DNA from: Sphyrna mokarran | Taxonomy: Eukaryota | Length of the DNA: 64,000 nt | Direction: 5' to 3' | NCBI GenBank assembly: GCA_024679065.1 | Contig: JAGIQG010000014.1 | Span: 75,144,001-75,208,000 of the forward strand | Position numbers and translations under genes: made by a program | Shown here: positions 1-64,000 of the stretch, piece after piece | How the letters are laid out: each line of letters starts with the position of its first letter | Position numbering within the stretch: the first letter of the stretch is position 1 | Notes under the pieces: generated by a model | Database searches by the model: none | Told to the model about the DNA's origin: nothing | The model's input: the letters and a program-made list of their open reading frames with translations, nothing else

Positions 1-1490
1 TCAGGGTCGTTTTACCTTTGCGATTCCTCAACTCTGCCCACAGAGATTCTATGCCTTCTGATCTGGTATAACTTCTTGCTATCGATTTAACTTCATTCCT
101 TATTAACATTGCAAAGCCGCCCCTTTTGCCTATATGCATATCCTTTCGATTGGACACATATGTTTGGATATTTAGATCCTGTTCCTGATAGATTTGCAGC
201 CATGCCTCTGTGATGCCCAGAACATTGGAGCGGCCAATTTCAATGTGAGCAACCAACTCATTTACATTGTTCCATATACTGTGAGAATTTAGGTGCTATA
301 CCCTCAGTCCTGCATTGACCATTTCTTTTCTCATATTTGTCACCTTTTTTTGCTTTGCCTGAGGTTAGATTCCTGCTACCTTCTATATGCTCTGCTCATG
401 GTCTTGAAAATTTACTAAATTTTCCTGAGCACTCGTCTCCTTTAACTAGTTAGAAGCCCTCAATATTAACGCACAATTTTACCCTTCCCTTAAAGTTTGA
501 TTTTCTAATTCTCCTTACAACTGAACCCCCTCCTCCCCCACTATTTAGTTTAAAGCCTTATGTACATCCCCAGTTCTACAATTCGTCAGAACTCTGGCTC
601 CAGCATAATTCAGTTGAAGACAATTTCATCGGAACAGTGCCCTGTTCCCTAATTCTGGCGCCCCTGTCCCACGAATTCAAATCCATTCCTCGCACCCCAA
701 TCTTTCATGATGTTCATTCACCTCCTTCATGTTATTGACCCTGTGCCAATTAGCTCTTGTCTCAAGTCGTAATCAACCTTTTTGGTTGTGTTTTTTTAAA
801 AAATTTAGCTCTTAGCTGTTCATATTCCCTTAAAAGAACAATTGCTCCCGTTCTACCTATGCCATTGGTAACTATGTGAACCACGCCGACTGGATCTTTA
901 CTCTCCCACTCCAAGTTCTTTTGCAGCCCAGATGATATATCCATACCCAACCACGAGGCAGGCAAAACAACTTTCGGGATTCTCCATCCTGATCATAGAG
1001 ATCAGTGTCAATTCCCCTAACTATACTATCCGCAATGACGACTACGTTTCTATTTTCTCCCCTCATTTGAATGACTCCTTGTACCACGGTGCCATGGCCA
1101 GTTTTCTCATCTTTCCTGCATGCTCTACATAGGAAGCAAGAATGTCAAACCTGTTAGACAAATTCAGGGACTCAGGCTTCTGCAACACTACCTCCTCGAT
1201 CCATCTACCGCCTCACTCACAGTCACAGCCACCTTCGTTGACCATTGGTCAAATTCAAGGTATTTAATCTTAGTGGTGTGACTACCTCCTGGAAGATAGT
1301 ATCCAGGTATCTCTCCCCCTCCTAACGTGTTACAGCTCTGAAGCTCAGAATCCAACTCATCAACTCTAAGCCGGAGTTCCTCAAGCAACCAACTCTTACT
1401 GCAAACGTGCTCACTGAGAACCACAATGGGGTCCACCAGATCTCGCATCATACAGGAACAACACGTCACCTGACTCTCCATCTCTATTGT
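1..1490 (-). mobile_element. Decayed CR1-clade LINE, 5' portion (ORF1 Cys-rich + SGNH esterase, start of ORF2 endonuclease)
   Basis: ORF 1188..1481 (CCSCMM...HVCSK...LRLRVDELDSEL) and ORF 872..1087 (VVVIADSIVRGID...CLP) resemble CR1 ORF1. Bases 1-330 read as a degenerate APE start (GITEAWLQ...RGG...ESLWAELRNRKG). Confidence 0.8.
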
Positions 1491-3369
1491 ATTTAATTAT
1501 TTTTAATCTAGGTTTTTTTAATATTTAAACTTTTTAAAATTATATATCCCCTCATTACCTCAGTCTCAACGCAATTTCTAACCAGTAACTTAAATAGATT
1601 TTCAAATTTAGTACTGCTCCTTGTTAGCTAATCAAATCACACCCCTTCTGTTGTGTCACTTCTAAGTTTTTTTTTTAACCCAAAATCAGTCAGTTTCAGA
1701 GAATGAAGACTATCACTTTCTTACCATTCAGCACTTTCCGTTGTGGCCTTTGCCGCCTGTTTCCACCCAACTCCAAAAACGCTCCTCACAGCTCGGCAGC
1801 ACTCACCGTGCAGGTCTACTCTTACACCTCTTTCCATCCTTTTTTGTTCTTCACATTTTGGGCTTTTTCTTTCCTTTTCTTTGACTGTGCATCGTTGGGC
1901 GCGAGTTGGACTTGTCACACATATAGAGAGATTTTTGGGGTCGGCCAAAGAGAGGATGTATCCCCTTATGCTCTGCCACTTTTTTTTCGGCTCACGTCCA
2001 TTCCTCGTTGCTCCCCGTGATGTTTCGCCTTTATTCTGTGGTCTGTTGTCTTCTTGACACCTGGGCCTTTTTTCTTCTTATATATTATATATTATTTTCC
2101 ATGTTAGCTTTTTCTTATGTGATGATGTGGGAGTAAAAGAAACGCGATGTTCTGCTTCTGTCGTATTTTAGGTGGTGGTTGGGGGTGGGGGGAAGTTGTT
2201 GACGTGTGTGTTAGGAGGGAGCTGTTAGGTTGAGTGTTTACATGATTCCGGGTGCTGGGGTGGATGTCCAAGTGGTGTACAACAATGAAAAATGTTTTAT
2301 TTTGGCTCTATAACTTTGATTTTCTTCTGAGGTGATGTGGCTTTGCACTTTTGTAGGCAGTTTCTTTTCATCGCCAGAGATTATTAAAACTTCATCACTA
2401 TTAAATTGCATCTTTGAAAATGCACATGAACTTAAATTCATGAGCCCTAATTTTCCAGTCACCCGCAGTGTAGGGCAAAAGCGAAGGTATCCTGATTCAC
2501 ACCGGTTCTGCTTCTGTCAGTGAGATCTTAAACAGCGAGCTCTCCGAAGGAGCGGGTATCTCTGACAGCAATGTTTGCATTTCTGCCAGTGACTGCGAAT
2601 ACGCAATTGCTTTCAGATGCACCCTGAAATGAAAAGAAACGCTGATACACCTGCTGTGATTTTTCAGTATAATCTCTCCGGATATTTTGCACCCTTATAG
2701 TCGCAACAAAAGTAACCAAAATTACAGATGACTAGTTTGTATGATTGTCACCGCAGTGTCCTACACGCGACTTTCCTTTCTTCACTGAGGCCTTTGACAT
2801 CTTGGACCAGAATATATTACCCAACTGTATTTCCATATCTCACGACCAAATGCAAAGTACTACGAACTATGCATTCTGAAATAAGAACAATAAATATTGA
2901 AATTCTCATCAGATTAGAGAGCATGTATGGAGAGAACAGAGCCAACGTTGTATGGCCCATGGTCTTTCATCAGACCAATATTCTCTGTCACTCCCCTAGC
3001 TTGTTGATTGCAATAAAGAGCGATAATGTGTATACAGTTCACTGGGTGATCATGCTCTCCCCGCGCTTGGACCATTTCACTACTACTTTGCCTTCAGGGC
3101 GCTATTTCCAATTGTGGCATTATCTATATATATATGGTCAGTTTATACACATTATTTCGTTGGAAACCATTCTACCGCTGCATCATCAATATCAATCACT
3201 TCACAGACTATGTTACTGGATTGCATGACTGCCATTATGTTTTCGGCAAATTTTCTCCGAAGAAAAACTTATTACCTACAAAGATATCGCTGTTGCAAGC
3301 TTCTTACCACTGCAATTAGTTAAGGAAGTTTCCAAGAAAGCTAAGAAAATTCGGCATGTCTATTACGAC

Positions 3370-3897
3370 TCATTAAGATTTACAGGTGCATCATAGAAAG
3401 TTTTCTCGATGTATCACGGGTTGTTTTGGTTGATGTTCTGACCAAGACCGCAAGAAACTACAACGTGTTATGAACGTAGCCCAGTCCATCGTGCAAATCA
3501 GCCTCCCATCCACTGACTTCGCCTACATTTCCTGCTGCCTCGGAAAAGCAGCCAACATAAACAGGGTTCCTGGGTACATGCTCTCTTCCACCTTCTTCCA
3601 TTGAGAAACCGATACAAACGTCTGAAATCACGTAGCAACCGATTCAAGAACAATTTCTTCCCTGCTGCGATCAGATCTTTGAATACAACTTCTGGATATT
3701 AAGCTGATCATTCTCTACACGCTAGCTATGTCTGTAACAATATATTTTGCACACTCACTTTTCATTCTCCTGTATCTTCTCTATGAACATTGGGGAGGTG
3801 TTTTGGCTAAATAGCGCGTAAGAAACATTAGTTTTCGCTGTATTCCAATACATCCGACTGTAATAAATCAAAACACATCCAGTCAAATCAAATCAAG
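3370..3897 (+). mobile_element. Rex1/Babar-like LINE 3' end (decayed)
   Basis: Degenerate ORF end (RT.RFKNNFFPAAIR-like) followed by AATAAA and a (TCAAA)n tail at ~3863-3897. Confidence 0.55.
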
Positions 3898-4389
3898 TTT
3901 GCGGCTTTCCCGTCAATGGGGTGGATCATTTCGATTTTCTACATCTCTAGCGTTCTCGAAACTCTCCTTAAAATCCATCTATTTGACTATCATTTGGTCA
4001 TACTATTAATCTCTATTTTGGTGTGTTCTTTAAGGGGCCATTTCCGTCAGATTATATCCTCGGCTTTTACTGTTTTTACAGATCGTAATAAATAAGTACT
4101 GTTGAGCACCTCTCTTTTTCACTCATACACGTTACTGATTTAAATAACAGCAAAGCAAGTTTTGACTTTCAACTCCGTCTGGAATTTATTCCAAACATCA
4201 ACCTTTTCATGACAATTTCAAATACTTACAGCTCCCAGTTCACGTGCGTAAAAATGTTTGTCAGTCATTGAATGAGAAAATTACATTGTTGGAATGTTGT
4301 TGATGATGACACAGGCACCTGCGTAGCCATGTCAGGTGTAAATGACAATTCACCACTCAGACCTTTAACAGAAAGCTTACAGCGGTAGT

Positions 4390-5012
4390 GATAGGAAACA
4401 AAGTGGATAGAGCCATGGAGAAGGCTTATAGTGTGTTAGCGTTTAATAACAAGGGATTTGAATTTAAGAGCAGTGGGTTTACGCTACAACTATACCGGAC
4501 CTTAGTGAGACCAGATTTGGAATATTGTATGCAGTTCTTGTCATCTCACTATAAGAAGAATGAGGAAGCATTGGAGAGAGTGCATAGGAGATTTACCAGG
4601 ATGCTGCCTGATTTGGAGGATATATCTTATGAGGAAAGTTTGAGGGAGCTGGGCTTTTCTTTTTAGAGCGGAGGAAAATGAGAGGCGACTTAATAGAGGC
4701 TTATAAGATGATGATGGGAATAGAGTGGACGTGCAGAGATTATTTCCTCTGGTGAATGTAGCTGTTACTAGCGGGTATAACTATAAGGTTCATGGTGGGA
4801 GATACTGGAGGGATGACCGAGGTAGAGTGGTTGGGGTGTAGAATGCCGTGATAGTGGAATTGGACAGTTTAAGAAGTTTCAAGCAGTTATTGGATAGACG
4901 CATGGAGCACAACAGTATGATAGAGAGTGGGATAGCTTGATCTTGGGTTTGGACACAGTTCGGCACAACATCGAGGGCCAAAGATCCTGTGCTGTGCTGT
5001 ACGGTTCCATGT
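4390..5012 (+). mobile_element. CR1 LINE 3' fragment
   Basis: ORF 4388..4666 contains LYRTLVRPDLEYCMQF..LERVHRRFTRMLP. It ends in a CR1-type 3' UTR GGGCCAAAGATCCTGTGCTGTGCTGTACGGTTCCATGTTC. Confidence 0.85.
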
Positions 5013-6633
5013 TCGCGGACAATTCTGAATGAGTATCTTCAACAGCTCACCACGATGTTTCCAAAATTGAGTTAACAATAACTATACATGAATTTGACGA
5101 TTAACAATGGTCAATTAACTCCAGGGCAATTTCAACCTGATAATGGAACAGTGAATATATGGCTTACCTTTCATTGCACTTCTCAGTTTATGTTCTGCAC
5201 CAAAAATGCAAGTGGTGCATGCAGTACTCGCCAAAAGGCTGAACTTCCGAAAAGAAACCGAATAGACACATTGATTATAGCGGATTAATAGGCAATTATT
5301 CCATTTGCTATAAGTTTCTTTATTGAGCTCATTCTATGTGACCCCCTGATTATTGAGGGACACAACGTAAACATTTGGCTGACTTGTTCTTCACAAACGG
5401 ATCTTGTCTTCTAACAATACACTCAATTCGTTTTTTCACGTTCAGCAATCATGTCACCTATGGCAAAGGAAGGAAAATATGGCACACCAAAACAGTTGAT
5501 TACGTTAAGATGGATTGAATGGGAAGCAACAAATGATTCCATCTCACCGGGTTGATGGTAATGAGTGACTATTTTCTCTGGGTTTTGATGAAAATGGATA
5601 GAATCAAATAAGTCCCTGAAGCTGCATCAATATCAATCTCTTCTACAAGATGCAGCAGTGACTATCATGAATTTGTCGGGCTAAAAATAAACTATTAGAT
5701 TCATTTTCTAGAGGCACAAGTTGCCTAAAGTTTTTCAGAAATGTGATCTTAATCTGCTACTGTTGAATGGAATCCATTAGCAGTATGTTGCCGAGCTTTC
5801 CCACATTATAATCTGCTCGTGTCTTATTTCATATGTTGATTTGATGAAATTGTTCAACATGTAAAACTGAATGCAATGTTGCTAATGATCAATTTTCTGT
5901 AAAATATTTATGTGAAAAGTTGACTTGTCAATCTTAAACTTTACTGGAATTTAACATTATTCTCGAAAGCCTATTTACTACATTCATTATTGCACAATTC
6001 ATATTGAGGAGCTAATTTTTGAAATTTTCCACAATTTTTGCCTAATTATTCGGATGTATCATTGACGCATGCAATGATAGGAAACTTACTCACCAACGAC
6101 AGCATGATTCTACGGATGATTTCCAGGTTGTTGTACATAAATTGCAGGGGTTCTGCAGTCAAAAGTTGTAAGTATGCCGGGTGTTACGGCAACAGCACGA
6201 TGGGCTACCCTCGGCTCTTGCTGACGTGGAAGAAATGCGTGTATCCCCAGCATTTTAAAACATAAAATGTATATTTTAAACATTGTTTCTGCAGAGTTTT
6301 CCATTAGGTTTCCCGCATCGAGGGATACATAAGAATTTGGAATCTCTGTAGATTTCATTTCTTGAAGCCAAACGTGTGCCACTCTGCATCAAGCATGGTT
6401 CAGTAGGAGGCTCTTCCACTTAAAATACCTGCAAAATATTGTTGGAAGAATTTGCAGGTTGATCACCTGTTTCACTGCGTAATAAACACATCTTTCTTTG
6501 TTATTAAGCCTTGTGTGGGAATCAAGCCCAGTGCTCCAGGCTCAGATTAGGAACGAAACATACTGCGCCACCAGGCCATTTATTAGATTTTAGGTTGCGC
6601 ACTATGAAATGTTAAACATTTCGGAACAGTGTA

Positions 6634-6723
6634 GCTTTAAGTTCAGTAGCTGCAATTATTGGTTAAGTCTATTCGTGTCGCTGTCTACCAATAAGGAACT
6701 GAGAGACTGGCAGTGATCTACCC
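6634..6723 (+). promoter_or_regulatory. Pcdh promoter conserved sequence element (CGCT box, putative CTCF site) with flanking inverted CCAAT boxes, gene 1
   Basis: GCTTTAAG 6634, TGCAATTATTGGTT 6651, GTGTCGCTGTCTACCAATAAG 6675-6695, GATC 6715. CGCT lies 260 bp upstream of the ATG, and the cassette recurs before all five genes. Confidence 0.85.
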
Positions 6724-6938
6724 TCCTCCTCCGGCAGAGAAACAACAGAAGAGAAGAGACAGATGGTGCCTGCCCTTTTGTTGGACGGACATGCTCAAAG
6801 AAGCTGCTCAGGTCAGGCCTTTTCAGTCCTCAGTTTAACGTTAGCATTTAGAAATATATTTTATTTATGTCACAGAAGAAAAAAATATAAATGGTTGGCC
6901 GATGTTTTGAAATTTTACGACAAATTTCAGTCACAGCA

Positions 6939-9332
6939 ATGGCGAATATACTCAGGAGCGGGGCGTGTTTCATTTTCCTGCTGTGTGTGGCCGACCTGGT
7001 TTCTGGACAAATTCGTTATGCGATTCCCGAGGAGCTGGAGCACGGGACCTTTGTGGGCAATATCGCTGAGGACTTAACACTCAAAGTCTGGGAATTACCG
7101 GCTCGCAAATTTCGGTTGGTCTCTGATGACAAGGCACAGTACATGGCAGTAAATCAAGAAAATGGGATTTTATATGTTAATGAAAGAATCGACCGTGAAC
7201 TAATCTGTAAACAAAGCGCTCCGTGTTCCCTTTCATTTCAAGTAGGCCTTGATAATCCTTTGGAAATTCATCATGTCGCTGTGGAAATACTGGACGTAAA
7301 TGACAATTCACCTAGATTTTCAAAGGACGAATTCTCTCTGCAAATTGATGAGTTAACAGCTCCAGGTGCGCGCTTCCCAGTCGAGCGAGCGCACGATCCA
7401 GATGTGGGTCCAAATGCAATCAGCACTTACCAAATCAGCCCAAACGAGCACTTCGGCATTAAAGTTCAGACAAGAACAGATGGAAGCAAAACTGCCGAGT
7501 TGTTATTAGAGAAGTCATTGGATCGTGAGCAACAGTCCAGCTTTCATATTGTACTGACCGCGATTGACGGCGGGATCCCGCACAGATCTGGCACCACACA
7601 GATTTTAATTATTGTAATAGATGGCAATGATAACGCACCCGTATTCGATCATGAAATCTATGAGGCAATAATCCCAGAAAATGCCCCTCAAGGTACCTTA
7701 GTAACAACAATCAAGGCTGTTGATTTAGATCAAGGCGTGAATGCGGAGGTAACGTATTCTTTCACAAGTCACGTGTCCGAAAGAATTTTCGAGCTGTTCA
7801 AATTGGACCCAATAACTGGAGAGATCAGAGTTCAGGCTGTATTGGATTTTGAAGAATCGAATGTTTACGAACTTGATGTGCAAGCCGTGGACAGCGCTCC
7901 ACCTATTATGACTGGACATGCCAAAGTAATGATCGATCTAATTGATATGAATGATAATATCCCTGAGATACAGGTGAGCTCAGTGTCCAACATCATTCCC
8001 GAAGACGCTGCACCAGGGTCGGTAATAGCTGCGATCAGTGTAACAGACTTAGATTCTGGAGCAAATGGTCAGGTGGAGTGTCAGGTTTCTGGAGATATTC
8101 CATTTAAACTCCAACAGTTTTTGACGAATAACTATAAATTGGTAACACGCGATACTCTTGATCGCGAAACGGCCCCGTTATACAACATATCTATTTCAGC
8201 CTGGGACAAAGGGTCCCCATCTCTTCATGCAAGCAAAATCATTTTGGTTTCGGTTTCAGATGTAAATGACAACGCACCTCGCTTTATAAAATCCTCATAT
8301 AACGTGTATCTGATGGAGAACAATACCCCTGGTGAGTCTATATTTGCTGTTACTGCTTTGGATCCAGATTTGGATCAGAATGGGGAGGTCATCTATTCAA
8401 TTGTGAACAATAAAATAGACGAGGAACCGATGTCAGCTTACGTTACAATTAATTCCAAAAATGGGAAACTTTACGCGATTCGTTCCTTTGATTATGAAAC
8501 ACTGAAATACTTTAATATCAAAATTCAAGCTGAGGATGCTGGATCTCCCCGTTTAAGCAGCACTGCCACCGTGGATATTATTATCTTGGACCAAAATGAC
8601 AATACTCCTGTTATTGTTTCACCTTTATCCTTCAACAGTTCAGCATCAGTGGAGATTAGCCCTCAGTCAGTGTATCCAGGTTACTTGATCACCAAGATAA
8701 TCGCGACTGACGCCGATTCCGGTCAGAATGCGAGGCTTTCCTACCAACTGTTGGGGGCCACTGATCCCAGTCTGTTCACCGTGGGGCCTCTGACTGGAGA
8801 AATAAGAGCAACTGGACGATTGAGAGACCAAGACATAATAATGGAACGATTGATCCTCAGTGTGAAGGATAATGGACAGCCAAGCCTTTCCAGTACAGTC
8901 GCCGTCACATTTTCCATTGTCCCCAATTTCACTGAAATATCTACTGAGCAAAATAACGTCCCGCGCCAGTCGGAATATTTCTCCGATTTAAATCGTTATT
9001 TGATCATCATTTTTGGATCGACTTCATTTTTGTTTCTCGTGACGATAATTTTTCTGATCGTCTTGAAATTTACACAAAAGAGAAATATTGCCGAAAACTA
9101 CAATTCTACAGCTTGTTCTCACAAAAGAAGTAATTCGAATAATGCTTTTAGTCAGAGACCTGCAACAAAGCCGCCTTTGAATTATAGCGGGACTTCTGAA
9201 ACGGAACGTTTTGGTTTCACTATCTGTTTATCACCAGAATCGTCGAAAAGCGATTTTCTGTTTCTGAAACCCTGCCATCCTACTTTGCCATTCAGTGAAG
9301 TGAATGTCCGTGATGCCAACGCGATGAACTAA
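6939..9332 (+). CDS. Clustered protocadherin, single large exon (gene 1; 797 aa, 6 EC + TM + short tail)
   Basis: Signal peptide then QIRYAIPEE, EC1 C-X5-C, repeated DRE/DxNDNxP/AxDxG motifs, TM LIIIFGSTSFLFLVTIIFLIVL, tail CLSPESSKSDFLFLKP. Start chosen from the GCAATGGCG context shared with paralogues; an in-frame ATG also exists at 6891. Confidence 0.95.
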   Translation: MANILRSGACFIFLLCVADLVSGQIRYAIPEELEHGTFVGNIAEDLTLKVWELPARKFRLVSDDKAQYMAVNQENGILYVNERIDRELICKQSAPCSLSFQVGLDNPLEIHHVAVEILDVNDNSPRFSKDEFSLQIDELTAPGARFPVERAHDPDVGPNAISTYQISPNEHFGIKVQTRTDGSKTAELLLEKSLDREQQSSFHIVLTAIDGGIPHRSGTTQILIIVIDGNDNAPVFDHEIYEAIIPENAPQGTLVTTIKAVDLDQGVNAEVTYSFTSHVSERIFELFKLDPITGEIRVQAVLDFEESNVYELDVQAVDSAPPIMTGHAKVMIDLIDMNDNIPEIQVSSVSNIIPEDAAPGSVIAAISVTDLDSGANGQVECQVSGDIPFKLQQFLTNNYKLVTRDTLDRETAPLYNISISAWDKGSPSLHASKIILVSVSDVNDNAPRFIKSSYNVYLMENNTPGESIFAVTALDPDLDQNGEVIYSIVNNKIDEEPMSAYVTINSKNGKLYAIRSFDYETLKYFNIKIQAEDAGSPRLSSTATVDIIILDQNDNTPVIVSPLSFNSSASVEISPQSVYPGYLITKIIATDADSGQNARLSYQLLGATDPSLFTVGPLTGEIRATGRLRDQDIIMERLILSVKDNGQPSLSSTVAVTFSIVPNFTEISTEQNNVPRQSEYFSDLNRYLIIIFGSTSFLFLVTIIFLIVLKFTQKRNIAENYNSTACSHKRSNSNNAFSQRPATKPPLNYSGTSETERFGFTICLSPESSKSDFLFLKPCHPTLPFSEVNVRDANAMN

Positions 9333-9659
9333 TGTAGAAAGCAACTCTTATGTCCGCAGGTAATTCATTTTAATGATGATTTATGTTTATTCAATTAATG
9401 TTGGTTTTGATATACTTGACCAAATGCTTCCACTGCTCGCAGAAGGCACGGCAGTTTAATTTCTTACTGCTCTTTGTGAGGAAGCCAGATCAGAAACACC
9501 AAGGTATATTATTAAGCCAGGCTAGACCCCAAAGTTTTCCTTATTTTGACTTAAATCTAAGGAAAGAATGTTTTACTCCAGGCATAATTCCACTGATAAA
9601 TTACGGATATTTTAACAAAGATAAGCTGAATTCATAATATAATTGGCGAATACATCCTG

Positions 9660-11800
9660 CCATTTTCTGTTCTTTTCCATCAGTTCACACATTGGAACAA
9701 TCATGCTGGTAAATTTGGCACGAATGTCCTTAGGAAGAACTCATGCTAGGAATCTCAACCTTATCATCTCATTGACAGCACTGGGAACTCGCCAATAGTT
9801 TTAGTTTTCATATTCCGCAGGGCCATCTCTCCAAGTGGAATTGGATGGCCTAGGAATATGGCTTGGGCTTTTGCAAATTCATCTTCAGTCAAGTTTACCA
9901 TAGAACCAGCCTCCTGTAATCAAACGAACAATTCTTTTAAATGTTCCAAATGACCCTTCCACGTTTGTTTGAAAACCATCAGATACTGCAGAGTTAATTA
10001 ATCCATAAATGAGCAATTTGGTTAATCTTTGGAGTGTCACTGGCATAGTCTTCATTCCAAATGGCATGATTTTAAATTGCTACGGAACATTTGGCATCAC
10101 ATATATCAAAATCTCCTTCACACTTCTGATAACAGCAGTTGCCAGTATCCTTCAAGTAAGTAAAGTTTAGCAATTCAATTGACTTGCCTCATCCTTTCAA
10201 TGCAGTCTTCCATTCGAGGAATAGGATACAAATCTGACTTTGTAAATGCATTGACATTTCTATAGTCCATGCACTATGCAACATTTAATTTTAGTAATAT
10301 CACTGTGGGAGAGGTCCAGTTATTGCAACTTACTTTAATGATATTGTTCTTACGCATAGTTCAACCACTTTTGAACCTGTGCCAACTTGGTAGGTTCAGC
10401 CTATGTGGATGTTGCTCAATGGGAACAGCATTTCCTACATCTACACCATGAACAATTACTTCAATCCTTCACAGTTAATTCCCAGATGCAGTTCTATGTG
10501 ATTATAATAACTCTTCAAGGTTATTTCAATTTTCTTCTCGAAAGTAACTCAGTAGTTTATCGCAAATACTGATTACTTCCTCATTGCCAAATCTAATTTA
10601 TAGAATGTCAAATTCATAATAATCTTGATCTGTCTCTTCACATCTAGTTGTAGCAATTAGCACATTCTCTTTCTGCTTTGCTTCTCTTTCAAAAGAACAT
10701 TTGCACACATTAACATGGCAGATAATGTGTGTGTCCTGTCCATCTGATGTCTTTTTCAAATAATTCATCTCGCTTAGTTTAAGAACATAAGGACATAAGA
10801 AATTGGAGCAGGAGTAGGCTATCTAGCCCTTCGAGCCTGCCCAGCCATTCAAGAAAATCATGGCTGATCTACAGTAAATCAGTTCCATTCTCCCACTTTC
10901 TCCTCATTACTCTTAATTCCCTTACCGATCAGAAATCTATCAATCTGTGACTTAAACATATTCACCGAGATAGCCTCGACCACTGGGCAGAGAATTCCAG
11001 AGATTCACCACTCTTTGAGTGAAGAAGCTCCTTCTCAACTCCGTTCTAAACTGCGTCCCCGCCCCCCCCCCCCCCCCCCCCCACACCCTTACTTTGAGTC
11101 TGTGCCCTCTAGTTCTATTTTCCTGTCTAAGCGGAAAGTCTACCTAACTAGCCCCTTCATTATTTTTGTAAGTCACTATAAGATCCCCTCTCAGCCTTCT
11201 AAACTGCAACGAGTATAGACCCAGTCTATTTAATCTCTTCTGATAAGCTAACCCTCATCTCCTGGTAAACTTTCTCTGTACTCCCTCCAAGGCCAATATA
11301 TCCTTACGCAAATAAGGAGACCAAAACTGCACACGGCATCCAAGTTGCGGCTTCACCAGTCCCTTATGCAGATGGAGGAAGACATCCTGCTTTTATATTC
11401 CATCCCCCTCGCGATAAAGAGCAACTTCTGCCCACTGGTTTTCATTTTTTTGAGAATATGTTACAGAGCAAATCTCAATACCTTTATTCAGGTAAAAATT
11501 AATTGTGGTAGCCTTGACTGACAATATTAATATTAACATCAATGAGGCAAAAATGTCCAGATACTGATGACAAAGCTATTGCAAATTTTGATTTAGTTTC
11601 TTAAATGTTAGGTGGCACATAAAGTTCAGAGGAAACGGGTTTCCTTACTCTAACAAAGTTAAAAGGTGAAGAACTGTGTTTATCATTATATGATCGGTTT
11701 ATTTTGTTTTTGGTAACACGTGAAATATCTAAACGCTCACCTTCTTAAATGTTGTCAGAGATACCATAGAAAGAAACGTTTGTATTTAATTCATTGTTTT
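9660..11800 (-). mobile_element. Decayed Gypsy-type LTR retrotransposon internal fragment (integrase end then RT), interrupted by CR1
   Basis: Minus strand reads MDYRNVNAFTKSDLYPIPRMEDCIE, GYWQ and MPFGMK..TLQRL (Ty3/Gypsy RT). Upstream on the same strand it reads LSEMNYLKKT..IICHVN (integrase C-terminus-like). The 11426-11800 portion is less certain. Confidence 0.7.
10781..11425 (-). mobile_element. CR1 LINE 3' end nested in the Gypsy relic
   Basis: Begins AAGAACATAAGGACATAAGAAATTGGAGCAGGAGTAGGC (reverse of a CR1 tail) and is clearly similar to 38506-39070. Confidence 0.8.
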
Positions 11801-12149
11801 CCCTCTCGAATTAACACTAACACAATTGGTTTTTAAAAGTTATAAAATATGATGCTGATTCCATTTGCGAGATCTTCATTTTTGAGAGAGCGTGCAAAAA
11901 GAGTGAATGAATTATGCACAATGACGCATGTTCAAAAATCAGTCTTAACACCTAAAATTCAATACTTATAATCATATGTAAGAATGTTACATAAAGCATC
12001 TAGGTGCGAAATTTTTCTGAACATGCCCTTCTTGCTGGGATGTAAAATCAAGAAGGTGCCATTGCCATAACTGTCTGCGTTTAAGAATCTGAGGAATCAA
12101 ATTTGGAAAGATCTGCTAAATTAACTCGTAGTGACAAGGGAAGTGAGAA

Positions 12150-14340
12150 ATATATCAATATAGGAAATGATGAATGGGCATTGGCACGATGGATGGAAAA
12201 TGTAACAGTAAATCAACAGATAACGCCAACGCTTACAAAAATTATAAAAGGGTAACAATAAAGTATCTCACTGCATGCAGCACTGCAATTAACACGGCAT
12301 GTATGAACTGGTACCGCAAGTAGAAAAGAATGTGACCTAATAATCATGAGAGTCATGGCAGGAGAATGACAGTTTGGCACTGACTATGGAAAGATATATT
12401 GCAGGAAGGAAACAAAGCCAGATTTGGAGCGGCGGTTATGTTAAACAATGATTGCATTCACACAATAGAGAAGGGTATATTAATTTTAAGTAACCAGGAT
12501 TTAGAAGCAGTTTGGGTAAAAATAACGACAAAACAGTGCTATACAGCCTCCTTAACAATAACATCATGGGAGGTTGCAATATATACAAGAAGTCGTGAGG
12601 GTTTGCTAGAAAGATAAGACAGTTGTAGGGGAACTGATTTTACATATAGATTGGAATAACGAAACAAAAGACCCAAGATAGCCCAGAATGATTTCTGGGT
12701 CATAGAATGATTTCTGGATAATTTTTAGCACATTTTGCATACAACCAAACAGCAGGCTATGCAAACCCTCGTGGTATATAACAAAGTAGAGTGGATGACT
12801 TAGCTCATAGTAAAGGCGCCCTAAGAAACCAACTTTCATTTTTTGGTTTAGCCCTACATAAAGGTGGAGAGAGAGAGAAAAAAGTGGGCTCAAGGCTCGA
12901 ATTTTGAACTTAAATATCGACAATTACGCAGTCATATAAATAGTGGCAGCTAAATTTTTCTTGCCAATTCTGTTACGAGATAGGTCAACAGAAATGCTGA
13001 GATCGGTCATAAAGTAGCATTTTAGAAAATGTAGAATAGATAAATTCCAAGGAGAAATAAAAATTTAAGGAGAGGAACGATCATTCCTTTTTAACCAAAA
13101 AAGATAAAAATATCATTAACTGAAAGAACAGCTACATGCTTGTGCAGTGGTAGGTGGCAAGTCCGTAGATAGCACAGAATAATAAAGAGACAAATAATTA
13201 TTAAAAGTTAACAAGGAAGGACAAATTAGAGTATTGGAGGAGATAGGTAGAAATATAAAAGTAGAGTACGAATTTCTATAGATATATATACATTTGTCAA
13301 AGAATATCATTGAGAAAGTATTCGTTGATCCCTTTTAATAAGAGGCTGGGTAATTAATAATGGAAAATGAGATGGCCAATGAATTGAACTGATGTCTTGC
13401 ACTAGTCTTCACCAAAGAGGATAAAAGTAACATCTCAAAATTCGTTGTAAATCAGGAAATGGAAAGAAGAGGGGAGCTCAATAAGATTAAAACGACCAAG
13501 GAATTTATACTGAAGAAATTTTAGAGCTGCAAGCTAACAAATCCCCAGTTCATGATGAATTTCATCATAGAAAAAATAACGAATATATAGTTGATGCATC
13601 GGTTCTAATTTTCTACAATTACTTAGATTTGCTCAATGTTCCATTAGATTCGAAAATAACATATGTAACTCCTGAATTCACAAAATGAAGATGGCAGAAA
13701 GCAGGGAACTGCAAACTAATTGGCTGTAGGTCAGTCAAAAGGAAGATATTGGAAGCTATTATTCATGATTTTACTGTAGCATGCTTAAAACTCTTCAAGA
13801 TAATGAAATGGATACAAATGGGTTTGTGCTGAGGAAATCATATTTAAGCAATTTTTAGAATCATTTGTGGAAGTAACATCTGCTGAAAATAAAGGAGACC
13901 CAGTGATTGTATGTGCCTAGATTTCTAGAAAAAAAATGAAATGGTGCCTCATCAAAGAATGAAGTTAAAGTTTACTTTTAGTCATACGTAGGCTTAGATG
14001 ACTACTGCAATGAAGTTACTGTGAAAATCTCCTGGTCGCCACACTCTGGCGCTTATTTGGGTACATTGATGGAGAGATAGCATGGGCTGTATACCTAACC
14101 AGGCCAGACAATAGGAGGAAACTGAACACCTGGACGAAACATACACAAACAGGGGGAAAACGTGCAGACTCTGCACAGACAGTGACTAAAGCCGGGAATC
14201 AAACGCAGGTCCCTCGTGCTGTGAAGTAGCTGTGCTAACCATCGTGCCACCGTGCCATGCTAATCGTGGAAATCAAATGCTCATGATGTAGAGGCAACAT
14301 ATTAGCATGGACTAAAGCTCATCTAGTAAACAGAAAGTGG
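12150..14340 (+). mobile_element. Heavily decayed CR1 ORF2 (endonuclease to RT)
   Basis: Remnant motifs LEAVWVKI, TVVGELILHIDW, KSPVHDEFHH, CLDF; many stops and frameshifts. Confidence 0.6.
13960..14260 (-). mobile_element. tRNA-derived SINE (HE1/V-SINE-like)
   Basis: The minus strand head is GGCACGGTGGCACGATGGTTAGCACAGCTACTTCACAGCACGAGGGACC (A/B box-like). Same family as 61541-61825. Confidence 0.75.
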
Positions 14341-14499
14341 CTTAAATGTATGATTTTCAGATTGACAACATGTATCAAGCTGCAGGGTTCAATGCTGGGG
14401 CCTTAACACTGCATCAAAATCTTTCACAGAATCCCATCTGCATCCCGTGTCAAAATGACTCTAGCCTTCTGTTGTTGTGTTCGCCGAGCTTGGCAATTG

Positions 14500-14548
14500 G
14501 CTTGCAGACGTTTCGTCACCAAACGAGGAAACATCGTCAGTGCTTAGC
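14500..14548 (-). ncRNA. Minimal type I hammerhead ribozyme motif (PLE-associated), minus-strand copy
   Basis: Exact reverse complement of the motif at 15698-15746. Confidence 0.7.
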
Positions 14549-15697
14549 TGTGGGTGTGTTCCTGCATAGTACCTACGTTTTTATAGCAAATTGAACAGTA
14601 GTAAATCTACTTGCTTTTGATTGGTTGATTGCAATGACCCTAGTCCTATTTGATTAATTAATTGTTGAACTTGCTGTGTTGTGATTCCATCATTTCAGTG
14701 ACCATGCTCCACTTTGATTGATTGTTTGATCTCTCTGTGATTCTTTTTTAGTTCATTCGAGGTCCTTGTCTTAAAATTTGATTGGTTGTTTTTTGGGATT
14801 CACTGGAATTGTTGCATCTGCATCCGATCTTGTCCCTTGATCGCCTTGCGGGTCGGTTTGAATCTTAGTGCTGAGTGCTCCGATTCTTCAGTTCTTTCCT
14901 GCGCAGTGGTTGATACACTGGATCAACATCTATATGCCGATTGATCGCATGTTCGGTTGAGTGCCACGCCTCGATAAATTCACGTTCTTTCTTCGTTTTT
15001 GCCTGACCTAGCACGGTCACACTATTCCAGTTGAACTGATGTCCTTCTTGGTCCTCATGGACTGATACTAATGACAATGGATCGTGCCTTCGGCTTGCAA
15101 TTTGATGTTCATGTATTCTGGTTGATAGTTTCCTTCCAGCTGGTCCCACGTAGTGCTTTTCATTGTCATTGTCATTAGTATCAGTCCATGAGGACCAAGA
15201 AGGACATCAGTTCAACTGGAATAGCGTGACCGTGCTAGATCAGGCAAAAACGAAGAAAGAACGTGAATTTACCGAGGCGTGGCACTCAACCGAACATGCG
15301 ATCAATCGGCATATAGATATTGATCCAGTGTATCAACCGCTGCGCAGGAAAGAACTGAAGAATCGGAGCACTCAGCACTAAGATTCAAACCGACCCGCAA
15401 GGCGATCAAGGGACAAGATCGGATGCAGATGCAACGATTCCAGTGAATCCCAAAAAGCAAACAATCAAATTTCAAGACAAGGACCTCGAATGAACTAAAA
15501 AAGAATCACAGAGACATCAAACAACCAATCAAAGTGGAGCATGGTCACTGAAATGATGGAATCACAACACAGCAAGTTCAACAATTAATTAATCAAATAG
15601 GACTAGGGTCATTGCAATTAACCAATCAAAAGCAAGTAGATTTACTACTGTTCAATTTGCTATACAAACGTAGGTACTATGCAGGAACACACCCACA

Positions 15698-15746
15698 GCT
15701 AAGCACTGACGATGTTTCCTCGTTTGGTGACGAAACGTCTGCAAGC
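15698..15746 (+). ncRNA. Minimal type I hammerhead ribozyme motif (PLE-associated), plus-strand copy
   Basis: GCA-CTGACGA(15706-15712)-T-GTTTCC/GGTGAC stem II-GAAAC(15732-15736)-GTC-TGC. Stem I is GCA/TGC, stem III is the palindromic ACGT, and the predicted cut is after C15739. Confidence 0.7.
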
Positions 15747-16099
15747 CAATTGCCATGCTCGGCGAACACAACAACAGATGATCAATCTACCCGAGCTACC
15801 AATTTTCACTAACATTGCTGACTCTAGTCTAATTAGACGAATGCCTTAGGTTTTCCAAAAGCCAGATCAGATTACTCGAGTTAAGACAGATCTGATAGTC
15901 ACAAAACCACAGACACCCAAGTCACCAAATCCAATTCTTCAACCTATTTACTGCCAAGAACAAATTAGATGAAATTTTACTTTTTAGCTAATTAAGTGTC
16001 CGAGTTTGGTGAATTGGAATATTAAACCGTGTAAAATATGCACCACTGACACAGAACAATTTCAACTCCAGGGCATAAACTCAAAATCAAGGATTATCA

Positions 16100-16330
16100 T
16101 ATAATGTGGTATTGAGAGTGTGCTACGGTGTCTGATACGTTCACTTTTATCTGAGACATCAAACCACTGTCCCACCTTCCATCTCAGGTAGCTGTTAAAG
16201 ATTTCCAGGACATATTTCGAAGAGGTCCAGGGGAATTATCCTTGGTGTCCTTCCAATATATATTCCTCCACTAACACCAGACAAGTAGTTAATTTATCAT
16301 CATTGTGTTTGGAGGTTTGCCGTGAAAACC
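16100..16330 (+). mobile_element. Deu-domain SINE remnant (SacSINE1/AmnSINE1-like)
   Basis: TGAGACATCAAACC...CTCAGGTAGCTGTTAAAGAT...TATTTCGAAGAG...GGTGTCCTTCCAATATATATTCCTCCACTAACACC resembles the Deu core. Confidence 0.6.
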
Positions 16331-16414
16331 AGGCGAATGTCAAAAGGAAACAAGCGGAAAGCTCTCCACAGTTTGAGTAATATCGAATAGAAAGCAAGAT
16401 AGTTCTAATCATTA

Positions 16415-17920
16415 GAACCAATCAACCCAGGACCAGGCAATTACTGCAAGTGTTAACTCCGGGTTCTTCTAGGCCGAATCATCTTCAGTTACTTTATCAA
16501 TTACCTTCTGAAATGTTATCGTAATTTATCGGATGTTTTTTGAAGATTATACGTGTTCAGTACTGTTCCTGACTCCTCAGAGACCGAAATAGGCCGTTTC
16601 CATATACGGTATTAGCGATACAACATTTATAATTGGGAGGATTAGTGACAAATAGCATCCCGTTCACTAAATGGCCAGGCAATAACAATCTGCGAAAAGA
16701 AAAAAAGACGAATCACCTTTTTTCCTGCATTCAATGGTATTACTGCATCTGAATCCCCAACCATCAACATTGTTGGTGTTAAAATTGGCCAGAAATTGAA
16801 CTGAACTAGCCAACTAAAATCTAAAGCTGCAAGACCATGTCAAAGAATTGGAATTCTGCACTAAGGAATTCCAATCTGCACTCTCTAATGCCTGCTCCCA
16901 GCTATAGGGTACAACTCACGAGTGTAATGGAATATTATCCTTCTCTTGCATGAGTGCATTTGCAGCAACAATCTAGCGTTTCAGCATGATGCAGTTCCAA
17001 GCTACTGGGTAATTTGGTATTCATGCACCACTTTAAGAGCTATTGATGTACTTATCAAACTGTGATATCATCACTTCAATGAATGAAACATGCTTATCGT
17101 GAAGAAATGTCTTGGCATTTTTGACATTCAAATTCCTAGTTTAGAAAATGGTGTGCTTCTATCCAGCTATAACAACACGAACTGCCACATTGATATGGAG
17201 CCATAAACTAGCATAGTCTGTGTCGATTGGGTGACTGCTTTGCGGGACAATGATAGTTCATTCAAATAAATGACCGTAATTTTCTGGTCACTTGCCACTT
17301 CTGCTCACCATCTTGCTCTCATAATCACATGTCCGTCCAAGACATGTTGCAATGCTCGAGTGAAGGTCAACACAAAGTGAAGAACAAGACCCCATCTTCA
17401 GATTGGGCATGTTGCAGTCTTATGGATGCAACAGCGAGTTCAGCAACTTTAGACTGTGAAATTTTCCCTCTGTCTGAACCTCCCTCCTTTTTTATTGCCA
17501 TTTCACTCCACAGAAGCTGCAAAAGCTGCAGAGTTTATCCACCATTATCTGTTTCCATGTCAATTCCATGATCGATTTCTTCCCAGATCTTGTATCTTTC
17601 CCAGCAACATCCATTTTTCTACCAGAAGCAGATCCTGAACTTCAACAACTTCTAAATCTGTATTCTAAATCTATACCTCTACCAGTTGGAAGGCTAAGGG
17701 CAATAAGCGCATGGGAACACCACCTTCTTCAAGATTCCATTCAACCTACATTCCATTCTGAGTAGAGACATATTTATGTACCTTCACTGTTAGTTGAGTT
17801 AAGATACTGGAAATTTCTTCCGAACTGGGTAGGTCTACTGACAGCAACTGGACTGCACCTATTCAAGAAGGCAGCTCACCTCCACCTTGTCAAGAATAAT
17901 GGGAATGATCACTAAATTCT
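16415..17920 (+). mobile_element. Decayed CR1/L2-group LINE RT and 3' end, interrupted by a PLE fragment
   Basis: Remnants FNGITASESPTINIVGVKIGQKLN and VMEY; 3' end TTCAAGAAGGCAGCTCACCTCCACCTTGTCAAG. Confidence 0.6.
17230..17480 (+). mobile_element. Second-family Penelope-like GIY-YIG C-terminal fragment
   Basis: Degenerate HMSVQDMLQCSSEGQHKV..IFRLGMLQSYGCNSEFSNFR. Confidence 0.55.
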
Positions 17921-18588
17921 TACTTTTTTCGACTCTATCACCCCACGATTGAATTGAAAAAGAAATATCTATTTCATCTTTCTGACTTGATTACTTCATG
18001 GAATTTCTGACTGCTCCCAAGGTTTGCCCCATAGGTTTAAAAAGGAGACTGTGCGCTATCGTATTATCGCTAGACTATTAATCCAGAAATTAATCCAGAA
18101 ATTCCATCAGCATAGTGCCCAGTTTTGTGAAATAGGACTGGAAAATATTCGATACATATGCCTTTGTTAAAAGTGATAAAGGGTTAACGTATCAGGTAGT
18201 GTTCTTTCATCACAATTGTTTAAGACCGAAATTTCCAACTCTGTTTCACTTTTCATAGATGTAACCAGATTTGTTGATTATTTCCAGCAATTTCTGTTTA
18301 GATTCTGTTTTGATTCCAGCATCCGCAGTTTTATGCTTTCGACACAATGTGTACTGACCCCTTGAGTATAATTATCGTAAAACTGTAATAGTAGTTAAAA
18401 TTATGTGCTTGGAGTATGCAGTGAAAATTATTTTTATTTAAATGCGCGAACTCCTTACATAGATCGCCAAATTTATTCAGCCTTCCAGTGAGACCAAATT
18501 TAATCAGACTTTTCACAACAGCATAACACAACGATTGCTCACCCATGTGAGGCGTAAATAAGGGGTCACTGCATCAATAAAGGGACAA

Positions 18589-19062
18589 GGGCGGCATGGT
18601 GACGCAATGATTAGTACTGCTGCCTCACTGCGCCAGAGACTTGGGATCGATCCCCGGTTTGGGTGACCGCATGGAGTTTGCACATTCTCCCGATTCCTCC
18701 GTGGGTTTCCTCCAGCTTCCTCCCACATTCCAAAGATGTGTGGGTTAGGTGGATTGACCATGCTAAAATTGCCCCTTAGTATCCTGAGATGCGTTGGTTA
18801 GAAGGGTTAGCGGGTAACTATGAAGGGATATGGCATAGGGCCTTGGTGGGATTGTGGTCGGTACAGACTCGGCCGAATGGCTTCTTGCTGCATTGTAGAT
18901 TGCCTATGATTTATGATTCTATGATAAATTGCCTCTTGGTATCAGAGGGACTAGCAGGGTAAATGCATGGGGTTTGGGGAATAGACACTTGGTAGGGTTA
19001 TGGTCAGTGTAGACTTGATGGGCCGAAATATCTTCTCCTGCAATGTAGGATTCTATGACTCT
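18589..19062 (+). mobile_element. HE1/V-SINE-like SINE with duplicated 3' half
   Basis: Head GGGCGGCATGGTGACGCAATGATTAGTACTGCTGCCTCAC and V-like core GGTTTCCTCCAGCTTCCTCCCACATTCCAAAGATGTG. GATTCTATGA tails occur at ~18920 and ~19055. Confidence 0.8.
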
Positions 19063-19297
19063 AAGTGATACTGAGCAGCAATAACCTGCATGTTACAGGT
19101 AAGATTTCATGATCACAATATGGATCATGAACTTCTATTAATGATGTGCAAAATGCTATCGCAAGGAGCTTCAGTCGTTTTCTGCTACATAATTTACACC
19201 GATTTTTTTAAACTACAGGATGTCTGTGTTTTTAAGAGAATTTTATATTACTCACTTCTAATCATTCAGTTTCCTTATGTAGTCCCCAAACCGTCTC

Positions 19298-19387
19298 GCT
19301 TTAAGAATAATTGCTGCAATTATTGGTTGAGTCTGTTCGTGTCGCTGTCTACCAATAAGAAGCGGATACGCTGCCAGGGATCTACCT
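19298..19387 (+). promoter_or_regulatory. Pcdh promoter cassette (CGCT/CTCF-type + inverted CCAAT boxes), gene 2
   Basis: GCTTTAAG 19298, TTATTGGT 19320, CGCT 19343, ACCAATAA 19351, GATC 19379. Confidence 0.85.
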
Positions 19388-19614
19388 CTTTTTCCGACCC
19401 AGGAAACAGATCAGAGGCGAAGACACAGAGGATGTTTGCGTTTATGCTGTGCGGTCATCTTTAGCAAAGCTCCTCAGGTCTAATTTTTGCCTTCCCCCGT
19501 TTTCTATTTGTATGCGATTTTTAAAAAATCAAATAGTGTTGTCGAGTAAGAGACAACTTAGCAGAATCGATTGGACGATTTACATTTGCAGAAAAAAACA
19601 TCCGCATGAGAACA

Positions 19615-22043
19615 ATGACCTCAATGAGCTGCGGTGTACCGTTCATTTTTCTGTTCTGTCTGTCGGACCTGGTTTCAGGACAAATTCGCTACTCGATTGC
19701 CGAGGAGCAGGAGCACGGGGCCTTTGTTGGGAACATCGCTGAGAATTTGAGATTAAATATTTGGGAATTATCGGCTCGTAAATTTCGCCTGGTCTCCGAA
19801 GAAAGGAAGCAATACATTGAGGTAAATCTGGAAAATGGGGTTTTATTTGTTAATGAACGGATCAACAGAGAACAGCGTTGTAGAGAAAGCTCTGCCTGTT
19901 CCCTTTCGTTGCAAGTTGTCTTCAATAAACCTTTGGAAATACATCCTGTTGAAGTGGAAATATTAGACGTAAATGATAATTCACCCAAATTTCTGAACAG
20001 CGAATTCTTCTTGCAGATCAGTGAATCAATTTCGGCAGGTGCGCGCTTCCCTGTCGACAGCGCGTACGACCCGGACATCGGCACAAATGCAATCAGAATT
20101 ACCAGATGAGTCCAAATGAACATTTTGGCATCAGAGTTCAGACACGAAATGATGGAAGCAAAAGTGCTGAATTGTTGTTAGAGAAAGCCTTGGACCGTGA
20201 ACAACAGTCAACCTTCAATCTTGTGCTGACGGCTGTTGGTGGCGGCGAACCCCCGAGGTCTGGCACAAGCCGGTTTTCAATCACTGTCCTGGACGCGAAA
20301 GATAACGCACCTATATTTGATCACGAAATACACAAAACCAGTATCGCAGAAAATTCCCGCAAAGGGACGTTGGTGACAACAATCCACGCTGCTGATACAG
20401 ATGAAGGTACCAATGCTGAACTGACCTATTCTTTCACCAGCCATGTTTCCCAGGATATTCGCGAATTGTTCAATTTAGACCCCAAAATTGGAGAAACTAC
20501 AGTCCAAGATATACTGGATTTTGAAAAAGCAAGTGTTTACGAACTTGATGTAGAGGCCGTGGATAACGCTCCGCCTGGTGTGGCTGGACGTGCAAAAGTG
20601 ATGGTTGGACTGATAGACACGAATTATAACATCCCCGAGATAGACGTCACTTTGGTGTCCAGCCCAGTGCAGGAAGATGCTCCTCCGGGGACTGTGATAG
20701 TTTTAGTCAGCGTTATGGATTCAGATTCTGGCAAATATGGGCACGTGCAATGTCATATTCCAACGCAACTTCCGTTCAAACTTCAAAAAATCTTGAAGAA
20801 CAGCTACAAGTTAATTCCCAATGGTATTTTGGATCGTGAAGTATCCCCGACATACAACATCTATATTTCAGCCTGAGATGGGGTATTTCCCCCTAATTCA
20901 ACAAATTTAACTCTTTTAGTTTCCGTTTCAGATATAAATGACAATGTGCCAAAGTTCACACAATCCTTATATAACATATATCAGATGGAGAACAACACTC
21001 CAGGTGCTTCTATATTCGCTGTTACTGCACCGGATTCAGATTTAGGCCGGAACAGTGAGATTCACTATTCAATTCTGGAGAGTCAGAATGAAGGGAGAGG
21101 CGGGACTGCTTACGTTTCCATCAATTCCAAACATGGGGACATTTACGCCCTGCGTTCCTTTAACTATGAACAGTTGAAACACTTCCAGATCAAAGTTCAA
21201 GCCCAGGATATGGGATCTTCTCCGCTGAGTAGTACTGCCATTGTCAATGTTATAATCCTGGATCAAAATGACAATACACCGGTTATTGTCTCACCTTTAA
21301 CCTGGAACAATTCAGCATCAGTGGAGATTGGGCAGCAGTCAGTATTGCACCCAGAATATTTGGTGACCAATATAATCGCGACTGATGCGGATTCCGGTCA
21401 GAATTCCAGGCTTTCCTATCAAGTGATGGAAACCAATGTTTCCAATCTGTTCACTGTGGGACTTCTCTCTGGGGAAATCAGAGCAACACAACGTTTAAGG
21501 GAGGAAAGTATCAGCACAGCAAAATTGGTCGTCATCGTGAAGGATAATGGACAGCCAAGCCTTTCCACCACGGTTACCGTCTCATTTACCGTCTTGACCA
21601 ATGTAACAGAAAATTCTTCTGAACAAGTTGGTGAACCTGGTGCATCGAAGTATTTTTCGCACCTTAATGGTTATTTAATCGTTATATTGGGATCAACACC
21701 GGTTTTATTTCTTGTAATAATCATTTTTCTTGTCATGCTGAAGATTAATCAAGGCAGAAATATCGCTGAAGATCACAACTGTGCGGTTTGTTGTTACACA
21801 AATCGAAATTTGAACGATGCCTTTAACCGGAGGTCTGCACCAAACGAACCATTCAACTATGTCGAGTCTGCTCAGACTGAAGGTTGTCACTATACCGTGT
21901 GTTTATCGCCAGAATCAGCGAAAAGTGATTTTCTGTTTTTAAAGCCCTTTAATCCTACCTTGCCTTTCGACGACTTGGGTGTCCGGGACACCAACACAAA
22001 AATATTGCTTGGTAACAATTTCGATGCAGGGACTGGTAAATAA
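19615..22043 (+). pseudogene. Clustered protocadherin pseudogene (gene 2)
   Basis: Full-length paralogue split into three ORFs by a 1-bp deletion at ~20097 and TGG>TGA at 20874-20876. Ca-binding motifs are decayed (INRE, TAVGGG, DAKDN, DTNYN, FNYEQ). Confidence 0.9.
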
Positions 22044-24614
22044 TTCACACTTGGGTAGACGTGTGTGCCATATTTTGAAATCTTGGGTAAGTCATTCTTT
22101 GCTATATACCACTAGGTCCTCAAATTTTAGTAGATTAAGACTGAAGTAGTCAAATTGCTTACTGTTGCTGTTATATTCTTGCCTTTCACTGATGCTACAT
22201 ATATCTGCCCATATCCTCACAATCCTAAGCAGTGCATGCTTAATTATACTATATTGAAGACTGACATAATTGTTGGATTGTGTAAATTATAGAAGTGCAA
22301 CCCCTTGCTGTTAATGTTATATCGCATATCTTGAGGTGGTCAATGAGACAAGAATATTTTTTTGGATTTTGGTTACATTGAACAGTAATGAATCGTAAAA
22401 CCAAATACGTGTCCCTGAAATAAATTCTCAGATGTTATCATTGTGTGGAGCCGGCATATTCGCTGCTTTCGTGAAATGTTACTTGTTTGTCCCTGGAAAA
22501 TTATGCAACAAGAGTATGTCAACAGTATATATTTCCTCAGTTTTCTTCCAGATTTTACATGAAAACAATGAATCTTGTTATCTCACATTAACTTCGTTAT
22601 ATAATGTGCACTTACGTAATGTGCAAGTACAGTCCTTTATTACCAAGTTCATGATCAATTTCTTGTTGAACGGAACTGTTGTATTTTCTTCCGTCTTCCT
22701 TTCGATTATAATAGCACTGCGCAAAACAAAAATAATTTCTCCCGATTTCTGTTTGAATACGTTTTCAATTACTTTAAAACCACTTATCGCGTCTTTCCCA
22801 GGAAACGGCTCGTTTCTTATTTTCTCTGCCAGTGCCCATCATAATTATGATCACTTCTTTCAAATCTCTACGCACGCTTTTCTACTCTAAGGAATCAAAT
22901 CCATGATGTCTACTCCGTGTACGTAGTTAGATTTGCTCTTTCCTGGTACCATTCTAGGAAATGTCGTTTGGGCAGCCTTCAAGATATTGACAGTGCCACA
23001 AAACATTTTTGCTCTCAATTGGACGCAGTACTATATATAATGTATATATATAGCTTTCTATACGTCACGTTGTAGTATGTTATTAACTTTAAATGGGAAA
23101 TAACAAAATTATACACAAATGGAATTTAGAATGACTCAGTTTACACTGTACCAGATAATTTTCCTGTACTGAAGAATGGCCTGAGTTCTATAGTTCACTC
23201 CCTAACACAAATAACAATTCCGGAAAATATTTCAAAAGGCAAAACTTGACGCACTTATACAACAGAAATCAGCGACGCTTGTGCTATTGACTACATAAGT
23301 AAACGCAATGGCAGTTGAACTAATCTACGGAAATATAATTGCAAGATGCATTTATACCACACATTCCAACTATGACCTAATGTTATCGCATTAATTGTTT
23401 GAATCACTCTAATCAAGTACACGTCTACCACCCAACTGAAATTGTTGCAGCCAATAAAGGAAATGACACCCTGAATAACAGTAACCCCGGTGCCTCGCCC
23501 CTATACGATCTCTACGATTGCATTTAAACTTTTCACATGAGGATTATTTTAGGATATTTTAGCATTTTTCCTGTTTCCTACTTAGCGTGACTGCCTACAT
23601 TTGGCCATACATTCAGCGCGTATGGTATGCATATTACTTTAGACATCAGGAAACGTGACTCACTTTCTTGTCCCACACCAAATTTTTACCCTTCCTCCAT
23701 TTCTCGGGTTCTGTAAGCTTGCTGCCTGATGACATTATCCGCAAAATTGGGGTCAGATTCCACATATTTTGCTGTTGACAGATCGCATTTTATTTTAATC
23801 ATTCACGACCAGCTATGCACTTTCACCCTGCATGAGCTGACCAAACTTTCAGCTAATCTATCAAAAGATCTAGCAGCCGCTTGGGACAAACTCTATACCA
23901 TTGCAATGGTTTCATTGTTTAATTATTGTTTTATGTGGAAACCAACTTTTTATCCTTCAACACCAGATGTCAGCCAGACCGCCGTTTGATAAATGCTACT
24001 TAGAACTATCTCCTGAACGTCACACACGTGAATGTTTCATTCATTGTTCCAGTGAATCCTTTATACTGCTTTTTTATCAGCTCTAAACTTCAATATTTGA
24101 GTTCTAGGCTGGCTGTCTGCTCAATGATCTTCGAATTTCAATTTGTTCAATACATTTTGCCTACATTTTTTTCCAATTCCAGGTCATCTATCGCATGTTG
24201 GTGAACTGCACTGATTTCTGTTTCCAAAATTACTTAACATTTTCGTTGTCACTCTTATGCCAAATGTTTTATCTCTTCCCTCTTTTCTGCATTTTCTGCC
24301 ACCCCATCATAGACAATGGGTCACTCTGTTCCTGGCCTTCCATTTCGGAAGTCTCCTATTGTCAATACTCTCTACTAGCCCCAACCATTTGTAGTCATGA
24401 ACCCACCATCAAGGCCAAATCATGCAAAATACCTTCATTATATCGTTCTATCTAATATCCTTCAATAACTTCAACAAAATCTATTTTATAGTGAAAATCT
24501 CGCAAGCATTGCAAAGGGCAAATTGGTTCAGCAGCTATTGTTTTTCAGTTAGCTCTTCTACGGTGATCTTTCGAATGTATCATGCTTAAACCGATTGACA
24601 GTGAGTCTGGCGGT

Positions 24615-25910
24615 CATAGAGATTTACTAAATTGAAAGTGGTCCTTCCACCCAACTTGTCCATGCCACCCAATTTTTACCATTAAGCTAGCGTCAATTGC
24701 CTGCATTTGGCCCACATCCCTCCATAGCAATCTTATCCAAGTAACTGTGTAAATGTTTTTTTTTAAAAAAAAAACAAAATTGTACCCGCATCTTCTACTA
24801 CACCTGACAGTTTAGTCCCGACACTCACCATCTCAGTGTGAACCAAACGTCCCTCTGGGCCATTTCGTATCCCCCCTCACCTTATAACTATACCCTCTAG
24901 TTTTAGACTCCCAGACCTGTGGGAAAAATGTCGACTATCTACCTTATCTATACCTATCATTTCTTAATGGACCTTTATAAGATCACCCCAACACCTCTTA
25001 TACTCCAGGGAAAAAGTTGCTGTCTATATAGCCTGTCCTTGTAACTCAAACTACCAAGTCCTGCTAGCATCCCAGTAAATCTTTTCAGCACTCTTTCTAG
25101 TTTAGTTGTATCTATTCTATAATAGGGTGACTAGAACTGCGTATTCCAAGTGCGAAGTTACCTATATCTTGTACATCATCAGAAAGATGTCCCAGCTCCT
25201 GTATTCAATGTTCTGACCAATTAAACCAAGCATGCTGAATTGCCTTCTTCACCACCCTGCCCAGCTATGACTCCACTTTCAAGATGCTATGAACCTGTAA
25301 CCTGTGATCTCTTTGTCCTATAATTCTCCCCAATGCCCTACCATTAAAGAGAGTAAGTCCTGCCGTGGTTCGATCTGACAAAATTCATTACCTCGTATTA
25401 ATCGACATTAAAATTCATCTGTTATTCATCAGTCCACTGGTCCAATTCATTGACATCCCTTCGCAATTCGAGATAACGTTTTTCACTATGCCACCAATCT
25501 TGATGTCATCTGTAAACTTACTAACCATGCTTCCTAAATTCTTATCCAAATCATTAATATAAATGACAAATAATAATGGGCCCAGTATTGATCCCTGAGG
25601 CACACTGCGGGTCAGAAGCCTTCAGTTTGAAAAATAACCCTCTGCAACCAGCCTCTATCTTTTATCTTTTGTATCCAATTAGCTACCTTACTCTGGATCC
25701 TGTGAGGTTTAACCTTATGCAACATCGGTACCTTGCAACCTTATGCAACATGTGGTACCTTGTCAAAGTCAACTGCACTGCCCTCGTTTACCTTCTCGAT
25801 TAAACCTTCAGAAAACTTAATCAAATTAGTGAGACATGACTTTTCACTCAAAAAACCACGTTGAATGTCTCTAATCAGTTTTTGCCTTTCTTAGTGTCTG
25901 TAGATCCTAT
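24615..25910 (-). mobile_element. CR1 LINE RT/3' fragment
   Basis: ORF 25415..25603 contains PQGSILGPLLFVIYINDLD...SKFTDDIKIGG. Confidence 0.85.
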
Positions 25911-26599
25911 CTCAGAACGGTTTCATGCAGGTTTGCTATTCATCTTTCCCTTCACGAATATGTGTCCCATCACTTCGTTGTTTCATTTTAAAATCTTGTG
26001 TCTTTCTTTTAATCATATTCATAACTGCACTTATACGCGTATATGTCTGCCATATTGACGTATGTGTATTCTTAACGAAATCAGTCACTGAAAGATACTA
26101 TTTGAAGTGCACAATATTCGTGTTCAGTTATTGTTCAACTTTACCTTGAATATATTCACTGCATTTGCAATCGAGATGCCGGTGCCATTATATCTGTGTG
26201 AACGATTGTTCACCACAGTACCCAGCGCATGAATAATTCAACTAGTGCCTTTGAAAACTAAGTGCTTTGGCATGTATTTCATTGTACATATGCTAACGCA
26301 GGTGCTGACATGCCACTCAGCATGTGGACTGTAATGTTGTTCACAATGAATTTGAACTTCTGGTTATAAAACAATGCAGACCCATAACTTCCTGGTTACC
26401 GAGAATCGCATTTGGGGGTACCCTATTGATGCGTTGGCGAATCTCTTGAGTTCCTAAGTGGTAACTTCTCTGGAGAATTGTGCTGGACTGGAAGCCATCC
26501 GACAGAAGTGATTTACTGCGGATGATTCAGCCTCTTCTACCCTGACAGTCACTCTGAAGACTTAGAAAGGAAAAAAAAACTTCCCATTCCAGAGTAACT

Positions 26600-27715
26600 A
26601 TCGAAACACGAATACTCAACCCCACGTCAGACACCCACCAAACCCAAACCTGACCCGACCCTCTCACGCTGTCTGACCAGCACTTCCATTCCCAGCCGAT
26701 GCCATTCTTCACTCCGGTCAGGCCCTCTACTCAGACCCATCTTTCGCCCAGACTTTCAAACTCCATTCTGACCATGCCACAGCTCGAACATCCTCCTCTC
26801 CCTACAGGCTTCATCACCACTCCCCCAGCCTCGCTCTGACTTCCCTGCTGGTCGACTCTGGGTCCTCTGCCCAGTCTGTCGCTCGGACCCACCTCTCCTG
26901 ATCTGGCCTCCTCCATCCATTCCAAACCTTCCTCCACTATGACCCACCTCCTTCGAATCCTGTCCTTCTCTGTTTGAATCTTACCTTCCAGCCCAATTCC
27001 CTTACTTATAATAATTACGCACCCATGTTGCGACCCACACCTCCACTCAGAATGCCTCATCTCCGGTCATTTTGTTACCAGGCACACATCCGTTCCAACA
27101 ACCCCTTCGATCCGATCATTCCCTCTCCCTCCACCCAAGCCTCCTTTTGACCCAACTGTTCACTCCTATGCATTCACCTCTCGTTCTTACTCACCAATAG
27201 TCCCTGATTCCTAAAGCTCTGATCCACCTCCACTCCATCAATGCTCTGCGCTTCAACAACCCTATCCGCTTCAGGCATCCTCTACCCCTAGCCTCCCCTC
27301 CCCCAACTCCATTCTGCTGGAATCTCCCTCCGTTTTAAACGCCTCCTCTGCTGGGATCATGTCCCATTTGGTCCTCTGATCATACCTCTGCCCTATCACC
27401 CCCACCTGTTCTGCCCTCCCCTCTACTCCGATCCCACTCCAAACCAATCCTCAACCGCTCGCCCTCCTCCACTCCCAGCCCAAGCACCTCTCTCAGCTCG
27501 ACCCCGATTCCTCTCCAATATGCATGCTCCGAACCGTTACCACTGCTCCGAACACTGTCCCTCCATCCTAGCTCCCCCTTCGCTGCAGCATCTATCTCTA
27601 CTTGAACACCCCCCCCCCAACTCTGATCACTCCTCCACACTGATCCCTCCCATCTCTTCTAAACTTCCGCCTTCTCACTTTCAACCTATACCTCCGAGAA
27701 ATTGACCATTCGACC
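26600..27715. repeat. C/T-rich low-complexity tract with degenerate internal repeats
   Basis: Strong C skew over ~1.1 kb, with recurring CCACCTCCACTC..AATGC and CTCCATTCTG words. Confidence 0.6.
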
Positions 27716-29000
27716 CTGGAAAAGACATGTTATCCAAGCCTATCATAATCTTGTTGACATCTATCAGGGTTCCCCCATTCTCTGAGGCTCAAATGAACAC
27801 AATCCAAGATTGCTCAACTTTTCTTCGTTGAACATATTCTGTAAACCAGGCAATATTCTGCTGAATCTCTTGTACACCCTTTTCAATCCATCAACATCCT
27901 TCCGGAAATGTGACGATCAGAAATGTGCACAATACTCCAAATGCAGCCTAACCAAAGCCTTAACTGAAGCCAACTGCAACATGAATTTCCAATTCCTATT
28001 CTCAATATCCTGACGATACTCTTTATCACCTTGTGCAACTGAGTTGTCATCTTTTGGGAACTCGGGATTTGCATGCCTAGATCCCTTTGTGTGCTCATAT
28101 TCCTAAGGGCTCTACCATTTACTGTGTACTTTCCTTTTGCAAATCGCATCACCTCACATTTATCTGTGTTAAATTCCATCCGCTATTTTTCAGTCCAGGT
28201 CTCCAGCTAATTGGTATCCTGCTGTACCATCTGATAATCGTCTTCACTATTAGCTGCTCTCCCAATTTTTGTATCACCGGCAAATTTACTAATCAGACTA
28301 GCCACATTTTCCTCCAAATGATTTATATATATATATATAATATATATATATATATGTATGTATATATATACATAATAATCAACAGAGACCACATCACTGA
28401 TCCTTGTAGAAAACGGTTTGCCACAGATCTTCAATTAGAAAAGGTAGCCTTCCAGTCTATTCTCCGCTTTCTATAACCAAACCAGTTTTGCATCCATCTT
28501 ATCAGTTCACCACGGATCTCATGTGACTTGGCGTTCCTTATCAGCCTGCCAATTTTACCGAAGGCTTTACTAAAATCCATGCGTTTATCTGCTGACTACC
28601 CTAGTCAAATTTTCTTGTCACTTCTTCAGAGAACTTAACCAAGTTGGTGAAACACCAACCCTTCACAAACCATATTGCCTATCTTCCAGATGTGACTACG
28701 TCCTGTCACTCAGAAGATTCTCCAACAACTTCCCCACCACTGATGTAAGGCTCGCAGGCCTGTAATTTCACTGATTGCGTCTCCTACCTTTTTTAAAAAG
28801 AGGAACAAAGTTAGCTACTCTCCAATCCTCTGTTACCTCATCCATGGCTAAAGAGGATACAACGACATTGGCAAGACCTCAGCATTTCACTCCCTTGTCT
28901 CTCTCGGTATTCTGGCCCTTGGGACTTGTCCAACTTAATGTTTTTGAAAACCTCCAATCACACCGTCCTTTTTGTCTCAACGTGTCCCAAGAATGTCAAC
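27715..29000 (-). mobile_element. CR1 LINE RT fragment containing a (TA)n expansion
   Basis: YINHLEENVASLISKFAGDTKIGRAANSE and MEFNTDKCEVMRF. Confidence 0.85.
28324..28372. repeat. (TA)n microsatellite
   Basis: Imperfect TA run, expanded inside the CR1 IYIND codons. Confidence 0.9.
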
Positions 29001-30775
29001 ATTCTCCTTTCGATAATCACCATCCATATTTGATAATGAGGTTAGATAGACTATTTGGGGGGAAGCGCGAGAGGTGCATAAATGCTAGGCCTGTTAAATT
29101 GAATGGCTTCACTCTGCGATGTAAATATGAGTCACATGTTATGTAACGCTCATTGTAGATAAATTGGGGTTCGATTTGAACGTCCATTTTTATACTTGAA
29201 TAATGTTTGTAATCGGTGTAATTTAATATTTAATTATTAGGGTATTCCTGACCGAAATGAACAAGGCATTCTGACTGTCTGAGTCTGAAATTATTTAAGC
29301 ATGCGGAATATATAATCAACGTGGACTTTATTTTGAACAATAATTTCAATATTGAAGACAATTGTAAGTGAAATGGCAAGCATGGTCGCATGAAGTTAAA
29401 ATTTGCTTCATAATTTTGTGCTCTGGAATTAGATATGTGTTTGAGTTTTCAAAGTCCTAGTATTTGGATTACGATGTCAAATTCACTTATATCTTGCAGT
29501 CAAACTAATATGCAAAGATATGTTTTGTCATGGACGTAATGGAGCATGATAGATTTAAGTTCAATTGTGGTTGTAATAGGTATCTAGCATGCCTGGGAAG
29601 TTATTTAACATATCATGTACATGCATCCTGGGAATCTTTTGACACGTAATGCTATTTTTCAAAAATTCTTAATCTGTACTCTTTACGTGATGCATTAAAT
29701 GCATCATTTGTAATAAAACATTAATAAATCTGCATGATGAATAAAATATAGCCCTCCTAGTTAAAGAAACATTGCCATCTTCTTATTCATGGGCTTCTTG
29801 GGGCTTTGCATATTGGCAGAGAACCCATGAAAAAATAGTTGACTAAATTCGTTGTATTTCTTTGATAATTGAGAACTCTACAACGAATTCGTGTTCTTGA
29901 CATGAAGGCAAAGTGCAAACCCAGTAAGATTGCTTGTTACTGACTGATTGTTCATCATTGTATACGAACTGTCATGACTTCGCTTTCAGTTTTTGCAGAT
30001 CTGACACTGTCATAATTATAGCTCATTAAACATTATTATATTTATCATATCCACAGTGTATTTTGTTAGGCACATTATGTGCTACGGGTGTCTACAACCA
30101 TCCAGAAGACAGGATTCTTTTGCATTATTTTCAATAATAGAATAAATACCAGGAGCAAACGGAGATTTTCAATTTCAACTCTTTGCAAAGCTAAAACGTT
30201 CAAATGTTGCAAATGTTAGAGTTGCAGCCCTGGAATAAGATGACTAAAAACAATAATACAAACATGAACATGGAAACAACTATGAAATTGGAAAACAGTT
30301 GCATTATTCTATAATTTGTATCTTGGCATTTTCAAGCCTTTATCGAAAGCCTCATGCTGCATTGGGGAAAAAAAGCAGAAATAATAGAAAATTGTGCACG
30401 GCATTCTTCTCCACAACGCCTCATAAATTTGAACAAATCTGCACATTTATCCTCTGACGCATATTTTGCTTAACATTGCATGCAATTCCTGTCCCTAATT
30501 TCAACCACAATCTAATGTCACAGGATAATTCGCGGAAAGAAAAAGTAAGAGTTTATAGCATACGAGACACTCATCCGCTCATTCTTTAAAAACAACAGTC
30601 TAATCGATTTGTGTCAATTTGACGTAGAAACAACGATAATTCCCTCCATACCAAGGGAATAGGTCTCACCTGCACAATGTATGAATGGAGTTTAATGAGG
30701 TTACCACTCAAAAATGAAAGCGAAGTCATGACAATTCATAAGCACTGACGTGTAACCAGTCAGTAACAAGCTATA

Positions 30776-31198
30776 TTGCTGAAGAGTATTAGCTATGAGG
30801 AGAAGTTGCAGAAATTTGTGTTGTTCTCACTGGAGGGATGGAGGTTGAGGGGAGACCTGATAGAAGTCTACAAGATTATGAAAGGCATGGACAGAGTGGA
30901 TAGTCAGAAGCTTGTTCCCAGGGTCGAAGAGTCAAATACTAAGGAGCATAGGTTTAAGTTGCGAGGGGCAAGTTTTAAAACAGATGTACGAAACAGAGAA
31001 TGGTGGGTGCCTGAAACTCGTTGCCGGGGGTAGTAGTGGAAGCGCATACGATAGTGACATTTAAGGGGCTTCTTAACAAGTACATGAGTGAGATGGAAAT
31101 AGAAGGATATGGTGCCCGGAATGTAGCAGCACTGTCGGTGCAGGCTTGAAGGGCCGAAGAGCTGTTCCCGGACTGTGATTTTGTTTGTTCTTTGTTCT
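30776..31198 (+). mobile_element. CR1 LINE 3' end
   Basis: SYEEKL..LFSLE..RLRGDLIEVYKIMKGMDRVD, then the tail GAAGGGCCGAAGAGCTGTTCC...TTTGTTCTTTGTTC. Confidence 0.85.
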
Positions 31199-32339
31199 TA
31201 AATGTGAACGAAACATTCATTGTTTTTTTTTATTTTGGGATATGGGCGTAACTGAGAAGACCAACATTCGTTGTCCATCACGAATTATCTTTTGAGTGAG
31301 TTACTGGGAAGCTTCAGGAGACAGTCTGGAGTCAACCAGTAGGGACTAGTTTCCTATGTACGTCGGAACAGTTAAGGACGAAGATTTCTTTCCCTAAAGC
31401 TCATTTCTGAAACAGGTAAGTTTTTATAACAATCCATGATAGCTTTCTTAGTTACCAGGACTGGTGTTTAATTTTATACACTACCTTTGGAATTTAAATT
31501 TTGTCAGCTCATGGGACTATTCATTCCAAGCCTATTACTAGTCCAAAGATCTTAGAACTACGCCAGGACCTTCTCTTAAAGCTGGCTCTATATCTGAAAT
31601 TGACCGATAATGTGATGCTGAAGGGAATAATTCTAACCAGCTAATGGAATAGAAGTACTGTTATTTGATGTAATCATCGTCTGACAATATGCCTGCGTTG
31701 TTTTCTCATAAAAAAATCTTTTAACGATCTTTGTTCAGAACGACAGTCATCGTGGGCAGATTTTGAGCATTAATCATGATTGAAAAGTTTGTTATAGTTT
31801 AAAGGGCACCAATCTGCAAGTGTGGGACAAGGCGAAGAGGTGATCTTTCACTTACCATCACTATGACGACATGTTATGCAAAATGAAATAAGAAGAAAGA
31901 TATCCAGAAAAAAATCAGTGTATACTTAAAATATTCGTTGATATTTATACACATGCTATAACAACTTACTACAGTTTTCATCTGGTGACATAATCATTCC
32001 GAAAACCATGGATGCACTTAGCATATATGCAAAGCCTTTCAAGATCTCAAAGCATCTCGAAGCCCTTTAAAATTATTGAAGGACGTTTAAAGATTAGGCG
32101 CCGTTGTAAAGGCGGAAACCTACCAGTAACTAAATTGAACGGCGATAATATGGCGATTAATATTTGATTACATTTGCGGATTTGAACGCTACCTGAAGTC
32201 TCATCATTCCGATATTTCACGTTCAAGATTAAGGCTGAAACAGAACACGAGATTTCTGTGCATGCTTGTCCATGTAATTGTAATTGTACACTTGTAAATA
32301 TAACGTTCGGTGGCATATAAATTATTTATTATCAGCCTA

Positions 32340-32429
32340 GCTTTAAGAAAATTTGTTGCAGTTATTGGTTGGGACTGTTCGTGTCGCTGTCTACCAATAA
32401 GAAGCCGAGACTCTGCGAGAGATCGACCC
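32340..32429 (+). promoter_or_regulatory. Pcdh promoter cassette, gene 3
   Basis: GCTTTAAG 32340, TGCAG 32357, TTATTGGT 32362, CGCT 32385, ACCAATAA 32393, GATC 32421. Confidence 0.85.
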
Positions 32430-32651
32430 CTCTTTCGTCAGCGAAACAGAACAGAATCGAAGAGCCAGACCGTCTCTGCCTTTGTGGTGTGCGGACATGT
32501 TTGGAAAAGCTCTCCACATTGTGTCGTTACGTTCGTCCATTCGTAGTAGGATAACGCTATACTGTTGGTAATTGTTACCTTCTGCTAGGCAAATCAATAT
32601 ACTCTATTGTGAGAAATTTCAATATTGTGCCACACAATTCAGCCCAGAGCA

Positions 32652-35045
32652 ATGGCGAACGTACTGATGATCCGGGCAGTCTTCATTTTCGTGCTGTGTG
32701 TGTCCGACCTGGTTTCGGAACAGCTTCGCTACTCGATTCCCGAGGAACTAGAACGTGGGACCTTTATTGGGAACATCGCTGAAAATATACGACTTAATGT
32801 TTGGGAATTACCGTCTCGCAAATTTCGGCTGATTTCAGATGACCCGAAACAATACATGGAGGTAAATCCAGAAAATGGCTTCTTATTTGTTAGTGAAAGA
32901 ATCGACAGAGAACAAATTTGTAAAAAAAGCTCTCCCTGTTCACTTTCTGTTCAAATCGCGCTCGACAACCCTTTGGAAATGTATCCCGTTTCAGTGGAGA
33001 TACAAGATGTAAATGATAATTCGCCCATCTTTCCGAAGAGGGAATTCCACTTGCAGATCAATGAATTAATTGCGCCAGGGGCGCGCTTCCCTCTCGAGAG
33101 TGCGCAGGATCCGGATGTGGGTACAAACGCAATCAACACTTACCAGGTCAGTCCAAACGAGAACTTCGCTATCAAAGTGCAAACAAGACGGGATGGAAGT
33201 AAAAATGCTGAGCTTTTACTGATGAAGCCTTTGGACCGTGAAAAACAATCGATGTTTACTCTCCAACTGACGGCCATAGACGGTGGGATTCCGCACAGGT
33301 CTGGCACAGCTCAGCTTATCATTAATGTAATGGACGGAAATGATAACGCGCCTATTTTCGATCAGGAAACCTACAGGGCGACTGTCGTGGAAAATGTCGC
33401 CAATGGTACCTTAGTGATAAAGATTAATGCTGCGGATATGGATGAAGGTACAAATGCTGAAGTAACATATTCCTTCACCAATCATGTTTCCCAAAATATC
33501 CGCAAGTTGTTCCAATTGGACCCTATTACTGGGGAGATCAGGGTTCGGGGAGTCGTGGATTTTGAAGAAGCGAATGTTTATGAACTTGACGTACAAGCAG
33601 TGGAGAATGCTCCACCAGGATTGGCAGCCCATGCAAATGTTGTGGTCGATGTCATTGACACTAACGATAATTTTCCTGAGTTGCACGTGACTGTAGTTGC
33701 CAGTGCTGTGCGGGAGGATGCTCCAGTAGGAACTACTATAGCTTTGATCAGTGTAACTGATGCTGATTCTGATGAATATGGAGAAGTTCACTGTCAGATT
33801 CCAGGGAGTATTCCGTTCAAGATTGAAAACCCTTTACGGAATAGCTATAAGTTGGTTACCAATGGTATTCTGGACCATGAACTGATCCCAATATACAACA
33901 TCTCCATTTCTGCCTGGGACGGAGGCTTGCCGCCTCTTTCAACAAGTAAACTCATCTTGGTTTCTATAACTGATATCAATGACAACGCTCCAAAATTTAC
34001 ACAATCCTCATATAACGTGTACCTGATGGAGAATAATAAACCTGGTGCTTCTATATTTGCTGTTAATGCATATGATGCTGATTTGAATCAAAATGGAGAA
34101 ATCTCCTATTCCATTCTCGACAATGCAAAGCAAGATATGTCTTCCTCTGCTTACGTCACGATTAACTCCAAAAATGGGAACATTTACGCACTGCACTCCT
34201 TTGATTATGAACAAGTGAAACACTTCCAATTCAATGTTGAAGCTCATGATGCTGGATTTCCTCCACTAAATGGCACTGCTATTGTTGATGTTATTATCTT
34301 AGACCAAAATGACAATTCGCCGGTTATCCTCTCACCTCTAACATGGAACAGCTCAGCATTAGTGGAGATAATGCCTCAGACAACTTATCCAGGTTACTTA
34401 ATCACCAAGGTGATTGCGACAGATGAGGATACTGGTCAGAATGCGAAGCTTTCCTTCCAGTTGTTGGAGGCCACTGATCCTAACCTGTTCACCATTGGTA
34501 TACTGTCTGGGGAAATCAGAACAACACGAAGTATTAAAGACCAAGAAATCATTACAAAAAATGCGGTCCTCTGTGTGAAGGACAATGGACAACCAAGCCT
34601 CTCCAGTACGGCCACAATCTTCTTTACAATAATGTCCAATGTGACTGAGAACTCTTTTGAACGAATGGATGAACCCAGACGCTTGGAATATTTTTCAGAT
34701 CTAAATAGTTATCTGATCATCATTTTAGGATCCACTTCCTTTTTGTTCCTGGTAACGATTATTGGATTGGTCATCCTGAAGTATAGACAAGACAGAAATA
34801 TTGCTGAAGACTATACCTCTACAGGTCGTTGCTATAGTCGGAGGAATTCCAATGATGGTTTTAATCGGGGGCAAGCTGCAAGTGAACCTTTAAATTATAG
34901 CGGGACAGTTCAAACTGAAGGTTATCGTTACACTGTGTGTTTATCACCTGAATCGTCGAAGAGTGATTTTCTCTTTTTAAAGCCCTGTCATCCTACGTTG
35001 CCTTTCAATGATGTGAATGCTCATGACATCAATGCAAGAAATTAA
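32652..35045 (+). CDS. Clustered protocadherin, single large exon (gene 3; 797 aa)
   Basis: GCAATGGCG start, signal peptide, QLRYSIPEE, six EC repeats, TM, tail YTVCLSPESSKSDFLFLKP. Confidence 0.95.
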   Translation: MANVLMIRAVFIFVLCVSDLVSEQLRYSIPEELERGTFIGNIAENIRLNVWELPSRKFRLISDDPKQYMEVNPENGFLFVSERIDREQICKKSSPCSLSVQIALDNPLEMYPVSVEIQDVNDNSPIFPKREFHLQINELIAPGARFPLESAQDPDVGTNAINTYQVSPNENFAIKVQTRRDGSKNAELLLMKPLDREKQSMFTLQLTAIDGGIPHRSGTAQLIINVMDGNDNAPIFDQETYRATVVENVANGTLVIKINAADMDEGTNAEVTYSFTNHVSQNIRKLFQLDPITGEIRVRGVVDFEEANVYELDVQAVENAPPGLAAHANVVVDVIDTNDNFPELHVTVVASAVREDAPVGTTIALISVTDADSDEYGEVHCQIPGSIPFKIENPLRNSYKLVTNGILDHELIPIYNISISAWDGGLPPLSTSKLILVSITDINDNAPKFTQSSYNVYLMENNKPGASIFAVNAYDADLNQNGEISYSILDNAKQDMSSSAYVTINSKNGNIYALHSFDYEQVKHFQFNVEAHDAGFPPLNGTAIVDVIILDQNDNSPVILSPLTWNSSALVEIMPQTTYPGYLITKVIATDEDTGQNAKLSFQLLEATDPNLFTIGILSGEIRTTRSIKDQEIITKNAVLCVKDNGQPSLSSTATIFFTIMSNVTENSFERMDEPRRLEYFSDLNSYLIIILGSTSFLFLVTIIGLVILKYRQDRNIAEDYTSTGRCYSRRNSNDGFNRGQAASEPLNYSGTVQTEGYRYTVCLSPESSKSDFLFLKPCHPTLPFNDVNAHDINARN

Positions 35046-35819
35046 CCAAGGCAGCAGTTTCATTCTCCCAGTGACAGGTAATACGTTTTGGTGAAGAATT
35101 GTTTATTACGCCCTAAACTGGAAGGTGTATGTCATGCAAGATTCTAGATATCCATTTTGAAAACGGCAAATCTAATGTGCCAGAATTTCCCACTCTTCTT
35201 TCCATTTTCCTTGCGTTCAGTCATAGCTATTCTTGTCTATAAATCCCATTTTACAGCCTTGATTAGTATACTAATTACTTACATGTTTGTAGAAACTTGT
35301 ATTTAAACTGCTTACGATTTCTGTTTTTACTAATGTCTAACTCACTACACACTGAAAAAATGTTTTTGAAAGGAAACTGTATAGACCTTCCTTAAATCTC
35401 TCTCTCTCCAATATTTTAATAGTTTCGGCTCAGTTATTTTGAGCGGCATACAATTGTCCTTCAAAACCAAGTGAAATTTCAAATCAATCAATTAAGTTGT
35501 TATGATTGGATTGAAGGCCTGAGATCGGGCTCTGAGAGTTTCCTATCAAATACTGACGATACGCACAACTAAATATTAATTCTGAATTGCAGTGCATTTA
35601 AGTTTTAACTGTCACTGGTTTTGTAGCATTCTCGTACAATTTTTCGTTTGGCTTCAGTTTACTATGTGGAGGCCCATCGATGCATTGCGTGGCTGCTTTA
35701 CATTGACTTGGCCGCATATTAACACATCATGAAGGAGAGAGGCATATTTGTTCCGTGCATAGTATGTTCAAAATTGACCCATCACCATGCCCCTGCAAAC
35801 CTTAGAGGGCAGTTTGCCT

Positions 35820-36030
35820 AGTCCCTGAATTACAAGGTTGTAGTTTCAATTCAAAATCCAGAAACTTGAGTGCAAAATATCGGCTGAAACTCCATTACAA
35901 TGCACAGGGAGAGCTGTACTATCGATGCCAGGTTAGGGATGATACGTTAACCCCAATTCTTGTTATTATTCTCGTGTGGACGAAAAGGTTTCTATGCAGT
36001 AATTAACGAACGGGGCAGTGATCTCTATAA
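35820..36030 (+). mobile_element. Deu-domain SINE remnant
   Basis: AAGGTTGTAGTTTCAA...CCAGAAACTTGAGTGCAAAAT...GGATGATACGTTAACC...GTGGACGAAAAG resembles the Deu-SINE head and core. Confidence 0.5.
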
Positions 36031-36330
36031 TGTGGGCTGACCAGCGACAAGTTGCAAGTGCCAGACAATGACCCGCTAACAACAGAGAATCCAATCAGCT
36101 CCCCTGGCATGGATGTCGCTGAATCGCCGACTATCAACATTCAGGGGTTTGCTATTGACAAGAAACTGAATTGAACCAGATATGGCTGCCGTTATAATAG
36201 TAACTGGTTGGCTAAAAATTCTGCAGGGAGTAACTTCCTGACTCCCCAGATCGTGTTCACAATCTACAAGGCACAAATCAGGAATATGATGAAATAGTCT
36301 CCACCAGCCTGGGTGAGTGCAATTCTAAGA
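36030..36330 (+). mobile_element. CR1/L2-group LINE RT fragment (same family as 16415-17035)
   Basis: AESPTINIQGFAIDKKLN and IYKAQIRNMMK.SPPAWVSA. Confidence 0.6.
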
Positions 36331-37184
36331 ATTGATCCTCACCATGGAGAATGTCTTACACCCATCATTTCTTTAAAGACATTTAACACTCCCCCTCCCC
36401 CCAGATAGGCCGTGTCTTCTTCTTCGAGGCTCACAGACTCTACAGTCATCTGTTGGCAGATACAGCAGTTGCGTAACATGAGTTGCAAATGGTTGCCTAT
36501 TCAGAAGTCTCCATCATCCATTTTTTTATTGGCAGTCTCATCAAATTTTGAAAACCTGACAAAGTTTTTTGCCCTTAAATGATGAAAAGACATTAAATCT
36601 TTTTTCACCAAAATCCAAGCCTCCAAGTAACCAACCCATATGGCGTATCAGTTGCAAATTTACCGATACATTTAGCAACATTTTGACCACTTAGTATGCT
36701 CAATGCATCTTGTTTTTCAATTGCACTATTACACTGCATTTCAAACTTGGCAAATGTCCTTCTTCCTACATCTGGACCCTTGCTCATCACACGAAGTTAT
36801 TTGTGTACACCATTTCCGCTTTGTCTGTTACGAGTTAGATGTAGTTATATACACTGCTCATGGTGGTCAGTTTATTGTCCATCACCATTGACAGCCATAT
36901 GTAACAAGATTAATCTGGCCGTTTGGTATTGGGCTGCTAAGCTCCAGAGTTAAACTGCCTCGCTGTTAATTTAGCTTAATCAGACTGGTAGGTCATTAGG
37001 ATTCTGCTGTTGCTACCGGTGTGCTTATTGAGAGATCATATTAATTCACGTTTAGTATACCTGCTTGATTATAATAGACAAATGAGATATCTACGAAGCC
37101 GTGAGGTTGAAGCTTGCAGTGGTTTAAATTTTATTGCTTTTATTGACCAATAGCTTCGTATTAGCACGCGGTTTTAGAGTTACA

Positions 37185-40100
37185 CAGAAACATGGAAATT
37201 GGAAGTAGGAGTAGATCATTCAGCCTTTCGAATCTGCTCCACCATTCATTTTGATCATGAGTAACCATCAAATATAGTCTTGGCTCTCTCTTTCCTCCGT
37301 TGATCCCTTTAGCCTCAGGACTATATCGACTTTCTTCTTGAAATCAGATAACGTTTTTGTCTCAACTACATTCTATGGTAGTGCATTCCATGGATTCACC
37401 ACTCTCTACGTGAAGGAGTTTCTCCTCACTGCAATTCCAAAAGTGTCAATTCTTATCTTCAAACTACGACCCCTAGTTCTGGATTCCACCAGCATTGAGA
37501 ACATTCTTTCAATATCTACCCTGTCTAATCTTATTAAAATTTTACAATTTTCTGAGATCCTCTCTCACTCTTTTAAACTCCAGTAAAGCTAATCATAACT
37601 GACTTAGTCTGTCCTCATATTATAGACGTGGCAATCCTGAAATCAGCCTGGTAAGTTTTTGCTGACCTCTTTCTATAGCAAGGGCAGCCTTCCTCAGAAA
37701 ATAATACCACCACTGTACACAAAACTCCAGGAGTGCCCTGACCAACACTCTATACAATTGCCGCAAAACATCCCTATTCCTAGAACAAAAACCTCTCGCC
37801 ATGAGGGCCAACATACAATTCAACTTTTTTACTGCCTGGTGTACGTTGACACTTACTTTCAGTAACTGATGTACGAGGACTCCAAGATCTCGTTGAGTAT
37901 CTGCCTCTCTCAGTTGTCACCATTCAAATAATAATCTGCTTCAAGTGGTTAACCTCATATTTATCCACATTGTACTGCATTTGCCATGCAGATGCCCACA
38001 AACACAGCCTGCTCAAAACACGCTGATATATCTCTGCATCCTTCTTACAGCTCACCCCCCTACTCAACTTTGGACCACCTGCAAATCTGGAGAAAATACA
38101 TTCAGTTCCCTCTTTCAAATTATTAATATATATAATGTGATTCATTGAAATCGTAGCACAGATTCCGTCAGAACTTCACTAGTCACTGACTGCCAATCAG
38201 AAAAAAAAACATTTATTCCAACTCTTTGCTAACCAGTTTTCTATTCAAGTCTACACATTACCATCAATCCCATGTGTTTTAACTTTATATTGTTATCTGT
38301 TATGTGCGACATTGTCAGATGTGCGACATCTGAAAGTCAAAATAAACCACAGCCACAGGTTTTCCTCGGTCAACACTACTAGTTATATCCTAAAACTCCA
38401 AAAATTCGTCAAGCATGATTTCCCTTTTGTAAATTCATTCTGACTTTGTCTGAATATTCCAATGTCTTCTAAATATTGAGTTACAAAATCTTGATAATAG
38501 ACTTTAGAATATAAGAAATAGGAGCAGGAGTCGGCTATCTAGCCCTTTGAGTCTGCCCCGTCATTCAGAAAGATCATGGCTGATCTGAAGTGGATCAGTT
38601 TCACTTTCCCACCTGCTCCCCATTACCCTTAGTCTTTTTGTCTATCAGAAATCTATCTACCCGTGACTTAAACATATTCAACGTGGTAGCCTCCACCACG
38701 TCAATGACAGAGAATTCCAGAGATTCACTACTCTTTGAATGAAGAAGTTCCTCCTCAACTCTGTTCTAAACTGCAGCCCCGCCCCTTATTTTGAGGCTGT
38801 GCCCACTGGTTTCCTTTCTAAGCGGAAAGAATCTCTCTACCTTTACCCTATCTAGCCTCTTCATTATTTTGCAAGTTTTTATGAGATCCCCCCTCAGCCT
38901 CTAAACTCCAGCGGGTACAGGCCCAGTCTACTTAATCTCTCCTCACAAGCTAACCCCCTTATCTCCAGTATCAGCCTGATAAACATTCTCTGTACTCCCT
39001 CCAAGGCCAATATATAAGGGGACAAAAACTGCACAGCACTCCAGTTGCAGCCTCACCAGTGCCTTGCAGAGCGAAGCTTCCCCGGTACCGACACCAAGCT
39101 CACTGGTCTATAACTCCCTGTTTTCTCTCCATCTCCGTTTTTGAATAGTCTACATATATTAGCTTATCTCCAATCTGTAGGAACTGTTCCAAAATTCAAT
39201 CAACTTTGGAAAATAACCACCAATGGATCTATTATTTCCAGGGTCACTTTCTCAAATGCTCTCCGATAAGGTTTATCAGGACCAGGAGATTTATCCGCCT
39301 TCAATCTCATCAATCTCACCCCAAACATTTCTCTATTAATGCTGAGTTCCTTCAGCTCCTAAAGACGTGTTTTTCTCTGCACTTCTAGTACATTATTCGT
39401 ATCTTCCTTTGTGAAAACTGATGGGATGTACAAATTTAATTCCTCAACCATTTCTTTATTTCGCCTTATGAATTTCGTGTTTCTGAATGTAAGGGGCTTA
39501 CTTTCATTTTCTGTCAATCTTTTTTTTCTCTTTACACATCAAAAGAAATTTTTACAGTCGGTTTTTATGTACAAGCTAGCTTACTTTCATACTCCTTTTT
39601 TCTTTTGTTAATCAATGCCTTGGTCCTCCATTGTTGAATTTTAAACTGTTCCTAATCCTATTGTTTTCTCTTGCCATTATGTATACTTCTTCCTTGGCTC
39701 TGATACTGTCTCTAATATCCCTTGTAAGTCATGGTGTGGCCACAATTCCCCATCACTCTTGTACCAAACAAGATTAAACAACTTCTGAAGTTCAGTTATT
39801 TGTTCTTGGAATGCCCGCCATTGCCTGTCCACTGACATGTCATTCAGTAATGTTTCCCAGTCCTTCATGGACAATTCGTTCCTCATACCATTATAGTTAT
39901 CGTTATTGAGATTCAGGACTCTGATATTAGAATGAACTTCATCACTATCCACCTTGACAAAGAATTCTACTATAATATGGTCACTCATCCCCAAGAGTTC
40001 TCTCACAACTACATTGCCAACCAACTCTTTCTCATTGCACAATACCTAGTCCAAGTTGGTTCATCAATGTACTGCTCCAGAAAGCCATGTCTTATGCGGT

Positions 40101-41710
40101 CCAGATATTCCTCATCTATTGTACTGTGACTAATTTGAATCTCACAACCTATATGCAGATTAAAGTCAACCATAATCAAAGAAGTCCCTTCAGTACATGC
40201 GTCCCTGATTTCATGTCTAATGCTTTTCCCAACATCAACACAACAGTTTGCTGGTACATATACTATGCCAACTAATGTCTTTTGTTCCTTGTTGTTTTTT
40301 TAACTCCACCATACAGATTCTTCATTATCTACACCAATATCTTTCCTCAATATCGTGTCAATATCATCTTTAATCCATCATGCAGCGCCGGCACATTTTC
40401 CTTTCTGTCTGTTCTTCCTAAACACCGAATAGCCCTCAAAGCTGAGTCCCCATTCTTAATCATATTGGAGCCACATCTCTGTAATTCTACTATGTAGACC
40501 CCTTTATGGTGCAGCTAATTCATCTATTTTTATTTCGAATGCTCTGAGCATTCAGGTACGATTCCTTAAAGAGAGCATTTTAACATGTCTTTTCCCTTTT
40601 CTACTATTTTTGACTGTGGCCCTTGATTCATCTGCCTATCACTTTCCTTATTTCCTTTATTATTTTTCCCTTGTTCTTTGTTCTTCCTGCTCCTAATCCT
40701 TGAAAGGTTCCCATCCCTTACCATATTAGTTTAAACCCTCCCCAACTACTCTAGATAGTATTTCCCTTGTTCCCCCACACCCTCCCTAACCCCGCCCCCC
40801 ACCCCATTTACTTCCTCCAAGTCATCAGTCCCTATCCTACCTAATTGTAACCCATCCAGTATGCACAGATCACACATTCTCCAGAACCGGTCCTAATGCT
40901 CTAGGAATGTGAAATGCTGCCCCACCCCCTCCCTCCCCCTGCACACAAGTATAGAAGCCTCCTACTTAACCTGTGCATTCTGCTACCTCTACTCTGACTA
41001 GCACGTGGCACGGCTGATAATGCTGAGATCACTACCTTTGAGGTCCTACTTTTCAGCTTGTTTCTTAGCTCCCTGTACAATGCTTTTAGGACTTTATCCT
41101 TTTTTCTATGAATGTTGTTTGTACACTTGCATACTACAACCACTGCCTGTTCACCCTCCGTCTTCAGAATGCTCTGCAGCCATTCTGAGACATCCTTGAC
41201 CCTAACACCAATGATGCAACATACCATCCCAGAATCTCACTTGCAGCCACAGAAATACCTATCTATTTCCCTTTCAATTGAAACCCCTATAACTATTGCA
41301 TTCCCATACATTTTACTCACCCACTCTGTAGCAGAACCAACAGTGATGCAACGGATTTGGCTGTTGTTCTTTGACCCTGTAAGGCCAGCCTTCTTAACAG
41401 TATCCAAAATGGTATATCAGATTTGCAGGGGATTAGCCACAGGAGATTCCTGCACTACCAACCTCGATCTCTGACTATGCCTGAAACCATCCATTCCCTT
41501 TCTGCCTGTGGAGTCCGAGCCTCCTGTGTGACCACTTATTTATATATGCTATCATGATACTCTCCGCCTCATAAATTTTACATAGTGTACCCATCCACCT
41601 CTCCAGCTCTGAAATGCAGACTTCCAGGAGCTGCAAGTGCGGACACTTTCTGAACACATGATAGCACAGGACAATAGAAACGTTTTTCGCCTCCCATCTG
41701 GAGCACAAAC
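37185..41710 (-). mobile_element. Near full-length decayed CR1 LINE (ORF1 + ORF2) with a nested CR1 3' end at ~38506-39070
   Basis: ORF1 at 41475..41708 (KCPHLQLLE..ISELE) and 40901..41227 (esterase-like). ORF2 pieces: LGMSDHIIVEF, IYINNLKEGTECIFSRFA, LYRVLVRALLEFCVQWW. Confidence 0.85.
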
Positions 41711-42949
41711 CAGGCTTGGATCTCTCTTGTCATCATTTTAAATTAAAATTATGAAAGATTTTTTTTCAGATTTTATCTAATACTCTAAAGCCATCCTTTG
41801 CTGCTCCTCGAATATAACCTCTTCCCTCTAATATTCGGTTAGTACAGAATATAACCTTTACAAACTATAAATCACAGAAATTACTTCTGAGACTATGAGT
41901 GATATTATTCTTAAATACGTACTTGGTATTTCTACTTACCATTCAGTTCTTTTCATTGTTTCCTCTATTGCTGCAGAAGCGCATGACCACACCTTTCTTT
42001 CATCTTGCTTGTCCTCCTCACCGTGTCCTTTCTCTTTTGCAACGTTTACCTTTCAGTCAGGGAGGTAATGAGCCCAAATAATCTGCTCGACGATGTATTG
42101 CCTGGACTTGTGGATGGCTACCTTGGCCAGCTTCTGTAGCAGATCCACGATGATATCCCGGTGATTTTTTTTTATTACCTCAAAAAACTTCAGAATAGTA
42201 GAGACTTACTAACAATCTCAAGTTGCTAGACGAGAACTGAAAGCAAAACGATAATTATTCAACAAGGAGATTGAATGTCAGTGCCAAATTACGCCATGGG
42301 CAATACATGGATCCCAGCTGTTATTTTTGCAACAACAGGTCCAAATCTTACATGATTCACACAAAATATACACATTTTTGGCGACCGCATGCTGACCAAT
42401 TGTTGTCATATTGAAATGACTTCCCACAATCACCTACATGAGTACCAGATTTTTTACTCCCTCGTGTCGTCAACACCACTACCGAAGAATTAATTGACTC
42501 TAATGACCCTGATGATTTTGTATCTGCTACTATCCAGAGTAAGAATGATGTAGAATAATTTCAAAGAGAAAAAATATCTTTTGATGTTCTAAATCATACT
42601 TCTGGTCAAGGCCAGCTATATTTCAGTAACACATATACAACCAACAAGGAGTAGATATCCTTTCGATCGACTTTCTTATTGACGGCATATAATAATGGTG
42701 CAAAGCTCTGTGTTTAGAGTAGCATTGATCCTTTGCATGACATCGGAGTAATTACTGGTCATGGCAGCAGAAGTGCAGGGTGAGAATCCACGTAAAATTC
42801 CCTAGAAACATTACATGTTTTAATAAGATCACTACTAATTGTTTAAAAAAACATCGTCTATAGACCTAGATAATGTGTGTTTTCCTCATAAAACAAGCTC
42901 ATCGTACCAGAAATAATCAATCTATTGCATGGTCTCTGAACATGGTCGA

Positions 42950-43320
42950 ATGCAAATATTTCCCTCCCTTAAATAAGAAGACCAAAAAATTACTCAGTGT
43001 CTAGATGTAGTCTAAGCTATGTTCCTGCACAATTGTAGCATAAACTTCCCTGCTTTCCTTCCCCATCCGTCTTGCAATAAGAAGCAACGTTCCTTTTGAC
43101 TTCCTAATTATTTGCTGTACCTGAACGCTAACTTTTTTTCCATGATTCATGTATCAGAGAGCACAAGTGCCTCGCTACCTCAGCATTCCGGTCGCTCCCC
43201 AACCTCCGTCTTTCCAGTGAGAACAAACAAAGTTTCTCCAACCTTTCCTCGTCGCTAATGCCTTCCATGCCATGCACCATCCTGGTAAATCTTTTTTGTA
43301 CTCTGTGGATGTGGACAACC
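42950..43320 (-). mobile_element. CR1 LINE fragments
   Basis: HRVQKRFTRMVHGMEGISDEERLEKLCLFSLERRRL. Confidence 0.75.
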
Positions 43321-45897
43321 AATGCGGATAACCAAATATTTTTCCACATGATGCACCATCTGTCAAATTGTTCTCTGCTTACATCCTCTCTCTTATCGTT
43401 TCAAAACTGTTCAAAACGGACTGTATCCTGCCGCGAGATAAGGGACTCAATGCAGGATTCCCGATTCTGCAAATAAAGGATACTGTGCGTCTCCTGATTA
43501 TTGAATCCCATACAAAAGAGACAAAATATCACTCAACTCCTGCTGCTTCTCTTCATCCACCTTTGCAATATGTCACCCCCACTAAGTTGCGGTGCCCAGA
43601 ATTAAACACAAAACCAAGTTCAGATCTAACCAGTATTTTGTAGAAAATTAGCAATCGTCCTTGCTTTTATACTCCCCGTCCTAATAATAAAGTCAATGGA
43701 CCATTACAAATGTATTTCTCAACTGGCCGTTCCATCTTCAACGACTTTTACACATGTACTACCTGCTGTCTAAGTTCCTGCATTTTTTTTAAATGAAACA
43801 ATTATTTCATTCTCCAAATCTTATCCTGCTTACCAAACCATAACTCTGCAGAAAGGAAAACCGGGCTAACCTAATGGATGGGTCATTTGAGCTACACTTT
43901 CCGATTCCCCTATTCTGTGACTTGCGATATCCACGCTGAACCAATAAGTTCAAACATGACAGCGCACTGACTCTTCCAGAGTGGCGCATGGCGTCATATT
44001 ATTTAGTATTATAAAGTACTATGTAATTCAATACAGCTGAGCAAGTTTGCTGCATTGAAATTATAAACAGTAATAACATAACTGATTAGCAACCCTTATT
44101 CTGTATCTGAATATTTCGCTTCCAACAGCTCTTATTCTAGCTTGGAAGTTCAATTTCTTATAGTGCAACTGTTTGAAAAGAAAAAAAAAATCAACTTGAA
44201 AAGATAAAACTGTCCTAAATTATAAAATGTGGTCAAGACGCAGTTTATTCCTGTTGAGAATAATTGGCTCTGTATAGTCCGGAGATAAACTGACTGACAA
44301 TAGTTTTACATATTTTTTAAGTAAGGTACAACATCAATCACCAATCGAGAAGAATAAGATGTGAAGCGCACGAATCTGAAATTAAGTCATCAATAGAACG
44401 TACAATTCTGTCTGCATGATGCAATTATGCAATGGGCAATGATTGATAGTCTGCATGCATTTGTAAGTAATGGGAGTGTCGTTCTATATTAGAAATGTTC
44501 TGACATTCATAGAAAAATAGTTTGGCATTACACTTCAAGTTAATATTATTATTCACAAATACTATAAAGAGAACTACAAAAAAATCAATGTATGCTTTCT
44601 TTGTTGCTGTTTTCATGATGCGCGATGATGCGCGATGACTAAATTGTGCAGTGCTTGATCTAGATGTTTCTTTGTTAAGTAAAAACGGTCAAATGCCACC
44701 TTCTTATTAAGGGATAATTCTGTCTTACCGAGCGAAGTATCAGCCCAAATACAATAAAAGACAACATGGAATTGCTCGTTATTCTAATATGAGTCTGATA
44801 GTTGCAGCAGTAAAACAATGTTTCATTTGAATTTTGAGGATAATGAAAATGGCTAAGTTGAATAACCCAGTGTTTTTTTGAACATATTTTGTTAGAATTG
44901 TAAAATCTTACTCTTCTACGTGTTGTTATTGAATCCAAGATATTCCATTTCAAATTTTCATTCAAAACGATTGTGCACCACTTTTATTTATACCGATAAG
45001 GCAGAGTCTGAAGGACATTTAACGACAAACACAGAACATGGTGGAAAATGTTCAGCATTTGTGGAGGTAGAACCGAAGGGAATTTTCATGCTGGTGACAT
45101 TTCATTGGGGAAAAAAAAGCTCACATTTTAATTGTTAACAGAGTGTCATGAGTTGAAAAGTAATTGAAAAATCTACCGAATGCATCATTTCGGTGGATAG
45201 TTTATTATTTTTTTCATCCTTGTGGATTTAAAGTAAGTACAAGTGGACACGTATTTCGTTCCAACTAGAACGGACGTTTATAAAGAGTACCAGCTATCCA
45301 AACGGACTCGCTAAAGATAAGCAATGTGGAAGTTTACGTCAGCAAGCAAACACGCGATTGTCTCTCTCAAGGTACAATATTGTGCAAAGCGGCAAAGGTT
45401 CTCACGTGATGCTTGTTTTTGAATATTTTTACCATTTTATGAATGACTTGAAAGCACCGGGAAAGTGTTACACGTTTATAAAGCCTACCCAGAATGTAAA
45501 ATTCAAACGGTTGTGCAAAGAAGTATTTTCGCGCGATTAAAAAATGTAGAAAAAAGAGTATCATGCATAACATGTTTATTCTAAAAAAAGCATGAGAATA
45601 CAGTGTAAACAATAATTATTTTTTAACATCACCATTTCGCAATGCAAATTATTGATTCTAAACACTGTTCAATTTATTCATGTCTTACACAGATCAGCAA
45701 GAATGCGGCTCACACGAAGTTTGGGAATGAATCATTGCCGATGGCTGCATCACAGATTTATCGAAGGAACCACCCGGTTTCACTTACACGTCACAAGTCG
45801 GCTTTAAAAAATACAATTTTAAATGACCTAATATTATTATATGAGCTCAAGTATTTTAATTGCACACTTCTAAATCCAAATACATGGAAGCGGTGTA

Positions 45898-45987
45898 GCT
45901 TTAAGGGCAGTTGTTGCAGTTATTGGTTGGGACACTCTGTGTCGCTGTCTACCAATAAGGAGCTGAAACGCTGGTCGCGATCTACCC
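45898..45987 (+). promoter_or_regulatory. Pcdh promoter cassette, gene 4
   Basis: GCTTTAAG 45898, TTATTGGT 45920, CGCT 45943, ACCAATAA 45951, GATC 45979. Confidence 0.85.
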
Positions 45988-46181
45988 CCGCCTCTTACAG
46001 TAATGTTGAACAGCTTGGAAGGGTGAGAGACAGACTGTTCCTGCGTTCATGCTGAGCAGACATGTTCAGAAGAAAAGACGCAGAAGGAATTTGTCTCTCT
46101 TGTTTAAGTGTTAACAATCAGAAGTAAGGTCGAATTTTCCTTTTTGATAACTGTTTATTATTAGGAATTCCAGCAAGAGCA

Positions 46182-48587
46182 ATGGCGAATATACTCAGCA
46201 TCTGGGCGTCTTTCATTCTTCTGCTGTGTATACCGGGGCAGGTTTCAGGACAAATTCGCTACTCGATTCCTGAGGAGCTGGAGTATGGGGCCTTTGTTGG
46301 GAATATCGCTGATGGTTTAAGCGTAAACGCTAGGGAAATAGCGGTCCGCAATTTTCGACTGGTCTCCGACAGCAGGAAGCAATACATGGAGGTAAATCTG
46401 GAAAATGGAAATGTATTTATTAATGAAAGAATCGACAGGGAACAGCTCTGTCGGCAAAGCCCTGTGTGTTCCCTTTCATTTCAAATACTGCTTGAAAATC
46501 CTTCAGAAATGCACCGCGTTGCAGTGGAAATACTAGATATAAATGATAATTCACCTAGTTTTTTAAAGGACGAATATGCTTTGTGGATCAATGAGTTAAT
46601 AATGCCAGGGAAGCGTTTGCCTCTCGAGAGCGCGCACGATCCTGACGTCGGCACAAATGCAATCAGCAGTTACCAGATTAGCCCAAATGAATACTTCGAC
46701 CTCAGAGTGCAGACAAGAAATGATGGAACTAAAAGTGCCGAGCTGCTGTTACAGAAAACCTTGGATCGTGAACAACAGTCAACCTTTCATCTTGTACTGA
46801 TAGCTACGGACGGTGGTATCCCCCATAGATCTGGCACTACTCGGGTTGTTGTTAATATTGGGGATGCGAATGATAACGCACCTGCATTTGACAGTGAAAC
46901 ATACAGTACCCACATTTTAGAAAACACCCGCAAAGGTACGTTAGTGATTAAACTCAATGCTGTTGATTTAGATGAAGGTACAAATGCTGAGTTAACATAT
47001 TCATTCACCAGCCATGTTTCGGAAAAGGCTCGGGAGTTATTCACGCTGGACCCAATAAATGGAGAGATAAAAGTTGAAGGAATATTAGATTTTGAAGAAT
47101 CACCTATGTACGAACTTGATGTAGAAGCAGTGGATAAAAGTGAATATCCAATGGCAGGACATGCCAAAGTTATGGTAGAACTAATTGATGTGAATGACAA
47201 CGCGCCTGAGATTGAAGTGACGTCGATATCTAGTACAGTCCCAGAAGACGCGCAGTCTGGGACGGTGGTAGCTACATTCAGCGTAAGGGATGCAGACTCT
47301 CGTGAAAATGGGCAAATCCAATGTGAAGTTGATGTGAATATACCATTTAAGTTCCAGAAATCTTTCGGCAATAACTATAAATTAGTTACAAGTGGTGATT
47401 TGGATCGGGAAACGACCCCGCTATACAACATATCAATTACGGCCCGAGATAGAGGATCTCCGCCTCTTGCTACAAGTAAAATTGTAATGGTGTCAGTTTC
47501 TGATGTAAATGATAATTCTCCAAGGTTTGCACAGTCTTCATATAACGTGTTTGTAATGGAGAACAATACACCGGGTTCTTCTATATTTAGTGTTAGCGCT
47601 GCAGATCCAGATATGGATCAGAATGGTGAAGTGTCCTACTTTATGTATGAAAAACAGATACAATATACATCTGCGTCTTCTCATATTACGATCAACTCGA
47701 AGAGTGGGAGTATTAATGCGCTGCTTTCATTTGATTATGAACTGCTGAAGAATTTCCAGATCATTGTTCAAGCTCAGGATGCCGGATCTCCACCCTTGAG
47801 CAGCACTGCCACTGTGAATATTATTATCTTGGATCAGAATGACAATGCTCCAATTATTGTTTCTCCTTTAACTTGGAACAGTTCCTTGGCCGTGGAGATT
47901 CTGCGCCAATCCATATACCCAGGACATTTGATCACCAAGGTAATCGCATCTGATGCGGATTCTGGGCAGAATATGCGGCTTTCCTTTCAAATTCTGGAGG
48001 CCACTGATCCAAGCCTCTTCAGTCTGGGGCGACTGTCTGGAGATATAAAAGCGGTGCGACATTTTAAGGAACAAGACTACGCCATGCATAAAATGATAAT
48101 TCTGGTGAAAGACAATGGGCAGCCCAGCCTCTCTAGCACAGCTACAATCTTCTTCTCAATCCTACCCAATGTTACTGAAAATCTCTCCAAACGTAGTCAC
48201 CAACCCAGAAGTCCTGAACAATTTTCTGACCTGAATGCTTATTTAATCATCATCTTTGGCTCAACATCCTTCATATTTTTTGCAATAATTATTTTCCTGC
48301 TGGTACTGAAGTGCAAGCAGAACACGATTACAAATTATTATCCCTCCACAAGTTGCTGTTGCTGCAGGCGAAGTAACTCGAATGACTACATAAATCGTAG
48401 AACAGTCCCCCGCGAACTTCTAAATTATTCTGGTGCACGGCAGATGCTTCCTGTTTCTGAAACACCCCAGTACACCGTTTGTTTATCTCCAGAGTCATCC
48501 AGAAGTGATTTTTTGTTCATAAAACCATGCGAAGCAACTCTACCGCTGAATGATTTGAATGTTCATGGTAGTAGCGTAAAAAAGTAA
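46182..48587 (+). CDS. Clustered protocadherin, single large exon (gene 4; 801 aa)
   Basis: Signal peptide, QIRYSIPEE, six EC repeats, TM, CCCCRR, tail YTVCLSPESSRSDFLFIKP. Confidence 0.95.
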   Translation: MANILSIWASFILLLCIPGQVSGQIRYSIPEELEYGAFVGNIADGLSVNAREIAVRNFRLVSDSRKQYMEVNLENGNVFINERIDREQLCRQSPVCSLSFQILLENPSEMHRVAVEILDINDNSPSFLKDEYALWINELIMPGKRLPLESAHDPDVGTNAISSYQISPNEYFDLRVQTRNDGTKSAELLLQKTLDREQQSTFHLVLIATDGGIPHRSGTTRVVVNIGDANDNAPAFDSETYSTHILENTRKGTLVIKLNAVDLDEGTNAELTYSFTSHVSEKARELFTLDPINGEIKVEGILDFEESPMYELDVEAVDKSEYPMAGHAKVMVELIDVNDNAPEIEVTSISSTVPEDAQSGTVVATFSVRDADSRENGQIQCEVDVNIPFKFQKSFGNNYKLVTSGDLDRETTPLYNISITARDRGSPPLATSKIVMVSVSDVNDNSPRFAQSSYNVFVMENNTPGSSIFSVSAADPDMDQNGEVSYFMYEKQIQYTSASSHITINSKSGSINALLSFDYELLKNFQIIVQAQDAGSPPLSSTATVNIIILDQNDNAPIIVSPLTWNSSLAVEILRQSIYPGHLITKVIASDADSGQNMRLSFQILEATDPSLFSLGRLSGDIKAVRHFKEQDYAMHKMIILVKDNGQPSLSSTATIFFSILPNVTENLSKRSHQPRSPEQFSDLNAYLIIIFGSTSFIFFAIIIFLLVLKCKQNTITNYYPSTSCCCCRRSNSNDYINRRTVPRELLNYSGARQMLPVSETPQYTVCLSPESSRSDFLFIKPCEATLPLNDLNVHGSSVKK

Positions 48588-50879
48588 TGTATATTAACCT
48601 TTGGGCTGGAGATTATTGGTTGCAGTTTAGTCTTGTCGTGAGGTAATCGATGACGCAATACAAATACAATTGACTTATGCGCTTGAACACTGTCCTAGAT
48701 ATGTGTATATAATAGTAATATTTGATTATTTATGCTAATTCTCGAACGCCTTCAACAGAGCTTGTCGTGTCAATGTTCACGTAAATAACTAGCTACATAT
48801 TTGTGTAATTCCTGCTTTGCTGAAACACATGAACAGTTGGAAAGAACATTTTCTCCAATATCTATAATCATAGCAGACGACTGTTCGAAATCTTTCTGTT
48901 TAAAATCTCATTAAAGTTTTCATTTCAGGATCCTAATTTGGGAAGAAGTTTGCAATTATCAATGATTAGAGGTCGCTAAATAAGGTCATTTTATTCCTAG
49001 ATCACTTACATTGTTTTGTATGTAAAAAAACGGAAGCTAAAACTTCATTAAACGGAACATGCCTTTTGTTTTGCTACGGCGAATACGACATTTTTGTCAT
49101 CTTGTCAACTCAGTGCTTTAAACGTAGGCGCAACATAGATTTTATGAACATATCAGTTTGTAAATTCAACGAACTATGTTTAAAATCAGAAATAATATAT
49201 TTGTTCGAGACTTCATGGACCTATAAATGTATTTCCAGGGGTGTTGGAAGAAATGCGTGTAAATATGTTTCAAATTCACGACACCTTTGGAAGGGAACTT
49301 ACAGCATCCAAACTTGACAACAGTGGAACTTCCTTTCGCCAGAGCTTCGCTGTTATTTACTCAAATGTAGAGAAAAAAAAGAGAAGATGGTGATTAAACA
49401 GAATTTCAATTACAAAAGTCTGATTAATTAGAACATGTTGCAGCTTGAGTCCAGAATCTATGTCGACAGTGAACTCAGACAATTGAGCTAAATCACGAGT
49501 TACGGAGTCCTATTTCTGATCATAGCTATTAATTATTGTTAGTTCAGATTCAAACTTTGGATCTGGCGTTTTGTTTTTGAAGGACTTTGGAATCATGTTG
49601 CATTCATTAATAAATCCGACCCCCAATAAATCTGATTCAAATAAATCTGACTTACTTGCGACACTAATAGTATTTTGTATATGATCCAGATAATGACAAC
49701 ATTGAAAAAAATCTTCATCTGTGATGCTGAAAGCATGATATCGAGCATTTAAAGTGAGATAAAAGAAAGTGCACGTCCGATGAACGACCACAATTATAGC
49801 AGTTTGACATCAAGAACTTATTTGACAAAGAAGACTGAACAATTGATGCACGTTTCGATAATGAAAGGATGCGCAACATTGTGGAGATTCACACTGCTTT
49901 CAATCAATAATTGTACATGATTAGCATCACATACTTGGCACATATGTTAGCATGAATATTTTTTTAATAGTGCAATTTGAAAAGAAAATGGCATAGAACA
50001 TTCGAAGAAAGTTTTTTCATCAACACAAGTGCAGTTGTCAAGCAATCAATTATTAGCTTGGTGTACGGACGATCCTTTCAAAAATGTGGAATTTAAAATT
50101 ATTTTTCATTGCGTTTAGTCTTATTTATATGACTTTGTAGCAAGTAGGCCCATCTAACAATATGAGCAGGAAAATATAGTCTGCCCTTTTGAAATCTAAT
50201 GTTTTCATGCATAATGTACCACCATTCTTCCCTCAGACCGTCCTCCATGCAATACCGTGGGAGAAGAAAATCATCGAGTAAGATAAGAAATTTCTCGGCT
50301 TTTTCGAGGACAATAAATCTCCAAATCTACCAGATACGTTCAGGAGCTCACAGAAAATATGAGGCACATTTACTTTCGCATTGTTCTATATCTAACTATG
50401 CTGCAGAATCCTACATTCATTGACTTATCCTTGTTGCGTTGACGGATTTTATTCTGAACAGCAGCAGTATGTGTGTTGAAGCTCATGCTATGATGAATTT
50501 TATGCAAAGATTTAAGAAGATAGAATGGCATGATGAGCACGTCTATGACAGCAGTTAAAATATAGATATAGTTTTATCTATCTATATAATGTTAATTTCG
50601 CTGCTCTCTTTTTCAATGATGGAAACGTTAGAGGTAATTGAAGGTAAACATCTCATGTAGTATTTGCGAAAAAATATTTACGAATGAACGATTACGAAGG
50701 TCACAATCCGAATACAAATTATGGAAACTAACATACTGATGGTAAATGAATCCAAAGTTAATTGAGAATGCATAACGTGAGGACATTTGACTGAAAGTAC
50801 ATTGATCTGTCTACTGAACAATAGTACTCTCCAAGTATTGCTCATCAAAAGAGGACAATAGGAAATATCAAGCGCAGGA

Positions 50880-51230
50880 ACAGATACACTGTGAGCACAC
50901 CTGAACAGTACCAACAACTTGCATTGACATAGCGCCTTTCGACATAGTCCTACATCCTGAATAAAGAGTGTTATCAAACTGAATCTCAAACTGGAGTCAC
51001 ATAAGGAGAGATGACTAACATCTTTATTTCTCACGTCCCAAAACGTAGGTCCTCAGAATCGTCATCAAACAGGAGACAAATTCATGCAGCCGGAGAGGTT
51101 TTGAGAGGACATTCCGAAATTTAGCATCATGATCTCACGGCCGCCAAGGGCAGAGAGACTAAACCCGGATTCTTAAGTGACCAGCATTGTAGAAGAGCAG
51201 AGATACCAGACGAAGATAATTAGTCTAAAC
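50880..51230 (-). mobile_element. Old L2-like LINE 3' remnant
   Basis: GGAGAGGTTTTGAGAGGACATTCCGAAATTTAG...CACGGCCGCCAAGGG resembles the reverse of an L2 ORF2 end; very degenerate. Confidence 0.4.
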
Positions 51231-51442
51231 TGTAAGATAACGGAAATGCTACCGTTCAAGTATTTACCGAAGTATGTGCTGCTGTGAAATTTGATTTAAA
51301 AGACTGCTCGCTTTATTCAGACATTATACATCGTGCACATTAAAAAATAACCAATATTATTAATGCTGTACATTTCAATATACGACTTGCGCACTACTAA
51401 ACATATTGGATCTCTGGGTGAAAATATTTTTGAAGCAGTACT

Positions 51443-51535
51443 GCTTTAAGAACTGTTGTTGCAGTTATTGGTTAGGACACATTGTGTCGCTGTCTACCAA
51501 TAAGAAGCTGAGGTGTTGCTCGCGATCTGGACCCT
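51443..51535 (+). promoter_or_regulatory. Pcdh promoter cassette, gene 5
   Basis: GCTTTAAG 51443, TTATTGGT 51465, CGCT 51488, ACCAATAA 51496, GATC 51524. Confidence 0.85.
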
Positions 51536-51758
51536 GCTCCAGCAGGGAAACGCAGAACTGAGGCGGATAGAGAGCGAGACGGGCAGCCTGTTCCTGCGTT
51601 TATGTTATGTGACCCTTTTCGGAAAAGATAACTGATTGATCAGTATTTCTCAGCTCTGAATTAGTGCATTAGAGCAACATTCGCTTATTCTTTTGTTCGG
51701 TTAACAATACCGACTGGCAGTTACTTAGCACCGTTACGACAAAATCCAGCGCAGGACA

Positions 51759-54161
51759 ATGGCGCATACAGCGGAAATCTGGCCGTCTTTCTTCATCCTG
51801 CTTTGCGCGTCGGATCTGGTCTGGGGACAAATTCGCTACGCGATTCCAGAGGAACTGGAACCTGGAGCCTTTGTTGGGAATATCGCTGATGATTTAAAAC
51901 TTGACATTCTGCAGTTATCGGCTCGCAAGATTCAGCTGGTTTCCAATGATCGCAACCAATACATGGAGGTAAATCTCGAAAATGGAGTTTTATTTGTTAA
52001 AGAAAGAATCGACAGAGAACACCTTTGTAGACAACGCTCCACCTGTTCCCTTTCTTTCCAAATTGCGCTCGACAATCCGCTGGAAATGCATCGCGTTGAA
52101 GTGGAGATCTTGGATGTGAATGATAATTCGCCCAGTTTTTCCAAGGATGTTTATTCTTTCCGGATTATTGAATTTACCGCTCCGGGGGCGCGTTATCCTC
52201 TCGAGAGTGCGTACGACTCGGATATTGGTACAAACTCTATTAGTAATTACCAAATCAGTCCAAATGCACACTTTGGCCTCCAAGTGCAGACAAAAAGCGA
52301 TGGGAGCAAAATGGCAGGATTGTCCTTAGAAACACAGTTGGATCGTGAGCAGCAGTCAACATTTCATTTTGTGTTGACGGCCATTGACGGAGGTAATCCG
52401 CACAGATCTGGTACTGCTCAGATTATCATCAGTGTTGTGGACGCGAATGATAATGCGCCTGTATTTGATCATGAAATATATAGGACTAATGTACTTGAAA
52501 ACACCCCTAAAGGTACGTTAGTGATCAAAGTCAATGCTCTTGATTTAGATGAAGGCACCAATGCTGAATTAGCATATTCTTTCACCAGTCACACGTCGCA
52601 ACGGACCCGTGAGTTGTTTAGACTGGACGGAGGAACCGGAGAGATCAGTGTTGAAGGAGTTCTGGACTTTGAGGAAAATAATATTCATGAAATTCATGTT
52701 GAAGCTGTGGATAAAGGAGTAGTCGCAATGGCAGGACACACTAAAGTAATGGTGCGATTAATTGATGTGAATGACAATGCCCCGGAGGTAGAGGTGACCT
52801 CAGTTCCCAGTACTATTCCAGAAGATGCGCATCCTGGGACTCTGATAGCCTCAGTAAGTGTAAAGGATCCAGATATTGGTGAGAATGGGCAAGTCCAATG
52901 TGAAATCGATGTACATATTCCGTTCAAACTGCAGAAGACACTGAGCAACAACTATAAATTGATTTCAAATGATATTTTGGATCGTGAAACGTACCCACAA
53001 TACAACATATCTATTTCATGCTGGGATAACGGGTCTCCTCCGCTCGCAACAACTAAACACATATTGGTGTCTATTTCTGATGTTAATGATAATGCGCCGA
53101 AATTTACGCAGCTCTCATATGATGTGCTTGTGCTAGAGAACAATCAACCCGGTTCTTTCCTATTTGCAGTCACTGCGTTGGATCCAGATTTGGCTGAGAA
53201 CGGAGCGGTTTCCTATTCTTTTATGGAAAGTCAAGCACAAAATGTGTCGACTTCTTCAATTTCAATTAACTCAGCGACTGGGGCCATTTACGCGCTGCTT
53301 TCCTTTGACTATGAACAGCTGAAGAATTTTAAAATCATTGTTCAAGCTCAGGATGCTGGATCTCCTCCACTGAGTAGCACTTCCATCGTGAATGTCATTA
53401 TCCTGGACCAAAATGACAATGCGCCGGTTATTGTTTCACCTTTACCGTGCAACAGTTTAGCACCAATGGAGATTGATCGTCAGTCTATAGATCCAGGAAA
53501 CATTCTCACCAAGATAATCGCAACAGACGCCGATTCTGGCATGAACTCACGGCTTACATTCCGAATGTTGGAGGCTTCTGATACCAGTCTTTTCAGCATT
53601 GGTCCACTTTCTGGAGAAATACGGGCAGTCCGAAGTTTTACAAACGAGGACGCTGCCAGGCAAAGAGTAATCATCGTGGTGAAGGACAATGGGCAACCCA
53701 GCCTGTCCAGCACGGCTACTATTTGCTTTTCGGTCTTGACGAACGTTCTTGAAATGCGCTCCAACCAAGGTCGCCAACCCAGTAATCATGGGAACTTTTC
53801 GGAACTAAATATTTATTTAATCATCACTTTTGGCTCAACATCTTTTATATTTCTTGTAACTATTATACTTTTGGTAGTGCTAAAGTGCAAACAGGGCAGG
53901 AATATTAAGCATTACAATCCCACATGTTGTTGTTGCCGTAGACGGCGTAATTCGAATGATACCTTTAGTCGGAGAACTATTCCAAAAGATCTGTTACGAT
54001 ACAATGCAGCACATCAGACACTTCCCATTTCTGGAACTTATCCGTACTGTGTCCGTTTATCTCCAAAATCATCCAAAAGTGATTTCCTGTTCCTAAAACC
54101 CTACGAAGCAACCCTACCATTGAATGATTCGAATGTTCATAACACTATCTTGACCAAATAA
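51759..54161 (+). CDS. Clustered protocadherin, single large exon (gene 5; 800 aa)
   Basis: Signal peptide, QIRYAIPEE, six EC repeats, TM, CCCCRRRR, tail YCVRLSPKSSKSDFLFLKP. Confidence 0.95.
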   Translation: MAHTAEIWPSFFILLCASDLVWGQIRYAIPEELEPGAFVGNIADDLKLDILQLSARKIQLVSNDRNQYMEVNLENGVLFVKERIDREHLCRQRSTCSLSFQIALDNPLEMHRVEVEILDVNDNSPSFSKDVYSFRIIEFTAPGARYPLESAYDSDIGTNSISNYQISPNAHFGLQVQTKSDGSKMAGLSLETQLDREQQSTFHFVLTAIDGGNPHRSGTAQIIISVVDANDNAPVFDHEIYRTNVLENTPKGTLVIKVNALDLDEGTNAELAYSFTSHTSQRTRELFRLDGGTGEISVEGVLDFEENNIHEIHVEAVDKGVVAMAGHTKVMVRLIDVNDNAPEVEVTSVPSTIPEDAHPGTLIASVSVKDPDIGENGQVQCEIDVHIPFKLQKTLSNNYKLISNDILDRETYPQYNISISCWDNGSPPLATTKHILVSISDVNDNAPKFTQLSYDVLVLENNQPGSFLFAVTALDPDLAENGAVSYSFMESQAQNVSTSSISINSATGAIYALLSFDYEQLKNFKIIVQAQDAGSPPLSSTSIVNVIILDQNDNAPVIVSPLPCNSLAPMEIDRQSIDPGNILTKIIATDADSGMNSRLTFRMLEASDTSLFSIGPLSGEIRAVRSFTNEDAARQRVIIVVKDNGQPSLSSTATICFSVLTNVLEMRSNQGRQPSNHGNFSELNIYLIITFGSTSFIFLVTIILLVVLKCKQGRNIKHYNPTCCCCRRRRNSNDTFSRRTIPKDLLRYNAAHQTLPISGTYPYCVRLSPKSSKSDFLFLKPYEATLPLNDSNVHNTILTK

Positions 54162-55789
54162 GAAATCCAAATTTTAGACTGGGTATCATGTCAAAAATCA
54201 CTCTCGTGAGTCAAAGAATTATTGAGCATTGCAACTAACATTGTCCCAAATGAAAACACGCTAATAGATGTAGGTAGCTATGCTGATGACTCTATCCCTA
54301 ATGAATGCCCGAATCAGAATCTCCTTTGCTGTTTTGCCTACATGCTTGCTGTTTTGTATTTTTACTATTCGTATTACTGAAATGTACCAATCATAGAGCT
54401 AAACATCTTCTTTTCAGCAACCATGTTCCATTTAATTATTCAGTATTTAATTGGAAAGCAGTGAGGAAAATGTTTTTATTCAATAACCAAATGTTTTCGT
54501 ATTCTATTCCCAGATTACATTGTTGTTACGTGAAGTGGATTGACGTGAACGTAGTGAAAGAACTCAAAAAGCATGATACAAAACATAATTGCCAGAATGT
54601 TAGGTGAAGTAAATTTACAAATATTATAAAGAGATCAAGCTGCAACATCGTTTTATGTGCAAAGGGCACATTTACAAAGCAACATCCTGGAGTCATTTTG
54701 CAAAACTCGGTGATAATTATTTCAATGGTGTATGAGTTTCTTTTTACTTTACTTATTAATGTAACAAGTAGGTGTACATCAACACTGCAATTTCCAATAA
54801 CACTCACCGATTCTTGATTAAAAAAAAATAACAGTTATGCCAAGAGTTTAACTGACTTTATATGCAAGTAAAGTAAAATTATTTCCGCAACTTCAAATCG
54901 GAGGAAATACACAGCTAACTAGCAAAGGCTGGCATGCATTAATAACAAAATTTATCGGCAAGCCTAAGGTGCAATTCGACAAACCAAGGCATAAAATTTT
55001 CCACCATTTAGTGTCATATCACACTTCAAAACTCTTGTCAGTTGTTTACCGGCTACCTCATATCCAAACTGGGGCCCTAGTATGAAGATATCTGGGCCCA
55101 GGTCATCCTCCCATAAGTAATGATATCAAAACTGTTCACAATACTCAATATCTTGTCTCACCAAGAACATGTGCAGATGCAGCATATCATCTTTGCTCAA
55201 TGTACTCAAATGCCTTCTTCTCTTTGGACTCCTAGTCCATCAGCGTTTCTACGAAGTTATTTGTTGAAGAGCACGGTCATTCTTTTCTTCTGCATTAAAA
55301 AATCTCCTGTTCCGCACAGTAAAGAATCTACTTACGTCCAATGTGTTTCTTTTTATATACTTATATAAGATTTTACAGTCCAGTTTTATGTTCCTGGTAA
55401 TTTTCTAAAATCCTCAAGCTTGCTATTTTTTCTAGCAACTTCGTATGACTTTTCTTTGGATCTAATAGTACCTTTAATTGTTTTTTTTTCAGCATTCGCT
55501 GGGCTACATTTCTTTTATGCTTTTGTCCAGAAAGGAATGTATTATTGCAGCATGCATTAAATCGTTCCTTAAATGTTAGACACTGCCATCATGATGCCTT
55601 TCGACGAAGTTCCCCAATATGCCGTGGCTAAGTCGCCCCCTCATAATTCTTTAATAAAGTTTAGGACCCCAATTTCGCATGGACTACTTCATTTCTCGTT
55701 TCAAAGAAGAATTCTATCATGTTTTCGTCAGCTTTTTCCTGAAGGCTTCACACAAGAAAATCGTCAATAAAATGTTTCAGATTGCAGGA

Positions 55790-58700
55790 TCTTCTTCTTT
55801 GGTGATCACTCACTAACAAATATTATTGTCCACCTAGGAAATTCCTTGTTCCTGGTCATTAATTCTGTGCGCCCCTGCGTAGCTAATGAGTCTGATCCTG
55901 ATCCGAATCTCTCCCTGCTCATTTAGAAGCTATTTCCGGTGTGTGGAATTGGTCCTTGTAGTCGAGATCACTGGCATTCACTTCTGACGCTCCTTTTCTG
56001 GCCACCTCTTACTATTCAATGCTCTCATAGAATTATGCGGTTTCAAACAGATGGGTCCTCCAAGTAGATTTCTTCTGCACAAGGCGCTCATGTGTATTGA
56101 TGTCAATGTGCATTACTTGAATTAAACCGTCGGAATATCTTGAAGAGCTTTCTTTGTTCTCTTATTAGCGTTCTTGCCTTGATTTGGACGTGATTTGTTT
56201 TGGCAGTAGGGTCTCCGACATTCTAACCACGAAGTGGGTTATGGATGTTCATGTCCTTGATGCTGTTGCTCTCGGCAACTCCAAAGACGTGAAAGTTAGC
56301 ATGCCTACAAAATCATCTATGCGGAGAATCCACCTATACAACTTGCCGGTACCTCTCCAGGACTTTGCTGTGGCGTTTGCATTTAGTCGAGATTTCTGAG
56401 CCGAATTGAAAAATTGAGAGGACGATAGTTCTATGTAAATGTATCTTAGTATCAGCATGTACCTGTCTACACGTTGATGTAAGCTTAGATGAAATGTAGT
56501 CCCCTCCCTCCCTACCCCCAGGGAGGAGAAATGCTCCACATGTGGGAGAGGTTCTCCATTGATCTTGATAGATGAAAGCCCGGGTCTTGACTTGGTTTGA
56601 GTTGATCAATCACCGGAGTAATCTTGACATTAAGGCTGAGAGCAATTCTTCAGTTTGTTTCACGAAGTCATCAAACATAGCTTTGAGATTCTGTTCAAAG
56701 AAATGACATTTCGATTTATGATTCACGAGTGATGCCAGTGTTTTTTATTTTGTGGATTGCAACTGGTTGAGGTTGAAAAGTTTTCTGTTCATCCTCTACT
56801 AGGAAGTTTATTCTTACAAGGTGAAGTATGATGCAAAGAAAACGGAGAAGGCGGTGGTGTCAATGACATACGACTCCTTGACTCCAGCCTTGGCCTCGAT
56901 ATTAGAAAAAATGAGACGAGTCACCGAAAGGGATTGATGAATTTCTCTGTACATCTGGCTTTTAATTTCCTGATTGACTGAGTAGACAGTCTTGACCAGA
57001 TTTGTGAAGTTTCTGCAGAGTGGGTGAAGCTGTTTCCTGCATTTCTCTTAACCTTGTCGTGCCCTGAAAACCATATTTGTTGTTCCATGGTGTGTTTGGA
57101 AGCCACACTGGCATTCAGGAAGGATTTCTGCAGAGACAGGAAAAAAGCGTACAGCAAGGATTCAAGCTATGGCATTTCTGCCTTGGGAGAGATGAGAGAT
57201 TTCAAGGTCGTTCCCACAATCCGCTTTGCCTCCTTTGTTCAATATAGTGGCGATGACGGCATCGCTGAGGTCAGCAAGGATTTCTTCTCTGTCCCAGATT
57301 TTCAGTAAGTGTTGATGGAGTGAAAGTGTGATCTCTTATCCTCCAATTATGAAAATCTCTGCTGGAATACTGATTACTCTTGCAGCTTTCCATTCTTCAT
57401 GTTTCTGATAGCAGGTTCACCTTCACAAAGCTTTTTGGGAGTCCAAAATCATTTTGATTAGGAGTCGGATATCCGCATCAATAATTGTATCATGGTTCAG
57501 GAGCATAAAATGCCAATAGTGCAGAAGAAGGCCATTCAGGCAATAGGATCTGCACAGACTCCCCACCAAGAGTAGCTTATCCTGGCCATGCCTTCTTATA
57601 TCCATCTAATTACCCTACTAATGCCGCTAAAATACATATATTTGGACACGACTAAGCAATTTGGCACGGACAATCCATCTAACCTATACATTATTGGACT
57701 GTGGGAGGAAACTAGAACATCCAAAGGAAATCCACATCGACACGAGGAAGAAGTGTAAATTTCACACAGCCACCCAAGGCTGCAATTCAACCCAGTTCCC
57801 TAGCGCTGTGACGGAGTGGTGTTAACCAAAGTACCACAAAAACAGATATTTAAAGTCTTCTTTCCTTGAAAGAACGTTGTGTTCTCTGTCTCTCAAAGAT
57901 AATTCCATATTCATTCGAGACCAGTTTGAAACCATTGCCTACGTGACACTGAAGAAGCCACAGGTGTCATCCTTGTCAGCACGGAGTTGCAGCTCATTAA
58001 CTCCCATTTCACCATTGATTTTGATTCCTGATTCTCCTACTTCTCCTTCGTACTTCCCCCTTTTGTGTTTGATGAGTTCTCTTTTTTGCCTTGCTGAGGA
58101 TATAATTTCACCAGGCGCTGTGAGCATTCACTTTCTTATTGGTTCGGTCTTGGATGATGAGCTCATTCTCTGCGAACCAATATTGACGTTACTTTGTCCT
58201 GGAAGTAATGATTTCTTCATAGCATGAAACAATGGACGTCTTCAACTATTTAAATGTGTTCCGCTCCATTGCAATAAATGATTTGGACGTTTTGGTGCAG
58301 AATTTGTTAATAGCTTGCTGGAATGCTTGGGTCTGAATGCGTTCAAATTTGATTTTTTTTTCACAGCTGATTTTTCATCTTCTGCTGTTGGTGGAGATTA
58401 ATGGATAGAGGAGTGGATGAACTGATGATCCACACTACTCATCATTTTGGTGATGCGAGCATGTACTTGGGATCAGGTCATGTGGTAGTGCCTTGATCAT
58501 GGGTGTCTCCACGAAGTCTTGAACCTGGCATTTTGATCGACCAGTTTATTAGTAATGACACGTTAGTGCTCTTCACAGTTGTTGAGCGGGGAAACTCATT
58601 AGAATTGCAGTTCCCAAACCGTTGCTTTGATGATTGCTTTCCAGACTTTGCTGTCCTTTCGAATCCTCACTTTGAAGTTGCCAAAGAGGAGTTCTGATAT

Positions 58701-59370
58701 TCCTTCGGAGTGTTGGATTCTATAGCATCCTTGGTGAAGTAGAAGCTTTTTTTGAATCAATATCATCAAGGGCTTTCACAATTGTTTGCTGGTTCTAGAG
58801 CGATATAAATGGAGAGTAATGAGGCATTCTTTGATACGGATAAGATGATGCAAGAATTTGTCGAGGAATTTAGTCTTGATGGCGAATCAAATCCCATGCG
58901 TTTTGCTGATCCTTGAATTTCGTCTACAGCCATGATAGTGACGACCGCCTTCTTCCCTCAGCTGCCCTTCGCCAGCTGATCGGGTTCCTTATAGTGGAGT
59001 GACATCAATGCTGAAGTATCTAAGCTCACTGGTAATAAGGACTGATCTCAGTTCCAGTCGAATGTTCTCTAAGTTACCATGAACATGCTCCCAGATTAAA
59101 ATTAACTTTGTTTGAGCGCAGGTCGAAGAACTTGCTAGGTGTTATCTATCAGCCAGTTTGGATACAGACCGGACTATATTTCAGGCACGTTGTTTTTATT
59201 CCTTCTCCTATGCAGGCTGCGTAGTGTTCATCCTGAAGAGGGAAGCTTCGTCGTGTAGAAAGTTGCCGAAATTCTCTTGTTCCTGTTCCAAGAGGAATCG
59301 ATTGAATTAAACTCCACCGCCTAGATGCTGGACCAATTGTACGGACTTCCACATCTCACGGTCCTGTCCC
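55790..59370 (-). mobile_element. Decayed RTE-clade LINE, near full ORF, interrupted by a SINE
   Basis: APE start-like (VEVRTI ~59350); RT-region remnants GKLFNLNQLQS, ADTKIHLHRTIVLSIFQFGSE and KVLERYRQ. Confidence 0.6.
57490..57840 (-). mobile_element. HE1/V-SINE-like SINE
   Basis: Minus strand GTGGTACTTTGGTTAACACCACTCCGTCACAGCGCTAGGGAACTGGGTTGAATT and core TTTCCTCCCACAGTCCAA. Confidence 0.75.
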
Positions 59371-59822
59371 GTTAACTCTCGCGATCAATGCATGATCTAT
59401 TTCTGTGTGGACGGGACACACGGAGGGATGAAGTGGGAGACGAAGGTGTGGGAGCGGAGAGGGCGAGGTCTGTGTGTGTGGGGAGGGGGCGTGGTGGTAG
59501 GCATCTTGTGCATCATTTATTTTCATGTGAAATTTCGATGCACATCAATAAACACACAAATCTTGAGCAAGTTAGGTCCAATTCCAATGGCAAAGGAACG
59601 TCGACGATCGGGAAGCTTCTGACTGCTGCAGACGCCATCCTCCATTGAAGCTATTCTTATCATGAGTGCATTTTTTAATATCACGAGTGTATCTTCCGAT
59701 TGATATGCCATTGAGGACTTGTTTTCGATTGCACTTTGGTTCGTCCCCATCGACCTTACTCTCAGAGCTGACCGAGCCAGGAGTAAAAGGTCGTGACGAC
59801 ATCGCTCTCGGGATCAGTGATT

Positions 59823-60137
59823 CATAGAATTATAGAATCCCGTCAGTGCAGATGGAAGGTGTTCGGCTCATCAAGTCTGCACCGACCACAATCCCACCCA
59901 CACCCCACTCCCGTAAACCTACATATTCAGCGGATAATCTCCCTGACACCAGAGTCCATTTAGCAAGGCCAATTAACCTAACCAGCACAACTTTGGACTG
60001 TGGGAGGCACCAGAAGCATCCGGAGCAAAGCCATGCAGATACGGGGAGATTGTGCAAACTCCACATAGACAATGATCCAATACCGTAACTGAACGCAGCT
60101 CGCTGGCGCAGTGAGGCACTGTGCCAACGTGCCGCCC
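59823..60137 (-). mobile_element. HE1/V-SINE-like SINE
   Basis: Head GGGCGGCACGTTGGCACAGTG, core CCTCCCACAGTCCAAAG, and GATTCTATAATTCTATG tail. Confidence 0.8.
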
Positions 60138-60279
60138 CGGAACGCTCAGTTGAATGCTCAGCACTTTCCATGACATAGTCGCATTCCACGGAAAGGTTTT
60201 TGAATGCGCAAGCTTATTTTCCGTGAATACCCCTCTCAAAAAATCATCAATTGAATGTTTTTGATTGTACAAACACTAA

Positions 60280-60600
60280 ACCCAAGATAACCTGTTCTCC
60301 TTAAATCACCCATTCACACTCTGCATCTTTGTTCTGCCATATACACTTTCGGCTCTCTTAAAGGATTCTATGTGCACCATTCTCGCATTTATGACCACAA
60401 ATTATACTCCTTTGTCATTTTATGGCATCTTAGTCAACTGCGTCCCCCAACTCTTAAAATAAATCACGTCTTATATGCCTTGTTTTTTTTTTACCTCTGA
60501 CAAAGAGTTAACCAGACTCGAAACATTGTCTCTATTCTCTATCCATAAATACTGGCAGAACTGCTCAGATTTTCCAACGTTTTCTGTTATTATTATAATC
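60280..60600 (+). mobile_element. Penelope-like 3' terminal repeat remnant with degenerate hammerhead motif (60497-60527)
   Basis: CTGACAAA-GAGT..ACTC-GAAACATT followed by a TCTCTATCCATAAATACTGGCAGAACTGCTCAG tail. A related tail lies at ~18230-18340. Confidence 0.5.
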
Positions 60601-61540
60601 TGTTTCCTCGTTGGTTCATCGACGTACTTGTCCAAAACAAATCTCGTAAATACTCCAGGAGCTTATCTTTCACAGGATTATTGGTAATTTGATTTGTGCA
60701 GTCTATTTGTAAATTAAAATCACCCGTAATAATTAATCTAAGGGGAGTTTCCAAACTGCGGTCTTAAAAACACAATTTAAATTTTTGTCTCACAATTGTG
60801 CTTTCCTTTACCTTGTTATCCGAAACTCTAATGTACCATCTCCCAATTTACCAGGACTGTTCGTCGGATTATTGAGGACTCCGACTCCACAACTTGTTTT
60901 TTTCTTCTTAGATACATGGAGACTGACTCTACATCTCAGTTTTCTGAACCAACATCTTTTTTTCAGTATTGCACTGATTTCATCCATTGCTACCAATGCA
61001 TGTCCATATCCTTTTCATTTTCCTCTCTTTTCGAATCAGTACATATATTTGGATATTTATTTCCTAGCATTGGTCACCCGGCAGCCACTTCTTCATAATC
61101 ATGATCATACCATACTTTTTTACATAGATTTTGCTGTCAGGTACATCGCATGTTGATTACTTTTTGGTGCTTTTACACATTTATTTTGTACTATGATTCG
61201 ATTTTCTGCAAGCCCGTGTTGCCTCTTCCAGTTTTGCTACTTTATTTTCTATGTTTCATTTCTACCTTTGCTGCCGTCTCTTGCTTTCCCCCACATACGT
61301 TCCCACTCCCTGCCAGGATAGTTTAAATCAAACTAGCCCAATTAATCCTGTCACGTTCCGAGTTGATGGTACAGCCTAATAGGAAGATTGCAGAATGGTA
61401 TCCTATCTCAAAAGTCCTTAATATGTATTTATTTATATTTATAAAACGTAGAGTCACTGAGATACGTGACTACCAATTCGTATTACAAACAAGGAGATAA
61501 CATTTATTAAAGGTGAATAAATAGATAATGATACAATATA

Positions 61541-61825
61541 CGGGTGGCACGATGGCACAGTGTTAGCTCTGCTGCTTCACAACGCCAGGACAGAAGTTTA
61601 ATTCGTGACTTGGGTCTCTGTGTGTGGAGTCTGAAAGTTCTCTCCGTGTCTGCCCATGTTTCCTCCGGGTGGTCTAGTTTCCCCCTATAAGTACGAAAGA
61701 CATGCTGGTTATGTGTATGGGCCTTGTTAAATTCTCCCTCACTGTAGCCAAATGTGGAACCGCAGTAACTGCAGCGCAGTGCTAATGCAAGTTATTTGAG
61801 ACAATAATGGATAAACTTTAAACTT
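61541..61825 (+). mobile_element. tRNA-derived SINE (HE1/V-SINE-like)
   Basis: GGGTGGCACGATGGCACAGTGTTAGCTCTGCTGCTTCACAACGCCAGG with a TAAACTTTAAACTT tail. Confidence 0.75.
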
Positions 61826-63164
61826 AAACGTATAAACTTTGCTCTTCCGTTAGATTAACTATTACACACACGTTTCAGGAGTAACACGGATTGCAAAGAA
61901 CATTTTAATCTGCAATTGTTTCCTCAGAGAACCTGCAGATGGTTATCACGTGAAAGCTTGCAAACCCCCGTCCTAAAATCGCATTTTTAATTATTCCCTC
62001 ATAATGGTGTTTCCTTTTACCGGTTAGCATTCTAAACGCTGCACCAGGTTTTCTTGATGACACTTTTACCAACGCTTCCATTCCACTTTTAGAAGCGAAA
62101 CTTTCTAAGATTTTACCCTTTTTAGTTTTAGAGTCTTTTGATCACTGTGCAAAGTGCTTACAATTGTTTTATCTCGATTTTCACATAGTATTAAAATGGC
62201 ATCAGACGTTTGATTTGCCTTTGAAGTCTTCTATCCAAATTTAAATCTAGTTACTGCAATGTCTCTTTAACGCAGAACACTTAGTTTCCCTTCCTTGAAT
62301 TCTTTTGAACAATGCTTTGGTCTCAGTTTACTTAACTCCAGTAGTCTTAAGCATTCTTTCTGAACCGACTCCCTGGTTATATGGACTGTTATTTGTACTT
62401 TGGGAGCATGCCTGTTTGCAACTCCAGTTTTGTACAGTCTTCTTTTTGGGAAAGTTTGGAAGCTCTCTCCCATTGCCTTGTTTCCAACTGTTAACAAATT
62501 CAGCTAAAAACAAAACTTAGAAGTTATTTTTCATCCTTATAACAGCCACATTTGCTCGTAACCCCGCTAGTTCTATTCCTTATTCATGCATAATTCTCTC
62601 TAAGGGCAGTGGAATCACAACTGAAATTCAAACCAGCACCAACTCCTATGTTCAACTTGTATCTAACTGTAGGTTTTATCCTTCTCGGCAACGCATCATT
62701 AAGTTAAACTCACTTAAAATACTCTTCTATTTCTAACGTGTACTAAAGCAAATATAAATCCCTTAGACTTGCCTTTGCTTTCCTAGCAACAACGTGGATG
62801 CAAAATTCATGTCCGAGAATTAGAGTTCTCGGACAAGCATCTCATCTCATGACAGTCCAGAGTCTGTTTGCAATCGGAAATGCACAAATTGGCAATGTGT
62901 TATAATACATGCCAGATAGATGCGGCTCCAACAACACAGAATATACTCAACAAAATCCAAGACAACGCAGCCTCTTCATCCGCACACCATCCACCAATTA
63001 AACATTCACTCCATCCACCAAAGAACCATTCAGGCAGCAGCATGCACCACACGCGTAGAAACAAACAAGTTAGAAACAACAAAGGGTGTTTTGTGTCCCA
63101 AGCCTATACTATCCTTTGGTAATGTCATGGCTGATCCCATGCAGCGAGCTATTCCTCGATCATA

Positions 63165-64000
63165 CAACAAAAGCATCGTGCAATGTTGGTCTGAGGAAAT
63201 AGATGATTTCCTCCGGGCTGCCTAGAATCTGTAAACTGTCGGTATTTAAAAACTGAGCAACGAGCCTGAATGAGTATACCACTACATTAACTGACTTCAT
63301 TTGTCAGTGCATAAAAAGTCTTGTGCCAAAAATAGTAAATCCTTGCGTTCCCAACTGGAAGCAATGGATGAACAGGGATTTTTACCACCTGCTGAATTCC
63401 AGGTCTGAGGCATTCATGTCAGGCGATTCTGATCTACACAGGAAAACCAGGTATGAGCTACCCAGATACATCAAAGACGCCAAAAGACAGTGCCGGCCGA
63501 AGATAGAATCCGAGGATAGTCACACGGAATCCTGCTGACGATGGCATGATCTGCAAGACATGACAGGCTATATGATGAAGGCAGGTAAAATCCTGGCTCT
63601 AATGCGTCCTGTGTCCCTTTTGAACAAGACGTAAGCGAGTTCAACTCCTTCCTGGAAGCGTCGGATGAACCTGTATCTGACGTCACTGTTGCCGACGTCG
63701 AAATAGCCTTCTCAAAGGTCAACCCAAGAAAAAGCAACTGGCCGGATGGATTACCCGGACAAGCACTCAGGTCCTGAGCGGGCCACCTGGCGGAGGTATT
63801 CGCAGACATCTTTACCCTCTCTTTGCACCAATTTGAGTTCCCGACCTGCTTCCAGAGAACGACCGCCATCCCAGTACCAAATAAAAGGTAGGCAGTGTTC
63901 TTAATGAAAATGGTCCGATGGCTCTGACATCCATTATTATGAAGTGCTTTGAAGGTTAGTCATAGCACAAATCAATTCCTACCTACCCGATTGCCTCGAT
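63165..64000 (+). mobile_element. Rex1/Babar-like LINE ORF fragment, runs off the window
   Basis: VQCWSEE, PNWKQWMN..LLNSRSEAF.SGD..L.RK.RY, KVNPRKSNWPDG, EVFADIFTLSL, ALTSIIMKCFE. Confidence 0.75.

Follow-up and report, generated by a model that had tools for sequence, protein, structure and literature searches.

The window analysed in this study, a 64,000-nucleotide stretch of contig JAGIQG010000014.1 of Sphyrna mokarran, contains five single-exon clustered protocadherin (Pcdh) genes of a galeomorph shark, one of which is a pseudogene, and each is preceded by a copy of the same promoter cassette. The genes are as follows.

6939..9332, + strand: clustered protocadherin variable exon g1, 797 aa from the in-register ATG, open reading frame extendable to 6891
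19606..22043, + strand: protocadherin pseudogene g2, with a 1-bp deletion near 20097 and an in-frame stop at 20874
32652..35045, + strand: clustered protocadherin variable exon g3, 797 aa
46182..48587, + strand: clustered protocadherin variable exon g4, 801 aa, 77% identity to Scyliorhinus proteins
51759..54161, + strand: clustered protocadherin variable exon g5, 800 aa

No sixth Pcdh exon was found by tblastn of the window, and no NRSE/REST site with fewer than three mismatches to the fugu pattern was detected. In an exact protein look-up, none of the five sequences matched an entry in the collection; the named Callorhinchus proteins among the best 120 matches were epsilon8, epsilon9 and epsilon18, with 56-58% identity. 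In a phylogenetic tree from which mu, nu and delta proteins were left out, each of the four intact genes fell into its own cross-species clade (4/4), and rays were present in both the g1/g3 and the g4/g5 clades. Judged from this tree, the paralogs are old and predate several shark lineages. The pseudogene carries 48 private amino-acid changes out of 336 (14.3%), barely above the 9.4-13.8% of the intact genes, suggesting that it was broken recently. The intact cassette in front of it, considered as proof of a gene-independent role, is uninformative because g2 is a young pseudogene.

The copies of the cassette and the modules that float around it were located as follows.

6634..6718, + strand: cassette copy 1, predicted CTCF footprint 6650-6688, CGCT box 6679-6682, left inverted CCAAT 6658-6662, right CCAAT 6688-6692
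19298..19382, + strand: cassette copy 2, intact, upstream of the broken gene, predicted CTCF footprint 19314-19352, CCAAT boxes 19322-19326 (-) and 19352-19356 (+)
32340..32424, + strand: cassette copy 3, predicted CTCF footprint 32356-32394, CCAAT boxes 32364-32368 (-) and 32394-32398 (+)
45898..45982, + strand: cassette copy 4, predicted CTCF footprint 45914-45952, CCAAT boxes 45922-45926 (-) and 45952-45956 (+)
51443..51527, + strand: cassette copy 5, predicted CTCF footprint 51459-51497, CCAAT boxes 51467-51471 (-) and 51497-51501 (+)
45859..45874, + strand: floating upstream 16-mer, reference copy, offsets -39 to -57, counterparts starting at 6594, 19247, 32283 and 51386
46025..46054, + strand: floating downstream 30-mer (family D16), reference copy, offsets +120 to +135, counterparts starting at 6754, 19420, 32460 and 51578

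In this sample of five paralogs from one genome, the 85-bp cassettes align without gaps and 57 of the 85 columns are invariant. The original prediction that the same modules recur at fixed offsets in the five promoters is exact in 5/5 copies without a single indel: GCTTTAAG lies at +0, TGCAR at +17 (A in two copies and G in three), TTATTGGT at +22, an invariant 21-mer at +41 and GATC at +81. On the + strand, GCTTTAAG and the 21-mer are restricted to these five places, and a whole-window scan of the - strand gave no match to the 21-mer. All five cassettes are oriented as the genes, on the + strand, with none on the - strand. A profile scan of the window found no sixth cassette, the true copies scoring 120.6-130.1 and the next best -22.9. 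Around the cassette, ungapped comparison gave 1/100 invariant columns at -150..-51, 3/50 at -50..-1 and 1/48 at +93..+140. The conservation of the upstream 16-mer was reached in 1/300 intergenic draws and 0/300 shuffles at its width of 16, and in 15/300 of both controls at width 12. That of the downstream 30-mer was reached in 0/200 intergenic draws, and this module is a candidate transcription-start or 5' UTR module.

The core of the cassette is very probably the known Pcdh CSE/CTCF site. A predicted forward-oriented full-length CTCF-type site spans +16..+54, with an upstream motif at +16..+25, a ZF8 linker at +26..+30, a core at +34..+48 ending in the CGCT box and the ZF2/ZF1 triplets at +49..+54, following the upstream motif/linker/triplet/core geometry given for CTCF sites (PMC12885311). 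The CGCT box (+45..+48), with its CpG, is invariant in all five copies. The CSE/CTCF identity proposed originally is supported by the presence of one forward CGCT copy per exon at a similar distance from the ATG, 284-316 bp from cassette start in 5/5 exons, which is similar to the ~200 bp of CSEs in mouse and frog (PMC4978886). The CGCT element has also been reported in elephant shark Pcdh clusters (PMC2926608, citing Yu 2008), and the two-part CTCF motif is common to lamprey through mammals (PMC5504073).

The upstream motif is matched at 7/10 positions in each copy, as at 278 of 63,990 window positions. Among 56 placements, the best one has 35/50 matches and coincides with the canonical gap of 8 bp, the runner-up reaching 26/50; this agrees with the earlier proposal that TGCAG ~28 bp upstream fits the CTCF upstream module. 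By simple consensus counting, the core matches weakly, at 8-10 of 15 positions, and all five copies lack the ZF7 CCA triplet. In this count, four of the five sites rank within the top 31 out of 255,840 placements and the fifth within the top 120, and the sites are not singled out. In the 3' half of the core (+40..+48) 8/9 columns are invariant, compared with 1/6 in the 5' half (+34..+39), while the CCAAT boxes are identical in 5/5 copies, just as predicted. The variable left half is the known SSE arrangement. In mammals, one study found the CSE complex unaffected by CpG methylation (PMC3333863), whereas a review says otherwise (PMC7811963); 5/10-bp linker changes have already been tested on a mammalian Pcdh promoter (PMC3333863).

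Two outward-facing CCAAT boxes lie 30 bp apart, centre to centre, in 5/5 copies. ATTGG-N25-CCAAT has five matches compared with 0.15 expected, and at least five were reached in 0/100 shuffles; a perfect 8-bp inverted repeat lying entirely within invariant columns arose in 3/5000 letter shuffles. The 8-mer ACCAATAA is common to all ten boxes, with A after CCAAT in each, and the right boxes additionally carry T at -2. The left CCAAT extends over the final two upstream-motif bases plus the linker, and the right CCAAT begins on the last ZF1 base. The earlier picture of a CTCF element clamped between two CCAAT boxes thus holds for the CTCF core, but the left box lies within the full upstream-plus-core footprint. 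The linker (5/5 columns), the ZF2-ZF1 triplets (6/6) and +55..+61 (7/7) are all invariant. Of the CTCF fingers concerned, ZF1 recognises GAG, ZF2 forms no hydrogen bonds that are specific for a base, and ZF8 stretches across the minor groove (PMC10484683). As far as the sequence tells, CTCF specificity accounts for neither box's invariance, and because this invariance exceeds what CTCF needs, a second sequence-specific factor is likely to act on the boxes.

NF-Y is the best guess for this candidate CCAAT factor, and the odds that it acts on at least one box appear slightly better than even. Its preferred flank pattern, RRCCAATSR, fits 0/10 cassette boxes compared with 7/182 CCAATs in the window, and an invariant ACCAATAA throughout the ten boxes is stricter than NF-Y requires. 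NF-Y recognises CCAAT through the minor groove and has a contact span of 25-28 bp; its paired boxes must be separated by 19 bp or more, and it is positioned 60-100 bp upstream of start sites (PMC4889920). In all five copies, two perfect CCAAT pentamers lie near the promoter and, 30 bp apart, exceed this minimum. The 30-bp spacing misses the genome-wide double-CCAAT peaks at 19, 24-28, 35-37 and 43 bp and falls inside the 26-30 bp range of cell-cycle promoters (PMC4889920). Of the NF-Y/CTCF pairing originally proposed, the part that stands is that neither box is explained by CTCF; the identity of NF-Y is weakened by the flanks and the off-peak spacing. A literature search with incomplete coverage of the key papers found no link between CCAAT or NF-Y and Pcdh promoters. 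The modules GCTTTAAG at +0 and GATC at +81 are assigned no role by the CTCF/CCAAT reading.

Like the shark cassette, the mammalian and vertebrate Pcdh CSE (CGCT box, ~38-bp pCBS and upstream SSE) has one forward copy per variable exon a few hundred bp before the ATG, a common 3' core half, a gene-variable 5' half and a spacing constraint (PMC3333863, PMC7811963, PMC4978886, PMC13395409). Conservation among paralogs extends over 85 gap-free bp in the shark compared with ~22 bp in the known CSE, and the upstream motif/linker region is invariant in the shark, whereas the mammalian SSE is gene-specific. A CCAAT-like tail directly following the CGCT box on its 3' side occurs in some mammalian beta/gamma Pcdh promoters, so the right box may also exist outside sharks. 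The passages on the CSE covered by the analysis make no mention of inverted CCAAT boxes in pairs. In Pcdh-alpha, the CSE is paired with an eCBS, a further CTCF site that lies inside the exon, ~700 bp downstream. Over the first 1.2 kb of the shark exons, the best core matches were 10-11/15, with no position common to all five exons by weak consensus counting.

CTCF sites with an upstream (U/M2) motif, such as the IL3 insulator, share with the shark site the series of upstream motif, 5-bp linker, triplet and 15-bp core, as well as the distance of 28 bp that separates TGCA from the CGCT-equivalent position (PMC12885311). The linker is described as non-specific in such sites, whereas in the shark its 5/5 columns are invariant and form part of the inverted CCAAT, and the ZF7/ZF6 core half is degenerate in the shark, unlike in U/M2-type sites. 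Double-CCAAT NF-Y modules (the FOS/Sp1/Sp2/RFX5/IRF3/PBX3 platform and cell-cycle promoters) likewise have, a short way upstream of a promoter, a fixed-spaced CCAAT pair enclosing the site of another factor (PMC4889920). They differ from the shark cassette, where NF-Y is putative, in spacing (24-28 or 35-37 bp compared with 30 bp), in flanks, which are atypical in the shark, and in the enclosed site, which is a GC or E box rather than a CTCF-type site. In the duplicated CCAAT region of gamma-globin, which has direct-repeat boxes, NF-Y and BCL11A compete in a developmental switch. As proposed for the shark, footprints of a C2H2 zinc-finger protein and NF-Y overlap at a twin-CCAAT promoter of a cluster competing for a distal enhancer; in the shark, however, the boxes are inverted, the zinc-finger protein would be CTCF and competition is only inferred.

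We propose, with a probability of about 0.55, that the cassette is a shark CSE extended to a composite promoter of CTCF and a CCAAT factor. By analogy with mammalian work, CTCF would bind when the CGCT CpG is unmethylated and, through cohesin loops, tether the promoter to an enhancer lying downstream. The boxes would be occupied by a CCAAT-binding factor, with NF-Y the likeliest candidate, which would hold the promoter open and set the start site ~60-100 bp downstream, roughly at +115 to +155, at the floating 30-mer. If NF-Y sat on the left box, it would collide with ZF8-ZF11 of CTCF, because both use the same minor groove, and full-length CTCF and left-box NF-Y would probably be alternating states, while the right box could be occupied alongside core-bound CTCF. 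Such overlaps of CCAAT and CTCF sites would explain why no indel is tolerated in the cassette, and boxes that are the same in every paralog would standardise promoter strength rather than decide promoter choice.

The similarity of the cassettes might instead reflect history, if the promoters were duplicated recently or exchanged short tracts by gene conversion. Gene conversion has been reported in Pcdh clusters, including those of elephant shark (PMC4978886), and one pair of copies reaches 74% identity even in the spacers. This explanation is nevertheless highly improbable. The earlier proposal would have fallen had the flanks been as identical as the motifs, but identity among copies is 98-100% in motif columns, 45-74% in spacers and 41-54% at four-fold synonymous sites, spacers are not more invariant than synonymous columns (11/38 compared with 29/127, p=0.24), and identity rises and falls block by block inside 85 bp. 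Together with the cross-species clades of the old paralogs, this divergence contradicts recent duplication or conversion and points to selection as the cause of cassette conservation. A hairpin or cruciform formed by the 8-bp inverted repeat is scarcely credible: although the arms pair fully or partly in the predicted fold of 4/5 copies, the z-scores (+0.37 to -1.87) are at shuffle level, equal folding occurred in 10 to 125 of 200 shuffles, the invariant arms offer no compensatory change and the window has 0 Rfam matches, so a hairpin or structured RNA was rejected. It is also improbable, if less so, that CTCF acts alone, perhaps with RFX5 or other recruited co-factors, and that the CCAAT boxes are a by-product of its sequence needs. 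Both boxes do overlap the 39-bp predicted footprint and RFX5 modulates CTCF at human Pcdh clusters (PMC13478331), but in 20 invariant columns (+24..+30 and +49..+61) CTCF is reported to be unspecific or to favour other bases, and 7 of these lie outside the footprint.

Two alternatives keep the CTCF-type CSE and differ over the boxes. There is a modest chance that a protein distinct from NF-Y recognises the twin ACCAATAA boxes, for example CUT/CUX (CCAAT-displacement protein) or a HOX13/CDX-type homeodomain protein, a reading based on the motif preferences of these proteins. The shared 8-mer with its A after CCAAT and the rarity of the inverted repeat speak for such a reader, as does the local CCAAT enrichment without NF-Y at CDP peaks (PMC4889920); the promoter-proximal position and paired layout, on the other hand, suit NF-Y. 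It is unlikely, somewhat more so than a non-NF-Y reader, that the left CCAAT in the ZF8 linker makes NF-Y and CTCF ZF8-11 exclusive, so that the promoter toggles between loop-anchoring and NF-Y-opened states and competition stochastically decides, per neuron, which promoter is used, an arrangement that could go back to the ancestor of jawed vertebrates and survive in part, unnoticed, in mammals. The left box does lie within the ZF8-ZF11 footprint; CTCF/RAD21/SMC3 peaks are locally enriched in CCAAT with significantly low NF-Y overlap, possibly reflecting mutual exclusion, and NF-Y/CTCF overlap has been reported in neuronally differentiated mES cells (PMC4889920). However, boxes identical in 5/5 promoters give no promoter identity and cannot by themselves favour one promoter over another, which argues against the promoter-choice switch originally suggested; moreover, the known mechanisms of choice are methylation, loop extrusion and enhancer contact (PMC7811963), and stochastic expression in sharks is a supposition.

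In summary, our analysis suggests that the shark cassette is a variant of the known CSE, in which the added element is a CCAAT pair overlapping the CTCF-type site. Current explanations of Pcdh promoter choice in neurons centre on CTCF, cohesin and methylation, and the activator at the chosen promoter is less clear. The old paralogs provide an unusually clean phylogenetic footprint that names the exact bases CTCF should not need, and the overlap of these bases with its predicted footprint makes a second factor, and its possible exclusion of CTCF ZF8-11, testable. If the boxes are ordinary NF-Y activator sites, the cassette would extend the cartilaginous-fish CSE in a modest way.

Judged from its sequence, the 85-bp promoter cassette on the + strand is a real element under selection. 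Its five copies (starting at 6634, 19298, 32340, 45898 and 51443) align without gaps, and every module offset in the original prediction was confirmed in this alignment. Invariant columns make up 57/85 of the cassette versus 1/100, 3/50 and 1/48 of the flanks (ungapped, five copies). The pair ATTGG-N25-CCAAT occurs five times in the window against 0.15 expected, the 8-bp inverted repeat inside the invariant columns was equalled by 3 of 5000 shuffles, and the 21-column invariant run is expected about 1e-11 times. A profile scan and tblastn of the window found exactly five cassettes and five protocadherin (Pcdh) exons.

Each cassette starts 284-316 bp before the ATG of a large single exon that encodes cadherin, Cadherin_2 and Cadherin_C_2 domains. 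These genes, numbered g1-g5 after their cassettes, appear to belong to a galeomorph shark's epsilon subcluster, because g4 matches shark proteins best over its full length (Scyliorhinus 77%, Heterodontus 75%) and the named elephant-shark matches are epsilon8, epsilon9 and epsilon18; mu, nu and delta genes lay outside this comparison. g1 also has a second in-frame ATG, 48 nt before the start codon that it has in common with its paralogs (6891-6938). The second cassette is still perfect upstream of a broken gene:

19606-22043, pseudogene g2, with a 1-bp deletion near 20097, an in-frame stop at 20874 and an extended C-terminus

It retains 3/5 DxNDN calcium-binding motifs versus 5/5 in the intact genes, and is a young pseudogene that broke recently. 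AG|GTAA splice-donor-like sites are present at 9360, 35078 and 48643, which are 27, 32 and 55 nt past the stops of g1, g3 and g4 and represent three of the nine + strand matches to AGGTAA[GT]. A GGTAAG site at 22087 belongs to g2, and g5 lacks any within 200 nt. The Pcdh exons may be spliced onto a downstream non-coding exon after the end of translation. The limit for nonsense-mediated decay is 50-55 nt, and the three stop-to-donor distances are near or below it.

Recent copying of the cassettes is very unlikely given the neutral-looking spacers, the invariant motif runs and the low four-fold synonymous identity of the four intact genes (41-54%, with 57-66% amino-acid identity). The recent duplication or conversion that would have refuted the original prediction is not indicated, as spacer identity over all 10 cassette pairs (45-74%) is well under motif identity (98-100%). 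Since the same data served to define the motif columns, the informative parts are the long invariant runs and the spacers, whose invariance in the intact genes (11/38) is not above the synonymous rate (29/127 shared four-fold columns; p=0.24). A quick IQ-TREE phylogeny (SH-aLRT only, midpoint root) was built from the four intact proteins and 75 of 120 matches, all named cartilaginous-fish proteins, leaving out fused, partial, unnamed and bony-vertebrate matches. Every intact window gene falls into a separate cross-species clade. Because rays occur both in the clade of g1 and g3 and in that of g4 and g5 (support 100), the cassette would have been maintained since before the shark/ray split, if the midpoint rooting is right.

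Most of the cassette appears to be the known conserved promoter element (CSE), whose CGCT box binds CTCF in mammalian Pcdh promoters (PMC7811963, PMC4978886). A gene-specific element (SSE) lies directly upstream of the CSE; both are required, and binding is lost with a 5-bp linker (PMC3333863). The CGCT element was already identified in the elephant shark cluster (PMC2926608, citing Yu 2008), and a two-part CTCF motif is common to lamprey, chicken and human (PMC5504073). The published geometry of a 10-bp upstream motif, 5-bp linker, triplet and 15-bp core (PMC12885311) predicts the following segments, counted from the cassette start on the + strand:

+16..+25, predicted upstream motif, 7/10 matches in each copy
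+26..+30, predicted linker, from published geometry
+34..+48, predicted CTCF core, 8-10/15 matches
+49..+54, predicted ZF2 and ZF1 triplets, from published geometry

The proposed role of TGCAR as the upstream module agrees with this placement, the canonical gap being the best of 56 tried (35/50 matches; runner-up 26). The left half of the core is variable, as predicted, with 1/6 columns invariant in its ZF7/ZF6 half, and its degeneracy there speaks against a CTCF site. By plain consensus counting with a degenerate core pattern over 255,840 placements, four of the five sites rank in the top 31 and the fifth in the top 120; therefore, 27 other places score equally well. The CTCF assignment rests on CSE homology and geometry rather than a strong motif score.

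CTCF leaves several invariant columns unexplained. In crystal structures, ZF8 is a minor-groove-spanning spacer, ZF2 lacks base-specific hydrogen bonds, and the triplet recognised by ZF1 is GAG (PMC10484683). Despite the spacer role of ZF8, all 5 linker columns are invariant, as are all 6 ZF2/ZF1 columns, with TAC as the ZF1 triplet, and all seven bases past the predicted footprint. Together, these columns spell both CCAAT boxes. The left, inverted box combines the last two upstream-motif bases, which are off the CTCF consensus, with three linker bases, and the right, forward box starts at the final ZF1 base. The boxes therefore overlap or abut the predicted footprint as proposed, except that the left box, placed outside the CTCF element in the original prediction, lies within that footprint. 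This interlocked inverted pair is the sole feature beyond the descriptions found, and is a specific extension of the CSE. No paper with this layout on the Pcdh CSE was found among titles and abstract openings, weak evidence that does not cover logos in figures; the right box may already be visible in the Yu 2008 logo. Also invariant in 5/5 copies, and explained by neither the CTCF nor the CCAAT reading, are GCTTTAAG at +0 and GATC at +81.

NF-Y, the main CCAAT factor, is a minor-groove reader that contacts 25-28 bp and leaves adjacent major grooves open, requires boxes to be at least 19 bp apart and lies 60-100 bp ahead of start sites (PMC4889920). The paired, promoter-proximal layout suits NF-Y, but 30 bp is off its main double-CCAAT spacing peaks, and the preferred NF-Y flank pattern fits 0/10 cassette boxes versus 7/182 CCAATs in the window. 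All 10 boxes read ACCAATAA, making a CUX/CDP or homeodomain factor a real alternative reader. Another factor, RFX5, is active at the Pcdh clusters of humans (PMC13478331).

Around the cassettes lie two other motifs that all copies share. A 16-mer lies upstream at variable offsets of -39 to -57 (6594, 19247, 32283, 45859, 51386), significant for a width of 16 (reached in 1/300 and 0/300 controls) and marginal at 12 (15/300); the TGCRCAC word in three of its copies resembles the metal-response element. A motif of about 30 bp lies downstream at +120..+135 with variable spacing (6754, 19420, 32460, 46025, 51578), equalled by 0/200 null draws, and falls at the start-site position predicted from the CCAAT boxes. 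Over +0..+1200 of each cassette, covering the promoter and first exon kilobase, CpG observed/expected is mostly 0.8-1.2 versus 0.65 for the window and GC is only 41-47%, a weak CpG-island-like signature. Elsewhere, dispersed repeat copies (10785-11301 and 38501-39015, also 37377-37441), 80-95% identical and with strong negative GC skew nearby, are probably transposon remnants.

The proposed NF-Y/CTCF switch has a genome-wide precedent, since CTCF, RAD21 and SMC3 peaks show local CCAAT enrichment with significantly low NF-Y overlap, suggesting mutual exclusion (PMC4889920, which also cites overlap of NF-Y with CTCF in mES cells after neuronal differentiation). The cassette probably acts as a forward CTCF anchor, methylation-gated as in mammals, interlocked with CCAAT activator sites, its spacing being rigid because the sites overlap. 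By published footprints, joint occupancy of the left box and ZF8-11 would not be plausible, and the right box could coexist with core-bound CTCF. The CCAAT sites would open the promoter and place the start about 60-100 bp downstream, at the floating 30-mer. Participation of the boxes in stochastic promoter choice itself, the other part of the proposed switch, is unlikely; the boxes are identical among paralogs, and therefore could set how easily a promoter turns on, not which promoter does.

What the first reader, a model, noticed from the sequence alone, without database searches (positions are those of the whole stretch)
22041..54211. Stop-then-donor pattern recurs in the other four genes, always within ~55 nt
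Seen: gene 3 has CAG|GTAATA at 35077/35078, 32 nt after the stop, sharing CAGGTAAT with gene 1 before similarity ends. Gene 2 has TGG|GTAAGT at 22086/22087 (43 nt). Gene 4 has GTC|GTGAGG at 48637/48638 (50 nt) and GAG|GTAATC at 48642/48643 (55 nt). Gene 5 has CTC|GTGAGT at 54205/54206 (44 nt). Genes 4 and 5 share TCGTGAG there. Known: stops within ~50-55 nt of the last exon junction escape NMD. Inference: these genes may splice their 3' UTRs to a shared non-coding terminal exon (a 'constant 3' UTR'), or use splicing to constant exons as an NMD route. Either would be an architecture between beta-type and alpha/gamma-type.
Basis: partly seen in the sequence, partly recalled or inferred. Interest (0 to 1): 0.7.

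Follow-up and report, generated by a model that had tools for sequence, protein, structure and literature searches.

The report
Leftover splice donors in shark protocadherins
Five neighbouring shark nerve-cell adhesion genes each carry a splice-donor-like sequence just after their stop codon, at the spot where related genes splice onto shared exons; these are likely ancestral leftovers that are mostly not used, as already described for mammalian beta-protocadherins.

Summary
The window holds five tandem clustered-protocadherin genes of a shark. The four intact ones group with elephant-shark Pcdh-epsilon proteins. All quoted donor motifs and distances are correct. The pattern beats chance: P about 1e-4 to 1e-5 for five genes, and 0.003-0.016 if paralogues are merged.

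The spacing has a simpler cause than the NMD rule. In spliced relatives (gamma-C5, delta, alpha, PCDH10) the large exon ends 93-150 nt after a conserved SDF motif. The window's donors sit 111-139 nt after it. A conserved stop at codon 28 therefore falls 27-55 nt before the ancestral exon end.

Gene 2 is a pseudogene whose first stop lies about 2 kb upstream, so NMD spacing means nothing there. Three contigs from two runs guessed to be RNA cross the gene 4 and 5 donors unspliced. No constant exon was found in the window. Mammalian beta genes are known to keep such donors and are mostly unspliced.

Verdict: real, likely vestigial or rarely used donors in a beta-like subcluster. A shared non-coding terminal exon is not excluded (about 10%). 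The motifs persist despite about 54% identity at fourfold sites, and the bamboo-shark gene grouping with gene 3 has a spliced database model.

The parts
6675..6689 (+). Promoter conserved element of gene 1 (GTGTCGCTGTCTACC, contains the CGCT core); identical copies at 19339, 32381, 45939 and 51484, 243-276 nt before each start
   Evidence: CGCT element named in PMC2926608 (passage)
6939..9332 (+). Gene 1: single-ORF protocadherin (797 aa from ATG 6939, 813 aa from 6891): six cadherin repeats, transmembrane segment, short tail, stop 27 codons after the SDF motif
9357..9365 (+). Donor-like CAG|GTAATT, 27 nt after the stop, 111 nt (37 codons, phase 0) after the start of the SDF motif
19615..22043 (+). 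Gene 2: pseudogene (frameshift near 20100-20106, in-frame TGA 20874-20876, usual stop replaced by TTG at 22005-22007)
22033..22041 (+). CTG|GTAAAT, the gene 2 site that aligns with gene 3's donor (112 nt after SDF)
22084..22092 (+).
32652..35045 (+). Gene 3: 797-aa epsilon-type protocadherin, 83% identical to a basking-shark protein, groups with C. punctatum P0157
35075..35083 (+). Donor-like CAG|GTAATA, 32 nt after the stop, 116 nt after SDF; homologous to gene 1's site
46182..48587 (+). Gene 4: 801-aa epsilon-type protocadherin
48635..48648 (+). Overlapping donor-like GTC|GTGAGG (50 nt after the stop, 134 after SDF) and GAG|GTAATC (55 and 139); crossed colinearly by contig record 11 of run X2
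51759..54161 (+). Gene 5: 800-aa epsilon-type protocadherin
54203..54211 (+). Donor-like CTC|GTGAGT, 44 nt after the stop, 128 nt after SDF; crossed colinearly by X1 record 8 (53953-54639, no differences) and X2 record 16 (54016-54496)

Best explanation
These are shark epsilon-type clustered protocadherin genes whose post-stop GT motifs lie where spliced relatives end their large exon; they are likely retained ancestral donors that are mostly unused, so the main mRNAs likely read through them and likely end at gene-specific poly(A) sites, as in mammalian Pcdh-beta. Shown: gene identity, motif positions, enrichment over chance, the positional match to the exon end of spliced relatives, and colinear contigs across three donor positions. 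Inferred: an ancestral variable exon that spliced to constant exons gained a stop about 9-18 codons before its donor and became a self-contained gene with a short tail. The donor was left in the new 3' UTR and drifted by indels (111-139 nt after SDF, all three phases). The 27-55 nt gap is therefore inherited geometry, not NMD tuning. Rare splicing to downstream exons may persist, as reported for beta.
For: (1) Position. In 109 of 123 gamma-C5-like proteins measured (14 lacked a motif), the constant region begins 93-141 nt after the SDF-homologous motif, mode 102; most are birds, so they are not independent. Nine delta, alpha, gamma and PCDH10-type proteins give 102-150 nt. Spliced and read-through turtle models part after 36 codons, confirming the junction call. 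The window's donors are at 111, 112, 116, 128 and 134/139 nt. (2) The stop is family-wide. Of 151 proteins of 740-900 aa with the motif (from 188 fetched), 141 end within 31 residues of it and 54 at exactly 27. 0 of 167 motif-bearing proteins of any length continue into a recognisable alpha, gamma or delta constant motif. (3) Family. The four intact genes sit in a 30-row clade (SH-aLRT 100, quick tree) with all 8 named C. milii epsilon proteins included. A constant-exon tree in PMC2764143 lists alpha, gamma, delta, mu and nu but not epsilon (passage). (4) Contigs bridge the donors colinearly: X1 record 8 and X2 record 16 over gene 5, X2 record 11 over gene 4. Record 8 alone accounts for X1's depth in that bin (3.65 vs 3.65), and record 11's depth equals X2's depth in the gene 4 bin (10.8). 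(5) Precedent. [quoted passage not shown] Beta mRNAs were polyadenylated and no beta-constant splice product was detected (PMC3431597, passages). (6) tblastn with six constant regions gave no hit below E 0.33 in the window, and every gene has AATAAA or ATTAAA within 3 kb downstream (weak, the hexamers are common).
Against: (1) Persistence is hard to explain by pure neglect. Fourfold-site identity is only 115 of 214 (genes 1/3) and 117 of 216 (genes 4/5), yet CAGGTAAT and TCGTGAG are shared; 0.54^8 is about 0.007, post hoc. (2) Runs X1 and X2 are only guessed to be RNA. They are contigs with no strand, at depth 4-11, which drop rare forms; 98 joints and 1,340 loose ends were not shown. Record 11 starts about 250 nt upstream of the promoter element, so it is not a plain mature sense mRNA. 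Its fit ends exactly before GTAATT at 48805 with 231 letters unlaid, which could be a later 3' UTR splice. (3) The C. punctatum gene grouping with gene 3 has two accessions with one protein plus an isoform X2 that leaves the exon before the transmembrane segment, so database models do splice this kind of gene. (4) No shark mu or nu spliced protein was obtained, so the nearest comparator is missing. (5) Genes 1-3 have no bridging contig shown.
Confidence: 0.6

Rival explanations
1. One reading: the donors are routinely used and join each gene's 3' UTR to one shared non-coding terminal exon, with the stop kept within about 55 nt of the junction to avoid NMD.
For: Enrichment over chance; motif retention despite diverged synonymous sites; distances of 27-55 nt in the four intact genes; two same-protein accessions and a spliced X2 model for the C. 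punctatum gene grouping with gene 3.
Against: Three contigs in two runs cross the donors unbroken. The spacing is predicted by the ancestral exon end alone. Gene 2's spacing has no NMD meaning. No acceptor or shared exon was identified. Same-protein accessions could equally differ at the 5' end. 39 of 151 related proteins stop 18 residues after the motif, which would put an ancestral-position donor about 54-82 nt after the stop (inference; their DNA was not seen).
Confidence: 0.1
2. The donors are kept because a minority of transcripts splice to downstream multi-exon constant regions (such as mu or nu) and are destroyed by NMD, dampening or tuning expression.
For: Rare intercluster splicing is reported for beta (PMC3601302, passage). 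A stop upstream of further junctions is an NMD substrate (established knowledge). NMD products would be too rare for contigs, so one search does not exclude this. Motif retention.
Against: No direct evidence of any junction. No constant exon was found in the window. [quoted passage not shown]
Confidence: 0.13
3. The sites are selected as U1 snRNP binding sites without splicing, for example to suppress early polyadenylation or to aid exon definition and transcription of a long single exon.
For: Retention plus read-through fit together. Predicted U1 duplex energies are -5.8 to -10.3 kcal/mol (recalled U1 end). U1 effects on polyadenylation are established knowledge, recalled.
Against: Entirely inferential; no 3' ends were mapped; the site sequence differs between gene pairs.
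Confidence: 0.09
4. Chance plus shared ancestry: one or two fortuitous GT motifs copied by gene duplication, noticed after the fact.
For: The genes are paralogues with alignable 3' flanks. With two independent units P is only 0.016. The scores are moderate, with 106 of 2,809 scored GT sites in the window at or above 2.0. The window and motif set were chosen after seeing the data.
Against: 0 of 362 other offsets match the signal, and the position agrees with an exon end defined from outside proteins.
Confidence: 0.08

Closest known systems
Elephant-shark (Callorhinchus milii) protocadherin epsilon subcluster
   Same: Same clade, same VCLSPESxKSDFLFLKP tail, about 800-aa proteins ending shortly after it with no recognisable constant region, tandem genes each with its own CGCT promoter element.
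   Different: A different species (a shark; best hits 75-83% to basking shark and catshark proteins). Stop at codon 28 after SDF rather than 28-41 as in the named C. milii proteins. No listed paper in my searches describes donors after the epsilon stop, but the primary epsilon paper could not be read.
Mammalian/tetrapod Pcdh-beta cluster
   Same: No constant exons of its own, self-contained single-exon genes, a retained consensus 5' splice site near the exon end, and rare intercluster splicing (PMC3601302, PMC7811963, PMC3431597; passages).
   Different: A separate lineage: beta is described as absent from elephant shark (PMC2764143, passage). Whether beta donors lie before or after the stop is not stated in the passages seen.
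Pcdh-gamma C-type, clustered delta, alpha and PCDH10 large first exons
   Same: Homologous SDF/TDL motif, with the exon end 93-150 nt later, matching the donor positions here.
   Different: Their frame stays open to the donor and continues into coding exons; here a stop intervenes and the donor phase is not kept.

Membership tests
Clustered protocadherin variable exon | About 2.4-kb single ORF with signal peptide, six cadherin repeats, transmembrane segment and short cytoplasmic part | tested here: met
   Pfam Cadherin_2 + 5 x Cadherin + Cadherin_C_2 in 4 of 4 intact genes; signal peptide and transmembrane segment judged from the sequence only
Clustered protocadherin variable exon | Tandem same-strand array, each gene with its own CGCT-containing promoter element | tested here: met
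   Identical 15-mer 243-276 nt before 5 of 5 starts
Chondrichthyan Pcdh-epsilon | Groups with named C. milii epsilon proteins to the exclusion of bony-vertebrate alpha, beta and gamma | tested here: met
   30-row clade, SH-aLRT 100, quick tree, 8 of 8 named epsilon rows inside; gene 2 left out
Chondrichthyan Pcdh-epsilon | Distinct from shark mu and nu variable exons | tested here: inconclusive
   No named mu or nu protein was returned, so none is in the tree
Chondrichthyan Pcdh-epsilon | Position in the cluster and absence of its own constant exons | tested here: inconclusive
   No constant exon in the 64 kb, but no genome is held; absence for epsilon is inferred from its omission in PMC2764143's constant-exon list
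Pcdh-beta | Orthology to tetrapod/coelacanth beta genes | tested here: not met
   The one beta-named row (coelacanth P0302, an automatic name) lies outside the window genes' clade; works like beta, is not beta
Pcdh-beta | Unspliced, locally polyadenylated mRNA | tested here: inconclusive
   Colinear contigs across the gene 4 and 5 donors in runs guessed to be RNA; no 3' ends or strand
Pcdh-alpha/gamma type (spliced to coding constant exons) | Open frame up to an in-frame donor | tested here: not met
   A stop precedes the donor in genes 1, 3, 4 and 5; donor phases are 0, 2, 2/1 and 2
NMD-escaping 3' UTR intron | Stop within 50-55 nt of the LAST exon junction, junction actually used | tested here: inconclusive
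   Distance met for genes 1, 3, 4 and 5, not for gene 2; no junction seen among those shown; number of downstream exons unknown

The most novel reading that the evidence does not exclude
Shark epsilon protocadherins converted the variable-to-constant splice into a non-coding one: after a stop arose just before the ancestral donor, selection kept the donor so that many genes with distinct short-tailed proteins share one downstream 3' UTR exon. That would give cluster-wide control of mRNA localisation or stability without a common cytoplasmic domain.
Probability: 0.1. Interest if true: 0.65.

Novelty: new member of a known kind. Interest (0 to 1): 0.3.

Why it matters
If the best reading holds, it is a tidy molecular fossil. 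It supports the idea that protocadherin subclusters without constant exons arise from spliced variable exons (proposed for beta in PMC7811963, passage), here in a separate shark lineage and by a stop gained just ahead of the donor. That is useful to specialists but expected. If the donors proved to be used to reach a shared non-coding exon, it would be an undescribed third architecture for a cluster central to neuronal self-recognition, testable with existing shark brain long-read data.

Tried and rejected
Genome: no whole genome is held, so the rest of the cluster and any downstream constant or terminal exon could not be surveyed.

Sequencing runs: no RNA holder is listed on record; the two runs are only guessed RNA, with shares 0.15 and 0.07. 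In X1, 9 of 9 bins over genes 4-5 had depth and 0 of 7 chosen unique intergenic bins did (one bin bordering a repeat, depth 0.49, left out). This looks RNA-like, but lack of cover is not used as evidence and the runs were found with this stretch. X1 record 5 stops at 48611, before gene 4's donors, with no loose letters: uninformative.

Constant exons: tblastn of six constant regions and of the 60-residue tail of C. punctatum isoform X2 (best E 1.4) against the window found nothing. Gene 3 has AT, not GT, at the site where X2 leaves the exon. Searches meant to reach shark mu/nu proteins returned epsilon or bony-vertebrate gamma-C5 proteins instead.

Other sequence checks: Rfam gave 0 matches. 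blastn among the five 2.5-kb 3' flanks gave three short distal matches (43-54 nt), not followed up, and no shared element near the donors. Acceptor-like AGs exist within 3 kb of every donor but are unremarkable. MaxEntScan was not available; a recalled frequency matrix and U1 duplex energy were used, and the matrix ignores compensation between the exon side and +5. The careful tree did not finish; the quick tree is reported.

Literature: the primary elephant-shark paper and the 2001 mouse-human comparison are not held. Six searches listed no paper on epsilon donors; I read only term-matched passages of seven papers, no supplements. Earlier scan findings: none.

Full report
What the locus is. 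The window holds five same-strand protocadherin units. Genes 1, 3, 4 and 5 are intact ORFs of 797-801 aa with Cadherin_2, five Cadherin and Cadherin_C_2 domains. Each of the five has an identical GTGTCGCTGTCTACC element 243-276 nt before its start. The best protein hits are from sharks, rays and chimaera, including named Callorhinchus milii epsilon proteins. In a quick tree of 44 rows the four intact genes fall in a 30-row clade (SH-aLRT 100) with all 8 named epsilon proteins included; no named mu or nu protein was available and gene 2 was left out. PMC2764143 (passages) names delta, epsilon, mu and nu as the elephant-shark subclusters and lists constant exons for alpha, gamma, delta, mu and nu. 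That epsilon has none is my inference from that list; the primary paper could not be read. Gene 2 is a pseudogene with a frameshift near 20100-20106, a TGA at 20874-20876 and a lost normal stop.

The observation. All six quoted sites and distances are in the sequence. With a recalled donor matrix, the best site after each stop is equalled by 0.5-7.9% of 50,511 non-coding windows, joint P 1.5e-5 to 1e-4. Using a 93-144 nt window anchored on the SDF motif, taken from spliced homologues though after I had seen the data, P is 7.8e-5. It is 0.003 or 0.016 when paralogues are merged into three or two units; 0 of 362 other offsets reach the score and the minus strand is blank. So the pattern is real but rests on few independent events, and the sites are moderate (2.0-5.1 of 8.7 bits). 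Two details are wrong: gene 1/3 similarity continues past the donor, and gene 2's site that aligns with gene 3's donor is 22035/22036. Gene 2's first stop is 1,977 nt before the quoted donor.

Why the donors are there. The tail motif SDFLFLKP has homologues in spliced protocadherins. In 109 of 123 gamma-C5-like proteins the constant region starts 93-141 nt after it (mode 102, mostly birds; 14 not measurable), and spliced versus read-through turtle models part after 36 codons. Nine delta, alpha, gamma and PCDH10-type proteins give 102-150 nt. The window's donors lie at 111, 112, 116, 128 and 134/139 nt. The stop is conserved across the family: 141 of 151 proteins end within 31 residues of the motif, 54 at exactly 27, and 0 of 167 continue into a recognisable constant motif. 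A stop ending 84 nt after the motif and an exon end at 93-150 nt give a gap of 9-66 nt with no appeal to NMD. Donor phases differ, as expected once the frame is released. This is the inferred history: a spliced variable exon gained a stop shortly before its donor.

Are they used? One search found two runs, both only guessed RNA. Laid on 34700-54699, X1 has contigs without a single difference from the window; its record 8 (687 nt, 53953-54639, depth 4) runs 434 nt past gene 5's donor and accounts for all depth in that bin. X2, whose contigs differ from the window by roughly 4-7% (a relative), has record 16 across gene 5's donor and record 11 across both gene 4 donors. A well-used splice would usually fork and break such contigs (inference from how de Bruijn assemblies behave). 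Limits: strand and level are unknown, rare forms are dropped, and 98 joints and 1,340 loose ends were hidden. Record 11 begins upstream of the promoter element, and its fit ends exactly before GTAATT at 48805 with 231 letters unlaid. That may be divergence, or a 3' UTR splice 217 nt after the stop, which would itself lie outside the 55-nt rule. Genes 1-3 are untested.

Results against my reading. The motifs are shared between paralogues whose fourfold sites are only 54% identical, which hints at selection. The C. punctatum gene that groups with gene 3 has two accessions for one protein and an isoform X2 that leaves the exon before the transmembrane segment and ends in an unidentified 60-residue tail. 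I could not see those transcripts.

Comparison. [quoted passage not shown] Mouse beta mRNAs are polyadenylated with no beta-constant product detected (PMC3431597, passages). Beta is proposed to derive from variable exons that lost splicing to constant exons (PMC7811963, passage). The window's genes work like beta but are not beta. The NMD 50-55 nt rule (established knowledge, recalled) protects only if the junction is the last one; splicing to a three-exon constant region would trigger decay.

Verdict. Best reading (0.6): retained ancestral variable-exon donors in shark epsilon genes, mostly read through. Rivals: minor NMD-bound splicing (0.13), shared non-coding terminal exon (0.10), U1 binding without splicing (0.09), chance (0.08). 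Six literature searches listed nothing on this feature in epsilon, but the primary paper was not seen and may mention it. New member of a known kind; interest 0.3.

Noticed in passing
window 48804/48805: The fit of X2 record 11 ends exactly before GTAATT, 217 nt after gene 4's stop, with 231 letters unlaid; a possible further 3' UTR donor in the relative, or just divergence.
   Followed up: partly
window 45695-45939: X2 record 11 starts about 250 nt upstream of gene 4's promoter element with 172 more letters unlaid, suggesting upstream or antisense transcription, or DNA.
   Followed up: no
window 19606-22043: Gene 2 is a pseudogene (frameshift, internal TGA, lost terminal stop) that keeps an intact promoter element at 19339.
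   Followed up: yes
proteins P0153, P0157 (C. punctatum XP_072446362-4): The gene grouping with gene 3 has a database isoform that leaves the exon at FFS|E before the transmembrane segment and would be secreted; gene 3 lacks the GT there.
   Followed up: partly
proteins P0100, P0181, P0126 (C. milii epsilon 2, 5, 18): These run 39-40 codons past the motif, about to the ancestral exon end, as a variable exon read into its intron would; a fused model (P0188) leaves epsilon 2 after 36 codons. Codons not seen.
   Followed up: partly
window 46020-46028 and about 46140-46170: AGG|GTGAGA (5.0 bits) in gene 4's 5' leader with a pyrimidine-rich AG just before the ATG: a possible small 5' UTR intron, untested.
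   Followed up: no
window 14468-15079 and 15167-15778: A 612-bp inverted repeat at 97.7% identity with arms 87 bp apart, between genes 1 and 2; likely a recent mobile-element foldback.
   Followed up: no
window about 36000-43400: Very high contig depth from many divergent records between genes 3 and 4, marking interspersed repeats.
   Followed up: no
window 31413-31421: The strongest donor match in the window (CAG|GTAAGT, 8.7 bits) is intergenic, 1.2 kb upstream of gene 3, and tied to no identified exon.
   Followed up: no
window 6891-6938: Gene 1 has an in-frame upstream ATG adding 16 residues ahead of the start shared with its paralogues.
   Followed up: no
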